Shown here: in pieces, positions 1-49,430 of the stretch | How the letters are laid out: each line of letters opens with the position of its first letter | Numbering within the stretch: the first letter of the stretch is position 1 | NCBI RefSeq assembly: GCF_004010195.1 | Contig: NC_057718.1 | Span: forward strand, 45,919,240 to 45,968,669 | Length of the DNA: 49,430 nt | Direction of reading: 5' to 3' | Source of the DNA: Chiloscyllium plagiosum | Lineage: Eukaryota | Program-made: the position numbers and the translations under genes | The notes under the pieces: generated by a model | The model's input: the letters and a program-made list of their open reading frames with translations, nothing else | Databases searched by the model: none | Told to the model about the DNA's origin: nothing

Positions 1-680
1 CAGGTTCATAGCTCCTTGAAAGTGGAGTCACAGGTGGATTGGATAGTGAAGAAGGTGTTTGGTATGCTTTCTTTTATTGGTCAGAGTATTGAGTACATGA
101 GTTGGGAGGTCATGTTGCGGCTGTACAGGACATTGGTTTGGCCACTGTTGGAATATTGCGTGCAATTCTGGTCTCCTTCCTATCGGAAAGATGTTGTGAA
201 ACTTGAAAGGGTTCAGAAAAGATTTACAAGGATTTTGCCAGGGTTGGAGGATTTGATCTAAAGGGAAGACTGAACAGGCTGGGGCTGTTTTCCCTGGAGA
301 GTCGGAGGCTGAGGGGCAAAATTATGAGGGGCATGGATAGGATAAATAAGCAAAGTCCTATCCCTGGGGTCAGGGAGTCCAGAACTAGAGGGCATAGGTT
401 TAGGGTGAGAGGGGAAAGATATAAAAGAGACCTAAGGGGAAACTTTTTCACGTAGAGGGTGGTACATGTATGGAATGAACTGCCAGAGGAAGTGGTGGAG
501 GCTGGTACAATTGCAACATTTAAGAGGCATTTCGATGGGTATATGAATAGGAAGGGTTTGGAGGGATATGGGCCGGGTGCTGTCAGGTGGGACTAGATTG
601 GGTTGGGATATCTGGTCAGCATGGACAGGTTGGACCGAAGCTTCTGTTTCCATGCTGTACATCTCTATGACTCTATAACT
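1..680 (+). mobile_element. CR1-clade LINE 3' end (ORF2 C-terminus + 3' UTR), continues upstream of the window
   Basis: ORF 16-261 contains LYRTLVWPLLEYCVQFWSP...LERVQKRFTR, typical of the CR1 ORF2 C-terminus; ends in a CTCTATGA-like short repeat tail. Confidence 0.92.
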
Positions 681-969
681 GATAACAGTTTCATGACACC
701 AATATGTAGACATATTTTCAGTCCCAGATTTATTAAAATAAGTTTAAATTCCAACAATTACCATGATGGGATTTTAACCAAAGCATTAGCCGGCATCTCA
801 CAATTATTATTCTATTTTGCATAATGACTGCACCATCTCCTTGATAATTGTGTAATCCTTTTATTTCTTTATACTATGTTTTTACTTCAATGGTTATCGA
901 TAGCTATGTTAGGAATGATGATTATTTACTTTATTTGTGCCACCATCACAAATGGTGACTTTTAAGGGG

Positions 970-1237
970 AGACAGTAATAATGCTATTAACCAGAGACCC
1001 AGTTATGGTAGATAACGAGGTATGGCAACTGGTGGAACGTAAATGCAATTAAGAAAATCTGAAATTGAAAGCTAGTATAAGTAATGATGATCAACAAACC
1101 ATCATCAATTGTAATAAAAACTTATTAGGTTCACTGATTCTCTAGAAGGAAATAAATCTGTTGACTTTACCTGGTTAAGTCTGTATATGACTCCAATTCC
1201 ACTGCATTGTGGGTGACTCTAACTATTCTCTAAGATG
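970..1237 (+). mobile_element. Old degraded SINE-like repeat, interrupted by the PLE composite (resumes at ~2793)
   Basis: GGTTCACTGATT...AAATCTG...TACCTGG...GACTCCA...GTGACTCT block resembles a common old elasmobranch SINE (from memory). Confidence 0.5.
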
Positions 1238-1513
1238 AGAAAGTGAGGTCTGCAGATGCTGGAGATCAGAGCTGGAAATGTGTTGCTGGAAAAGCGCAGC
1301 AGGTCAGGCAGCATCCAGGGAACAGGAGAATCGACGTTTCGGGCATAAGCCCTTCTTCAGGAATGGGGAAAGTTTGTCCAGCAGGCTAAGATAAAAGGTA
1401 GGGAGGAAGGACTTGGGGGAGGGGCGTCGGAAATGTGATAGGTGGAAAGAGGTCAAGGTGAGGGTGAAAGGTCAGACTGGGGTGGGGGCGGAGAGGGCGG
1501 GAAGAAGATTGCA

Positions 1514-2163
1514 AACTCCTCCTTGTGAACCTCAATCTTGTCTCGTCTGGTAGCCTGTATCTCAGTATTTACCTTGCCAACATTGTCTTTTTCTAGTGTG
1601 AATACTGATGAAAAATATTTTTTTAGCGCTTCCCCTATCTCCTCTGACTCCACGCACAACTTCCCACTACTATCCTTGATTGGCCCTAATCTTTCTGTAG
1701 TGATTCTTTTATTCCAGATATACCGATAGAAAGCCTTATGGTTTTCCTTGATCCTGTCTGCCAATGACTTGTCATATCTCCTCCTGGCTCCTCTTAACTG
1801 TTTCTTTAGGTGTTTCCTGATTAACCTGTAACTCTCAAGTGCCCTACCTGAGCCTTTATATCTCATCCTCCATAGGCCTTCTTCCTCTTGACTAGAGATT
1901 CACATTCTTTAGTAAACCAGGGCTCCCTTGCTTGACCACTTCCTCCCTGCCTGACAAGTACACATTTAACAAGGACCTGCAGTAGCTGTTTCTCGAATAA
2001 GCTCCACATTTCAATTGTGCCCATTCCCTGCAGTTCCCTTTCCCATCCTACGCATCCTAAATCTTGCCTTGCAACATAATTGCCTTTACCCCAGTTATAA
2101 TTCTTGCCCCGCGGTATATATCTATCCCTTTCCATCGCTAAAGTAAACATAGCCGAATTGTGG
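1514..2163 (-). mobile_element. Internal CR1/HER1 ORF2 fragment (endonuclease-RT linker)
   Basis: ORFs 1863-2186 and 1453-1866: NWGKGNY...EPWFTKE...IKENHKAFYRYI...GPIKDSSG...YFSSVFT. Confidence 0.9.
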
Positions 2164-2682
2164 TTAGGAAACCAACCTGCATGCACTGGACAAAAACTGA
2201 CCCATCTAAAGCACCCGGGGGAAGAAGATTGCAGGTTAGGAAGGCGGTGCTGGATTTGATGGATTTGACTGAGACAGGCTGGGGGGAGGGGGAATGAGGA
2301 AACTGGTGGAATCCGAGTTCATCCCTTGTGGTTGGAGGGTTCCTAGCCGGAAGATGAGGCGTTCTTCCTCCAACCGTGGTTTTGTTGTGGTCTGACGATG
2401 GAGGAGTCCAAAGACCTGCATATCCTTGGAGTGGGAGGGGGAATTGAAATGTTGAGCTACAGGGTGGTTGGGTTGGTTGGTCCGGGTGTCCCAGAGGAGT
2501 CAAATCCATCAAATTCAGCATCGCCTTCCTAACCTGAGATCTTCTTCCCGACCTCTCCGCCCCCACCCCAGTCTGATCTATCACCCTCACCTTGACCTCT
2601 TTCCACCTATCACATTTCCGATGCCCCTCTCCCAAGTCCCTCCTCCCTACCTTTTATCTTAGCCTGCTGGACAAACTTTCCC

Positions 2683-2722
2683 CATTCCTGAAGAAGGGCT
2701 TATGCCCGAAACGTCGATTCTC
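2683..2722 (+). ncRNA. Minimal type I hammerhead ribozyme motif (PLE family A); antisense copy at ~1328-1366
   Basis: CTGAAGA-A-GGGC TTAT GCCC-GAAAC-GTC: conserved core boxes, 4-bp stem II, palindromic ACGT helix III; helix I pairing is weak. Confidence 0.7.
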
Positions 2723-2945
2723 CTGTTCCCTGGATGCTGCCTGACCTGCTGCGCTTTTCCAGCAACACATTTCCAGCTTATTCTCTAAGATGGCCTGATA
2801 CAGCAAAGCAGTTTCCAATGCAACAACTGCTGACCTTACCATCAAAACCCACATCTCATCAAACAGAAATAAAATCTGCAACATATTATTTTATTTAAAA
2901 TAAGCTACTTAAGTTGATTTCAGAATCTTTCTAAGTTGTGCCAAG

Positions 2946-3162
2946 AGCTGTCATATTACCTGGAGATTAATGAACAAACGGGCTTTTTTTTAATGTTTTT
3001 TGACATATGAATGTAAGATATAGCATAAGATTCAAATTATTACAGCCCATAGTGAGAGTAAAAAATATGTCTGACTATTGTTTCCTTTTAATGTTTTGAT
3101 CCCAGTCTTATCTTTGTCAAGATATTTAGAATAGTGCAGGATATGGAAATCTTCAATGCAGC
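2946..3162 (+). repeat. ~210-bp diverged direct repeat, copy 1 (copy 2 at 5224-5424)
   Basis: Shared blocks CTGGAGATTAATGAACAAAC, ATTACAGCCCATAGTGAGAGTAAA, CAGGATATGGAAA.CTTCAATGCAGC. Confidence 0.9.
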
Positions 3163-4987
3163 CATTCAAGGCTGTCATTTATACATATCTTGTTCAATTG
3201 ACTAGCAGTGTCCTACAACATTGATGGTGATGATTCACATTCCCTCCGGTATCTTCCTGCAAGAAGAGTTCTGGAAAAAACTTTCAGAACATGGAAGTCT
3301 AAATTTTGATATCAATCTTGAAAATAATTTGGAAAGGATATAAGGAACGTGAGAGAGATATAGGGGATGTAATTGAAGCTTGGGGTAATGGTCATCTACA
3401 GGACAATGTGGATTTTGATCCGTGCTGCTCAGGAATGTAAGAGGGATGTTAAGTATTGTTCCAATGCAGAAGTAGTATTCAAGTATTAATCATGTGCAAA
3501 CTTTACCAAGTTGAAAAGTACTGAAGGGAGAGATGTAATTTGGTTTAAAACTGATAAAAACAGGCACTTTTCTAAGTGCAGTTTAATCAATGAAAAGAAT
3601 TGTGAAATCCAATGAAGGCAGAGTAGATGGTGAAGTCAAAATGCTAATAAATTAAGAAGACTAAGCCTAAATATAACATGAAATGTAAGTTACTAATTAG
3701 AATTATGAGAGATATGAAGATTAAAAAAGAATATAACATTTCACTACCCATTCAAAAACCAGAGAGAAATGAATGAATTCTTCAATAAGAAATAAATTCA
3801 ACCACTACACTAAAGCTGAATGTAGATTGCATGCACTCAGGGTATACAATCAAACAGAAATTAATACAGTTCAAATTATCACTAGTAGAATGATAAATGG
3901 AGAAAGAAGTTGATACAAAAGCGAAACAGAGTGGAAGAGAAGAAAAAAACAGTAGGCAACCTCTGAGTGAGCAGAAAATGTGTCCAAGGATGAGCTATCA
4001 CACACTGATTTAAAAGCAAAATAACATGGTGAGCAATTGATAGAACCATGGAATTGTAACAGCACAGAAAGAGGCCAGACACCTGCAATGTCTCTTGATC
4101 TTTGAAAATGCTACTTAGCTAGTTCTACTCTTCTTTCTTTTCTCATAGTTCAGTAAATCTTTTCTTTTTAGATAATTAATCAGTTGTGATAATTAAACCT
4201 GCCATCATGATACTCATAGGCACTGCAATTCAGATCACATTCTGTAAAAACGTTGTCCCTTGTGTTGCCTCCTGTTCTTTTGCCAACCATGTTAATTAGT
4301 GTCCTTTGATTATTCCTGTACTCGCTATGGAAACAGTTTTTCGCTATCTATTACAATAATGGGCAAACTCAAAGAAGAACGTGGTCAGAACCTTCACTCA
4401 CTGATGACAGTAGCTTACCACCAAGAGCTCATTCTCAATTTTGGGTTCACATTTCAGAATCTGTCCTAAACCAGGCAAGCCAAAGATGTAAGACATATGC
4501 CTATCTCACAAAGAAAACCTACAGAGATACCTTCAATTCTTCAACTTGCTGAATAAATAATTCTGGCCTTTTGGCAAACTATCATCATTTAGACAGTGCT
4601 GAAAGAAAGATGTATCATATGCATGTCTGAGGTAGTATCAACATATGTTCAAATCTCTCAAACAAGTGTTGCCAGTGGGAACTATTGACTGGAGATCTGG
4701 TGGAGAGTGGAAAGACAGTGAATTGCTAAGAGAGGAGCATCAGACAGACCAGGAGTTGAAAAGATGCACAAGGAGGATGTGTTTTGTAAATAAGAGTGAT
4801 GTCACAGGGATGGGGATCCAGCAGGAGGTGAATGCAACCTTGGCAAGTAAGACCAGATGAATATTTCGACTGTCCACTTTAATACTTCCAAATAGCAATT
4901 GGTCTTTAGTATAGATTAAGAATGTTTAAAGTACAGAAAATAAGGTAATGTCACTGGTGCATATAGTTTAATATTCCTTTAACTAAA

Positions 4988-5092
4988 AGAAGGATATGGG
5001 CTGGGTGCAGGTAGGTGGGACGAGACTGAGTTGTGATATTTGGTAGGCATGGACAGGTTGGACCGAAGGATCTGTTTCCATGCTGTACATCT
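4988..5092 (+). mobile_element. Short CR1 3' UTR fragment
   Basis: Aligns by eye to 565-665 (GCATGGACAGGTTGGACCGAAG...CATGCTGTACATCT). Confidence 0.85.
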
Positions 5093-5223
5093 TTAATAAA
5101 AAAGAAAGAGCGTAATTAAAGGCTAAGTCTTGGCAAGGCAATTTGACACAGTGGAATTCTCCCCCTTTGGACAGTCAGGAGCACATCCACTGTCCTGGTG
5201 GACCACATGCAAGAAATATCTCC

Positions 5224-5424
5224 AGCTGTTGTATTAGCTGGAGATTAATGAACAAACAGGTAAATTTTATGTTTCCTGGTATATGAATTTAGGATACTGC
5301 ATACGATTCAAAGCATTACAGCCCATAGTGAGAGTAAAGAGTGTCTGCCTATTGTTTCCTTTCAATGTTTTGATCTTTGTAAAGACTCTTGAATAGTACA
5401 GGATATGGAAACCTTCAATGCAGC
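5224..5424 (+). repeat. ~200-bp diverged direct repeat, copy 2
   Basis: See 2946-3162. Confidence 0.9.
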
Positions 5425-5569
5425 TCCTGGAAATCTGTACTTTGGAGTTCAAATGGTAGCTGGAGCCAGTTTGGAGTATCAGTAAGGCTGAGATCTTCAT
5501 GTGTAGCACATACAGTGAGCTGGTTGCACTGCACATAAAAATTGAACAGGCAAGCTGGGAGAAGGACCC

Positions 5570-6150
5570 AAGCTTCAGAGTGAAGGGATGACCATTTAGA
5601 ACTGAGATGAGGAGGAATTTTCTCAGCCAGAGTATGGCTAATCTTTGGCATTCATTGCCATAGAGGTTGTGGAATCCAAGTTATTGAGTGTCTTTAAGAC
5701 AGCGATAGATAGGTTCTTGATTTATAAAGGGATCCAGGGTTATGGAGAGAAGGCAGAAGAATGAGGTTGAGAAACACGGGGCGGCACGGTGGCACAGTGG
5801 TTAGCGCTGCTGCCTCACAGCGCCGGAGACCGGGGTTCAATTCCCGACTCAGGCGACTGACTGTGTGGAGTTTGCATGTTCTCCCTGTGTCTGCGTGGGT
5901 TTCCTCCGGGTGCTCCGGTTTCCTCCCACAGTCCAAAGATGTGCAGCTCAGGTGAATTGGCCATGCTAAATTGCCCGTAGTGTTAGGTAAGGGGTAAATG
6001 TAGGGATATGGGTGGGTTGCGCTTCGGCGGGTCGGTGTGGACTTGTTGGGCCGAAGGGCCTGTTTCCACACTGTGATGTAATCTAAACATATCAGCCATG
6101 ATTGAATGGTAGAACAGAATTGCTGGAGCAAATGGTCTAATTCAGCTCCT
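5570..6150 (+). mobile_element. CR1 3' end (second subfamily) interrupted by a SINE
   Basis: TTTAGAACTGAGATGAGGAGGAATTTT...GATAGATAGGTTCTTGATT...ATCAGCCATGATTGAATGG. Confidence 0.8.
5778..6084 (+). mobile_element. HE1-like tRNA-derived V-SINE
   Basis: A box TGGCACAGTGG, B box GGTTCAATTCC, V-domain TGTGTGGAGTTTGCATGTTCTCCC...GGGTTTCCTCCGGG; short TSD AAACA. Confidence 0.92.
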
Positions 6151-6159
6151 AAAACTGGG

Positions 6160-6935
6160 TCTTTTGGCCCAACTTATCCATGCCGACCAGGTTTCCTAAA
6201 CTGAACTAGTCTCATTTTCCTGCATTCAGCTCATATCCCTCTAAACCTTTCCTATTCATGTACCTATGTAAATGTCTTTTAAATGTTGCTATTGTACCCA
6301 CCTCTACCACTTCCTCTGGCAACTCATTCCATATATGTATCATCCTCTGTGGGAAAACCTGCCCCTCAGGTCCCTTTTAAATCATTCCTCACTCACCTTA
6401 AACCTATGTCCTCTAGCTTTGGACTCCTCTATCTTGGTGAAAACATCTTGGCTATTCAACATATCTATGCCCCTCATGATTTTATAAACCTGTATAAGGA
6501 ACCTCTCAGCCTCCTATAGTCCAGGGAAAAAAGTCCCAGCCTATCCAGCCTCTTTTTATAACTCAAACCCTCCTGTCTCGGTAAATCCCTATAAATCTTT
6601 TTTGCACCCTTTCCAATTTAATAACATCCTTCCTATAGCAGGACAATCATAATGATATGCAGTACTCCAAATGTGGCCATACCAATGTTTGTACAGCTGC
6701 AACATGATGTCCCAACTCCAGTACTCTGACCAATGAAGGCAAGCATGCCAAACGCTTTCTTCACCATCCTGTCTACCTGTGATGCCACTTTCAAGGAACT
6801 ATATACATGCATGCACCTCTAGATCTCTGATCAACAACACTCCCCAAGGCCCTGTGTGAGTCCTGCCCGGGTTTAGCTTACCAAACTGCAATACCTCGCA
6901 TTTATCTGAATTAAACGTCACCTGCAAGTCCTTGA
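6160..6935 (-). mobile_element. CR1 LINE 3' fragment, degraded
   Basis: Reverse complement similar to 1-650. Confidence 0.88.
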
Positions 6936-8142
6936 TTCATATGTCATGGGTGACTACCAGACAGAATAAAAGCACAAGGCAGGTAGTGCAGCATTCACCT
7001 TGGGCCATCTCCCTCTCAAACAGATTATTTTTGGAGTTGAGAGAGTAAGGGGTTCAATGGATGTAGTGAAGAAAAAACTTACATCTCGTATAACAGTACA
7101 GCATAATGAAATAAGTGAGAAGAGTCCTTAACCAAGATCATTGACATGAGATTTAGAGACTAAGTGAGCAAAGAGTGTCAGCTTCTTTCATTCAGACTGC
7201 TTCCATTTCTACAAAGATAGATAGAAAAGATGATTCATAGAAGTCATGAAAGATGATTTTGGGCAAGAAACCAGAAGGAATGGTTTCTGAATGCTCTGCT
7301 TCTTTTCAGTTCAGTTGCTTCTGCCAGCTGTAATATTAAATCAAAAAAGAGTAGGAATCAGAGATAAAGCTGGTTGTGATGCCAGGTGCAATAGGCTGAA
7401 TTCTTATGAGAAAAATCTGAACAGAGGCATGATTGAACCCAAACACAACAAAGGAAAGATAAAGTAAGAAACCTTTGATGCCAGCTAACTTTCTATCAGT
7501 TATTTTGCTGGCATATTTGGAAGGATCAGAAGAGCACAAACTGTATTTGGTTGATGAAGAATAAAATAATTCCATAGCTAACTCAAGAGTCTTGATTTTG
7601 CATAACATTCCTGCCTGCATAGAGCATTGCTGGGCATAAGCATAGAACAAAAAACTGGCTGCAGCAGTGTTTTGCAATCCAGGCTACGTTGCTGTGCATG
7701 CAAGTTTCATTTTACCTTCACACTTTAATAAGACGAGGCCATGCAAAATTATGTAAATTAACGGTAATTATGGGACTAGCAAATTTTAAATTCTGTCATC
7801 TGATTGCTGTACCCAAGATCTTTCATAGACTAAAATGAATTTTACAAAGGAAAATCGTGGACCTAAAATGGCTGCAGTAGTCACCTGATCACAGATTCAG
7901 GCACAGATTCGGGAACTTGTGCAATAAATGAGCTATCTTTCCTGAAATTATCATTTTTATTTAAAAACATCAAAGTCAGGCAGCTGAGTCAGCACCAAGA
8001 AATTCAGATCTATTTATTGAGAGGTGAAGGGCCTACCATCCAATTAGCTAGATTGAAAGGCAATTGAGTTAGACTCTAGAACATACACTGAACTATATTT
8101 CAACAGCTGCTTTTGAAGTGCACAGCAGAGAGAAGCGAAAAT

Positions 8143-8326
8143 CAAAGTTTGTGAGAAGATTTGTAGCTCGGGTGCTCATTGTTGTGGTTCTGTTCACCGA
8201 GCTGGGAATTTGTGTTGCAGACGTTTCATCCCCTGTGTAGGTGACATCCTCAGTGCTTAGGAGCCTCCTGTGAAGCGCTTCTGTGATGTTTCCTCCGGCA
8301 TTTATAGTGGTTTGTCTCTGCCACTT
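8143..8326 (-). mobile_element. PLE family B 3' terminus including tail
   Basis: Reverse complement of ~45130-45315. Confidence 0.88.
8217..8258 (-). ncRNA. Minimal hammerhead motif (PLE family B)
   Basis: Minus strand AAGCA-CTGAGGA-T-GTCACCT ACAC AGGGGAT-GAAAC-GTC-TGC; GCA/TGC helix I. Confidence 0.65.
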
Positions 8327-8589
8327 ACACTTGAGCTGGACTTGGCCATCATTTGCTGATGAGGAATTTCATAGAAAATCCCTGAACAACTAGTTGTTCA
8401 ATTGTTCGCCACTATGTGTTTCATGGAGGCGCTGATGTGATGGCACTGATAGTAAACAATTTGTTTGTACTGAAATGTGATATAATCTTGCAATAATTTG
8501 ATAACGTGAAAAGTGTTGATCTACCATCCAGGAGAGTGATGTCTTCAGGTTGTCGAGTGAATAACTGAAGAATACTGGTGAGAAAGTGA

Positions 8590-9322
8590 AGAGGTAAATG
8601 AGGGTAGGACTTAAACAGTTAATGGTATGGCCTTGGGGAGTATAGTCGAACAGAGGGACCTAGCGGTGCAGGTTCATAGTTTCTTGAAAGTGGCGTTGCA
8701 TGTAGACAAGGTGGTGAAGAAAGTGTTTGACATGTTTGTCTTTATTGGTCAGAACATTGAGTATGGGAGTTGGGGCGTCACATTACAGGTGTACAGGACA
8801 TTGGTTTGGCCACTTTTAGAATACTGTGTACAATTCTGATCGTCCTGCTATACGATTGATATTGTTAAACTCAAAAGGATACAGAAAACAATTTACAAGA
8901 ATGTTGCCATTCTTGAGGGTTTGACTTATATGGAGAGGCTGGATGGGCTGGGACATTTTTCCCTGAAGCATCAGAGGCTGAGGCCCAATAGAGGTTTACA
9001 AAATTATGGTGGGCATAGATAAGGTGAATAGCCAAGGCCTTTTTCCAAGGGTAGGGGAGTTGAAAACTAGAGGGCAGAGGTTTAAGGTGAGAGGGGAAAG
9101 ATTTAAAAGGGACCTATGAAGCAACCTTTTCACAGTGAGGGTGCATGGAATGAGCTGCCAGAGGAAGTGGGTACAATTACAATGTTTAGAAGACATTTGG
9201 ATATGTACATGAATAGGAAAGGTTTGAAGGGATATGGGCCAAATGCAGGCAAAGGGACTAGTTAAGTTCAGCAATCCTGGTTGGCATGAATAAGTTGGAT
9301 AGTCTATTTCTGTGCTGTATGA
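8590..9322 (+). mobile_element. CR1 LINE 3' fragment inside the PLE-bracketed cargo
   Basis: ORF 8627-8839 EQRDLAVQVHS...YRTLVWPLLEYCVQF; the 3' UTR resembles 300-660. Confidence 0.9.
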
Positions 9323-10901
9323 GACGCCGAGTTTTATCAGGGATTTGTCTTCAATTTAAAACTGCATTACAATTTCTCTTTCCTATCAGACATACATCAG
9401 ATGTGCACAATCTTAACTCAATTCTCAGAAGTTCTCCAAGCACAGAACTGAATAATTCACTTAACTGGTAGATAATCTAGTCGTTTACTGACTATGAATA
9501 ATATCACAATGATGCGGTGGTTTCGATACTCTACACATGTCACAGGTGACGAAGTATCTTATTAAGAAAAAGGATGTTTGCATTAGAAAAATTCCTGAGG
9601 ACGTGGCTTTCAAGGGTGTGTCCCACTGCAGGATATTCGAAAATATATCATGCCTGTGACAGAAAATTACAACATTTTGAGCCTGACTGCTAACAAGCTG
9701 ACCTCCAACTCTCCAATAATCCTGTCGGAAACTTCTCTTGACATCAAACAACATTCTGACCATTCGCTGAGAAGGCATAAGATTTACAAATATTTGTTTA
9801 GATTAGAGTCATAATCCAGGCTTCAGAGTAACTCTTGAATACATAAAACTCACAGATGTTGTTATCTGTTGTTGCCCAACTTGTCCTATAAATAGAGCAT
9901 ACTCTGCAATAAGGAAACAGTTCTGGAATACATATGATGTTTGAGCTAATGTACAGAGGTCACCTATTCTGTATCTAAAGCACCTGTAGACATTGATATT
10001 AAAGTGAAGGAGATTGGAAATAGGACAGGATCACTTGATCTAATAAATGCATTTCTCAATCCAACCTCTCCACAGTGCTCTCTCTCCTTTCTGTCTGAAT
10101 TAACAGACTCTTTGGGGAGGAAAGTTTATGTTGCATAATTAAAACATTGTAAAACAATTTCCACTTCACTAAAGCTCTGTATAGTGCAAGTTGGCACTCA
10201 GAGTATCTGTGGAATTCAGCACTTAGATTGCTTATAGAAGACAGCACTATACTACTTGGGTTTGTTACTGCAAGGCTTATAACAATAACACAGTGTCAGT
10301 CTTTTTAAATCAGTCAGAGAGTCTCTTGAACTGAGCACATTTTAGAGGCTTATGTTGAGTTGATTTAAATGTTTAGGACATGGGAGAATTGTACACTTGA
10401 TCTCCAACACTAAAATTTTGATGACTAGGATAGAACTCTTGCAGAAGGGACAAATCACAACTGATTGGAATTCCAATTGGAGATAAAAAAATTAAATCAG
10501 AAACTGTCTGGAATGGAACAATATCAGATGAGTTGCTATAGTATAAATGAACTGTTGAATTGATCATCTTAGCAATAGAATTTTTCAAAAATATAGAATT
10601 GCATGGAGAATTATAGAATGACACAGTCACATCATTGTTATAGTACAGAAAGAAACCACTTGGCCTGTTGTTTTTGCAAATAAGCAACACACCTGATGCC
10701 CATCCCATGCCTTCTCCCTGTAACTCTGCACTTTCTTTTTTTAGATCATAATTCAAATCCCCTATGAATGCCTCAATCAAAACTACCTCCAAAACAGGCT
10801 CAGGCAGTGCATTCCAAACTTTAATGCCTTGCTGCATGAAAACGTTTGTTAATTTCATTTCCCACTTTTCTCTAAAATCTTTTGGAAGTAATTCTGATCA
10901 A

Positions 10902-11193
10902 TGTTGTGGTTCTGTTCGCCGAACTGGGAATTTGTGTTGCAGATGTTTCGTCCCCTGTCTAGGTGACATCCTCAGTGCTTGGGAGCCTCCTGTGAAGCGC
11001 TTCTGTGATGTTTGTGATGTTTTTTATAGTGGTTTGTCTCTGCCGCTTCCGGTTGTCAGTTCCAGCTGTCCGTTGCAGTGGTTGGTATATTGGGTATATT
11101 GGGTTGGTATATGTGCTTCTTGATTGAATCTGTGGATGAGTGCCATGCCTCTAGGAATTCCCTGGCTGTTCTCTGTTTAGCTTGTCCTATAAT
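10902..11193 (-). mobile_element. PLE family B fragment (end of GIY-YIG region + terminal repeat lacking tail), with HHR motif
   Basis: Similar to 44347-44632; same orientation as 8143-8326. Confidence 0.88.
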
Positions 11194-12339
11194 AGAAGCG
11201 AAAATGTATTTGTGTCAACAAGACCTGGAACTCTCTCCCTTTCTCTACCTATCACTCTCCCTGTCTTTCTGATTATCTCAAACAATAGTAAAGAAATAAT
11301 CAACTATGGTCCTCACTTTTAAAATCAAACATCTCAGGACCCAAGAACTCATAAATTGCAAAGCTTTGTTTCCACCTCTCTGTATCACTCTTAAGTCTTA
11401 ATCTACCACCTATGTTTGATATCACTTTTAAAAATTTTCCTTGGTATTAAAAGATAATAAAATTCTTATTTCTTTCACAGAAGGAAATCATGTTAATTGG
11501 CTCTTTCACTTTCTCATGAACCGTGTTTAAATTGAAGTGTGAAAGCTGCATTCTTAAAATATATTTTTTAAAAGTATTGCGACAGACCATAAGGAGTTTT
11601 GAAAGGATGGTGGTGGGTGCTATAATTTGTTCTCCTCATCTGACCAGTATTTAAATATTTTAAGCTGCAGACCACAGCAAGTGACAGTCAGTCCTATCTA
11701 TGGTAACATGTCCTAATAACTGCATCACCAACTTCCCACACCAGCTCAATTCACACAGCTCTTTTACCTACCAACGATCTCCATCAATCAGGACTCAGAC
11801 CTAATGCTTATATACTTCAGTACACACTCACACACTTAGCACTTTTGTATATGCCTCAGATCCTCATCATATATTTTGTACACACTGCCAGCTACACCAT
11901 GAGAGCTACCTCAGCCAAAAACATTGAACTACACTCATCAACTTGTTTCCTCCCCATCGTGGAAAATGTGGCACAAAGCTGGAGAAGCAAAAGCAAAGCC
12001 AGAACGGGAAAGATGTACCTGCATGTCCTTATATCTATTGAGGAAGCAATATTGTTTGCCTATTTTTCTCAGTCACTCAATGGAGATGTTGATTCTTGTA
12101 GAGGTCTGGTACCATCGGTAATAGCAGTACAGTGTTTGAATTTCAGATCTACATTGAAATAGTACTACACTGAACAGTACCTTCATTCATTAGAAAAGAC
12201 AATCTGTTAAAAAGAATCTTGTATCCGTATGTATATAACATTTTTGCATTTTAAGATCCGATAGCTACCTTTGAAATGGTACCAGAAATTTGGAACGTCA
12301 GTTGAGTTGGGGGGATAAAAAAAGTTCTTTAGAACACAG

Positions 12340-12605
12340 AAAATTAAGGATATATTTAATAGAGGTGTTCAGATGAAGGTTTGATGAGGTAAATAAGGAC
12401 AAACTGTTTTTGATGGCAAAAATGTCAGTAATCAGAGGACACAGATTCCGGTAAAAGCAAAATACTGCAGATGCTGAAAATCTGAAATATAAAATAACAT
12501 AGAATGCTGGAGAAACCCAGCATGTCTGGCAGCATCTGAAGAGAGAAACAGAGTTAAGTCAAGTCCAAAGATTGCTCTTCAAAACAGATTAAAGTAATTG
12601 GCAAA
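12340..12605. mobile_element. Old CR1 3' fragment (+) interrupted by an old PLE family D terminus (-, ~12452-12583)
   Basis: AAAAGCAAAATACTGCAGATGCTG...TCTGGCAGCATCTG..GAGAGAAACAGAGTTAA; ACAGATT duplicated on both sides. Confidence 0.6.
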
Positions 12606-12839
12606 AAGAAAAGAGAGTAACAGGTTTGAAGACCCAGTAAAGCTTGACCTACAATTCTGCTGGTTGACAATGTATAGAAATGACTGTTGTTACCTGCAAT
12701 GAGCCCAGGGATATGTATAACTGAAGGTCTTCATAAGCAATCTCAGTGAAGATCTTAAGTTGAGCATCTCTGCAGTTAGTTATTCTTACACTTCTGAAAA
12801 TTAGTGTTGATAAAGCAACTTTTTTTCCGACTAGTTTGT

Positions 12840-13010
12840 GGGGTTAGTTAGCTCAGTTAGTTGGATGGCTGACTTTGGTGCAGAGTGATGCCAACAGTGT
12901 AGTTGAGGTAAACATGAAGACTTCTCCTTGCTAACTTATCCCCTTGCCTGAGATGTGGTGACCCTCAGGTTAAACCACTGCCAGTCATCTCTCTAGGCTC
13001 CCCAAAAACT
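12840..13010 (+). mobile_element. Old tRNA-derived SINE (second copy at 30765-30905, minus strand)
   Basis: TAGCTCAGTT A-box-like head; central GACCCTCAGGTTAAACCA shared with the minus-strand copy. Confidence 0.65.
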
Positions 13011-13699
13011 AGGACAACTCTTCCTTTTTTTCTAGCCAGAGGGCCAGCAAATCTTTTTAACAAGAAGCATGATGAATATCATAGAAAAGGAAGAGTGTCT
13101 GGTATTTGTTTAGTGTTTTGTGTTTTGAGAAATGAAAATTAGGAACATGTCTCCTAACAGGAGTAGTACAGAGTACATTTGAACTTGGAGGACTTTTTTA
13201 ACAATGTGATGTGAAATTATAAAATCTTTGTTCTGGGAAGGAGAGTTAGATGGAAAATACAGATCACTGTACTCCCCACAAGATGTGGCAACTACTCCGA
13301 GATGCGTTTGGGTCTTTCCACAAATTGGCAGACACCCATTGAGTTGTCCGATATAGTGGCACCTCCATGAAGATTGCTGATCGGGGGGTTTCACTATCAA
13401 CTAGCATGCATTCAAGACCCCAATTTATTCACAACATCATGGTTTCAAAACTTGTGGTAAAATCTGGTCCAATTTTCTTTAATGCAGAAACAAGTGAGTT
13501 GTAAAGTGGTAATGAGAGTTGTTAATGCTGAGAGACTTTTTTGTCATAGTTCAGGAAGAGTTAATGAATGGTTAATGAGAAACCAATTGCTTCCTGGTTT
13601 TAAGACTTGCAATAGTTCCTGTTGGGTCTGCTTCTTGTGTTTTTATTTTCCCTCCCTCATTCAATTCTTCTTCATCTGATGATGCCTCATTTGTTGCTG

Positions 13700-14068
13700 T
13701 GTTTCCTCCCATCCATTGACTACATCTAAACTGTCTGCTGTATCAGAAAAGTAACCAATGTAATTAAAGACCCCTCCTGTGCTGGTTATATTCATTTCCA
13801 CCCTCTTGCATTGGGCAGAAGATATAAAAGTTTGAACACACATACAAACAGATTGAAGAACAGCTTATTCCCTGCTGTTATCAGACTTTTGAATGGACCT
13901 CTCAAATGTTAATGTTGATCTCTCTCTCTGAACCTTCTTGGCATGTAACACTGTATCCTGCATTCTGTTCTGATACCCTGATGCACTTGCATACTATGAT
14001 CTACCTGTAAAGTCTGTAAGACAACAGTTTTCAGTGTACGTCAGTACATGTGACAGTAATAAATCGAT
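13700..14068 (+). mobile_element. Rex1/Babar-like LINE 3' end
   Basis: GGGCAGAAGATATAAAAG...AGATTGAAGAACAGCTTATTCCCTGCTGTTATCAGACT (GRRY..RLKNS.FP.VIRL-like) and an AATAAA tail. Confidence 0.65.
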
Positions 14069-14604
14069 CAGAACAAATCCAACTCCAGTTATCTTATTGC
14101 TATATTTTGCAGATTGCTTACATTGACACAGTTAACTTTTTCGGAGCCTTGGTGTTAGGAATTCCCAGAGCAATCAAGCTCTGATCTTGAATTGAATCTT
14201 TGCCTCAAATTGCCAGTTGGTATACCATAACTCTGTCTGTACCTTTGTTGCTTAGATAAAATCCTCAAGCAACACTCCTGGCATTGCCAACCTCTGATAT
14301 TCCTGAATGTGTGGAGAAGTGAGGGGATAAATGAACATTGCTGATTGAAGTTGTGGTAGATATGGTACTGACTTGCTTTATGCTTCTGGAGTTGTTGTTG
14401 AACAATGTCAAAAGGAAGGACTTTCACTCCATCAAAGGCTCCGATAGCTATAAGAGTGCAGTTTATTATTGCTTGGAATAAAGAGAAGATGGCTGTAAAT
14501 GAAACTTCCATAGTTCTTGGTCTTGCAGTTGTTATTAGTTGAAGCAGGAATGCATTCATTTGATGTGGCAATGAGGGCATTAGTAACTAACTTGATGCAG
14601 GTAC

Positions 14605-15890
14605 TCATTGCTGGAACCAGTTTAGTAAGTCTCCTCTACACCTTCTCTAAGGTCTTGACGTCATTTTTAAACTCCAGTGTCCTGAATTGAACACAATGTA
14701 CTATTGAAGTCTAACCAATGTTTACTAAAGCTCTGGCATTACTTCATGCTTTTGTATTTTATTCCTTTACTAACAGAGTCAAGGATGCTGTATACCTACT
14801 CATTGAACAGCCTTTTCAATTGTCCTGCTAGCTTCAAAGAGTTGTGTGCATGCACTTCCAGATCTCTCTGTTCTTGTATTCCCTTTAAAATCATAATATT
14901 TAGTTCAAATTGTACCACCTCATTCTTCCTAACAATATGCAGTACATTTCATCTACCATATTTCTGTCTATTTCATCAGATTATCTCTGTTTACCTGAAC
15001 TCTGTAGCCAGCCTTCTTATTGTTTACTATGTGTCCGAGTTTCTTGTCATTTGCAAACTTTGAAATTATGCACAACATAATTCAAGCCAAGGCCATTAGT
15101 TATAGGTCAAAATGGTCCTCCTAATGATCACCACAGAACACTGTTGTATAGATTTTTTTTTTAGATTAGATTACATTACAGTGTGGAAACAGGCCCTTCG
15201 GCCCAACAAGTCCACACCGACCCGCCGAAGCATAACCTACCCATACCCCTACATTTACCCCTTTACCTAACACTACGGGCAATTTAGCATGGCCAATTCA
15301 CCTGAGCTGCACATCTTTGGACTGTGGGAGGAAACCGGAGCACCCGGAGGAAACCCACGCAGACACGGGGAGAATGTGCAAACTCCACACAGTCAGTCGC
15401 CTGAGGCGGGAACTGAACCCGGGTCTCTGGCGCTGTGAGGCAGCAGTGCTAACCACTGTGCCACCGTGCCGTATAGAAACAGCCATTCACAACTACTCTG
15501 TTTCCTGTCCCTAAACCAATTTTGTATGCATATTACCACTATCTTACTAATTCATGGGTTTTAATTTCATTTTATAATATTTTAATAAAAACTTTTTAAA
15601 GTCCAAATACGTACAACCAAATTATTGTCATCAACCTTCTCTGTACTACATTAGATAACTCAATTAGATTAATTAAACCCGATTTGTTTTTACCAGTTCT
15701 GTATTGACTTCAACTTGTGAACCCATACTTTCCTAAATGCCAAATAATTTTTCCCTAAAAATTGTTTCTAAAATGTACCTGCCACTGGATGCTAGGTTGA
15801 CTGGCCCATAATGACCAGATTTATCCCATTTCGCTTTTTTAAGCAGAGTGTTAACATTTGCAATCCTCCAGCACTCTAGCACTTCTATAT
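14605..15890 (-). mobile_element. Highly degraded CR1-like LINE, interrupted by a SINE
   Basis: Antisense RT-region hallmarks GTCATTTGCAAACTT (KFA.D) and GGCCCATAA (NY.P). Confidence 0.55.
15153..15470 (-). mobile_element. HE1-like V-SINE
   Basis: Reverse complement of 5778-6084; TSD GTATAGA at 15146-15152 and 15471-15477. Confidence 0.92.
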
Positions 15891-16639
15891 AAGTGACTAT
15901 TGAAAAATGCTAAGAACATTTGCACGTCATTAATTGCATTTTCTAACTTTCAGAAACACCGGTGCTGGATGTGAGACCGACCCCCTACAGCTTTAAATTA
16001 TGTTTACAAGTAAACTGCAATTGACAGTGAAGGAAGGTCACACAGCTGACATGCTTTTAATGCTCCACTAACTCCAAGGTCATGGCGCAGTACATCTGGC
16101 TACAAAATCCAAAAATTGTTTCTCAAGCTGCTTTCCTTTTTGTCTTATTTAGTGCTTGATATTAGTACTTGCTGAACTTTTTTCTTTCATTTAGTGGTAT
16201 TTCTGCCACTTAAAAATTGGATAAGAAATCCTCTATCTGTAATATTTTCACTGCAGTTTTAACTTGTGAAACATGCACATCAGATCATAAATTCCAACAG
16301 TTTCTAGCTGTTCCACTAAAAAACAAATCTGTTATGTTGATGAATAAAAATAGCAATTCAGCCAATTATTTTGAGGGTGGATGAAGTTATCTAAAATCAC
16401 ACTTCAATTTACAATTCACTATTTTCAGGTCACAATGTGAGTGATACCAACAAACCAAACAGTGGGCCTCATTTATACTGACAGTATGGTCGTCTCACCT
16501 TTTTTGATGAGGAACATAAGGAACACCAACAATACTGTAATTTGTAACAATTCTCCGCAGTGTCATCATTCAAAATCTTCTGATGCCCCACAAAGAGACA
16601 TTAAGATAGGCGACTTAAAGTTTGGCCAAATGAATAGGT

Positions 16640-16735
16640 CAAAGAGTCACCAGACTCGAAATGTTATCTCTGCTTTCTCTGCACAGATGCTGTGGGATGT
16701 GCTGAGTTTTGCCAGCAACTTCTAATTTTAGTTTG
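16640..16735 (+). mobile_element. Old PLE family D terminus starting in an HHR stem
   Basis: GAGTC ACCA GACTC GAAA hairpin followed by CAGATGCTG...GCTGAGTTTT.CCAGCA. Confidence 0.55.
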
Positions 16736-16990
16736 AATGGAAGCCTTATATGAGACAGAAAAGAGATGGAGTGGTTTAGAGAACTTAGTCATGGGGAGAG
16801 GGAAATTCTGATCTGTGAAACGGGTTTAAGTATTTAGTGGACATCATGATGACTGCTGCTTCCTATCTCCTAGATTTGGAGGAAGGCTGGGCGTACTTGA
16901 TCTCTGGATGATTTTCCTTCTTTCACCTTTTGACCATTTTTTCTTGTGGCTGTCAGTTGAAACCTGGCAGTAGAGCCCAGTACACAAGAG

Positions 16991-17413
16991 GAGAAAGTGA
17001 GGACTGCAGATGCTGGAGATCAGAGCTGAAAATGTGTTGCTGGAAAAGCGCAGCAGGTCAGGCAGCATCCAAGGAGCAGGAGAATCGACGTTTCGGGCAT
17101 AAGCCTCACTGATTTCAAGGTAGGCACTTCTGGTTTTGCAGTATGCAACATACCACAATAGATTTGCATCCTTTGGATGAGTCATACTTTAATACTTCTC
17201 TATGACACTGAAATTGTTGCTTGAAAAGAATGTTCATTTGCTCTGTAATGAATTGCATTGCTTTGTGTGCTTGATTGTACTTGCATTCTGCTGACACCTG
17301 TGGGTTCTGCAATGATTCTTCATTCCTGAAGAAGGGCTTATGCCCGAAACGTCGATTCTCCTGCTCCTTGGATGCTGCCTGACCTGCTGCGCTTTTCCAG
17401 CAACACATTTTCA
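16991..17413. mobile_element. PLE family A inverted termini enclosing a 212-bp inverted copy of 18232-18443
   Basis: TSD CCCAGT(A/G)CACAAGAG at 16976-16990 and 17415-17429; the overlapping parts of the arms are identical; intact HHR core at 17326-17353. Confidence 0.92.
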
Positions 17414-18231
17414 TCCCAGTGCACAAGAGAAAAGTGACGAGTTCTACCATTAGAATGAGATGGTATTGTGGGATCTTCTCATTCTCCAGCAAACTCCATT
17501 CTTCTCTTTCAAGCTCTATTGTTTAATTTTCCACACTTCAGACCTGTCAGAATTCTCTCATCTATCAAGAGCCAATGATACATATGTAATGAGCTTCACT
17601 GCAGGTAAATGGGATGTGGAATGTATAAAATGGAGAACAGAACTCCTGCCCCATCAGACATGCAGCACAAGGAAAAAAATCCCCTTTTTAAATATTATGT
17701 CTGACCTGTCAAAGAACAATGTCTATGGATGTTCAGACATTTGTGGGAGATAATGATATGAGTGTGACTTTAACTGCATTTCTTATGGCTGTGAAAGTGA
17801 TAGCAGTCATTAATTTTCTCAATCTTATTCACTTCAATCCCCAAATGATTCTTTGCATTGGCAATGGCCACTAGCAATGATTAAATGCCCGATACCTCAT
17901 TCTAGAAACCCTATCCTTTTAGAACAAAGTGACAAGAAACAGCAACAATCCAATGCTCTTGCTGGCTTCCCCACTGTTTTGCCAAATATATGCATGTACA
18001 GATCGTTACTGATCATCAAATTAATGGTGCATATCATCTATGCAAGCTTTCATTCCTTAATTTGCAGGTGATCTGTGCTAAAAAAAAATAACTTTGTGGC
18101 GAAGGCAGGGTCAACTCTGACTGCTTCATCCTTACCAGTTTAGTGCGCTTGGATGCTTAAATGGGCTACTTGGTTGCAAGGCTGTCTTTAGGGAAATTAT
18201 TACTATGGTTCGCAACCATGACTCATAACCC

Positions 18232-18443
18232 CATTGCAGAACCCACAGGTGTCAGCAGAATGCAAGTACAATCAAGCACACAAAGCAATGCAATTCATTA
18301 CAGAGCAAATGAACATTCTTTTCAAGCAACAATTTCAGTGTCATAGAGAAGTATTAAAGTATGACTCATCCAAAGGATGCAAATCTATTGTGGTATGTTG
18401 CATAGTGCAAAACCAGAAGTGCCTACCTTGAAATCAGTGAGGC
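18232..18443 (+). repeat. Donor of the inverted copy at 17103-17314
   Basis: One mismatch seen in 212 bp; the ORF track shows the near-identical peptide on opposite strands. Confidence 0.95.
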
Positions 18444-19075
18444 ATGGCCCTGAGCCATTGTTAAGGATGAAACAGAACTCCAATAGCCTGCAAATGCTGA
18501 GCCAATCCTGGCACAGGAGTTTTGCAAAAATCTAATTCGTACACATTTCAGCTAAGGGAATTTCCCATGGTAATGTGATTATAGTCATCTACTTGTCCTA
18601 CCCTTTCGAGGTTACTATGTATACTTAGCAATTCATCACTGCTAACATAGATAGAGGTATAAAAGGGAAATAAAGAAAGAGAAAAAGAGATTTGGCTATG
18701 CCCATTGGAAAAGCTGTCTCTGTTTAAAAAGAGAGATTAAAAATGCACAAATTCTAAACAAATGTAAAATACATATAGAGTGAGTGTTCTATTACACATG
18801 CTGGATGAAATTCAACGTAGGAATGAAAGTCAAGTGGATGATGATTATTCAGCAGCCCTTTTTACACCCTGTTGGATCACTGCTTATTTTGTGCTGATCA
18901 AATATCACCTCTAAATTATTTGTTGGGGAAGGTGGAAACAATGGTTTTGATTCCATATTATTTGACTGGATGTATCCTGTGGACTATTTCTGAAACCAAT
19001 TAGTTTCAGAACATCACCCTTGTGGCAATGGTGCCTGTTACAAGCTCAGAGGACAACCTGTACTGTTTCTTTATA

Positions 19076-19545
19076 AAAGCAAAGTACTGCAGATGCTGGC
19101 AATCTGAAATAAAATGTGTTGGAGAAACTCAGCAGATCTGGCAGCATGTGGAGAGACAAACAGCCTTGCCCACCGTGCCTTGTGGGCGGCACGGTGGCAC
19201 AGTGGTTAGCACTGCTGCCTCACAGCGCCTGAGACCCGGGTTCATTTCCCGCCTCAGGCGACTGACTGTGTGGAGTTTGCACGTTCTCCCCGTGTCTGCG
19301 TGGGTTTCCTCCGGGTGCTCCGGTTTCCTCCCACAGTCCAAAAGATGTGCAGGGTCAGGTGAATTGGCCATGCTAAATTGCCCGTAGTGTTAGGTAAGGG
19401 GTAAATGTATGGGTGGGTTTCGCTTCGGCGGGTCGGTGTGGACTTGTTGGGCCGAAGGGCCTGTTTCCACACTGTAATGTAATCTAATCTAATCTAATCT
19501 AAACAGAGTTAATGTCTTGAATCTGATATGACGTTTCTTCGGAAT
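19076..19545 (-). mobile_element. Old PLE family D terminus split by a SINE
   Basis: Same motif as 12452-12583; continues after the SINE with AGTTAATGTCTTGA. Confidence 0.6.
19184..19500 (+). mobile_element. HE1-like V-SINE with (AATCT)n tail
   Basis: A/B boxes, V-domain; TSD AAACAG at 19158-19163 and 19501-19506. Confidence 0.92.
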
Positions 19546-22500
19546 GGAAGTGTAAGTCAAATAGAGTGAGTGTGAGGTGGCATTTACCCTGGCAGAATGG
19601 AGGGGGCCATTGACCTTCTTACACTGTGGAGCATTCCTCTGGACAACTGAAATTGACCTGGATGGCAATCATAGGCCAGGTTAGCAGGGTCTGGTGGAGT
19701 AGTTACCACAGCCAGTCCTCCTCTGCAAAACCCATCCACCCAGGTTTCTGGGTCCCTGTCCACAAAGTGAAGCACCAATTTACGCATTGAACTGTTCCAT
19801 TAAGGAAGAGCTTATATTTCTGGCAGGGGATTCTGATCAGGGCTCCTTCATAAATACGGGGTTTACTTTAAACCTGACAGGTTCCTCATAGTGCAGGATT
19901 GTTGGGGAAAGGCAAACAGGCCCCCTTTCTCATTCACGGGATATGGGCATCACTGGCTGGACCAGAATTTACTGCCAATCCTTAATTGCCCACCACATTT
20001 GGTTTGTTGCCATATTCTGTTATGTCAATGTTCAACATTGCCGACAGTTTACTGATGGTTACTGCATCATTGCTGCAACTCTCACCTTTTTTAGGAACCA
20101 GGCAAAAACCATTTGCTATCAGTTTATGACCAATGTACTTGATCTTAGGCATCTTTGATTGCATTTTGTTCATATTCACCTGACAAGCACTGATTCATAG
20201 TCACACTAGATTTTGATCATGATCAGCAATGGCTTTTCCCATTGTATCTTTGCATCTATAAACTAGCAGATCTTCCACTATACCTTATCATGGGGCTGAT
20301 CACCAACTATCTCATTCTGACTGCATTGGCATGTCTCTAAAATTGTGGAAATGCCAAATATCATGTGCATCTATCTGTATTTCCTAACTGTTATCCAGAA
20401 TATAGTTAAAAGCTACTGGTTTAAACCAGTTTCACTTGCCAGTAACCATGCTTTACCTCTTTATTTTTGGCCTTTGCCAATGGTGGCAAACTTTCTTCAA
20501 TGGCTGACCTGGGGTAATGAGATCTTTTTCAGATCCTTTAGTTTGATGCATACTCTCAGCTTTCCAAGTTGATTCTCTGTTACCATGCTTCTAATCAAGT
20601 CTGGCAAGCTGTAACACTCTTGATGACTCAACTTTCTTCAGGTTTCTATTCTGTCTTTCAGGCTGCAGGCTGGCCTTGGTAGCAGCAGGAACATTCTACA
20701 GCAGATGCTGACTTGGTCTAACACTCTCATCTACTTCAAGATAATGTTCTTCAGAAACACAACCTGAAACAGATAACACATTTTTGTACTCGGGTAGGAT
20801 CTGTTCAATGGTCAATATTTTGATGTACTGCAATACATTACAAATCTCTTTTGGAACATTAGAATTTACCAGTCCGAGTTTTAGCCTTGAGCAGTGAAGA
20901 GTTAATGTTACTTACCAGAGATGATCTGGAACACCATATCTTCATTCTGCTTTTGACATTGGGTTCTCAGAGTAATTGTCCTCTCAGTATTGTGCCATCA
21001 TTTAGCTTTAATCTTACTTTGAATTATCATGTTGAGTGATTTCACATAGATCTACAAAGTTCACAATGTTGCATGATGCACTGATGTTTAACAAACATTT
21101 CTATTGACTTGATGTTCCACTTCCACAGTTATCATTTGAGCAATCACAAGCTATTTATAATCATCAACCTGACTGAACCAATCTGTCTCTATAGTGTAGA
21201 GTTATTTGCTAAAGTCCTTTACCAATATCTTAGCAGTAGCTTTCTGTACCTTTGTTGTATTTCCGTTGAGCCAAACTCTTGCGGGCAAAATGATTCAGCC
21301 TCTTGCACACTGCTTTCCCTATGCTGTACATGGATTCTCCTTTGTGTGATATCCTCCACAGAATTAGATTCCTCCCATTTGTCCATGATCTATTTGTTCT
21401 CTGCCTGTAATATCAAGCAGCACAAACTAAATCCTAGTCTATTCTACCATGATTACATCCTAGCTGCAACTGCAGCTTCTGCACATGTAGGTCTTTTTCC
21501 TGAGTTTGTCCTCTTATTATTTACACTCTTTCTTTTGGATTTGTTTTGCCTAATACATTCCTGTCTTTGATTATATCATCTTTTAATTATGCAACTTCAG
21601 GGGATTTTGCAAGCTGTGTTAATATAGTTACATATTGAGCAATGCACTCTTTTCCACCTTGGCCCCACAATCCATCATAAATTACATTCACAAGTGGTTG
21701 AAATAATTCAAAATTTATGCTGTCCACTTTTTGTTTGGAGAGATTTGGTGTGAAATTCAGTCTTTAGCAGTCTCTCCCCAACAGTGTCAAATATTTTCCT
21801 ACTTATAGTACTGAGTGTAATTCTTGCTGAGTGGCTTACTTAATTTCCTGTTTGTTTGAGTGTTGTTGTGCACCATTAGGTTGTTTTGGAATTTGCAGTT
21901 CCCGAAGTGTCTTAATTCTCACATCAAGCTATCACCTACAATACCTTATCATTACATTTTCTATCTTGTTGGATTTTCACAAACAAGAAAATACATTCAT
22001 AGATGAAGAACATTTTATCAAAAAACTTTACATTTTATAAGTTCAAATTCAATGAGTTGCCTGGTACTGCTGAAAATGTGAACTACTTATACAGGAAGTC
22101 TGTGATAAAGGAGCTCTGCATAATGTCTCTGCTTTTAGAGTGAAAGACATTTACAATTTGTTTTACTGCTTACATTCACCCTCCTTTTTTAAAAATAATC
22201 TCAATAAAAGCCTGTTTTACAATCCCTCAAGCTGACAGTGCTAATACAATCACCTAAATCCAGAGTTAGAGAAATGAAAATGGTGAGGATTAAATTTTAT
22301 GAAACCTTTCTTTGGAGCATTTTTGAATTTTGTGTCCCTTTAAATTGGATCATAACCATGTTGCATGCAGCTTAACTCCAGACGGTGTGCTTTCACTTTT
22401 ATTCCCCTCCATAGCAGGCTTACAGTATTAAGTGAAAGTCCATAAAGAATGTGTGCAGCAGCGATCGTTAATACTATAAGCCTGATTGTTAAGCTCAAAC

Positions 22501-23326
22501 ACTGAATTGGGTGCCGGACTTAGAAAAATATGCTTGCTGTGTCATAATTGTTGCATGCATAGGTGCAATCTCTAACTGCACAATTAATATATACATGTAC
22601 ACATGAGTGAGAATATGGTCCAGATTTCCACATGTTGGATTTCCTCTATGGACAGTAAGAGACTGATATTTAGATAGGGCTTATTTATTAAAACATGATT
22701 TCATGTAATTTTTAAATACGTAAGCATTTCCTAAGAATTATTACTTATAAAATTGTCTTTAATGCAATATCCTTCTTGTGACGGCTCAAAGGATGGCAAC
22801 TTGAAAATGTAAATATATCAGAGATCCTTAGATCTGTGATCATTAGAATATCACCCATAGCAGCCAGGTTTCAACAGAAATAGCTTTCCACTTCCAACAT
22901 AAGTTTAAAATCTGATTTAGAAGCTTAAAAATCCAAATAAAACATACATTACCTAATAAAGCAAAACATGTCAGTAAATTTGCAAATAATTTGTTATAAA
23001 ATTTCATGCCCAACCAAGCACAGTCCAGATTTAAAAGTTTTTGTCACAGTTCATTTTATCAAATAATTAGTTCTTTAAAATAAACAGAAAAAGTTACATA
23101 ATAAAAGTATTTACTTATCACAAAATGAATTTTATTCTAAAATGTATTGTTTTTTCACAGGTATGTCTGACAGCTAATAATTATATTAATGAACTGAATG
23201 TTAATTAAAAATTGGAAGCAATTTAGTTGTAACCATTGACTTTGTGTTAAAACATTTTGTTTGGACACTGAAATGGAAAAGATATAATTTGGTACATTAA
23301 GTTTTTTTATTCAAGTTCTGTTCCTT

Positions 23327-23419
23327 CACCTGATAAAGAGCACATGCCTGAAATGTCGATTCTCCTGCTCCTTGGATGCTGCCTGAGCTGCTGTGCTTTT
23401 CCAGCACCACACTCTCGAC
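23327..23419 (+). mobile_element. Solo PLE (family A-related) terminal fragment starting at a decayed HHR
   Basis: GTCGATTCTCCTGCTCCTTGGATGCTGCCTGA; TSD TCTGTTCCTT at 23317-23326 and 23420-23429. Confidence 0.85.
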
Positions 23420-23499
23420 TCTGTTCCTTAGCCAACCAATCCAAACCTCAACCTACTGCTGAACCAGAATCTCTATAACAGTAGCTCTCTTTGCCTTGC

Positions 23500-23820
23500 C
23501 TCATCTCATCCTTGCCTCTCTGTTATCTCTAGACTCAACTATTCCTACATTTTTCTGGTTGACTTCCCACTTTCCACTGTTCAGAAATTTGAACTCATCA
23601 AAATCTTTGCCACCCATATCCTGATGCACAGGTCCTGTGCATCCATCACTCCTGTGCTCACTGACCTACACTGACATGGCCAAACCTGATTTGAACATTT
23701 TCAGTCTTTGTTTTCAAATCCCTCTGGTGCTTCAACCCGTATTATCCCTGTAATCTCCTCCAAGTCTCCAAAATGACGTACTAAGTTAAAGGTGCTGTAC
23801 AAATGTAAGTTATCATTGTT
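23500..23820 (+). mobile_element. L2-like LINE 3' fragment
   Basis: SRL(D)YS-like and CATCACTCCTGTGCTCACTGACCTACACTG (ITPVL.DLH) motifs. Confidence 0.65.
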
Positions 23821-24069
23821 TAAAGTTTTAAAACTGGAAGAAAGGGACCTTTTCTTGCTCACAACTATGATCAGAGATTCATGAGGGCATTTATTTGGAA
23901 CCAATAGTGCTTTATGTTAACACAGTTAACATGGTATTATTATCCAATTTACAACAATCAGCTTTTATGATTACTGAGTAAGATTAAAAGTTTTCTATAA
24001 TGTATAATATTGGATGAAGAGAATATAATCTAGCGAAAGGAACAAAACTTGTAATAATCAAATAATTTC

Positions 24070-24615
24070 ACAATATACAGTACATAAGAATGGCATTTGG
24101 CTGTTTGACTCTACACCAACTTTTGGAAAATAATTCAGTTAGTTCCACATCTGGTCTCCTTCCCCAATCCTTTGCAATTATTTCTACTTCGAGTGTTTGT
24201 CAAATTCCCTTTTGGATGCTGCCACTAATTCTGGATCCACATCCTATCAGACAGTGCATTCCAAAGTTAAACCCCCAGAAAAATGTTTTTCTTTATGTCA
24301 CCTCTGATTCATTTGCCAATTTTTGCCTTTCAGTTATTCACCTTTCAATCATAGCAAACAATTTCTCTTTATGTACTCTATCTAAACCCGTCAAGATTTT
24401 AAACCTCTCTATTAAATCTCATCTTACTGTTGTCCAGCGTATTATGTAACTGTAATCCATTAACCCTAGAACCATGCAAGCCAATTTCTTTTGTTCCATT
24501 TCTAAAGCCTTCAAGTCCTTCATAAAATAATGTGCCCAGAATTGGATGCAACACACCAACTAGAACTGAATTGTTGTTTTACATCATTTTAGCATCACTT
24601 CCTGGCTTTATCACT
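24070..24615 (-). mobile_element. Degraded CR1 3' fragment
   Basis: CAGTGCATTCCA and GTGCCCAGAATTG antisense CR1 motifs. Confidence 0.55.
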
Positions 24616-24984
24616 CAATGACATTGATTTTAGAGAAATCTGTAGGAATCCAGAACCATTTGAAAATGGTAAGTGGGCCCATATTTCTGAGATCCTTGCC
24701 CCTAATCACAGCACTGTCAGTTTTCACCAGCGTGGATAAGAGCATGGATAGCAAACTTACATCCTGCACACCTGACCTGGATGGCTCCATATTGGAGAAG
24801 AAATTGGCCCTTAATCAGGCCAACTGGTTGAATACTGCTGGTGGATGGGGTTCGTGGTGGTGGGGGGGTGGGCGGCAGTTTGACAACGTCAGCATCCTCA
24901 CTTTTTATGGGGAGGAAATAATCTATCCAGAGAAGAGCGTGACCATTGATATGGAGATGGGATTCTTCAAGGGCCAACTCAGTA

Positions 24985-25250
24985 CCTTGTTCCTGCTTTC
25001 TCCTCACACCCTTTGATCCCTTTAGCTCTAAGAATTACATGTAAATCCTTCATGAAAACATTCATGCCCCAACCATCTTTTGTGGCAGAAAATTCCATAG
25101 ACAAACCACTCTTTGGGTGAAAAAATTTCCCCTTAGCCCACATTCTTAGCCTGTGAGCCCTGGTACCGGAATCCCTGGTCATTGGGAACATGCTTCCTGC
25201 ATTTCACCTTTCAGTCCTGGTGGAAATTTTTAGGTGTCTATGAGATTCCT
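24985..25250 (-). mobile_element. CR1 3' fragment
   Basis: Related to 45590-46020 and antisense to 5570-5760. Confidence 0.7.
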
Positions 25251-26827
25251 CATCACTGTCACCATTCCCTTAGTAATCCATTGCAATGAACCCCATGCCC
25301 AGTCTTAATTTTCCCACTTCTATCTGGAATCCACTTCTGTGCCCTGACTATTACTAAGCAAACCTCCAGAACTGTCTCGACAGAACAGCCACGATTAACC
25401 ACAGCCCTTTGCCAGACTAATGTCCCAATAGCACCTCAACAGACCTGTAATATTGAATATTGCTGAGTATCGCACGGTTAACCCACTTGGTTTAAAATTT
25501 AAACAAAGTCTGGCAATTAGCTGTCAATTGTCATTGATTATTGCATATCCTTTGGCTAAACTTCTACCAATCAGAATCCACATTTGCAAACCAATCTTGG
25601 TTAGTTTCTATGAAATGAATGTTGGTTTCCTCTTGAATTGGTATTCCTGTAAATTCTCCTGATGAGTGCAAGGTGAACAATTTTCACAAAATGTGTATTT
25701 TTTCAGCATAATTCAAGTTCTGTATTACCACTTGACTATTTATATATCTTTGAATTGGTTGCGCTTGACCTGCAGAACTGACTGTGGCCCAAATCCCAAA
25801 TTGCAAGTATACAGATCCCCAGACTCTGGGAATGCTTGACTGATAGCGGCCAGCCATTGCATTGGCATTAGATGAGCCACTTGACTGAAAGTTATTGTAT
25901 TCCCTGATTGACCATAGTCTCCCTTCAACCCTACAAATAAATCCTCCCTTTCAACTTTCAGTCATGGTCACTTGCTTCAAGCAAATATTTGCCAAGTTAA
26001 CTACTGGCCCATAATGCAGATATGATGTTAATGCAGTAAGATGCCAGACAGTGACATGTGTATCCTGTGAACTGTTCAATATTCTCCAACTTAACAAGCA
26101 GCCTGCCTCTCCCTCTTCTCCAAAAAAGTAACATAAATCACAGATACTGACAGCTTGTAACAGAGCACTGAAGACCCTGTGCTCTAAGAAAGCAATGTGA
26201 GCCACGCAGAGGTGGGCACCTGGTAAGTCAGTGCTGAATTCAGTGAGAGTGCACTCAGAAAGCAATGTGAGGTATACAGAGGCTGAGAGGCTCCAAGTAA
26301 ACATGATGTGAGTCATAACATGCAGATGCATGAGATGCATGTGTATCTCTCTTCATGTAAGATCATCTGCAGAAGCATGTAACTGATAGGTGTTGCAGAG
26401 CAACAAAGGGAATGAAGAAGGGTTATGCGAGTTGAATTTGGGGCAGACATGATGATGTCGTGAAGCTGGCGGTTTGCTGATGTGTCGGTGCAGATTTGCG
26501 TGAATGAACTGTCCAGCAGAAAGGTATCCATGGACCATGCAGGGATGTAGTTGTAAAGAAGCACTTGGATGATAACCAAGTTTACCCAGTTTACCCAGCT
26601 ACTCCATCACTGTATTCCTGCATGCTCCACAAGTACCAGTCTCTTCCACCTTCATGTACATAAGAGAAATTATCAAACTGGCAGCCTCAGAATATCACCC
26701 CAGTGCTTTTGGACCAACTCTCACATCACAGCAGCCCCCTTACAGACCTTACTTCAGAGCTTACAGTCAGTTAGGCCTTGCATGCTTCTACCTTGTGTTT
26801 TTGCACACGTGGACACAAATGTATGTT

Positions 26828-26911
26828 GAAAATGTGTTGCTGGAAAAGCGCAGCAGGTCAGGCAGCATCCAAGGAACAGGAGAATCGACGTTTCGGGCAT
26901 AAGCCCTGTGA
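26828..26911 (-). mobile_element. Solo 84-bp PLE family A fragment
   Basis: 13-bp TSD ACAAATGTATGTT at 26815-26827 and 26912-26924. Confidence 0.92.
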
Positions 26912-28849
26912 ACAAATGTATGTTCACAGGATGACGCATATGTCTTCTAGCTTGCTTTCTTAGAGTTGGCATTTACTATGTGGCTGGTGGCATTTTGCAG
27001 CTTGCATTTCTGTTCAGTGCAAGCTGGCAGCTTATAGCAGTTGCAAGTCCTGAACAGTCAAGAGGCTGGATATGTTTCTGTATGCATGGTGCTATCTCAG
27101 TGTTACACTTACAACACATACCAGCAGCTTCCACAACCATCACACTGCATGTGCTTCAACCAAATGTCCATGTCTGAAAGTCAAAGTCCTTCTGGAGTCG
27201 AGGGGGACTATGTCATTTGAGGATTGCTACCATGCTCAGTGCAGGGGCTCATCCTATCTCAATCCAATGGGTTTGCCACAGTCAGGCATATCATTGGTCT
27301 TACTAGAGTTCAGAAGTCAATGCCTTTGAAGACCAGGAACTGGGTAATGGTCAGTTCTGTAGGTCTAGTGCAACTAGTTCATGGATCACAGGAATGTCAG
27401 GTGGGCGCTATGGTGACATCCATCTGAGGCTACATCATGTGCGGTCAGGACTGTTCTCCCAGGTCAGTCCAGGAGCTGGGCCAAGATCAGTCCTGTGGGT
27501 CAAGGTATTAATGGTCACAGGGTGCATCAGGAGGTCTCCATACACTCCTGTGGAAAACGAGGTGCTCAAGTTGGGTGTTTGGCTCATTGAACTGGGTTAT
27601 TGAGGGAATTATAATGGTCATAGGGACAATTCCAGAGAGAAGGGTGGAGTCTCATAGTGCACAGGAGGGAACTTTTAAACAGTTTTCAATCAACCTAGCC
27701 TCCATATGAGGAGAATGAATAGCCAACAAATACATGGCCATTTGCAAAGGCATTAAAAGTATTATAAAGGGGCTGAATGGAAAGGGGAGGAGGCTCAAAG
27801 TGACTAAAAGTGACATAGGGCTGTAACACAACAGAAAATGTGAAGGTTGGGGAGATCATTAATTGTCTCTCACAGGGACACAAAATTCAACCAGAGCATA
27901 ACCTCTGTTCTCCATTTTGAATATAGCCCTTTAATCGTAACTATGCCATCATCGCATCAAAGTTAGCTACCCAGAAAAAGAGACAAAGTAGCTGCTGCTG
28001 CATGTAGAGTAAGTGGAGTAAGTCTTTCTCTTCAGTAGTGTAGTATGATGATTGTGTGTGAGTCACTGTGTGGGGCAATTGTATGAATCATGCATCCACT
28101 GGTTCAGTAACGCCACCCGTCTGCCATTAAATTGGATTCAATTGAAAAGTCATTCTTTCGGCAACTATAGACATTGCAAATTGAGACCTCAAGCAATCAA
28201 TATCATGAAATACTTTGCATTAATTAGCCCTGCCATCATGTCAGATAGACAATGCTATGCAGAAGCACACTTTACCACTTCACCCGACTTTACCATTTCT
28301 GCATTGATTTTCTTATCAGACATCGGAAAACCATGCTTTGGAACTGCAACATTTCACACCAAACTGCATGTATGTGACATTCATGGGTGATTTTTGTTCT
28401 TGGGTGGAGACGCAGTCACAGCAGAGAAGTGCTTGCATTTAACTCACCCAATGTAGCGTTTGTAATTTGGTTCAGCAACATTTATCTGCATTGGGTTTCA
28501 GAGCTCAGAGTTTCAAATCAAGGCATGGCATCAGCCTCCTTGTAAAGATAAAGCCTCCATGTCACAATGTGTGAGTCCATAAGATGTTGTTTAATTGTGC
28601 TTGATGTTAGGAATCTGGAAAAGTCCAGCTGACATGCTGTTCTGTTTCTGACATCTTCCACAGATTATCTGCTCCCTGAATTGAGATGAAACCAGCTCTC
28701 AGAAGTTACTTTGTGGCTTTGTTAACTATGAGATTCCAGCATTAAAGAAGACTTCAATTGGAAGACCAGCAACAAGAGGAGCCTCCAGAGGCTGTCATAC
28801 TGGATGGAGAGAGACAGCTGAAGATCAACCAAGAGGAAGATGAGAGTGA

Positions 28850-29400
28850 CCACCACCTGAATATTCAGGTTTCGCTGTCATTATCTACTGCTGTCAGAAA
28901 CACAATGTAGGCACAGACTGAGGATACTGTAGGTCATCATCACCAAGCTGTCATCAGTTGGAGTAGAACTTGTACTTGGAGGGAACAGAATGCCATCCCA
29001 TTCTGTACCTGTCAAGGGCATAGTCGCCTTGAATGTTTATGCCAGTAGCTTATTCTAGTAGTAACTGGACACTTGTGTGGCATCACGGTCCAAAAATGCA
29101 TCCAGGATGTCACTGGTTCCATTTTCTCCAGATTACATCAGTTTATATCCTTCTCTTGTGGAGAATCAAACAGTGGAATTCTTTACCATCAGCAGAAATG
29201 GGGGACTGACAGCATTCCTCTAAGGATAAGGACATTGATGCAGAGGCACATGCAAGCGTTCTTGGTAGAGCTATACATCTTTGAGCTTGCGAGGCCAGAC
29301 AGAACATCATTGAATTCTGCTTTCAGGAAGAATAAGCTGGGCTTTGATTTCCTTTCATTGTGTTACTTCCTGTAGGTTATACAGCAATGAGTCCCTGGTC
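28850..29400 (+). pseudogene. PIF/Harbinger (HARBI1-like) transposase remnant
   Basis: Translations VPVKGIVALNVYAS and TGHLCGITVQKCIQDVTGSIFSRLHQFISF fit the N-terminal HTH region of Harbinger transposases; stops and frameshifts present. Confidence 0.65.
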
Positions 29401-29661
29401 ACTCCACAGTACTGTGGACCTGTTTGCCTGCAGATTCCTTGAACTTTTCTATGGATGAATAAATGTTTTGTTATCCATATGATTGTACTTGTGCCAACTT
29501 GAACTGACTTAACTGGAAATAATTTGTTGTTTAGAGACCCCCTTTAGTATTCTGGAGATAGAAGCAGTCAGTGAGACAGGGCAGTTACATTGCATGGCAT
29601 GATACTATGTCCAGATGGCTTTTAAGACTTCAGATCGCATATTGAGTGTTGTGCATGATTG

Positions 29662-30543
29662 TGTGAAAACTGCATAGATTACATATTGAAATATAAATTG
29701 GAGAATTGAAGTTTGCATTCTTAGTTTTTTTTTGACAATTCAAAGGAAAAGTGAAACTATGTGGTGTTCACTCATTAGTTAGGTAAGAGCATGTGACTTT
29801 TGAAAGAAGCTGAATTTGATACCTTGTGAGACTAAGTGGTACCAGGCACCTTTGGATTCAACAGCTTCTATAGAAGTATTAAGGAACAGTTTTGTCACAG
29901 TATTGAAGGACTGGAACAGTTGAACTAAGATGTCCAAAAGCCTTCAAGCTAGCCAGATCTCTCTCTTTTTCTCCTACAGTGGAATAAAACAAATACAAAC
30001 AGATATTTCAAGAAAAGAATTTCTACCTCAAGCAAAAGGCCTAGGTCCAATTAACCAGCTGCAGAATAGAGAATCATCACAGTCAATAATGAAGTGATAT
30101 TATTGCCAAAAAACAAACCAAAAAACTCTGAGTACGTCACCTCATTCACTTCTCTTTGGTTGTTTGGATTCTTGATCCACAGACTTTGTTCCTTTTTGCC
30201 TACATTTTCCACACATGACAATCCTGTAAAGCAGTTTGTCTTGCCTTTACTGTCCATCCAATTGTAAATTAATGTGTGTGTGTTTGAATTTAAAGGGCTT
30301 AGTTTGCATATTAGTAATTAATAATCAATCTTAGACACTTACTGAAGTATATTTATTTACAATAAATATGCTTTTTGTTTTCATGTTCATTGATGAAACC
30401 TGTTGTGAGTTTCATTTATCTTATATATTGGTCACAATCAACATTAGCCAGCTTTGAGATTAAATTGGTCATTTACACATTTCTGACAACACGTGAATAA
30501 AAGGCTTGATTTTTTGCGCACTCTTCCCATTAGGGTTGTGACA
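29662..30543 (+). mobile_element. Probable solo LTR
   Basis: TGTGA...GTGACA termini, AATAAA near 30361, imperfect 4-bp TSD ATTG/ATAG. Confidence 0.45.
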
Positions 30544-30764
30544 ATAGGCAGCAGTTTGGGAGCAAATGTAAGGCACCTTCATTACATATTTCTATTGGTT
30601 GGCTCTCAATGCATCCAACTTCACATAGTTTGGGAAATTGCAATAAAATTCTTGATCATCCTATAGGATGGTATCTAACCTAACAGAGGTGATGCTTTAT
30701 GCACATTTTCTTGGCAGGCTACCAAGCTATGAGGAAGAGTGGAGATGTGAAAAGTAAACGTGAA

Positions 30765-30905
30765 CGTTACCATAGTCCCAGAGGACTATATGCTGCTCTT
30801 TCATCAGACACAGATGACAGTTAAACCTGAGGGTTACTATGCCCCAGACCAGAAATGAAGTTGAGAAGGTTGGGCTGTCATTGTGAACTCAACTAGCAGG
30901 GCAAT
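30765..30905 (-). mobile_element. Old tRNA-derived SINE (same family as 12840-13010)
   Basis: TAAACCTGAGGGTTAC is the approximate reverse complement of GTGACCCTCAGGTTAA. Confidence 0.6.
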
Positions 30906-32379
30906 TGTACGAGTCTAGATTAGAGTGGTATTTGCACTGTTAACATCAGCCAATTGAACTAATTGACCTTCCCATCATATACCTCCCAGGTTTAAATGGT
31001 AGTACACCCACTTCTAAACCTGAAACAACAATGCAAAGTTGCTTCAGATTTGTGTGGAATTATCATTGATTTCTTGCTCTCATTCATAGGCTCGGTGCAC
31101 GTGTGGATGATCAATACAGGCCAGGCTATATCATGATCACTTCACATTGCTTGTAGCCTCAGTATTGTCCACATTAAAGTACAACATCTTGGCTACAGTC
31201 ATCAATGTGACAGTTCAAAGATCTCTGTCATCTGATGCGAGCTGCAGTCAAGGAGTTGATTGCTTGTCAGACCTGAGTAAAGCTCATCCATGGCAACTGC
31301 TTTCATCCTTGGGATTCCTGAAGTGGATGTTCATATGTCAAATGGACAAATGGCAAATATTCCATGTCAACAGTAAAGAGAGATAGGTACACATTTCAAA
31401 ATTTTGACTGAACATATATTTACAAATGCAGCTGGCCACATATATTTGTGCCCTTGGTAAGGCTTTTCTTCCTTTCCCTCTCATTATACATTAATGCAGT
31501 CCAGGACTCCACAGCCGTCATGAATGGAGTTTGCTCAATAGTTGACCTGTTGGGTTGGGAGATTTGGCTAGTCATCCACTACGGCATTTGGATCAGGAGC
31601 ACACAAGCCCACTAGGAGTGTCCCGATCAGATGCAGGTTCACCATCCTCGATTGGACCTCTGCAGACTTTGGCATCATGAGTGATGGGTGAAAGGGCAGG
31701 GCAGCTCCAGAGCAGCCAGCTTCTGGGTGTTCTGTGTGTCGCTCCTCCTCCATCTGGGTGATTATTACTACCAACATGTCTCCCTGAGAGGAAGGGGCAC
31801 TTGGAGTGAAGTTGAGGTCCTCTATCGTCCTCTCATTTTGCCATTGATGCTGAGTATCAATGGTTCTAGCAATGTAGGGCAGTCTGTTCACATCCCTAGC
31901 AGATACTGTGTGCTGGACCTGGGTCTCTGTAGTAGTGGCCAACCCTGTTCATGGAAGCAGCCAGATGCATATATGGAGGATCCACCTTCTTTGCTGTAAT
32001 AATTCAGTAATTCATAACAGTGATGATGCCATGATCACAATTCTCAAAAAGCTCCCCTGCTTTGGCATTCTTACTTGACCAACTTCCTTCCAAAACATTT
32101 GATCCAGCAAAGGTCCGTTCCTTGTTTGGAAGTATCAAAACAATTCTCCTGAGCACACTTCCAATACTTATCCCATTCTCTTCTTTTAACAAAACCATTG
32201 CTGCAACCGATATTGAGATAGTCAAAGTCTCCTTTATCGCCATTGTATAAGTCAAGAATCTCTCAGATTCCTTGAGAAATCTGCTTGTCTATCTCTTTCC
32301 CATTATTTGGTGGTCCTTAAAATACACAAGTTATATTTCCATTAATTTGCATAAATCATGAGCACAGAATGCCCTGAGA

Positions 32380-32705
32380 TGACTTCCAGGCAATTAAATC
32401 TTTTCTAAGCATAGTCACTGTTTTTGATATCAAAAATATTGCAGATATTTCACGTGATGCAATCTCTCAGAAATAAGGATATGGTAATGACCAGATAATT
32501 TGTTTTGGGTGTTGGTTAAAGGAGAATTGTGAGCTCAGACTGCTGTGAACTCCAATATACTCTTCTTTTGAATAGTATGGCGGGATCTGTTATATCCACC
32601 TGAGAAGGTAGATACAGTCTCAGTTTAACAATTCATCCTCCAATATTTGTCAGTGCAACACTTAAGTGTCAGATTAAATTCTGTTCACAGATTTTGAACT
32701 ATGAG
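32380..32705 (-). mobile_element. Degraded Deu-domain-like SINE (AmnSINE/SacSINE type)
   Basis: TGAATAGT...GGGATCT.TTA.ATCCACCTGAGA...CTCAGTTTAAC resembles the Deu domain (from memory). Confidence 0.5.
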
Positions 32706-32710
32706 CAATT

Positions 32711-33395
32711 TGATAATATTTGTCTGCACACATAAAAACCTGAGCTAGTCCAAACTCACTTCGGCCCTACACAAGAATTGTTATTGGCCAAACCAAACCT
32801 TCTCAAAATATATTAAGGAGATAGTCTCGGCCCTAACTTTTTCCTGTTTTAAAGGTAAGGCATTGTGTTACAGATGCAGTTCGATTGTTCAAACTATGGA
32901 CTTTAAGCAAAACACATTTTATCTATACACTACAGTACAGACAGCATAAAAATAAAATGAAAGAATTGGCTTAACTGTAACTTTATCAAAATGCTTTTAA
33001 AAAAAATATTAATACTAATTAGTTGCTCCAATAGTGTAACATCCTACAAACACACCCTTGGCAAAGGCAAATTCAGTATAATCTCACATCTAATTTTTGC
33101 TGCAGGAAGAGAACCCTAGCTTTTAGCTGTAACAGAGAGAGGAATAAAAGCTTCCACATCCAGCTTCAAGAGCCAAGCAAGTGCTAAAGTCTAAAACTAA
33201 AAATTCTGGTTCTGTGGGAGCATGACCCCATCCATTCAGGCTGCTTCTACTGTTCCAACTTTTAAAAAAAATTGAAGGCCTCTCAAACTGTATACTTTAT
33301 TCATTTTGAGCAGCTCACTCAATACCTCTTCTCTCAACCTTTCTTTATAAAAATAACTAGGACAAACTACACTTCTTGAAATCATAGTATTGTCA
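32711..33395 (-). repeat. 3' LTR of the Gypsy element
   Basis: TGACA...TATCA termini on the minus strand, preceded by polypurine tract AAGGGTGAAGGAA (33396-33408); homologous to 37690-38056. Confidence 0.8.
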
Positions 33396-36300
33396 TTCCT
33401 TCACCCTTAAAATAATTAACCATAAATATACACAAATGGCTTTATTTTTAAAAAGCTTAAGTCATATACTATTAGTACACTGTAATACATTTACAGTACA
33501 TTGACTCTAACATTACAAACATTCACTCAGAGTCCATTTTAGTCCATTTGTTCCCGCCACCAAATTTGCGACAATGGTTGGAAATTACATTCTCTTGCCC
33601 TGACATGTGGAAATTTTTCCCAATTGAATGGCTGCAATAATAAGCTCCATCTAAAAAGTGTGGAATTTTTATCCTTAAATTTTTCAAAAACTTTAAAGAG
33701 TAATGATCAGTATATACAATTATCTCAGATGCATTACTGGCAATATAAATGTTGGTAACGCCAACACAAATTTCAAGGCCTCCTTCTCAATTGTGTAATA
33801 TTTCTGTTGATGATTATTCAACTTTCTGGAAAAACAACCAATAGGCCTTTCTATCTTATTGTCATCATCTTGCAAAAGTACAGCATTGACCCTCACATCA
33901 CTTGCATCAAAAGCCACTTTGAATGGCTTTGCATAATCAGGTGTGGCTAAAGCTGAAGCAGTAGTGAATACAATTGTCAGGCTGTCAAACTGTTGTTTTT
34001 TGAAATGTGGCTACCTCATTTTTCATACCCAATGGCATAACTTTAAATTGGCATGATGAAAGCTGGAATGTCTTCACTCCTTCAGATAAAGGTACATGAC
34101 AGTATCCTCTGAGTAAATCCAACTTTGAAATATGAGTTGTTTGTTGCACCTTTCAAATGTGGAATAGGATGTGGATCAGATTTTGTAATTGCATTGACTT
34201 TACTATAGTCCACACATAACCTTTGGGTACCATTTGGTTTTGGCACCATTACAATGACAGCGCTCTATTTACTGCAACTCATTTTGATTATATTGTCTTT
34301 TTTTAAACCTGTGCAAACATTAGATGTTAACTCTATAAGGATGTAGCTTAATTGGAGCAGCACTTCCTATATCTACATTACACATAACCCGATTAGTACT
34401 TTCCAGCTTATTTCCACATATCTCTCCATGTGATTGTAATAACTCTTTCTGGTCATTTTGATTTTCCTCTGGAAGGTAACTCAATGATATATCCCAATTT
34501 TTGACAACTTCCTCATCAATTTAATTCAAGCAATGCTTAATTCAGGATCATCTGAACTTGGTTGTTCACTCTGTGTTACAATGTAATACATTTTCCTTTT
34601 GCTTTCCTTCTCTGTCAAAATGCCTTTTGAGAATATTCACATGATATACTCTGTGAGATGTCTTTCTATCTGGTGTGCTTATCAAACAATTCACCACACT
34701 CAATTTTCTTTCTTGATAAGAGTCACTAAACCTTAAAGGGTCACCTACCACTGGGAGTAACATGAACACATGGTCTCCATGAACAAAATTACAAATTTTT
34801 CATCTCTTATCTGCTTTCTTTTTCATCACATGCTGTGCTACTTTTAAATGCTATCTAGCCAACACACCCACTCTATTTAATCTTTCCCTAAAATTTGAGA
34901 CATTGTACATAAATGTGGTCTCTGAATTCTAACTCATCAATTTCTCCTAAACTAATTTCAGTCATCCTCTCAACTTGTGCTGTAAACTTAATTCAAATGG
35001 ACTGAATTTAGTTCATCCATGAGGTGCATTCCTAACTATAAAATGTACAAATGGAATTCCTTTACCCCCAATCCACTGGACAGTCTTGACTACAAGCCTT
35101 TAACATAGTTTTTAAAATTTGACGCCACTGTTCAAATGCTCCAAGTGATTCTGAATGTACAAAGTTGATTTGAATTGATTTATTCCTAAACTATCCATAA
35201 CTTCCTTGAATAATTTTGATGTCAAAGTTGATCCTTGGTCCAATTTTATTTCTATGCATAGTCCATATCTAGTAAAACATTTGAGTAACTTTTCTACAAT
35301 CCTTTTAGCCATGATACTGGGAACTGGAACGGCCTCTGGAAATATAGTAAACACATCTCTTACGGTCAATGAATACTGATTCCCACTTTTTGTTTTAGTT
35401 AGGTGTCCGACACAATCAATTAAAACTCTTAAAAAGGTTGCTCAAGTGCAGGAATGGGTATTAAGGGCATTGGTTTTATCACTGCCTGAGGTTTTCCAAC
35501 TATCTAACACATACAACATGTCTGGCAAAATTCAATCACATCCTTATGCAGTCCAGGCCAATCAAAAATGCTTTTGTATTTTGACTTGAGTTTTCCTTCC
35601 TCTCAATTGACCTCCTACTGGTAATTCATGTGCTATCCCCAAGACCCCCTTTCTATAACCCACCGGTAATATTAATGAACTTCTGCTAATTTTTTATCCG
35701 CCTGAATATGTCATGGTCTCCATTTCCTCATCAAGACTTCATTTTTAAGATAGCAACACTCTGGGATATAGTCAGATTCAACTTCTGTGTATGCTTTTTA
35801 GTACAGCTACTTTAATTTTTCCTCTTTCTGTTGTAATTCAGCTAATGTCTCTGAACTAAAATATCCACGTTGTCCTCCACCTGTCTTGCTTTTTTTTTCT
35901 CAACCATTTTATCAAGCATAGTTTCTGATAATTGAACTTCAACCTCCTTATCTTTACTCTTTGATTTCTCCTCCTGTTTCCAACTGAAGCTTTGTGTCCT
36001 TGTTACCACACAGTCAGGGAAAATCACAGGATATACCTCCTGTAATACTTTGGTTGACTGATTTTTCACTGGCTTTTCAACCACAATAGGTATCACTCCC
36101 ACCTGTGATCCAGCAATATCATTACCAGAATGAACTGAATTTCTCTATTGCTCCTACCACCCCTTTGCCAGTTTTTACTGGACTCTCCAACATCACTTCA
36201 TATAACAGAATATTATTTTTCTCATCATGAATTCCACATATTACCACTTCTCCTGGCAATACTCCTTCTGAATTACTTTTCTCCTCATCTGTCACCATTG

Positions 36301-37689
36301 AATATTGACTTGCTCCTGTATCTCTTAAAATTTTAATTTCTTTACTTACTCCTCCTGACATACGTGAATAAACCTCACTCACACAAGTAAATTCTTTAAA
36401 GAGACCTGGCACTTTATTCTGAACCAACCCATGATCAGGTTGCATATTCCTTTGCAGTTTTTTTAGCTTACACGATGCTTTCCTTTAATACTCCATTAAA
36501 ACTCACTGGCTTATCTTGTTTTCTCACATCCATATTCCCAGTGCTTTTCTAAACCACCATCACTGCAACTTCATGTGGTCTACTTTATTACAATGAAAAC
36601 ACCTGAGCCTTTTTACTTTTCTTTACCACTCAAAGGTTTCCTTTTTACCCTGTGGTAAATTATCTTTACTATCTTCAATGTGATCTCCTTTTCCCTTACT
36701 GCCTGAGGATGTCTCTTTTCCCAATTTCTATCCCTCACAGATTGAATTTGATGTCAGAAGCCAAACTTTGATTTAATGAACCAACTCATAATCATCTGCT
36801 GCTAATCTTGTAGTCTTAACTTTCTGCTTTTCCAAATGAGTTCTCATTACTTCAGGAAGTGAATTTTTGAACTCTTCCAAAATACTCATTTCTCCAAGAG
36901 TGTCATATGTTGGATTGATTTTCAATGCCCCGATCAACCTATCAAAATTGCTTTAACCCTTTCAAACTAATGTGTATTAGACCAATGTATTAGATTCCTA
37001 AAACATTGCCTGTCGGCTTCTGGTACTAAATCATATGCATTTAAGATGGCATCTTTCATCTCACCATACTCCCCAGATATATCCTCTGAAAGTAATGCAA
37101 ATACTCACTAACTCTACCTACCAACTTTGGATCAACAATACTCACATGGTCACCAGCATTTCATTTGTTTAGCCACTTGCTCAAATGAAACAAAAAGGTC
37201 TTCTACATCCCTCTTGTGGAACTTAGGCAATACTTGAACATATTTAAACAGATCCTTATCAGGCATTTGGCTATGATGGGATTGCTCTCCATCTCTGTAT
37301 GCCTCACTAATCCCACTTTTCATTTCTACCTTCGCCATTTTAAGTAAACTTTGAGTTTTCAGTTCCAACCTCTAAAGTTCAAGAACTCTCTCTTTCCCCC
37401 TTTCTTCTATGAGGGTAATTCTTTCCTTTTCTTTCTGTTCTGTCAGGGCTATTGTTTCCTCTTCTTTTTCCTCTGCTGGAGCTATTCTTTCTTTCTGCTT
37501 TCATTTGTAATACAAATTATTTCATTTCCTTTTCATGTTCTAGCTGTTTAATTTGCAATTGAACTTGAGCTAATATCCAATTATTCTGATGGCATTTTCA
37601 GCAATTGTAAATGTTGAGCCATTGCCTTTGAGTCCAATAATCCTAAACCCAACTTGGAATTAGAGATTTTGAATCCCAGACAAACTCTT

Positions 37690-38056
37690 AATAAAATTAA
37701 CTACTACTAACTAACTGTTCCAATAATAGTAACATTCCATAAACCCATCCTTGGCAAAGGCAAATTCAGTAAAATAGTTTGTCTCACATGCAGTTCTCTC
37801 GCAGGAAGAGAACCTCAGCTTTTAGCTGTAACAGAGAGCTTCAAGACCCCAGCAACTGTGAAAGCTAAAAATAAAAATCCTGGTTCTGTGGGAACTTGAC
37901 TACACCCATGCAGGCTGCTTCTATTGTTCCAACTTCTTAAAAAAACCTAAGGCCTCTCAAGCTGTTTATTGGCTTTGAGCAGACCAGTCCACACCTCTGT
38001 CTCAACCTTTCTTAATTAAAAAAGGGACAGAACACACTTCTTTAAGTCATATTATT
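37690..38056 (-). repeat. Partial 5' LTR of the Gypsy element
   Basis: CCTTGGCAAAGGCAAATTCAGTA, AGCTTTTAGCTGTAACAGAGAG and CTGGTTCTGTGGGA shared with 33010-33390. Confidence 0.85.
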
Positions 38057-39027
38057 CTTTGTAGAATCTAAGGAAGCTTTTTTTTTCCCAGTTGGAGCAT
38101 GGTTCAATACCTGGTTTCAAGGTTAAAAGACATTATGCATGATAGCGTCAGTCTGGAAAATATTTGTGAGCATCAAATGTAGCATCCCTAAAAGTTAAGT
38201 GTTTCGTAGTGAAGCTGAGAAAGTCTTTCTTCCTTTGAAGCTTCCTTGAGCTAAATTGCTTCAAAGGTTTTTTTTTCATATGTGCACATCATCAGATCCT
38301 GGAGTATTTTAGTGTAGTTATTATCAAGGTCTCTTGTTCAGTAGGAACTCAGTGTCAATTCAGAAAGCATTTTTGAGTATAAAGAAAAATACTGAGAAAT
38401 AAGGGAAATTTAAAAAGGTTTTTGAAGTTTCTGCCAGAAAAAAAAAGTTTAACAGATCAAACAACTCTGCTGCATCTATATAATAATGCATGTGGGAAAC
38501 TCACTGCGACAGGCTTTATTATGGATGCCCATTGTTGGGATTGCTGTTTTGCATCAAACAACAAGACTGTTTTATTATGAACTAGCATCAAAATAATTTA
38601 AATAATAAACAATAAAGTTACCAGATATAATTTTTATTAAAATGAATGGCTAAGGCCAGTAGTTAATATTAAGTGAGTTTTTTTCAGTTAATGTGAGTTT
38701 AATGTATCCTCAATTCTCTTGACGATACACATCTGTCACTTTACCATTTGGTGCCTGATAAACCAGGTCAGGCAACAGCTGAGTGGGAATGTACAGCTGC
38801 AGTCTATTTAACCCTCTCATATTAATAAATATGACCCTGGTAAAATAGCAATACTGGAACATTGTCTTTTCCTTTCCAAACTTTTCCAAACTTAAAATAA
38901 TATTACTTTTACTAGATTATTGGTAATTGAACCACAATGTTGATTATTATTAGTGACACAATTGAGACAGATACCCATTTCAGCCAAAACTGAAATAATT
39001 AGCTCTTTCCAATTATTATATACAGCA

Positions 39028-39160
39028 GAGAGTCATACAGCATGGAAACAGGCCCTTCAATTCAACACATCCCTGCCAACCAGGTTTCCTAAACTGAACT
39101 AGACCCATTTGCTGGCATTTGGCCCATATCCCTCTAAACCTTTTCTATCCATGCACCTCA
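39028..39160 (-). mobile_element. CR1 extreme 3' end fragment
   Basis: GAGTCATACAGCATGGAAACAGGCCC...CCCATATCCCTCTAAACC. Confidence 0.85.
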
Positions 39161-42100
39161 TTCAGTATTAATAATCAGGAGATTTTACCCAAATAAATGT
39201 TAGCCTCTACACCAATGAATTTTTAGAGTGTACTAACAATGAAAAGAGTGTAAATTTCAAGTTTGCAAATTACTATGAAATATTATTGAATGAACACTCA
39301 AAAATACATATTAATTGTCTATTCTACTATTTTAACAAAGACATATGCGACACCTTGAAAACTACTGTAAGAAATGTTATTGTATAAATGCTTATATCAT
39401 TCGTATCAAATTTGTTTCCATAGATAAGATAAGTGAGTTTCAAAATTTAAGTTTTAAAATTAAAACTTGAGAAACAATTTTCCATAGTTCTATGCCTGTA
39501 TCGAGAAAAAATATAACAGATTATGAAACATCAAATGCTTTGATGTTGCTGTACTTAAGTTGTTTCTGAGTGTAGGTTTAAAATGCCCAGGTTCATCTCT
39601 GCTGATTCTGGCTGCATTTCCTCACTCCACTCATTAGTACTGCATGGGCAAGCATCAGGCAGAATTACCAATGCCTATTCACCATTCACCCATTAGTGAA
39701 TGAGAACTGGTGATCTCTTGCAGCTTTTGAAAGCCTATGACAATTTAAAGGGTCAATGTTTCCATCTAACTGTTCATACACGAAGTGCCACCCTAACTCC
39801 TATACTCAATACTCTGACTAATGAAGGCAAGCGTGCCAAATGCCATCCTGTTTATCTGCAACGTCATTTTCAAGGAACTGTGGACCTTCACACCTACGAC
39901 CCTATGTTAAAACCCATATCAACAGTATTACTATGATTAACCTTGTCTGTTACTTCTTCAAAAAACTTAGTTCAGCATGTAGTTGCCTGGCTTATTTTTG
40001 TTTGAACAATGCTTGCAATTCTCCGGTTCTCTGACACCACCCCAGTGTCTCAGGAAAACTGAAAAATTATTGCATGTATCTCGGCAATTTTCATTCTGTG
40101 TTCCCACAGTATCCTTGGATGCAACTCATTTCATCTTTATGTACAAACAGTCCATAAAAATTTTAAATCATTTTAGATGTCTGAAAATCCTTCTCTTTCA
40201 CCAAGTCCTCAGTAGCATCTCCTTCATTGTTAAGCTAGGATTAAAAATATTTATGAATACTTCAGCAATGCCCTTTGCCTCAACGTATAATTTCCTTTTG
40301 AATCATTATGTGGATGGTTCCATTCCTCTTACTTCACTTTTGATTACTTATACAACAGTTGAACAATAATATTCAGTAATGTTCTATACTTAATTTAGTA
40401 CTAATTTTTTTTAGTGATAGAAATGTCAATCTGATAAAATTTCAGTGCACCTTTATCACCAAATCAGAATGTGGGAGCCTTTCTATTAAAATGTTATGTG
40501 GTATACAAAATTGTTCTCTTTTTCAATTTTTTTTATCACTTCGGAGGGAATGATTCAAAACTGAACAAGTCAAACTTATAAATGGTCTAAGTCATGGTGT
40601 ACTCATTCATTGGTTTGTGTATTATTTCATTGATCTTCCTCCAGCTTTCACTTCACATGTAGTATTGGTGCTGATGTATTATTTCTATCTTGATCCCAAA
40701 TTTCAAGTTTTTTTTAACAGTAGACAATGTTTCGGACCCTTTGCTGCCATTTGAGTTTAATAGGCTCTTCCCAATGAGGCCAGAAGTAAATTCTCATCAA
40801 ATATCATCTGGTTCAGTCATCCTTATCTTTTTGTTCATGTTATAATACAGCTGAAACTGCAAATCAGGACTCTATCAAAAGTAGCAGATGGTCGCTGGTG
40901 TCCTTCAGAATCCTGAATGTGTTTTCAAACAGCTTTTTATCACATTAATGACAGTTTGTGCATTAAATTCCTGCATTCAGATTATACATATTATTTAGAA
41001 TTAATTCCTGAATTACCAATATTCAGATAGAACATTGAATCTTGAATGTAATGCTTTAATGTTCTAATGATAGTTTTAAAAAACCTGCAAATGGAAATCT
41101 TAAGCTAATTTAATGAGTATAGTCATATTGGTAATTCTGGAATGAAAAAGCTCAGGATAAATATTTTTCATGCAAAAAGAGAAAGCAGCAGTATTCGATG
41201 GCCCAGTGTGAGTAGCTGTTTATATCCTCTAAAAGTTCTTCTCTTCTCTGAAGGGCAGGCTGATTGCTATCCCTGCATCAGATTAAGCCCAACTGTTAAG
41301 ATTTGCAGTTTTATTACAAGTATCAATGTGATTATGTCTCTCCAGAGCTTTCAAATTGTGTCATATTAGTTTTTGTACTTGAATAGTTTTCATTTATTAA
41401 CTCATGCAATGTAACTGTAAATTATATATTAACTCATATTTTACCATCGAAATAGTTATTATTTTGTTTGTCCTCCTTAAATGGAAAATATGCCAAAAGA
41501 TAATTTCAGGACCTGAAGCTCGATGGGAAATGTTAAAAATCAAGTAAAATGGTGTTTAATTTGAATTGGCAATCTTTTTCTTTGCATGAAATGGGACTGA
41601 AAATGTTTTAGGAAGTTGATTTGACCTCATTCGTGGTTTCTATAGGAGAGAAATTCTGCATAAAGTTCAAGGTGCAGGTGGGTATGACCACTTTTGATGG
41701 GAAAGGTTGACAGTGCAATAAAGTGACAGTTGCAGGTTTGTGTTAGAGATTCAAGGCTGAAAAATGACAATTAACAGAAGCATAATTAGTTATTAGTTAA
41801 GGACTAATTTGAGCCCTGGATGTCCAGCAAAACCAGACAGTCATGCAGTTAAAATGGGTCCACCCATGTGACAAACCCTATCCTTGTACTGGATAAAATG
41901 AAATGTGATTAATATTTTAGAACAGTCAAATGTCAAAGGATCTCAAATGTACATTTGAAACTAGTGTCCCCTGACCGTTCAAAAGTGCTAGGTCCTGCAG
42001 CACAAATTGATTAAACAAAAGACAAGTTTCTTAGGAGAGAGAGCCGTAGAGATTGAGAAGGCCCTTGTAACATAATACCACATGATGTTCATGGAATATT

Positions 42101-44076
42101 CATCAAATATGGCAATCAAACTGGTAAAGATCATTCAACATAATTATTCAGAATCAATTACCAATTCTCAGATACAGAGAAGTCAATAGATGACGTCAAT
42201 TTGAAGAAGGTCCTGAGGAATAGAATACAGGAGATCAAAAACTGAATAGTGACAATGTGAGTGATTATTACACAGAAGACAAAGCTTTCAAATCAAAAGA
42301 TAAATTGTCCAATGTGCGTATTTGATGTCATCATCCAGAGTTGACTACTGAATGAATGGATGTGACAACTTTGGGGTGTTTAGGATAAGCTACCAGCAAA
42401 TTTAAATATTGATTGAATGTTCAGGATGATAACCGTTAAATGAGATCCATAGAATTGCAAAATGTGGAGAGTATGACAGCTGACAATGGGATTGGAAATG
42501 ACTGTTGATCATGTATTGACAAAAGATAGAACAAGAGGGCAAGCTTGCAGCTATAGTCTGGGCAGGCATTAAAGTGCAATAAAGGCCATAAATAAACAAT
42601 GAATAAAGACCAATTAATAGCTTGAGAATAAAACTAGAAAGAGTTTTATGATCATGATCGTGACATTTTGGGGGGGTGGGGGGTTCCAATAAATTTGAAA
42701 GCAAACTAATAAGAGAGGCAAAGCAAAGGAATAGTTGATAAGATTTTGGGGTTTTTCCTGATGTATCAAATAAAGACTACCATCTTTGTCACATAAGTGG
42801 ATTTGCACTGAAAAGATCCTTGCAGATGGGACGTATAAGGATTAGGAAAGTTCCTTGCTAAGAGTTTTGAAGAGAAATAACGTGATACAAATACTGGAGT
42901 GGATATTCCCATAGTTGGAAAAATAATCTTGAAAATCTTCTTAGCATTTTTGCCCACAGGTTCACAGTAGTGTGGATCAATCAACATAACTACTATACCT
43001 CTCCACGGCAAGATGTTTCTGAGAGAACTATTTCAGAAGTGACCAATGAGACAGTGGATGCCTATAGAACTGATGGAAACTTAATATATATTTCTATAGT
43101 TGCTGCTTCTAGGATGTGGTATTTTTCTGTGAGATCTGTTTTACTCCAAATGGATTCAACTCAAAGCAAACTCCACAATTTTTATTTGTGTTATAGAAGA
43201 AAGCATTCAGGCTTTTTCATGATGGTTGTTCATTTCTTACATGGTGATACTGTGAAATTTGAGTCATAGGTTATCAATAAGAATAGAGTAAAAAATAAAA
43301 TTGGAAGTCATCCTCATGGGTGTCTTAAATATGTTGGTTTCTATATTAAGTGGAGTAAATCTGAAATAACTTTAAATCACCAGATGTATTCAGAGAGTGT
43401 TTCTCCCATCTTAGTCAATCATACTAAGTCTCACAGAATGATGATATACCTAAAAAGAACAGACAGAGAATTTGCTCTATTGAACAGGCTGGAAGCTCTG
43501 ACTAGACCAGATGCTAGATTTTGCTGTATTGGAGTTAAGTGTGAAGAAGAAGCGTTTTAAAGTGGCAAATGTTTTAAGGACAAATAAAACAGGAAAAGAA
43601 AACAATTTGGACAAAAGACCCCAACCACAGGTGATTCAAAACACATGAATCCAGTCACTTTTCAAAATGTTTCACATGTTAATCTTCCTGTTGGATATTC
43701 TTGTGTTACTGGTTTGTAATGTTTCTTGATGGACGTGGGAAATGTTGTCTTAGGAAGTTGAGAAGGTAAAAATAGGATAAAATATTTTAGTTGTTGATAT
43801 GCAGATGCTTGTGGAGTAAATGGATAAAGGATTTTATTTGTTAAATATTTTAAATGAAATTTTTTGCTAGGGTTGTACTGAAAATTGAATACCGATTTAA
43901 TGTTATGTGGAGAATTATTTCTCTTGAATAATGCAAATTCAACTAAAATGGTGAGTGAAAAAGGGTTTTCGATTTACCTTGCTGACTTGAAACAAATGCA
44001 AGATAGAAAGAAAATCTCGAAAATTAAATGCGTGAATGTAAATGATCAATTATCAATTGTTTGATTGTTTCCAAGA

Positions 44077-44160
44077 GGCGTGGTGCTGTGTGAAGCACAG
44101 CAGGTCAGGCAGCATCTGAGTAGCAGGAGAATCGACGTTTTGGGCATAAGCACTTTCACC
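44077..44160 (-). mobile_element. Solo PLE family A-related fragment
   Basis: CAGCAGGTCAGGCAGCATCTGAG..GCAGGAGAATCGACGTTT; TSD TTGTTT(T)CCAAGA. Confidence 0.85.
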
Positions 44161-44346
44161 TTGTTTTCCAAGAAGAAATGCATGTAAAAATAACTGTTTG
44201 TGATCCTTAGAGGAGGGTGAATTTACAATATAATGCGTTATGCAGAGTATTGAAATTTTTAAATTAATTTATTTTGAAATTTTGGTTATGCATATTAATT
44301 CTTAATGTTAGAGGGAGAGAAGGAAATCTGTTAATTGTATATTAAT

Positions 44347-45315
44347 TGTTGTAGTTCTGTTCGCCGAGCTGGGAATTTGTGTTGCAGACATTTTGTCCCC
44401 TGTCTAGGTGACATCTTCAGTGCTTGTGACCCTCCTGTGAAGCGCCTCTGTGATCTTTCCTCCGGCATTTGTAGTCGTTTGAATCTGCCGCTTCCGGTTG
44501 TCAGTTTCAGCTGTCCGTTGCAGTGGTTGATATATTGGGTCTAGGTCAATGTGCATATTGATTGAATCTGTGGATGAGTGTCATGCCTCTAGGAATTCCC
44601 TGGCTGTTCTCTGTTTGGCTTGTCCTATAATAGTAGTGTTGTCCCAGTCGAATTCATGTTGCTTGTCGTCTGTGTGTGTGGCTACTAAGGATAGCTGGTC
44701 GTGTCGTTCATGGCTAGTTGGTGTTCATGGATGCAGATCGTTAGCTGTCTTCCTGTTTGTCCTATGTAGTGTTTTGTACAGTCCTTGCATGGGATTTTGT
44801 ACACTACATTTTGTTCAATGTAGTGTACAAAATCCCATGCAAGGACTGTACAAAACACTACATAGGACAAACAGGAAGACAGCTAACGATCCGCATCCAT
44901 GAACACCAACTAGCCACGAACGACACTTCCAGCTATCCTTAGTAACCACACACACAGATGACAAGCAACATGAATTCGACTGGGACAACACTACTATTAT
45001 AGGACAAGCCAAACAGAGAACAGCCAGGGAATTCCTAGAGGCCTGGAACTCATCCACAGATTCAATCAATAAGCATGTCGATCTGGACCCGATATACCGA
45101 CACTGCAACTGACAGCTGGAACTGACAACTGGAAGCGGCAGATTCAAACCACTATAAATGCCGGAGGAAACATCACAGAAGCACTTCACAGGAGGCTTCC
45201 AAGCACTGAGGATGTCACCTAGACAGGGGACAAAATGTCTGCAACACAAATTCCCAGCTCGGCGAACAGAACCACAACAACGAGCACCCGAGCTACAAAT
45301 CTTCTCACAAACTTT
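44347..45315. mobile_element. PLE family B fold-back (palindromic) insertion encoding a GIY-YIG endonuclease fragment
   Basis: NVVYKIPCKDCTKHYIGQTGR GIY-YIG motif on both strands; arms 44347-44810 and 44817-45280; TSD TATTAATTGT at 44340-44349 and 45319-45328. Confidence 0.93.
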
Positions 45316-45793
45316 TTTTATTAATTGTACCATAGTGGTGGGTATTAACTGGGGATTCACTCAGGTCCCCATAAATAGGTACAGATTAAACTGTGATGGT
45401 TGGGGTTAGGAGATCTGTGCTTGTAATTTTAAGTCTAGAAGACAAAAGTAAACACTTGTATAGATTAGTTCCAATTGTGTCCTTCACACATATCAACTTT
45501 CTATAGAAACATAGATAATAGGAGCTGGAGTAGGCCATTCAGTCCTTCGAGCCTGTGTTGCCATTCAATATGTTCATGGTTGATCATCCAACTCAATACC
45601 CTGTTCCTGCTTTCTCTCTGTACCATTTAGTCTCTAAAAAACATAGCTAACTCCTTCTTGAAAACATTCAATGTTTTGGCCTCCATTGCTTTCTGTAGCA
45701 GAGAATTACATAGGCTCATCATTCTCTGGATGAAGAAATGTATTTGCATCTCATACCTAAGTGGCCTAGCCTGTATCCTTAGGCTCTGGTTTT

Positions 45794-45929
45794 TAGATCA
45801 GAGTGGTGCTGGAAAAGCACAGCAGGTCAGGCAGCATCCGAGGAGCAGGAAAATCGAAGTTTCGGGCTTTTCCAGCACCACTCTGATCTGAACTCTGGTT
45901 TCCAGCATTTTGAGTCCTCACTTTTGCCT
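45794..45929. mobile_element. Small fold-back PLE (family A-related) without cargo
   Basis: AGATCAGAGTGGTGCTGGAAAAGC inverted at 45866-45889; TSD TTAGGCTCT at 45779-45787 and 45932-45940. Confidence 0.85.
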
Positions 45930-47020
45930 CTTTAGGCTCTTGTTCCGAGTCCGGACTCACTGGTCATTGAGAACATCCTTCTTCCATTTTCTCTGTCCGG
46001 TTCTGTTAGAATTTTATAAATTGAACTCCAGTGAATATCATCCGAAATGATCCAATTTCTTTTTAGACATCCTCTGACCATCCCAGGAATCAGTCTGGTG
46101 ACTTTGTTGCATTCCCTCCAAAGTCAGAACATCCTGATTCAAATAAGGAGACCGACCTGCACACAATACTCCAAGTCTGATCCCACCAAGGCCCTGCACA
46201 ATTCCAGCAAGACATCCCTGCTCCTATTCTTGAATCTTCTCACTATGAAGGCCAACATGCCTTTCGCTTTCATTACCACTTGCTGAATCTGCACACTTGG
46301 CTTCAGTGACTGGTGTATAAGGACACCCAGGTCTCATGGTACTTCTCCCTTTCCTAATCTATCGGCATGCAGATAATAATCTTTCTTCCTGTTTTTTATA
46401 TACCAAAGCAGATAACCTCACATTTATCGGCCATGTTTTGCTCATTCAATTGACTTGTCCACACTATACTGAAGTATCTCTGCATCCTCCTCAGTTCACT
46501 CTCCACCCTGCTTTGTGTTGTCTGCAAACTTGAAGATATTATGTTTACTCACCTCATCTAAATCTTTAATAGAGAACATGAATAGTTGGGGTCCAAGCAC
46601 TGATCCCTGCACTACCCCACTAGTCACTGCCTGCCATTTTGAAAAAGACCTGTTTATTTGTATTTCGTTGTTTCTTGTCTGCCAGCCACTTCTGTATTCA
46701 AGTCAGAGTGCTACCTGATTCCATGCACTTTAACCTTACAAGCTAATATCCTATATGGAACCTTATCAAAAGACTTCTGAGTAAACCACATCCACGAGCT
46801 CCTCCTTGACAATTCTACTAGTTATAGCCTCAAAAAATGCCAGTAGATTCATCAAGCACAATTTGCTTTTTGTAAATCCATGCTGACTCTGTCTGATCCT
46901 GCCATTGTTTTCCAAGTGTTTTTCTATTAGTTTATTTATAATAGACTGTAGTATTTCAGTTTCTATCAGTTAGGATATCAGTTTCTATGCTGTCTTATTT
47001 TCTGTCTAACTCCTTTTTTT

Positions 47021-47307
47021 CAAAGTCAGAAATCACACAACACCAGCTTATAGCCCAACAGGTTTATTTGAAATCACAGGTTTTTGGAGCACTGCCAAGG
47101 GAGAAGTACCATGAGACCTGGGTGTCCTTATACACCAGTCACTGAAGCCAAGTGTGCAGATTCAGCAAGTGGTAATGAAAGCGAAAGGCATGTTGGCCTT
47201 CATAGTGAGAAGATTCAAGAATAGGAGCAGGGATGTCTTGCTGGAATTGTGCAGCACTGTGACTTCCGACTTTGCCCACCCCAGTCCAACACAGGAACTT
47301 CCACATC
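47021..47307. mobile_element. PLE family C inverted termini enclosing a 158-bp inverted copy of 46194-46351
   Basis: Left arm CAAAGTCAGAAATCACA... versus right arm TGTGACTTCCGACTTTG + tail; TSD TCC(T6-7)CAAA at 47011-47024 and 47306-47318. Confidence 0.82.
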
Positions 47308-48599
47308 CTTTTTTCAAATAGTGGGGTTATGTTAGGTTCCCTCCAGTCTATATAAACTGTTCCAGAGTCTTTAGAATCTTGAAAGATAGCCATCAATGCA
47401 TCCACTATTGCTAGGCCCATGTTTTTGTTGCCACTCCTGGAATAGAAATTGGGAACTTATAGCTGATGAGACAGCACTTGACTGGTCTTTTATGAGATCC
47501 AGCCAGATCCAGTGGTGGAAAGCTAAACCAGTTGTCCAATATATCCTTTCAAATCTAAACTTAAGGGAATACAGATGAGGGTAATAGAAGAGGGAATCAG
47601 TGAGGGTAAAAGAGAATATTACTGAGGATGTACAGATCTAATGTAGAAGAGGGTGTGGCTGAACAAATCTGTAGCTGCAGAAATGCTGTGGCAAATGGCA
47701 GAGGGAAAGATCAGTAAAAGAAAACTGCAGTAATCATTGGAGATAAATGTATTGGTCATGCTGGAGCTCCACTTCGAAACACCAAAAATAGGTCAGGCCA
47801 GTGTGTATCATTCACAAGTTTTACTGGATTTTTCCATTCTTGGACAGGATGAAAGGATACACAATTAGGATTGGACAGTGCAGTTTTGTGTGAACTGGTA
47901 GATAGCTTTTCCTTAGAGCGGATGTAGAGGAGGTTGTGTTGGAAATTGAAAGGGATGGAGGGAAAAGCGATAAAAGAACCGGATCAGAGATGGGTTATGT
48001 ATGATTGATGCCATGGGATTTGTGTATTGAGGTGGTAAAATTCAGGTTAACGACAGATTTCAGATTCGTTTCATTCATATCAGCGACAGAAATGATTCGC
48101 AGCATCAGTTTTAGCACTGTGCAGTATTCCATTAGCAATAAAGCTCATGAACCTACTCCCATTCATAACCAATCCCTGCATTATCAAATACAACTGTTTT
48201 TTGCAATGCAACTTAAAATTTGACTGCCAAGCCCACAGAATATGAATTTACTTTACAGATGTAAGTGTGATATTTTAACAAAGGCTTTTCCAAAATCAAT
48301 CTATGCTGTGAAGTGCAGCAGACCTAGACTTGCATCAGTAAGTCAGATTTTTATTCAATGGTGCTCTGCAGAGTTGAATATCCCAGAGTGTTTTGTGTCT
48401 GTCCATTTGATTACCCAGTGGAAGACCTCCAGGGCAAATTTTATGTAAGCCTGGAATAATCCGCTGTAGTTTTTCAAAAATTAGATTTAGCTTTTGAGAA
48501 GCTTGGTCTTGGATAAAATTTGCAACAGGCCTGTAAGAGAAACTGATGAAGAGAAAGATAAAAGTCAGACTGTTGCGGGGATATATACTTGTCTTTTTG

Positions 48600-48835
48600 T
48601 TATGCTTTTCAACGATGTCATGCACTGGAAGACCTGGCACAAACAGCAAAACGAAGGATAAACACATGGAAAGGAGGAACAGAAGAATAATTTACTATTT
48701 CATCAGATTGATCTTCACATCCTCCTTGAGAAGCCATGTCAGAACCAGTCTGCATTGGTGGGGAAAGTATCAAACAAAGCTGCAAACCAGTGCTACAAGA
48801 CTTTTGCTGATCTGATGAGGATTGTCAAGGTAACA
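48600..48835 (+). pseudogene. Possible Myb/SANT-like (Harbinger accessory gene) remnant
   Basis: ALEDLAQ..KRR and VSNKAANQCYKTFADLMRIVK followed by a GTAA donor resemble the QCRKKFNDL end of Myb/SANT-like domains. Confidence 0.4.
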
Positions 48836-48852
48836 CACCAGCTGTACGATCT

Positions 48853-48975
48853 TAAAAGCAAATACTGCAGATACTGGAAATCTGAAATGAAAAGAGAAAG
48901 TACTGGACAAACTCTGCAGGATCAAAACAGGAGTCATGCCAGTCTTGAAACATTGACACCATTTCTCTCTTTGCA
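48853..48975. mobile_element. Old PLE family D terminus, possibly fold-back
   Basis: AAAAGCAAATACTGCAGATACTGGAAATCTGAAAT, then a sense-like GAGTCAT...TTGAAACATTGAC. Confidence 0.5.
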
Positions 48976-49009
48976 CTGTACAAAAAAGTCATCATTTTGC
49001 ATTCAAGTT

Positions 49010-49430
49010 AAGGAAGGTGACTGAGGTGTCAGTGGGGCACTTTGGGGCCAGCGACCATAATTCTATTCGTTTTAAAATAGTGATGGAAACGGATAGACCA
49101 GATCTAAAAGTTGAAGTTCTAAATTGGAGAAAGGCCAATTTTGACGGTATTAGGCAAGAACTTTCAAAAGCTGATTGGAGGCAGATGTTCACAGGTAAAG
49201 GATGGCTGGAAAATGGGAAGCCTTCAGAAATGAGATAACAAGAATCCAGAGAAAGTATATTCCTGTCAGGGTGAAAGGGAAGGCTGGTAGGTATAGGGAA
49301 TGCTGGATGACTAAAGAAATTGAGGGCTTGGTTAAGAAAAAGAAGAAAGCATATGTCAGGTATAGAGAGGATCGATCGAGTGAATCCTTAGAAGAGTATA
49401 AAGAAAGTAGGAGTATACTTAAGAGGGAAA
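49010..49430 (+). mobile_element. 5'-truncated CR1 ORF2 fragment running off the window
   Basis: SDHNSIRF (end of APE endonuclease)...LNWRKANFDGIRQEL. Confidence 0.92.

Follow-up and report, generated by a model that had tools for sequence, protein, structure and literature searches.

Composite PLE insertions in the window

The analyzed window is a stretch of 49,430 nt of Chiloscyllium plagiosum (NC_057718.1, positions 45,919,240 to 45,968,669, forward strand). It contains nine insertions of Penelope-like elements (PLE) bounded by target site duplications (TSD): five of them carry cargo, which is local in three. Three PLE families are involved, as the first-pass annotation had proposed; they are designated A, B and C, labels specific to this analysis. 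Pseudo-LTR (pLTR) arms, a tail at one end and TSD of 9-18 bp are present, as in endonuclease-bearing PLE, which have direct or inverted pLTR and a one-sided tail of 30-40 bp. The family-A ORF (L036) has a Pfam match to GIY-YIG (E 3.5e-4; 21.2 bits, just below the cut-off of 22.6), the one family-B fragment scanned gave no Pfam match, and a YIG motif is visible by eye in the translations of A, of B and of an ORF beside a family-C end. Judged from these translations, the elements are putative GIY-YIG-bearing PLE; their ORF fragments also contain what we take to be an RT-like motif. A pattern presumed to represent the hammerhead core gave five matches in the window, all within A and B arms, for 0.99 expected, which may correspond to a putative ribozyme; an Rfam search extended to E = 1 did not return a hammerhead. 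The only Rfam matches, under gathering scores, concern a palindrome centre at 44.8 kb and are microRNA-hairpin-like. Whenever both ends of a two-armed family-A insertion were detected, one arm was tailed and the other tailless (16/16).

The five cargo-bearing composites are each enclosed in a TSD of 12-15 bp, and their coordinates and TSD were borne out (TSD exact for insertions 1, 2 and 4, imperfect for insertions 3 and 5). They fall into two different classes, distal (insertions 1 and 2) and local (insertions 3, 4 and 5). The distal cargos (705 bp and 2568 bp) represent 90% of the total cargo bases and have their donors on other chromosomes. Non-PLE DNA lies between PLE ends within one TSD in insertions 1, 2, 3 and 5; insertion 4 is single-ended. 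All TSD below are given on the forward strand.

Insertion 1 is flanked by an exact 14-bp TSD (1224..1237 and 2779-2792). It is composed of a family-A 3' end with its tail (1238..1513, minus strand), which includes a hammerhead-like core at 1336-1360; the cargo (1514..2218, minus strand); a family-A ORF end (2219..2497, minus strand); and an inverted tailless family-A arm (2498..2778, plus strand). The cargo, presumably an old CR1-type LINE copy, corresponds to the sequence just downstream of a source PLE on another chromosome, at locus C32 in the region 43.257-43.260 Mb (703/705 identical, about 99.7%). No local donor was found within 90 kb on either side. The ORF end is identical to the source only in the 34 bases adjoining the cargo and was thus mostly taken from another family-A copy; likewise, the tailed pLTR that closes the insertion comes from a different PLE copy than the source. 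The cargo is present at about 100% identity in ten genomic places, the source and nine daughters, and is thus common to eight other daughter loci. Eight of the nine daughters were examined: each carries 618-879 flank bases with one or two mismatches, and within the PLE part remains identical to the source over no more than 34-129 bases. Past the daughter-carried stretch the C32 flank is unique (next best match 83%). The source has no 3' pLTR, and an assembly gap separates it from its promoter. A TSD is present in four of the eight daughters; in the other four none was found and the ends are family-B, family-C, LINE or gap sequence, which could be explained by other repair routes.

Insertion 2 (exact 12-bp TSD, 8131..8142 and 11194-11205) begins with a tailed family-B pLTR (8143..8333, minus strand), which is only 94-96% identical to the arms of the source at locus C24 and therefore does not come from it. 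The cargo (8334..10901, minus strand) is the 2.57-kb downstream flank of the C24 source, a hairpin element with its own TSD located on another chromosome, in the region 21.203-21.206 Mb; cargo and adjoining pLTR together are 2718/2726 identical to the source (99.7%), whose TSD is included once in the cargo (10890-10901). A family-B ORF end and tailless pLTR follow (10902..11193, minus strand): 10902-11050 corresponds to the C24 source arm, and for the remainder, up to 11193, the source sequence is missing owing to an assembly gap. In all three traced cases (C32, C24, and C39 to C10) the cargo lies 3' of the PLE ORF, in sense orientation.

Insertion 3 has a 15-bp TSD with one mismatch and an exact part of 8 bp (16976..16990 and 17415-17429). 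Between a tailed family-A arm (16991..17105, minus strand) and a tailless one (17321..17414, plus strand) lies a cargo (17103..17314, plus strand) which overlaps the left arm by 3 bases and is the reverse of 18232-18443 (211/212 identical), on the plus strand 0.8-1.0 kb downstream. A genome search matched only the cargo and this donor. Insertion 5 has the same organization with family-C arms, tailless at 47021..47096 (minus strand) and tailed at 47255..47307 (plus strand). Its TSD is about 13 bp (47011..47024 and 47306-47318), with a T-run of 7 versus 6 and with its final 4 bases overlapping the element end. The cargo (47097..47254, plus strand) is the reverse of 46194-46351 (158/158 identical), a plus-strand donor situated 0.67-0.83 kb upstream within an old LINE copy; the next-best genomic copy is at 85%. 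Insertion 4 (exact 13-bp TSD, 26815..26827 and 26912-26924) is reduced to one PLE end, a single tailless family-A arm with 4 new bases (26828..26911, minus strand). It shows a 10-bp fold-back (26905-26914 versus 26921-26930) that overlaps both element and TSD, so that only these 4 bases are new; a similar inverted match was obtained in 2/2829 random trials, a rough null. The local copy near the break is inverted in 3/3 cases, for which the chance probability is 1 in 8. Junction overlaps of 3 bases occur at one junction each of insertions 3 and 4, and none is clear in insertion 5; at the priming-side junctions predicted by fold-back, no clear microhomology was found in insertions 3 or 5. Polymerase theta snap-backs are short, and 158-212 bases copied from 0.7-1 kb away are long in comparison.

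Cargo and local inverted copies outside the window

Credible local donors were looked for in 52 PLE insertions found likewise in 780 kb outside the window, and none was detected (95% upper bound 6.8%). Local cargo was equally absent from 20 further B and C loci chosen by similarity alone, several of which are not resolvable. The contrast between 3/9 local events in the window and 0/52 outside (p = 0.002) shows that the window is atypical for PLE cargo; selection accounts for this excess, which may also have a local cause. The claim that capture is frequent is thus not supported. Specificity for PLE fares no better: 3 local inverted copies of comparable size and distance, with neither PLE end nor TSD, were found in 229 kb. 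Over the 830 kb searched there are roughly eight local inverted copies of at least 40 bp; two lie between PLE arms, PLE pieces totalling only about 39 kb of this sequence. Older local inverted copies are also present, at 94-97% identity. At C5, an inverted copy of 1433 bp starts within a family-A tail.

Several candidates were rejected. The apparent outside cargos at C15 (2136, 33607, 9026) and at C9 (41377, 142492, 16870) are PLE internal sequence. No local donor was found for stretches of 30 bp at C5 88168, 83 bp at C15 3019 and 100 bp at C9 23710, nor for a call of 5 kb at C1 138233; those at C9 and C1 are probably chance TSD, about 13 false calls being expected among 203 termini. The TSD control with CR1-type LINEs (4/24) and SINEs (5/19) was unusable, with a shifted-position background of about 3.3 each. 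The comparison with CR1 and SINE insertions asked for by the first-pass annotation is therefore answered only indirectly, by a flank test: it gave matches at 2/24 SINE and 3/25 LINE clusters, all of them either of tandem or repeat type or situated within the C5 duplication. The four best conspecific sequencing runs gave a share of 0.83-0.90 and two other species 0.14-0.42; these data are uninformative on junctions, and none of the matching runs is recorded as RNA.

Two probable routes of capture and competing explanations

Insertions 1 and 2 carry the sense downstream flank of a distant source, as expected of 3' transduction, and insertions 3-5 do not. In the former the 3' end is the pLTR and tail of another copy, and not the end of a read-through RNA. 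Judged on these sequences, we regard both as 3' transduction plus template jumping. The first-pass annotation had set the mechanism apart from 3' transduction; this does not hold for these read-through-type transductions of a source's downstream flank from other chromosomes. It had also placed the donor, wherever visible, in neighbouring DNA and in inverted orientation; this is correct inside the window (insertions 3, 4 and 5) but misleading, the donors of insertions 1 and 2 being on other chromosomes. Its proposal that template switching at PLE integration places non-PLE DNA within the TSD is supported. The composites are a mix of two rare by-products of a template-hopping enzyme and not one frequent new mechanism.

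The explanation that we consider probable associates a distal RNA jump (insertions 1 and 2) with local fold-back copying (insertions 3-5). A staggered cut by the PLE endonuclease would generate the TSD of 12-18 bp, and the PLE reverse transcriptase would extend both 3' ends, each on its own RNA, one starting at a tail-including site and the other at a tail-lacking site, which is the pattern seen in the arms. The 16/16 pairing matches the two start sites and the two-strand cleavage and extension described in vitro in the available part of PMC11167929. In most cases the short cDNAs would be joined to each other without further synthesis, which would account for the common head-to-head stub; on rare occasions one cDNA end would first borrow another template. 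In the first route it would jump to the read-through RNA of a PLE elsewhere and copy the downstream flank and then a PLE part, often with a further switch to another PLE RNA; the product would be an element, a flank and a borrowed pLTR with its tail, in agreement with the traced sources and mosaic structures. Since small assembly gaps are many, the mosaic PLE parts could partly reflect assembly mixing. In the second route the cDNA end would fold back onto DNA exposed next to the cut, where a DNA-templated polymerase, either a host end-joining polymerase or the RT, would add 4-212 bases, giving a local inverted copy with the donors and orientation observed. This would be ordinary templated break repair framed by PLE ends, affecting no more than a few per cent of insertions. 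A stronger version appears less likely than not: PLE integration would be obligately two-ended and multi-template, with a different start site and RNA per strand; a short first cDNA would have to jump, any RNA being usable; a PLE end could be appended in trans to a pLTR-less RNA (the C32 source), even across families; and the local inverted class, at a set distance of about 0.7-1.3 kb, would be the DNA-templated version of this jump. Vertebrate PLE would then be source-traceable transducers of host DNA.

All cargo could instead be DNA-templated, a cDNA end invading a homologous PLE copy or nearby DNA for ectopic synthesis-dependent repair, with no read-through RNA. Such a process would cover local and distal cases by a single mechanism; at the source, the cargo is in every case adjacent to PLE sequence, the daughters switch template within PLE homology, and PLE intron retention is noted in the available part of PMC3846280. 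We find it rather unlikely: one source was used nine times among very many homologous copies, which is more easily explained by an abundant RNA than by a homology search at the DNA level, the direction is always 3' sense, and the end points cluster at 618-879 bases. The model in which local DNA is often and specifically copied, inverted, during PLE integration or hairpin repair, by a route separate from transduction, is unlikely, and as the common explanation of all five composites it is already refuted. Insertions 3, 4 and 5 are indeed local and inverted, two of the eight or so local inverted copies lie between PLE arms in spite of the small PLE fraction, and the C5 copy starts within a family-A tail; but insertions 1 and 2 are trans-chromosomal, local cargo is absent from both outside samples, and comparable copies exist without PLE ends. 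Repair of a hairpin intermediate is also contradicted by insertion 1, whose arms differ at 6/240 positions, compared with 2/705 between cargo and source, and hence were not copied one from the other.

Nascent transcripts of the target region might have served as template for the cargo of insertions 3 and 5, reached by the RT jump proposed for the distal class, which would leave a single RNA-jump mechanism. RT jumping is supported for that class, 158-212 bases are compatible with RT runs and the junctions are near-blunt; by itself, however, this model favours neither the inverted orientation nor a donor within about 1 kb, and copies of the same type exist without PLE ends, which makes it very unlikely. 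An assembly artefact, in which short-read gap filling would have put neighbouring or distant sequence between repeat ends, appears highly improbable. The assembly is gapped (2,000-8,000 N per 200 kb), the cargo of insertion 5 matches its donor at 100% identity, and palindromes are described as difficult to assemble in the available part of PMC8557442. Against this, junction TSD are exact at 12-14 bp, cargo and donor differ at 1/212, 2/705 and 8/2726 positions, the older local inverted copies have diverged, and three more daughters have their own TSD.

Relation to known systems

In LINE-1 3' transduction, the flank downstream of a source element is moved to new sites, and the transduction ends in the poly(A) tail of the read-through RNA. 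Insertions 1 and 2 resemble it in the relocated downstream flank and differ in their 3' end, a PLE pLTR and tail from another RNA. A close precedent is Penelope of the rotifer Adineta vaga (Pen1 spacers, Pen3a-NRPS; Arkhipova et al. 2013, PMC3846280): the part of that paper available describes host DNA, within a TSD, between the element and its 3' pLTR or between solo pLTR, with a tail on one arm, and proposes read-through transcripts followed by template jumps. TSD-flanked, pLTR-bracketed host DNA is thus not novel. In the same part of the paper the non-coding spacers have no traced source, and neither a local inverted class nor a frequency is given; in the shark PLE the sources are traced, one of them has nine daughters, and the pLTR that closes the insertion demonstrably derives from another copy. 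What is new here is traceable sources, multi-template mosaics and the tailed/tailless pairing.

In vitro work on the PAc Poseidon element describes a tail defined by two RT start sites lying next to each other, cleavage and extension of both strands of the target, and a predicted dimer (Frangieh et al. 2024, PMC11167929, available in part). The shark PLE would be alike in the start-site pair and in two-strand cleavage and extension; their 16/16 pairing is a genomic counterpart of these start sites which is not reported in the available part of that paper, where template jumps and cargo, unlike here, do not figure either.

Local templated copying is already published for L1 and R2, judging from the accessible parts of the reports: among non-canonical L1 insertions, nine come from two RNAs and three have sequence templated by DNA near the integration site (PMC11702581), and R2/PRINT yields snap-back and extra-template junctions as well as template jumps to other RNAs (PMC11371274). 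In R2/PRINT and in SD-MMEJ snap-back repair (PMC5728401, PMC2943611, likewise in part), as proposed here, the cDNA 3' end serves, ahead of joining, as primer for DNA synthesis templated by cDNA or by target DNA close by; unlike in these accounts, the copy in the shark lies between two independently primed arms and extends over 158-212 bases taken from 0.7-1 kb away. A literature search, with most subscription journals outside its reach, found neither local inverted capture nor source-traced transduction by vertebrate PLE. PMC8557442, in the available part, still describes the transposition cycle of PLE as undefined. Sets of source and daughters such as that of C32 are natural barcodes indicating which template supplied which part of an insertion, so that genome sequence by itself suffices to test strong-stop-and-jump models. 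The local inverted class is of lesser importance, being rare and similar in appearance to general templated repair. The distal class shows that, in a vertebrate, PLE transfer kilobases of host DNA from one chromosome to another.

PLE identity and boundaries of the insertions

The window belongs to a 3.56-Gb assembly (C9:45919240-45968669). The first-pass annotation had described in it five insertions enclosed by target site duplications (TSD), at positions 1238-2778, 8143-11193, 16991-17413, 26828-26911 and 47021-47307 (insertions 1 to 5), and self-comparison and junction search bore these out on the assembled sequence. The involvement of three families of Penelope-like elements (PLE), here called A, B and C, was likewise upheld. 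The assignment is based on YIG-type endonuclease motifs, hammerhead-core matches in the A and B arms (5 observed versus 0.99 expected), tails, inverted arms and TSDs of 9-18 bp. A Pfam GIY-YIG match, a weak one, was obtained for family A only, and an Rfam scan found no hammerhead. Two-armed family-A insertions systematically combine one tailed and one tailless arm (16/16), a pairing that is directly visible. Other repeats of the region are presumably CR1, SINE and Gypsy elements.

Cargo, i.e. non-PLE DNA, is absent from a family-B head-to-head hairpin at 44346-45318 (936-bp arms 92.5% identical, 6-base loop, 10-bp TSD), whose centre resembles a microRNA-like hairpin scoring under the Rfam cut-offs. 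Three older family-A-type stubs (23329-23419, 44080-44155 and 45792-45932; TSDs of 9-10 bp), counted in the window denominator, are also cargo-free.

Sources and donors of the cargo

The observations of the first-pass annotation were largely right and their interpretation partly wrong. The cargo, where its donor was visible, had been described as neighbouring DNA in inverted orientation, which holds for insertions 3, 4 and 5 and fails for insertions 1 and 2. The latter are transductions of flanks of source PLEs on C32 and C24, contrary to the proposal of a capture distinct from 3' transduction.

The unique cargo of insertion 2 has a single other genomic place at 100% identity, on C24, where the source is a family-B hairpin with its own 12-bp TSD. 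Window positions 8325-11050 correspond to the C24 forward arm, the C24 TSD and 2.57 kb of flank (2718/2726 bases identical), and this flank continues further at C24. The closing tailed pLTR (terminal repeat) is only 94-96% identical to both C24 arms and therefore derives from a different B copy. The order element, flank, pLTR plus tail is that of Pen1 in PMC3846280.

Insertion 1 is one member of a transduction family. No donor of its 705-bp cargo was found within 90 kb, and the cargo is present at about 100% identity in ten genomic places. On C32, a family-A ORF breaks off right past its stop codon and lacks a 3' pLTR (L099, C32:43252001-43262000, local positions 4697-7870); an old LINE copy follows. 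Since the continuation of this flank is unique, we consider this locus as the source, with nine daughters. In the eight that were examined, the flank extends over 618-879 bases and has one or two mismatches to the source; because all eight differ from it, the assembly may contain a different allele of the source, or the source may have changed since copying. Identity extends into the PLE part for no more than 34-129 bases, past which the daughters diverge by 3-6% from the source and from one another; the PLE parts are mosaic. In four of the eight (window, C8, C1, C2b) the 3' end is a family-A pLTR, always with a TSD of 13-15 bp. The others end in family B (L103 on C22, 4853-6822), in a LINE piece then family C (L102 on C34, 4458-5990), both unlike their 5' parts, at a LINE 3' end, or in more A sequence reaching a gap; no TSD was found in these four. 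Within insertion 1 the arms mismatch each other at 6/240 bases and the cargo mismatches the source at 2/705. In the C1 daughter, a duplicated 58-base spacer separates the cargo from the pLTR (L037, 2196-2255).

Examination of 12 family-B loci, taken by rank, added a third distal case, in which C10 carries 517 bp identical to part of a family-B ORF on C39 together with its flank; at C10 the TSD is masked by a gap.

The cargo of insertions 3, 4 and 5 is local. The donors of insertions 3 and 5 are inverted, lie 0.67-1.03 kb away and are unique or clearly best in the genome, while insertion 4 is a 10-bp fold-back adding 4 new bases. An inverted copy always joins the donor's near end to the donor-side arm, so this geometry is no evidence beyond orientation.

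Templates and prior reports

We infer an RNA template for the distal class because one source was used repeatedly and the flank invariably lies 3' and in sense (3/3 sources). Both cut ends would be primed, and the resulting short cDNAs would require a partner; cargo could enter before joining, either by a jump to read-through RNA or by fold-back on flanking DNA. Related studies describe two start sites with extension of both strands for a PLE in vitro (PMC11167929), snap-back onto nearby DNA and jumps to other RNAs for R2 (PMC11371274), and locally templated and two-RNA insertions for L1 (PMC11702581). Capture of host DNA between pLTRs, accompanied by TSDs, was already reported in PMC3846280, which proposes read-through and template jumps; passages of PMC2377424 hold nothing further on cargo. 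Our literature search found no report of source-traced or local inverted PLE cases in vertebrates.

Frequency and PLE specificity of local copying

Frequency was surveyed in the 180 kb surrounding the window and in 200 kb on each of C1, C15 and C5. An initial pass yielded 40 TSD-bounded PLE insertions, including two entered by hand. A wider pass yielded 60, of which 8 lie in the window and 52 outside it, and chance may account for some of the single-end calls; counting the B hairpin at 44346, the window has 9. Frequent local copying by PLEs, as initially proposed, is not observed: none of the 52 outside insertions has a credible local donor (longest local matches 18-19 bp; 95% upper bound 6.8%; pooled with the window, 3/61). 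Twenty additional B and C loci of 3-4 kb each, several gapped or without a TSD in range, gave no local non-PLE donor. Short fold-backs like insertion 4 were sought in 10 insertions only, and none but insertion 4 has one of at least 10 bp.

Local inverted copying had also been put forward as a PLE mechanism. An element-blind scan identified such copies without PLE ends or TSDs on C9, C15 and C5. Those of C9 measure 182, 228 and 133 bp (L020 225-1437; C9 region positions 202721-203924 and 213595-214665), with a spacing of 750-850 bp, close to that of insertions 3 and 5; that of C15 measures 48 bp. The C5 copy (L090 5683-8947, C5:40115683-40118947; 1433 bp, 99.8% identical, TSD not found) starts inside a family-A tail and ends on a truncated old LINE, and may be PLE-linked. 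Given these PLE-free copies and the absence of local donors outside (0/52 and 0/20), the window is an extreme case arrived at by selection, and the local class is not specific to PLEs. What gives the findings their value is the transduction family, which can be traced, together with the asymmetry of the arms, rather than frequent local duplication.

TSD-based LINE and SINE controls failed; most young LINE and SINE copies in the survey regions lack detectable TSDs, in contrast to PLEs. Beside one PLE-free C9 inverted copy lies a short direct copy from the same donor. A 153-bp local direct duplication without TSD, separated by 30 bp from the end of an older PLE (L015 3040-4146, C9 region positions 63040-64146), is a possible direct-orientation counterpart of the inverted copies. 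On C15, a family-B hairpin has its own ORF pieces folded back at its centre, followed by a gap and more A and B pieces (L109, C15:50062878-50066678), and at C1:60165313-60166042 a family-A end is directly adjoined by a 72-bp tandem array.

Follow-up and report, generated by a model that had tools for sequence, protein, structure and literature searches.

Kilobases of host DNA between two direct Penelope-like end pieces within a single 12-nt target-site repeat in Chiloscyllium plagiosum

Within the 49,430-nt stretch of DNA analyzed here (the window), one 12-nt repeat frames two same-direction Penelope-like end pieces and the roughly 2.6 kb of genomic DNA that lies between them (8131-11205). We confirmed that this composite layout and the fit of the repeat are real in the window. 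That a single insertion event lies behind the whole composite is well supported, because the repeat is exact, the right-hand end piece (arm 2) lacks a repeat of its own at its left, and the pairing of a tailed with a tail-less piece fits the two reverse transcription (RT) starts described for such elements (PMC11167929). Our leading explanation, which we put forward tentatively, is that host DNA was copied through a template switch during one Penelope integration, with loss of the donor at a later time. The parts of the composite are as follows.

8131..8142, + strand: left copy of the 12-nt target-site repeat (12-mer search; contigs of the element family begin at 8143)
8143..8326, - strand: arm 1, 3′ end of the Penelope-like family with a tail of ~35 nt at its left (92.6% identity to 45126-45315)
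8224..8253, - strand: minimal hammerhead core pattern in arm 1 (pattern match)
8325..8327, no strand: secondary junction between arm 1 and cargo, two shared letters (seen in none of four runs)
8327..10899, no strand: enclosed genomic DNA (cargo), a remnant (one copy per run over 9363-10570)
8629..9322, + strand: LINE-like 3′ fragment in the cargo, from a very high copy family (70-77% to other LINE-like copies; contig depth)
10597..10871, - strand: older LINE-like piece, rightmost in the cargo (repeat comparison)
~10900..11195, - strand: arm 2, same family, tail-less and 5′-truncated, left edge between 10895 and 10902 (repeat comparison and contigs)
10946..10975, - strand: minimal hammerhead core pattern in arm 2 (pattern match)
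11194..11205, + strand: right copy of the 12-nt repeat, its first two letters also fitting the element (microhomology)

For comparison, we used contigs of four public runs from three organisms (A, B, and C), with matches accepted at ≥90% identity; run X15 is from the window's own species. Contigs show presence, not absence, and segments without contig cover, such as 7906-8061 in X15 and X11, were not counted as evidence. We note that B and C carry about 745 nt at 7760-7774 that are absent from the window and from X15.

The repeat, AGAAGCGAAAAT, occurs at 8131 and 11194 and nowhere else on either strand of the window, in agreement with the earlier note, which had placed the same 12-mer outside both end pieces. 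Position 8143 is where contigs of the family have loose ends (126-190 records in three of the four runs, among the matches listed), so the left repeat directly adjoins the tail end. On the right, family contigs part from the window sequence after 11195 (47-60 records; all four runs), so the AG of the right repeat is common to the element, and the other 10 letters belong to the flank only. The 12-nt target-site duplication (TSD) is exact at both family-defined element ends, and within this frame host DNA without element sequence lies between two direct terminal pieces. When pairs of random points were drawn from the window at distances of 0.3-3.5 kb, with a slack of ±3, an exact repeat of at least 12 nt arose in 2 of 20,000 draws; the version of the test with pinned ends gave one in 300,000 pairs, likewise in this window. 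Flanking repeats of 9-15 nt were present at nine of the 11 spans of comparable insertions examined in the window.

Arms 1 and 2 are pieces of one repeat family in a common orientation. Both lie on the minus strand, and the tail of 30-40 nt is present on arm 1 only, arm 2 lacking the first 30-37 nt of arm 1, which bears out the earlier observation that the pieces share an orientation and that only the first is tailed. The window holds just two further copies of the family, the fold-back arms 44346-44810 and 44817-45315, and the one at 44346 likewise lacks 36-40 nt of the tailed end. All pieces of the family in the window measure at most 500 nt. Arm 2 contains two small locally replaced patches (~11014-11022 and ~11096-11110), and a flanking repeat of its own was sought at its left, where none is present. 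Of 138 sites compared, 7 distinguish the two arms (5.1%), a divergence within the 7% found between the arms of the one-event fold-back and below that of four between-event pairs (5.8-12.3%). They also share a 2-letter variant absent from the fold-back, a weak sign with only four family copies. The right end of arm 1 was likely cut by a later deletion.

In each arm the hammerhead core is in register; taken by itself, the pattern matches at 11 places in the window, compared to 6 by chance. Folding gave z-scores of ~0, no better than shuffles, and Rfam returned no match in the window at gathering scores. A 32-aa translation from the sister copy (44817-44912) reached Pfam GIY-YIG with an E-value of 0.01 and 16.6 bits, below the curated cut-off of 22.6, and a 52-aa frame from arm 2 had no Pfam match.

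The cargo (8327 to ~10899) has no paralog in the window by blastn or nhmmer, where the LINE-like pieces (8629-9322 and ~10597-10871) alone match anything, so the earlier statement that no donor lies in the window stands. The cargo had also been described as about 2.57 kb of apparently unique DNA with old CR1 fragments. The uniqueness within the window and the LINE-like pieces hold up; CR1 is a putative label, and the four frames from these pieces gave no Pfam match. None of the 17 stop-to-stop frames of at least 45 aa in or overlapping the cargo had a Pfam match at cut-off, and one had a sub-threshold match to ANTH (E 0.098). Divergence of the cargo between organisms is like that of its flanks, and it is not more conserved. 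As far as tested, the cargo is non-coding, and because it combines an absence of coding content with conservation no higher than that of the flanks, a function is unlikely.

At the left, the junction of arm 1 with the cargo (8326/8327) was looked for in the four runs and found in none of them, and in every run the cargo extends into 216-2,681 nt of other DNA. Two contigs part from the window at 8325 and go on for another 553 and 423 letters; two others do so at 8340 and go on for another 2,681 and 216. Because the junction is missing from all four runs and the cargo runs on, the window has probably undergone a later deletion, and the insert was probably once longer. We infer a deletion rather than a misassembly, and the window haplotype is likely to have been trimmed at the left of the insert. 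The original insert likely measured at least 3.1 kb, with the window version as its remnant; the "2.6-kb cargo" of the earlier note, delimited by this secondary junction, is too small for the original.

Both outer junctions were found in two related organisms (B and C), which are 3-4% diverged. Contigs of B and C that come from the left flank reach 24-25 nt into arm 1, the cargo continues into arm 2 in B, and arm 2 continues into the right flank in both. The arrangement that would have spoken for two independent insertions, with 8327-10901 in place without the element, was therefore not what these contigs contain. Junction-crossing contigs extend 18-30 letters into the arms, below the 31-letter mark for a bridge, and no contig joining the left half to the right half was seen in the other genomes. 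The presence of both outer junctions in relatives implies that the insertion is old. Judged by divergence, it would be older than the split of the three related organisms and seems only a little older, the arms being 5.1% apart compared to 2.5-5.6% between orthologs. An empty site (left flank, single 12-mer, right flank) was absent from the 15 of 504 joints that were listed, relatives included. An exact 24-nt pattern of the right junction had no match in a metagenome collection.

The segment 9363-10570 has single contig depth in all four runs, and no full donor of it at ≥90% identity was seen in these runs of three organisms. Over 10571-10872, depth is about twice the single-copy level in the runs of B and C, and one B contig over the junction of cargo and arm 2 has about double depth; run X15 has no excess there, and plain flank also has comparable twofold excesses (11537, 11775). 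There may be a partial second copy of 10571-10917. The possibility that the cargo contigs are a collapsed donor and copy was rejected, as both cargo ends are passed without a branch and the depth equals that of the flanks. The earlier note had proposed a single insertion that moved kilobases of DNA, and had predicted a paralogous donor of 8327-10901 and an empty site in relatives. Its one-event part stands on the exact repeat, the missing left repeat of arm 2, and the tail pairing. The predicted donor was not seen at ≥90% identity in the four runs of three organisms, and the relatives carry the insertion instead.

Penelope-like elements nick AT-rich DNA, and their tail is defined by two internal RT start sites adjacent to each other (PMC11167929). 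Copying by template switch would have run as follows. In one old integration event, reverse transcription would begin at the tail; it would then, likely, switch to several kilobases of genomic DNA and, again likely, resume at the tail-less start of the element RNA, before sealing to the other target end, where there is a 2-nt microhomology. Loss of the donor copy would likely have followed, and a later deletion would likely have trimmed the left part of the insert in the window haplotype. Consistent with such copying, arm 2 begins 30-37 nt inside the tailed end, as does the second arm of the 44346-45315 fold-back. The likeness of the arms, comparable to that within the one-event fold-back, and their common 2-letter variant may point weakly in the same direction. 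Two young insertions of the same type in the window hold inverted copies, 99.5-100% identical, of DNA 0.75-0.92 kb away, suggesting that host-DNA copying during integration is active here, and later loss of a donor becomes more credible because large indels are common here (~745 nt at 7760-7774). Against copying, no full donor was seen, yet one as old as the arms should be ~95% alike, and there would have been little time for its loss, since the insertion seems to predate the separation of A, B, and C only slightly. The window no longer has the original junction of arm 1 with the cargo, on which a template switch would have left its trace; an empty site was not observed, and contigs in the other genomes do not join the two halves. 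The local captures in the window are 158-212 nt, compared to 3-5 kb or more for this insert.

A less probable alternative to copying, though one we take seriously, is that the DNA was moved: a nearby piece, either an excised fragment or a circle bearing its own tail-less copy of the element, was joined at the target. With no greater certainty, this would have happened by crosswise resolution of two priming events under way together, or by recombination with a copy already in place, and insertion and donor loss would then have been fixed together as one haplotype. A move explains the single-copy cargo without a separate donor loss, the junction of cargo and arm 2 resembles a natural priming site (a tail-less start), and crosswise resolution of two concurrent L1 insertions is documented in tumors (10.1101/2024.08.27.596794). 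Direct arms with the repeat lying outside them are also what a move predicts, and the lcr16a SVA-SVA circle integration has this layout (PMC9132208), but that documented case is a duplication, not a move. The donor would moreover have to have been close, as an unlinked move would probably end as a duplication in the population; three breaks are needed, or recombination over just 150-300 nt; and the arms are slightly more alike than independent copies, a weak counterpoint. A germline Penelope-like move of at least 5 kb of host DNA, by two primings, one per RT start, with no donor left, is in our judgment unlikely.

More improbable is a read-through RNA, in which a donor locus with two element copies several kilobases apart was transcribed, the transcript was reverse-transcribed from the downstream tail across the host DNA and into the upstream copy, and the donor was lost later. 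An in-trans read-through model has been proposed for Adineta vaga, whose layout is identical: tail-less upstream repeat, host DNA, tailed downstream repeat, and TSD (PMC3846280). The ~2x depth at 10571-10872 in B and C and the double-depth B junction contig could be a partial second copy, but twofold excesses also occur in plain flank (11537, 11775) and X15 has none; the donor must vanish here too, and a cDNA of 3-5 kb or more would have to stop by chance within a 300-nt arm. Least probable is that nothing was transported, two separate insertions flanking resident DNA with a 12-nt match by chance. The cargo is single-copy and diverges between organisms like its flanks, and one of seven in-window LINE-like copies weakly aligns with the right flank, continuing the old fragment past arm 2 (7 of 200 block shuffles reached its score). 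Neither the remaining six copies nor two profiles bore this hint out, and in the joined test it was equaled by random pieces in 143 of 300 cases and by shuffles in 162 of 300. Over the seven copies and the profiles, old-repeat continuity was found neither across arm 2, where it would favor resident DNA, nor across a virtual empty site, where it would favor an insertion. The match itself has a chance of 1 in 300,000 to 1 in 10,000 per pair, and arm 2 lacks its own repeat at the left. We also rejected an insertion at random within one element that duplicated 154 nt, since arm 2 starts at the family's tail-less site, and an element-bridged inversion, since the repeats would end up inverted.

If the DNA was moved, the locus would extend the L1-type, retroelement-bridged rearrangement of tumors to a fixed germline event and a different element class, and Penelope-like elements would act as local cut-and-paste rearrangers of a vertebrate genome. 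The value of the locus is mechanistic: the missing donor and the pairing of tailed with tail-less arms make it a concrete place for telling copying from moving. A literature search, mostly of papers open without subscription, returned no report in sharks or other vertebrates that joins Penelope, a TSD, and transduction or template switching, and the terms looked for in bioRxiv 10.64898/2026.07.22.740005 had no match.

Several known systems resemble this composite in part. In A. vaga, host DNA framed by direct Penelope terminal repeats within a TSD was described in 2013 (Arkhipova, Yushenova, Rodriguez; PMC3846280), including an NRPS gene case, non-coding captures, and Pen1 spacers of 0.9-1.5 kb. 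The likeness comprises two direct terminal pieces, element-free host DNA between them, and a short TSD around the whole. Here, in contrast, the genome is of vertebrate type, the cargo is non-coding, and there is no extra inverted repeat; no empty allele or cargo paralog was seen, and the inner left junction is secondary. The anole Poseidon elements (Frangieh et al. 2024, PMC11167929) likewise have a 30-40 nt tail on one arm, a tail-less other arm, and a hammerhead core near the end, but that paper shows no capture of host DNA, whereas here the two starts lie at the two ends of a host segment. L1 templated genomic insertions and same-orientation concatemers (PMC11702581) are also TSD-flanked retro-insertions with extra genomic DNA, and their same-orientation pieces were interpreted as template switching; they arose in cultured cells with the donor near the site, whereas this insertion is germline and old, its donor not seen. 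The lcr16a SVA-SVA circle (PMC9132208) likewise has direct retroelement arms on a host segment whose outer boundaries carry one TSD, but there the arms are chimeric, a further TSD pair lies on the inside, and the donor is retained, while here the inner left junction is deleted. The missing donor is the remaining puzzle; the locus itself is a further case of known host-DNA capture, a fossil capture by a Penelope-like element with direct arms, of kilobase size and older than the split of three related organisms.

The composite at 8131-11205 is real, old and of a known kind: host DNA (the cargo) enclosed by same-direction end pieces, or arms, of one Penelope-like family, within two copies of one 12-mer that has no further copy in the window.

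8131-8142: 12-mer, first copy
8143-8326, minus strand: arm 1, same family as the fold-back at 44346-45315
8327 to ~10899: cargo
~10900-11195, minus strand: arm 2, same family as the fold-back at 44346-45315
11194-11205: 12-mer, second copy

The evidence base is the window and the contigs of public runs (21 candidate runs, three organism codes). By its repeats, the genome appears shark-like. Contigs of 4 of the 21 runs were placed on 7400-11900 at a 90% likeness threshold: X15 from organism A, the best-matching species label (its study differs from that of the top-matching runs), X7 and X11 from organism B (two studies), and X14 from organism C. The contig comparison lists 32 piece rows, 15 of its 504 joints, 40 of its 223 variant places and, for element-end positions, 24 of 3,278 rows. 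Between 85 and 100% of each run was read and a filter removes some records; contigs prove presence, not absence.

Among the rows listed, family contigs begin at 8143 and depart from the window sequence after 11195, so the 12-mer fits both element ends exactly, as the earlier note had claimed of its 12-bp repeat. Microhomology at the sealing (right) end is two letters. By chance such a repeat is rare: random pairs produced one of this length 2 times in 20,000 when slack was allowed and once in 300,000 when the ends were pinned. Of the 11 spans checked in the window, 9 are flanked by repeats of 9-15 nt. At 44817, the longer copy of the family yields a GIY-YIG-like peptide when read on the plus strand (Pfam E 0.01, below the cut-off). 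Both arms therefore lie on the minus strand, 3′ ends to the left, in keeping with the shared orientation reported earlier. Both arms contain the minimal hammerhead core pattern, described in PMC4209133 as a known mark of Penelope-like termini. The 3′ tail does occur on the left piece only: arm 2 is without 30-37 nt of the tailed end, as is the second arm of the fold-back at 44346-45315. For the anole Poseidon protein, reverse transcription begins at two adjacent internal sites, which define such a tail (PMC11167929). The own-family fold-back, spanning 44340-45328, pairs a tail-less with a tailed arm, which differ at 31 of 463 positions, and has a flanking repeat of 10 nt.

Outside one 9-nt replaced patch, arms 1 and 2 differ at 7 of 138 sites. 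In arm 2, copies of adjacent letters have taken the place of two short patches, 11014-11022 and 11096-11110, a pattern that slippage in synthesis or repair would leave.

Junctions of the composite also appear in the contigs of the three organisms. The left flank/arm 1 junction is crossed by contigs of B and C, which reach 24-25 letters into the arm; the cargo/arm 2 junction by contigs of A and B (18-30 letters); and the arm 2/right flank junction by contigs of all three organisms (22-30 letters). All fall below the 31-letter bridge mark, as expected where contigs break upon entry to a high-copy repeat, and each goes on in the correct register. Divergence of orthologous pieces from the window is 2.5-4.4% for B, 3.0-5.6% for C and 0.1-0.3% for X15, alike for cargo and flanks. 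The outer junctions, together with orthologue and arm divergence, indicate an insertion about as old as the split of A, B and C, or slightly older. At that age these organisms cannot show the empty site (flanks joined by a single 12-mer) that the earlier note proposed to look for in relatives; their contigs carry the outer junctions instead.

In all four runs, the contig at the cargo's left end leads into other DNA, not arm 1. It runs on past 8325 for 553 letters in X15 (1 difference in the preceding 356) and 423 in X14, and past 8340 for 2,681 letters in X7 and 216 in X11; among the variant rows listed, it is the main or sole contig at 8402-8528. The simplest reading is that the window's left inner junction is secondary, a later deletion in this haplotype with 2-nt microhomology; it may also be a misassembly. 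On the deletion reading, the ~2.57 kb of cargo is what the window retains and not the original size, which would have been 3.1 kb or more in A and 5.2 kb or more in B if the halves are linked there; no contig in the four runs shows such a link. At 7760-7774, ~745 nt present in B and C are missing from the window and X15, an indel separate from this junction, which shows that sequence losses are common at this spot.

The absence of a donor, a source copy of the cargo elsewhere, is the single surprising point of the locus. The paralogous donor anticipated earlier was not seen over 9363-10570 at 90% in the four runs, where contigs lie one at a time with no branch and depth is near flank depth in each. 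A source copy as old as the arms would be expected to show ~95% likeness and hence be placed at this threshold. Over 10571-10872 the runs of B and C have ~2x single-copy depth, which may reflect a partial second copy of the cargo's last 300 nt; X15 has no excess, and similar excesses are also present in plain flank. One B contig across the cargo/arm 2 junction (10744-10917) is identical to the window along 174 nt, where about five differences are expected; with about double depth as well, it is possibly a collapsed second copy.

We consider it probable that a single event enclosed DNA from elsewhere. The earlier note's one insertion of kilobases of genomic DNA is favoured to that extent, with its donor not seen. 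Our leading, still tentative, reading is that host DNA was copied during integration and the donor then lost. Priming at the target would start from the tail start. Synthesis would next switch template to genomic DNA, resume on element RNA from the tail-less start and end with sealing by microhomology, with loss of the donor afterwards. The missing donor is its weak point. The copying step itself appears twice in young insertions of the window: 17103-17314 repeats 18232-18443 in inverted orientation at 99.5% identity, and 47097-47254 does so for 46194-46351 at 100%; each copy is bounded by element ends and enclosed by a flanking repeat. L1 is described as copying genomic DNA similarly in cultured cells (PMC11702581). 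A move of the cargo, rather than a copy, is a less likely route that does away with the missing-donor difficulty and has models in SVA-mediated circle integration of lcr16a (PMC9132208) and in concurrent L1 insertions that are resolved crosswise (10.1101/2024.08.27.596794); fixed without a donor, it would require a local origin. Read-through RNA from a donor locus with two element copies, the model put forward for rotifer captures (PMC3846280), is unlikely, and its donor likewise must vanish. We give slightly less weight to two insertions around DNA already in place with a chance 12-mer match; when an old repeat was looked for that would continue over arm 2, or over a virtual empty site, the results were negative or equivocal. 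Assembly error and routes unlisted here are together the least probable.

The young insertion at 16976-17429 has inverted element ends that are identical along 79 nt, and its flanking repeat is 15 nt with 1 mismatch; the source of its 212-nt copy lies 0.9 kb downstream. That at 47013-47318, from a third element family, has a 10-12 nt flanking repeat; its 158-nt copy, with a source 0.75 kb upstream, sits between an apparent head piece and an apparent tail piece. Another composite, at 1224-2792, lies inside a flanking repeat of 14 nt, and its inverted arms are 97.5% alike. The window contains no source for its inner 709-nt piece (1510-2218), whose donor may be located upstream of where the window begins. 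At 26785-26954, a short element piece inside an 11-nt flanking repeat is bordered on each side by a filler of 35-39 nt; the two fillers have a 13-nt word in common and no other source in the window.

Neither a coding signal nor extra conservation relative to the flanks was found in the cargo, and the literature searched yielded no vertebrate report of such a capture. In PMC3846280, Arkhipova, Yushenova and Rodriguez report a gene with introns, and several non-coding sequences, that lie between direct Penelope repeats inside a target-site duplication, with an empty allele serving as proof. Here, in contrast, A, B and C carry outer junctions of the insertion, no empty allele is seen among the joints listed, and no donor of the cargo is seen (9363-10570, four runs, 90%). 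The layout is the same and the anatomical features recur, so that the locus behaves like the captures described there and belongs with them as far as its anatomy goes.

Follow-up and report, generated by a model that had tools for sequence, protein, structure and literature searches.

A Penelope-like insertion of the Neptune type on contig NC_057718.1 of Chiloscyllium plagiosum carries, between its two arms, a 209-bp inverted copy of neighboring DNA, and we consider it probable that this DNA was captured from the flank during integration, at a stage when the cDNA ends had yet to be joined to each other. All positions refer to the window, the whole 49,430-nucleotide stretch of the contig that was analyzed.

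Structure and age of the insertion

The insertion consists of a tailed antisense arm, the cargo and a tail-less sense arm, flanked by 15-bp TSDs. It has no ORF, and its parts are as follows.

16976..16990, + strand: left TSD, 15 bp; its final 3 nt (GAG) also match the RNA end
16991..17026, - strand: 36-nt tail, confined to the left arm
16991..17105, - strand: left arm, antisense 3' end of the pLTR of a Neptune-type Penelope-like family; stops in hammerhead stem II
17103..17105, + strand: GCC microhomology, common to the left arm and the donor
17106..17314, - strand: cargo, 209-bp inverted copy of 18232-18440
17315..17320, + strand: non-standard right-arm start, ATTCTT; makes a 7-bp hairpin with the arm
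17321..17413, + strand: right arm, sense, tail-less pLTR end; 79 bp identical to the left arm
17415..17429, + strand: right TSD, one substitution at 17421; preceded by 1 extra base (17414)
18232..18443, + strand: donor, 0.8-1.0 kb from the element on its tail-less side

A previous sequence-only reading of this DNA had described a 212-bp inverted copy trapped between inverted element ends. The match does have that length: the sequence at 17103-17314 equals 18232-18443 read on the opposite strand, apart from a single mismatch (17141/18405). The cargo proper, however, is only 209 bp, as 3 nt of the match are microhomology. The cargo and donor copies lie 917 bp apart, with 3 nt of microhomology at the left junction, 0 nt at the right and no poly(A). 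Two details of that reading held up: the left arm stops at 17105 in hammerhead stem II with an exact GCC microhomology to the donor, and TTCCTGAAGAAG is present in the right arm and absent from the left.

In a relative, a contig joins 16982 to 17422, which fixes the TSD limits at 16976-16990 and 17415-17429 and represents the empty site, with the entire element absent; a second relative fits the same pattern. Consistent with the proposal that the event was recent, the cargo differs from the donor at 1/209 positions, the arms from each other at 0/79 and the TSDs at 1/15, so that all three appear equally young, and the left arm is 98-99% identical to its nearest copies. The claim that local DNA served as the template was also borne out, as the cargo matches flank 0.8-1.0 kb away and no third copy was found: a search of the 3.56-Gb genome with the 209-bp core, in which common words were skipped, gave two matches, both of them the locus's own copies.

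The donor belongs to a decayed Harbinger-type DDE transposase (18100-18445; PF13359, E 2e-5). No close DNA copy of this region was found elsewhere, and no protein relative of the donor frame was found in a protein search. The locus is without evident function: what it captured is a fragment of a dead transposase, and this fragment has not spread.

The element family and its hammerhead motif

A longer family copy (L171) has a YIDD reverse transcriptase and a GIY-YIG-like region. Its second frame contains CNCKKCKPC, which fits the CX2-5CxxC linker between the reverse transcriptase and endonuclease that PMC8557442 gives, in the part available to us, as a criterion for Neptune; the assignment to the Neptune type follows from this linker criterion, with no tree built. 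A search gave 40 longer homologues, many with PF00078 or PF01541, the best being 79% identical to a bamboo-shark protein, while the frameshifted L171 piece had no match in Pfam and a GIY-YIG family search gave one weak match. Judged by these sequences, the family is an EN+ Penelope-like element of the Neptune type. An upstream walk toward a full element ended in a LINE, and a genome search with the DNA of the arm, with common words skipped, returned nothing.

The insertion at 16976-17429 has the features described for EN+ Penelope-like insertions in the accessible portions of PMC3846280, PMC8557442 and PMC11167929, namely inverted pLTRs, a 30-40-nt tail at one end only and a TSD. Like the pLTRs described in PMC4209133, again as far as its available text goes, it contains a putative minimal hammerhead motif (17326-17353), which by the criteria given there has the core, an extra base before helix II and a palindromic 15.2-16.2. 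An Rfam search found no hammerhead.

Two-ended insertion is the norm for the family

Our survey covered 1.85 Mb of DNA in eight contigs (1.79 Mb without N), which was scanned with four arm profiles. It yielded 547 arms, in 175 inverted pairs and 197 singles, and exactly one arm was tailed in 151 of the 175 inverted pairs, a count that includes some mis-pairings. This pattern is expected from the two adjacent start sites and the extension of both cut strands seen in vitro in PMC11167929, whose available text describes the post-priming steps of Penelope integration as unvalidated. TSDs were detected in 67 of the 100 elements examined and were 14-15 nt long in 40 of the 67. The arms of most short pairs meet without anything between them, at short stretches of homology within the hammerhead.

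Arm starts (L184-L207) often bear one or two additional 7-nt units (TTCATTC). These additions resemble repeat addition via realignment at a cDNA end, which deserves mention as the reverse transcriptases of PLEs are telomerase-related.

Capture is more probable at integration than afterward

From the features observed directly at this locus (the TSD, the relative's empty site, the tailed and tail-less arms, the cargo and the letters of its junctions), we infer the following course of events. An element protein would cut both strands 15 nt apart, and both 3' ends would prime reverse transcription, each from one of two neighboring start sites, so that one arm is tailed and the other tail-less. 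Usually, the cDNA ends would anneal at short hammerhead homologies and leave a cargo-less palindrome. Here, the right cDNA end may first have gained a few nucleotides; one of the cDNA ends would then have copied flank ~0.9 kb away by the synthesis-dependent repair that also produces local duplications elsewhere in this genome, after which the ends would have joined, with GCC acting as primer or as final anneal.

The likeliest rival is that a cargo-less palindrome formed first and that local DNA was used to repair a later break close to its centre, a reading that we regard as considerably less probable. The right-arm start is informative here. Together with its preceding purine, this start has 24 genome matches, representing 23 elements, many of them without a left arm, and its recurrence in these elements indicates that it is made at integration; under later repair, a filler would have to recreate this common start by chance. 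Two of 22 other elements with the same start (L190 and L207) adjoin a local copy whose age matches that of the arm, compared with a background of ~0.08% per junction (P 1e-4; 2/52 and P 7e-4 when a second start motif is added). The second motif itself adjoined a local copy in 0 of 30 cases, most of which are direct palindromes. As L207 is one-armed, no palindrome existed there to break later. The local copy at L199 proved to be element-internal and was removed as a third candidate, and TTCTTCA was rejected as a natural subfamily letter: among the 22 sampled copies with a full upstream part, 0 carry it, and the right-arm start is thus not the natural upstream sequence.

On the side of later repair, the right-arm start resembles the centre of 361 exact cargo-less palindromes, and the junction also reads as this common centre with 3 nt of homology, a 1-nt loss and a 1-nt filler. 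Such a combination of 3-nt homology, loss and filler is the commonest class in Table 1 of PMC2671141. A rough calculation from the 361 palindromes nevertheless gives only ~0.001 later repairs with this exact junction expected genome-wide, or 0.09 if the palindromes were 100-fold more fragile. So few chance mimics, taken together with the evidence from the right-arm start, favor capture during integration.

Comparison of cargo and arm ages shows that both routes are used. The two ages agree at this locus, C2:92521, C12:10700 and L190, and the cargo of single-armed L207 (2/96) agrees with the distance of its arm to the nearest copies. At C12:69734, in contrast, the cargo is 0.9% and the arms 6.5% diverged (P 5e-5), making the cargo younger. 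A second event in the window, in another Penelope family, is similar.

47016..47306, strand not assigned: second event; its 47097-47254 part (158 bp) repeats 46194-46351 in inverted orientation

This copy is 100% identical to 46194-46351, with the next best genome match at 85%, while its cargo-donor and arm-arm divergences are 0/158 and 2/17 (P 0.009), so the cargo is probably later than its element. (In the same element, 7 nt of the left arm recur after the cargo.) Agreement at some loci and disagreement at C12:69734, and probably at 47097, therefore indicate that cargo can be acquired both at integration and later. That two junction cargoes seem younger than their arms also means that later events can hit arm junctions exactly (C12:69734, probably 47097), which counts against capture at integration and in favor of later repair.

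Homology at the junctions and the direction of copying

The sequence-only reading had proposed a homology-guided jump of the left arm onto local DNA. Homology at the left junction is indeed beyond chance: within 2.5 kb, 102 of 9,950 positions have a 3-nt microhomology, and just 7 combine it with an equally good imperfect match, although a better-matching site at 18694 was unused. The jump itself is one of two equal readings. The copied stretch contains no GGC, the first one after 18232 being at 18441, so copying could just as well have begun at the right arm and ended where a homology first became usable. In that case, the cDNA of the right arm would have started the copy without homology, with GCC as the final join. 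Which arm did the copying is thus evenly balanced.

That reading had further noted that the target resembles the element end. It does so at this site, which ranks at the top of 67 sites (background P ~0.002), but the resemblance was not supported as a mechanism: as a family rule, target mimicry was rejected because the 67 sites were at background (mean 3.5 versus 3.4).

A jump of the reverse transcriptase from the element RNA to a nascent host transcript of the donor, joined to the left arm at GCC, would explain why the right junction has no microhomology, as is typical of template jumps. We consider this improbable, given that 214 non-repeat frames gave no host exon (a long intron is possible) and that copies of this size and spacing are also present outside Penelope elements. 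The frames matched nothing beyond the DDE fossil and, weakly, two DUF families, one of which (DUF4554, 28725-28877) was rejected as a host gene: it is probably due to chance, a genome-wide DUF4554 search having matched only another contig.

Alleles and read support

In two other conspecific animals, both outer junctions of the element were present. The sequence-only reading had suggested screening for an empty or a cargo-less allele; the relative's contig supplied the empty site, and no cargo-less allele was seen, though one may exist. At donor position 18405, the allele of two relatives and one conspecific is exactly that of the cargo, and the assembled donor allele was found in one read and one contig among the raw runs. 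The cargo holds the ancestral donor allele and is thus likely older than a substitution found in three other samples, which argues against later repair.

Among the runs and contigs examined, no read or contig spanned either cargo junction. Assemblers may prune short branches into high-copy repeats, and for this reason unbroken donor contigs in conspecific runs were set aside as evidence. In raw reads from three other animals (~1.6-fold), 1-2 fragments fell on the cargo/donor sequence, where a single copy should give ~2.6 and two copies 5.2; the resulting likelihood ratio of 3-7 against a fixed cargo comes from filtered records and from animals that may lack the element. These counts lean toward the absence of the cargo in the three animals, as later repair would have it.

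The lack of a junction-spanning read also fits an assembly artefact, in which gap filling placed local sequence into a palindrome. N gaps are frequent within the long inverted elements of this assembly, and heterozygosity at 18405 could yield the single mismatch. We nonetheless hold such an artefact to be about as improbable as a jump onto a host transcript. Junction overlaps of 3 and 0 nt would be too short for overlap-based joining, the right junction is a recurrent natural arm end, and 19 of 45 similar copies found in our survey are <90% identical, indicating that the process that makes them is biological.

Local duplications in the surrounding genome

An unbiased scan of the 1.79 Mb retained 45 distinct local duplications from 57 rows. 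The 12 rows removed or merged were repeats that were dispersed or satellite-like (1, 5 and 51), a PLE-internal row (12), near-identical large duplications (50 and 53) and pieces merged with others (26, 27, 34, 38, 46 and 54); the acceptor copy was identified for a minority of the non-PLE rows. The duplications are 32-567 bp long (median 130) and 0.3-4.3 kb apart (median 1.06), 24 being inverted and 21 direct.

The implied uniqueness of the capture was overstated, as such captures recur and most local copies here (38/45) lie outside Penelope elements, an observation that also lends weight to later repair. The 38 resemble published repair-mediated duplications. The remaining 7 lie inside Penelope elements, whose share without this locus is 6/44 against 5.9% of bases (P 0.04) and rises to 5/19 among young duplications (P 0.004). 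The excess is found at arm junctions, with three more copies against 0.28 expected, while copies within an arm (3) match the background expectation of 2.6. A fourth junction copy (C2:114912), whose TSD is inverted, lay under the minimum distance of the scan.

In seven of eight two-armed cases, the donor is on the tail-less side (this locus, 47097, C12:69734, C2:92521, C2:114912, L190 and C12:10700; the exception is C9a:13728), a post hoc count that is small and includes later events. At single-armed L207 and at one further element beyond the window, the donor is on the armless side.

At 21-25 local duplications per Mb, the density is far above the published values of 0.08-0.65 per Mb of TE DNA, which were obtained by a different method and are not directly comparable. 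Slow substitution or frequent breakage could account for the high density.

One element of unusual form lies at C2 ~50,114,900-50,116,250 (L115). Its two arms are on the same strand, its TSD is inverted, and 568 bp of the flank are present in it as an inverted copy. It is either a fold-back of the tail-less end at integration or an assembly error.

Relation to known systems and implications

The event is a variant of a known repair process, and the survey statistics are the new part. The repair-mediated duplications of PMC2671141 (Pace, Sen, Batzer and Feschotte, 2009), in the part available, are 50-619 bp long (mean 162), lie inside an interrupted transposon and derive from a single-copy donor within 5 kb, with a peak at ~1.2 kb; microhomology, a small deletion and filler accompany them. 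The present copy is likewise at least 50 bp long, with a single other copy, a donor within 5 kb and microhomology at a breakpoint. In the accessible text of that paper, however, the break is taken to follow the transposon and no shark is surveyed, whereas here the break is likely that of the transposon's own integration.

The templated insertions of L1 (10.1101/2024.08.27.596794, PMC11702581), as far as these sources were available, also contain genomic DNA from near the site, copied while the element integrates (templates <250 bp). As in those, the copy lies inside one TSD, although integration timing is here a matter of inference; for L1, the template is typically no more than 15 bp away from the site, in contrast to 0.8-1.0 kb and a two-armed PLE host in our case. 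At R2 snap-back 5' junctions (PMC11371274, available portion), the 3' end of the cDNA is extended, with cDNA or target DNA close by as the template, before it is joined, as we propose here, but those were engineered insertions into rDNA and had a single primed end. Unrelated DNA caught between solo pLTRs of rotifer PLEs is described in PMC3846280, where, within the text available, no origin in the neighboring flank is established for the captured DNA and neither a frequency nor a side bias is given. In the mostly open-access literature that we searched, we came across no description of PLEs capturing flank over kilobase distances or of such duplications in sharks; supplements may hold closer cases.

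The value of the survey lies in two-ended insertion as the norm, the excess of captures at junctions, the possible side bias and the duplication density, and a captured piece of flank preserves a record of the end that remained open and of the distance over which the flank could be reached. More tentatively, and with more doubt than confidence, we suggest that a two-ended open break, primed at each end from one of the two start sites, is normal for these elements, that the flank on the tail-less side is exposed for at least 1 kb, that ~1% of insertions (~9% of those with extended ends) copy flank, and that breaks made by Penelope elements may help explain a duplication density tens-fold above published vertebrate values.

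Three other elements in the window are recorded here. A single tail-less arm at 26826-26925, with a 13-bp TSD, carries at its inner end 9 nt of the adjoining flank in inverted orientation. A two-armed element at 1232-2778 holds ~700 bp of LINE-like DNA, for which no local source was found in the DNA analyzed (best distant match, 81%). Finally, a third Penelope family is represented at 44344-45315 by a large palindrome, whose 285-bp arms enclose a 6-nt centre.

Follow-up and report, generated by a model that had tools for sequence, protein, structure and literature searches.

How does a stretch of DNA come to lie, inverted, between the two ends of a mobile element, at a short distance from its own original, and when does it get there? 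The question is raised by a locus at 47 kb in the window (the whole stretch of DNA analysed here, 49,430 nucleotides from Chiloscyllium plagiosum, organism A in what follows), where positions 47097–47254 are the reverse complement of positions 46194–46351, identical at 158 letters of 158. An earlier, sequence-only reading had seen there the capture of local DNA by a Penelope-like element, while allowing that the cargo may postdate the insertion, through break repair, or owe its identity to conversion. We argue that the copy is, in all likelihood, a repair-mediated duplication, by which an older Penelope-like insertion was patched at its central junction, on the branch that leads to the window's species from its split with organism B.

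The identity between donor and copy, already noticed on first reading, stops sharply at either edge, and the flanks beyond are unrelated. The two are separated by 745 nt, where the distance had been put at about 750 bp upstream. The donor sits, as had also been recognized, within a degraded element with its RT read on the minus strand, which we take to be CR1 from its motifs. The frame adjoining the donor (46499–46702) matches Pfam RVT_1 at E 0.008, under the curated cut-off, and Pfam gives no match for the donor frame itself. That the local CR1 would be the unique best match is borne out: in G000, the genome assembly searched (3.56 Gb in 101,977 contigs), only the two window copies match at 100%, and the next, among the best 40 of 2286 candidates scored, reaches 85% over 152 nt. 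At its own ends the copy is flanked by bases foreign to the donor, one on the left, which we infer to be either filler or a substitution, and three on the right (Table 1). A 7-mer, AGCACTG, is present twice, at 47088–47094, the left break end, and at 47253–47259. No microhomology is seen at either donor edge when scored with the present flanks, and inspection of the sequence finds no poly(A/T) tract at the ends of the insert.

Table 1. Features of the 47-kb locus, in window coordinates
Feature	Position	Strand	Basis or remark
Donor, 158 nt within the degraded CR1-like element that hosts the insertion	46194..46351	+	other repeat copies cross both edges
Left TSD copy, 7-T run	47011..47024	+	overlaps first 4 nt of left arm
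Left tail-less family-C Penelope-like arm	47021..47095	+	also present in organism B (X5 record 30)
One non-donor base	47096..47096	+	organism B contig alignment ends at 47095
Acceptor, inverted donor copy, 158/158	47097..47254	-	without counterpart in organism B orthologue
3-nt non-donor filler, completes 7-nt repeat	47255..47257	+	repeat of left break end
Right family-C arm with tail	47258..47307	-	arm comparison with family copies
Right TSD copy, 6-T run	47306..47318	+	sequence comparison

The frame around the copy is a pair of inverted ends of a family that we name C, within a TSD, just as had been claimed; the TSD motif is TCC-T-run-CAAA, with 7 T in one copy vs 6 in the other. Likewise, the count of 2 differences over the 17 nt where the arms overlap proves correct; in the empty form the arms overlap by these 17 nt only, about 70 nt apart. 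With its inverted truncated arms, its tail at one end and its TSD, this stub has the structure of EN+ Penelope-like insertions, for which the accessible parts of PMC8557442, PMC3846280 and PMC11167929 describe inverted pLTRs plus a one-end tail of 30–40 nt. The arms were compared with family-C copies from a 1.74-Mb genomic sample, 77 for the left arm and 29 for the right. The left arm has 4 private changes at 75 scored positions and the right arm 5 at 50, making 9 nearly private changes over 125 positions; 9/75 and 8/50 positions, respectively, differ from the family majority. The best other genomic copies reach 93–94% for the left arm and, over 49–54 nt, 91–94% for the right.

Is the copy present in the organism, or only in its assembly? 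A gap at a hard-to-sequence fold-back might have been closed with mis-placed local reads, and perfect identity is the expected product of such gap filling. G000, with its many contigs, has 37,919 N in the first 1,000,000 sampled bases, and in several of its inverted pairs N occupies the centre. Such an artefact is countered by Logan contigs from organism A (samples S9, S8 and S2, from two studies). One of them (X16 record 16) bridges 47254|47255 without a difference, with 32 letters on one side and at least 86 on the other, and passes our 31-letter bridging rule. Two more (X15 record 6 and X2 record 23) cover 47225–47288, again with 0 differences, with 34 letters on the far side and 30 on the copy side, one below the rule. 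X2 record 22 is exactly 47097–47140, at a depth of 47.9 vs 24.4–24.6 alongside, and X15 record 5 stops exactly at 47254, at a depth of 46.3: depth doubled with exact copy edges is as expected of two copies. The read support asked of the junctions is therefore there for the right one, seen in three samples; for the left one, 47096|47097, no bridge is found among the contigs listed, which we do not take as evidence of absence. One of the two studies could be the source of the assembly, not both, and their junction contigs refute an artefact for the right junction; at most, collapse may have contributed to the perfect 158/158, and that the copy was created by the assembly is scarcely credible. 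Two donor contigs, X1 (46308–46531) and X15 (46304–46477), pass the right edge of the donor unbroken and so imply either a variant near 47114 or, for sample S1, absence of the copy. Within the duplicated sequence other individuals differ at one or two sites (X15 at 47153 and within 47179–47239; X1 record 7), so that 158/158 describes the haplotype of this assembly, or a collapse of near-identical copies.

The order of events is told by an empty orthologue. One contig of organism B spans the site fully (X5 record 30, 326 nt), aligning with 189 letters to 46889–47095 and with 127 to 47258–47384; between them B has 10 letters, against 162 in the window. The comparison of orthologues with and without cargo that had been called for thus finds the stub in B without the 158-nt copy. 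Two further contigs fit, without being proof: X6 record 30, from another study of organism B (64 nt), ends at 47095 with 16 unaligned letters, and X10 record 14, from organism C, ends at 47270 with 31. The X6 donor contig of organism B runs through the donor edge. Age points the same way, with 9 private changes in 125 letters of arm vs 0 in 158 of copy (Fisher p 5e-4); were arms and copy equally old, the probability of 0/158 would be about 4e-11. Because B lacks the copy and because of this age gap, we conclude that the copy arose after the insertion and was not captured at integration. The suggestion that the cargo may postdate the insertion is in this way supported, while "capture" by the element, as the event had been titled, does not agree with a stub free of cargo in B and a copy far younger than its arms. 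How much later may be judged from the divergence between A and B, 29/1238 letters over six X5 pieces (two pieces with 9/72 and 7/68 differences, probably other CR1 copies, were left out). At that rate the probability of 0/158 is 0.024, somewhat low for an event at the A–B split, hence either the event came late in the lineage of A or near-identical copies were merged; a late event is likely.

The scar suggests how the patch might have been made. A double-strand break would have opened within about 10 nt of the arm junction. A resected 3′ end would then have annealed to CR1 745 nt upstream, in opposite orientation, be it on its own chromatid, on the sister or on the homologue, and a host polymerase would have copied 158 nt before releasing its template, whether by SDSA or by a microhomology-mediated template switch. 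The ends would have rejoined with about 10 nt lost and 1 + 3 nt of filler gained, the 3 nt coming perhaps from another short jump in which the left end was copied again, as the 7-nt repeat would have it. In this scar the 10 letters of B are replaced, with 1 and 3 non-donor bases at the sides, and it is presumptive which letters were deleted and which kept. To judge from it, repair of the site would have been of the SDSA type. The RT of the element is not needed for such a patch, a non-coding repeat within a repeat that is probably neutral.

The 47-kb event is real and belongs, in all likelihood, to a class described in 2009, the repair-mediated duplications (RDs) of Pace et al. According to the accessible text of that work (PMC2671141), these have a mean length of 162 bp (median 147) and a mean distance to the donor of 1.2 kb, with deletions of 1–15 nt and filler of 1–68 nt. 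They are inserts, 50 bp long or more, that break up a transposable element, as the 158 nt do between family-C arms; they have a single donor at a distance above 50 bp and below 5 kb, in agreement with the 745 nt of our locus; they show a small deletion and filler, no poly(A) and an unchanged donor; and they are lineage-specific with an empty orthologue, identical pairs being the youngest events. Unlike most RDs, the present copy shows, with the present flanks, no microhomology at the donor edges, a feature also missing in 8 of 39 proximal RDs, and its host, a Penelope-like junction, stands in a genome type outside their survey. Orientation statistics are not given in the accessible text. The event also resembles the germline MMBIR-type templated insertions (MMB-TI) of Osia et al. 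(2021), where, in the part accessible (PMC8421209), the insert is copied from a nearby template, which may be inverted, and sometimes in several jumps. A second short jump would account for the 7-nt repeat at the right junction. Most MMB-TI junctions have at least 1 bp of microhomology, which at 47 kb is scorable only with the letters since deleted.

Are local copies common in this genome, and do they gather at Penelope-like junctions? As background we sampled 1,740,491 non-N bases in 180 stretches, each of 10 kb: 20 adjoin the window, and 160 were taken at round coordinates on 26 chromosomes; the satellite stretches L078 and L204 were dropped. A filter asking for at least 50 nt at 85% identity or more, a gap of 300–3000 and a best hit elsewhere below 75% of the local score yields 17 candidate local duplicates over the 1.74 Mb, of which 9 are inverted and 8 direct, without orientation bias. 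The inverted pairs inspected differ mostly by transitions, as do aged real copies. The gaps span 618–1299 nt for inverted copies (L049, L050, L056, L093, L097, L107, L109, L182, L197) vs 325–2762 nt for direct ones. The acceptor is distinguishable via interrupted repeats in L045, L049, L109 and L115, the last of which failed the score filter of the background set; the others are candidates. This density, 8–10 per Mb with a looser filter and another pipeline, greatly exceeds the 0.08–0.65 RDs per Mb of TE in the text accessible of PMC2671141.

None of the 17 background duplicates lies at a Penelope-like junction. Beyond the window, 159 inward-facing end pairs were screened for foreign local copies, inverted and at least 50 nt long, and none contained one. 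The conclusion drawn from 0/159, that there is no link to Penelope ends, was overturned by a targeted search of family A, described below: 107 of the 159 pairs have at least 1300 nt on both sides, and 0/107 fits a rate of 0.8%. A 48-nt direct copy, in L194, comes from just past its own arm. Within the RT region of a Penelope-like element, away from junctions, lies a 96-nt inverted copy (L115:4159–4254) with its donor 568 nt downstream. Local duplicates are also denser within 100 kb of the window (L045, L049, L050, L051, L056; 5 in 195 kb vs 12 in 1.55 Mb, p 0.034, the two copies of the window itself being excluded), and it is possible that they cluster regionally there.

The targeted search looked for family-A junctions cut at one point, with spacers either below 70 nt or of 70–300 nt. 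There are 892 matches of the former kind (a few counted on both strands) and 27 of the latter, at 26 places, one of which, the 17-kb event of the window, served as positive control. We examined 11 of the other 25 places, picked by eye for a spacer whose first 80 letters are not element-derived. Seven hold a local copy of 58–258 nt, the spacer starting at 3017 in the oriented locus, with donors 0.4–2.1 kb away. Three copies are inverted, with donors 736 nt upstream (L222), 1014 nt downstream (L224) and 443 nt upstream (L229); four are direct, with donors 612 nt downstream (L221, tail placed by eye), 2126 nt upstream (L223), 1417 nt downstream (L227) and 409 nt upstream (L228, where about 11 nt more are inserted within the copy). 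Inversion is thus not required. In L225, a locus that includes 2798 N, no local donor was found; L226 and L230 were rejected as each being, by eye, two separate insertions, and L231 as having an element-internal spacer. The rate is 7 of about 918 junctions, 0.76% or about 1 in 130, whereas a 20-nt target would, at the density of the background, give 0.18 cases, an enrichment of about 39-fold (Poisson p 1e-9) for one family, one cut point and one spacer window, over a rough background. For family A, this count supports the wider idea that local copies accumulate at Penelope-like junctions, and enrichment at young junctions is very probable. N gaps stand at the centre of inverted Penelope-like pairs in L069, L107, L110, L140 and L203, so that this assembly probably shows less junction cargo than there is. 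No published report of such an enrichment was found in the literature searched, without most subscription papers.

The same seven cases dispose of a rule. At 47 kb, with the tail on the right arm, the donor is on the tail-less side, as it is at 17 kb; the sequence-only reading had placed both donors on that side. In the independent cases, by contrast with the rule proposed from these two, the donor is on the tail-less side in only 2 of 7 (L224 and L227; p 0.45 vs one half). As to age, family-A arms differ at 11 of 451 nt over six cases, and the cargo is 97–100% identical to its donor in 5 of 7. The 17-kb event (16986–17413, donor 18232–18443) has an inverted copy at 211/212, family-A arms at 79/79 and a TSD at 14/15. 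These figures would fit capture at or soon after integration in the seven cases and at 17 kb, where the ages, unlike those of the 47-kb event, could be those of a copy taken up as the element inserted. The best model for them would be that of L1 ends in the accessible part of PMC11702581, where near-site genomic DNA is copied into the retrotransposon junction, an outcome ascribed to break-end processing; unlike those L1 cases, which occur during integration, the 47-kb event came later. Elsewhere in the window, a 690-nt CR1-like spacer (1516–2205) lies within a family-A inverted pair (1232–2778), and the window and the fetched stretches hold no near-identical donor for it (best 80%).

Might the 47-kb copy, too, have entered with its element? 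It would have been brought in by a template jump at the 5′ junction, during target-primed reverse transcription, gene conversion would later have kept it identical to its donor, and B would have lost it. Such a capture agrees with what is seen at 17 kb and in most of the seven family-A cases; near-site templated DNA is reported for L1 in the part accessible of PMC11702581, and host DNA lies between pLTRs of rotifer Penelopes, in Adineta vaga (PMC3846280, as far as accessible). For the 47-kb event the B contig, with stub and without cargo, largely refutes it, for it demands conversion of exactly the whole 158 nt and loss in B, probably in C too. Gene conversion, put forward earlier to explain the identity, meets the same demand of a loss in these organisms. 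Deletion between the AGCACTG repeats, by which an old cargo might have vanished from B, leaves no extra letters, yet B has 10 that A lacks. Family-C arms, too, commonly extend for 10 letters more, up to where the sequence resembles the beginning of the inverted arm, and B therefore probably shows the original junction. We hold capture at integration to be very improbable here. Published captures between pLTRs (PMC8557442, PMC3846280, PMC11167929) are, in the parts accessible, neither traced to a donor at 0.4–2 kb nor shown to follow insertion, unlike the present copy, which is far younger than its arms.

With repair of a later break as the preferred reading, the cause of the break is still to be weighed. 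The element itself may be responsible: an active relative may supply the endonuclease that cuts the old inverted junction anew, or the junction may break as a fragile fold-back; this refines the explanation by repair and does not exclude it. The break lies within about 10 nt of the junction, in a class of sites that, in young family-A members, is enriched for local copies (7/918 vs 0.18 expected), a coincidence that chance alone explains only loosely. Re-cutting would be possible, to go by an experiment in vitro in which, according to the accessible text of PMC11167929, purified PAc protein cuts both strands of its own ORF–pLTR-junction target. In that text, however, the target preferred by PAc is AT-rich, and the 47-kb junction is not; arms with 17 nt of overlap at a distance of about 70 nt make a poor hairpin; and the divergences of family-A arms and cargo are of the same order, so that the enrichment can belong wholly to the time of insertion. 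About 42 background copies are expected by chance, on a rough count, within 20 nt of inverted junctions genome-wide, and no special cause is therefore required for the 47-kb event. A break caused by the element appears unlikely. The whole claim, that Penelope-like inverted junctions are a lasting hot spot for local DNA, with old stubs re-broken or re-cut above chance, is likewise doubtful. Were it true, the genome would hold of the order of a thousand datable fossils of Penelope-like 5′-end sealing, and at 47 kb we would be looking at a junction broken a second time, for which an empty orthologue is at hand.

Taken alone, the 47-kb event is a probably neutral scar that matters little, and the junction enrichment is the more interesting part of the results. 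The event carries a warning: when a local copy stands between Penelope-like arms, it was not necessarily placed there at integration, as here the orthologue gives a later date. The enrichment provides a first rate for local copies at Penelope-like junctions. The completion of Penelope-like integration and the formation of inverted ends are called undefined in the accessible parts of PMC8557442 and PMC11167929, and a genome-wide set of junctions dated by orthologues would make the question of end formation testable.

Finally, the host family deserves a comment. Family C has a Penelope-like build. Longer copies (L209, L177, L115) have GIY-YIG-like frames inward of their ends, for which Pfam gives no match at E 0.1 in any of the three; such a frame matches the family-B frame of the window at 41% over 37 aa (E 2e-05), the latter being itself only a weak Pfam GIY-YIG, and PDB 2wsh, Endonuclease II, weakly (E 0.15). 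Rfam finds no hammerhead in 44000–49430 or in six family-C loci, the stub itself ending before the place of one, and its scans return only sub-threshold microRNA-hairpin matches on fold-backs; in fuller family-C copies we see by eye what we take to be a motif like the hammerhead core. The family-B element forms a fold-back at 44346–45315, 936 nt at 92.5%, with a GIY-YIG-like frame in its arms (Pfam E 0.013, under cut-off). Around 1470–1600 in L035, L036, L038, L039 and L040, all five on different contigs, an identical flank adjoins the family-C arm; L038 and L039 (C15 and C5) share the same sequence onward, both becoming N from 2300. Such sharing is possibly that of mis-placed duplicated assembly sequence, or of a larger mobile unit.
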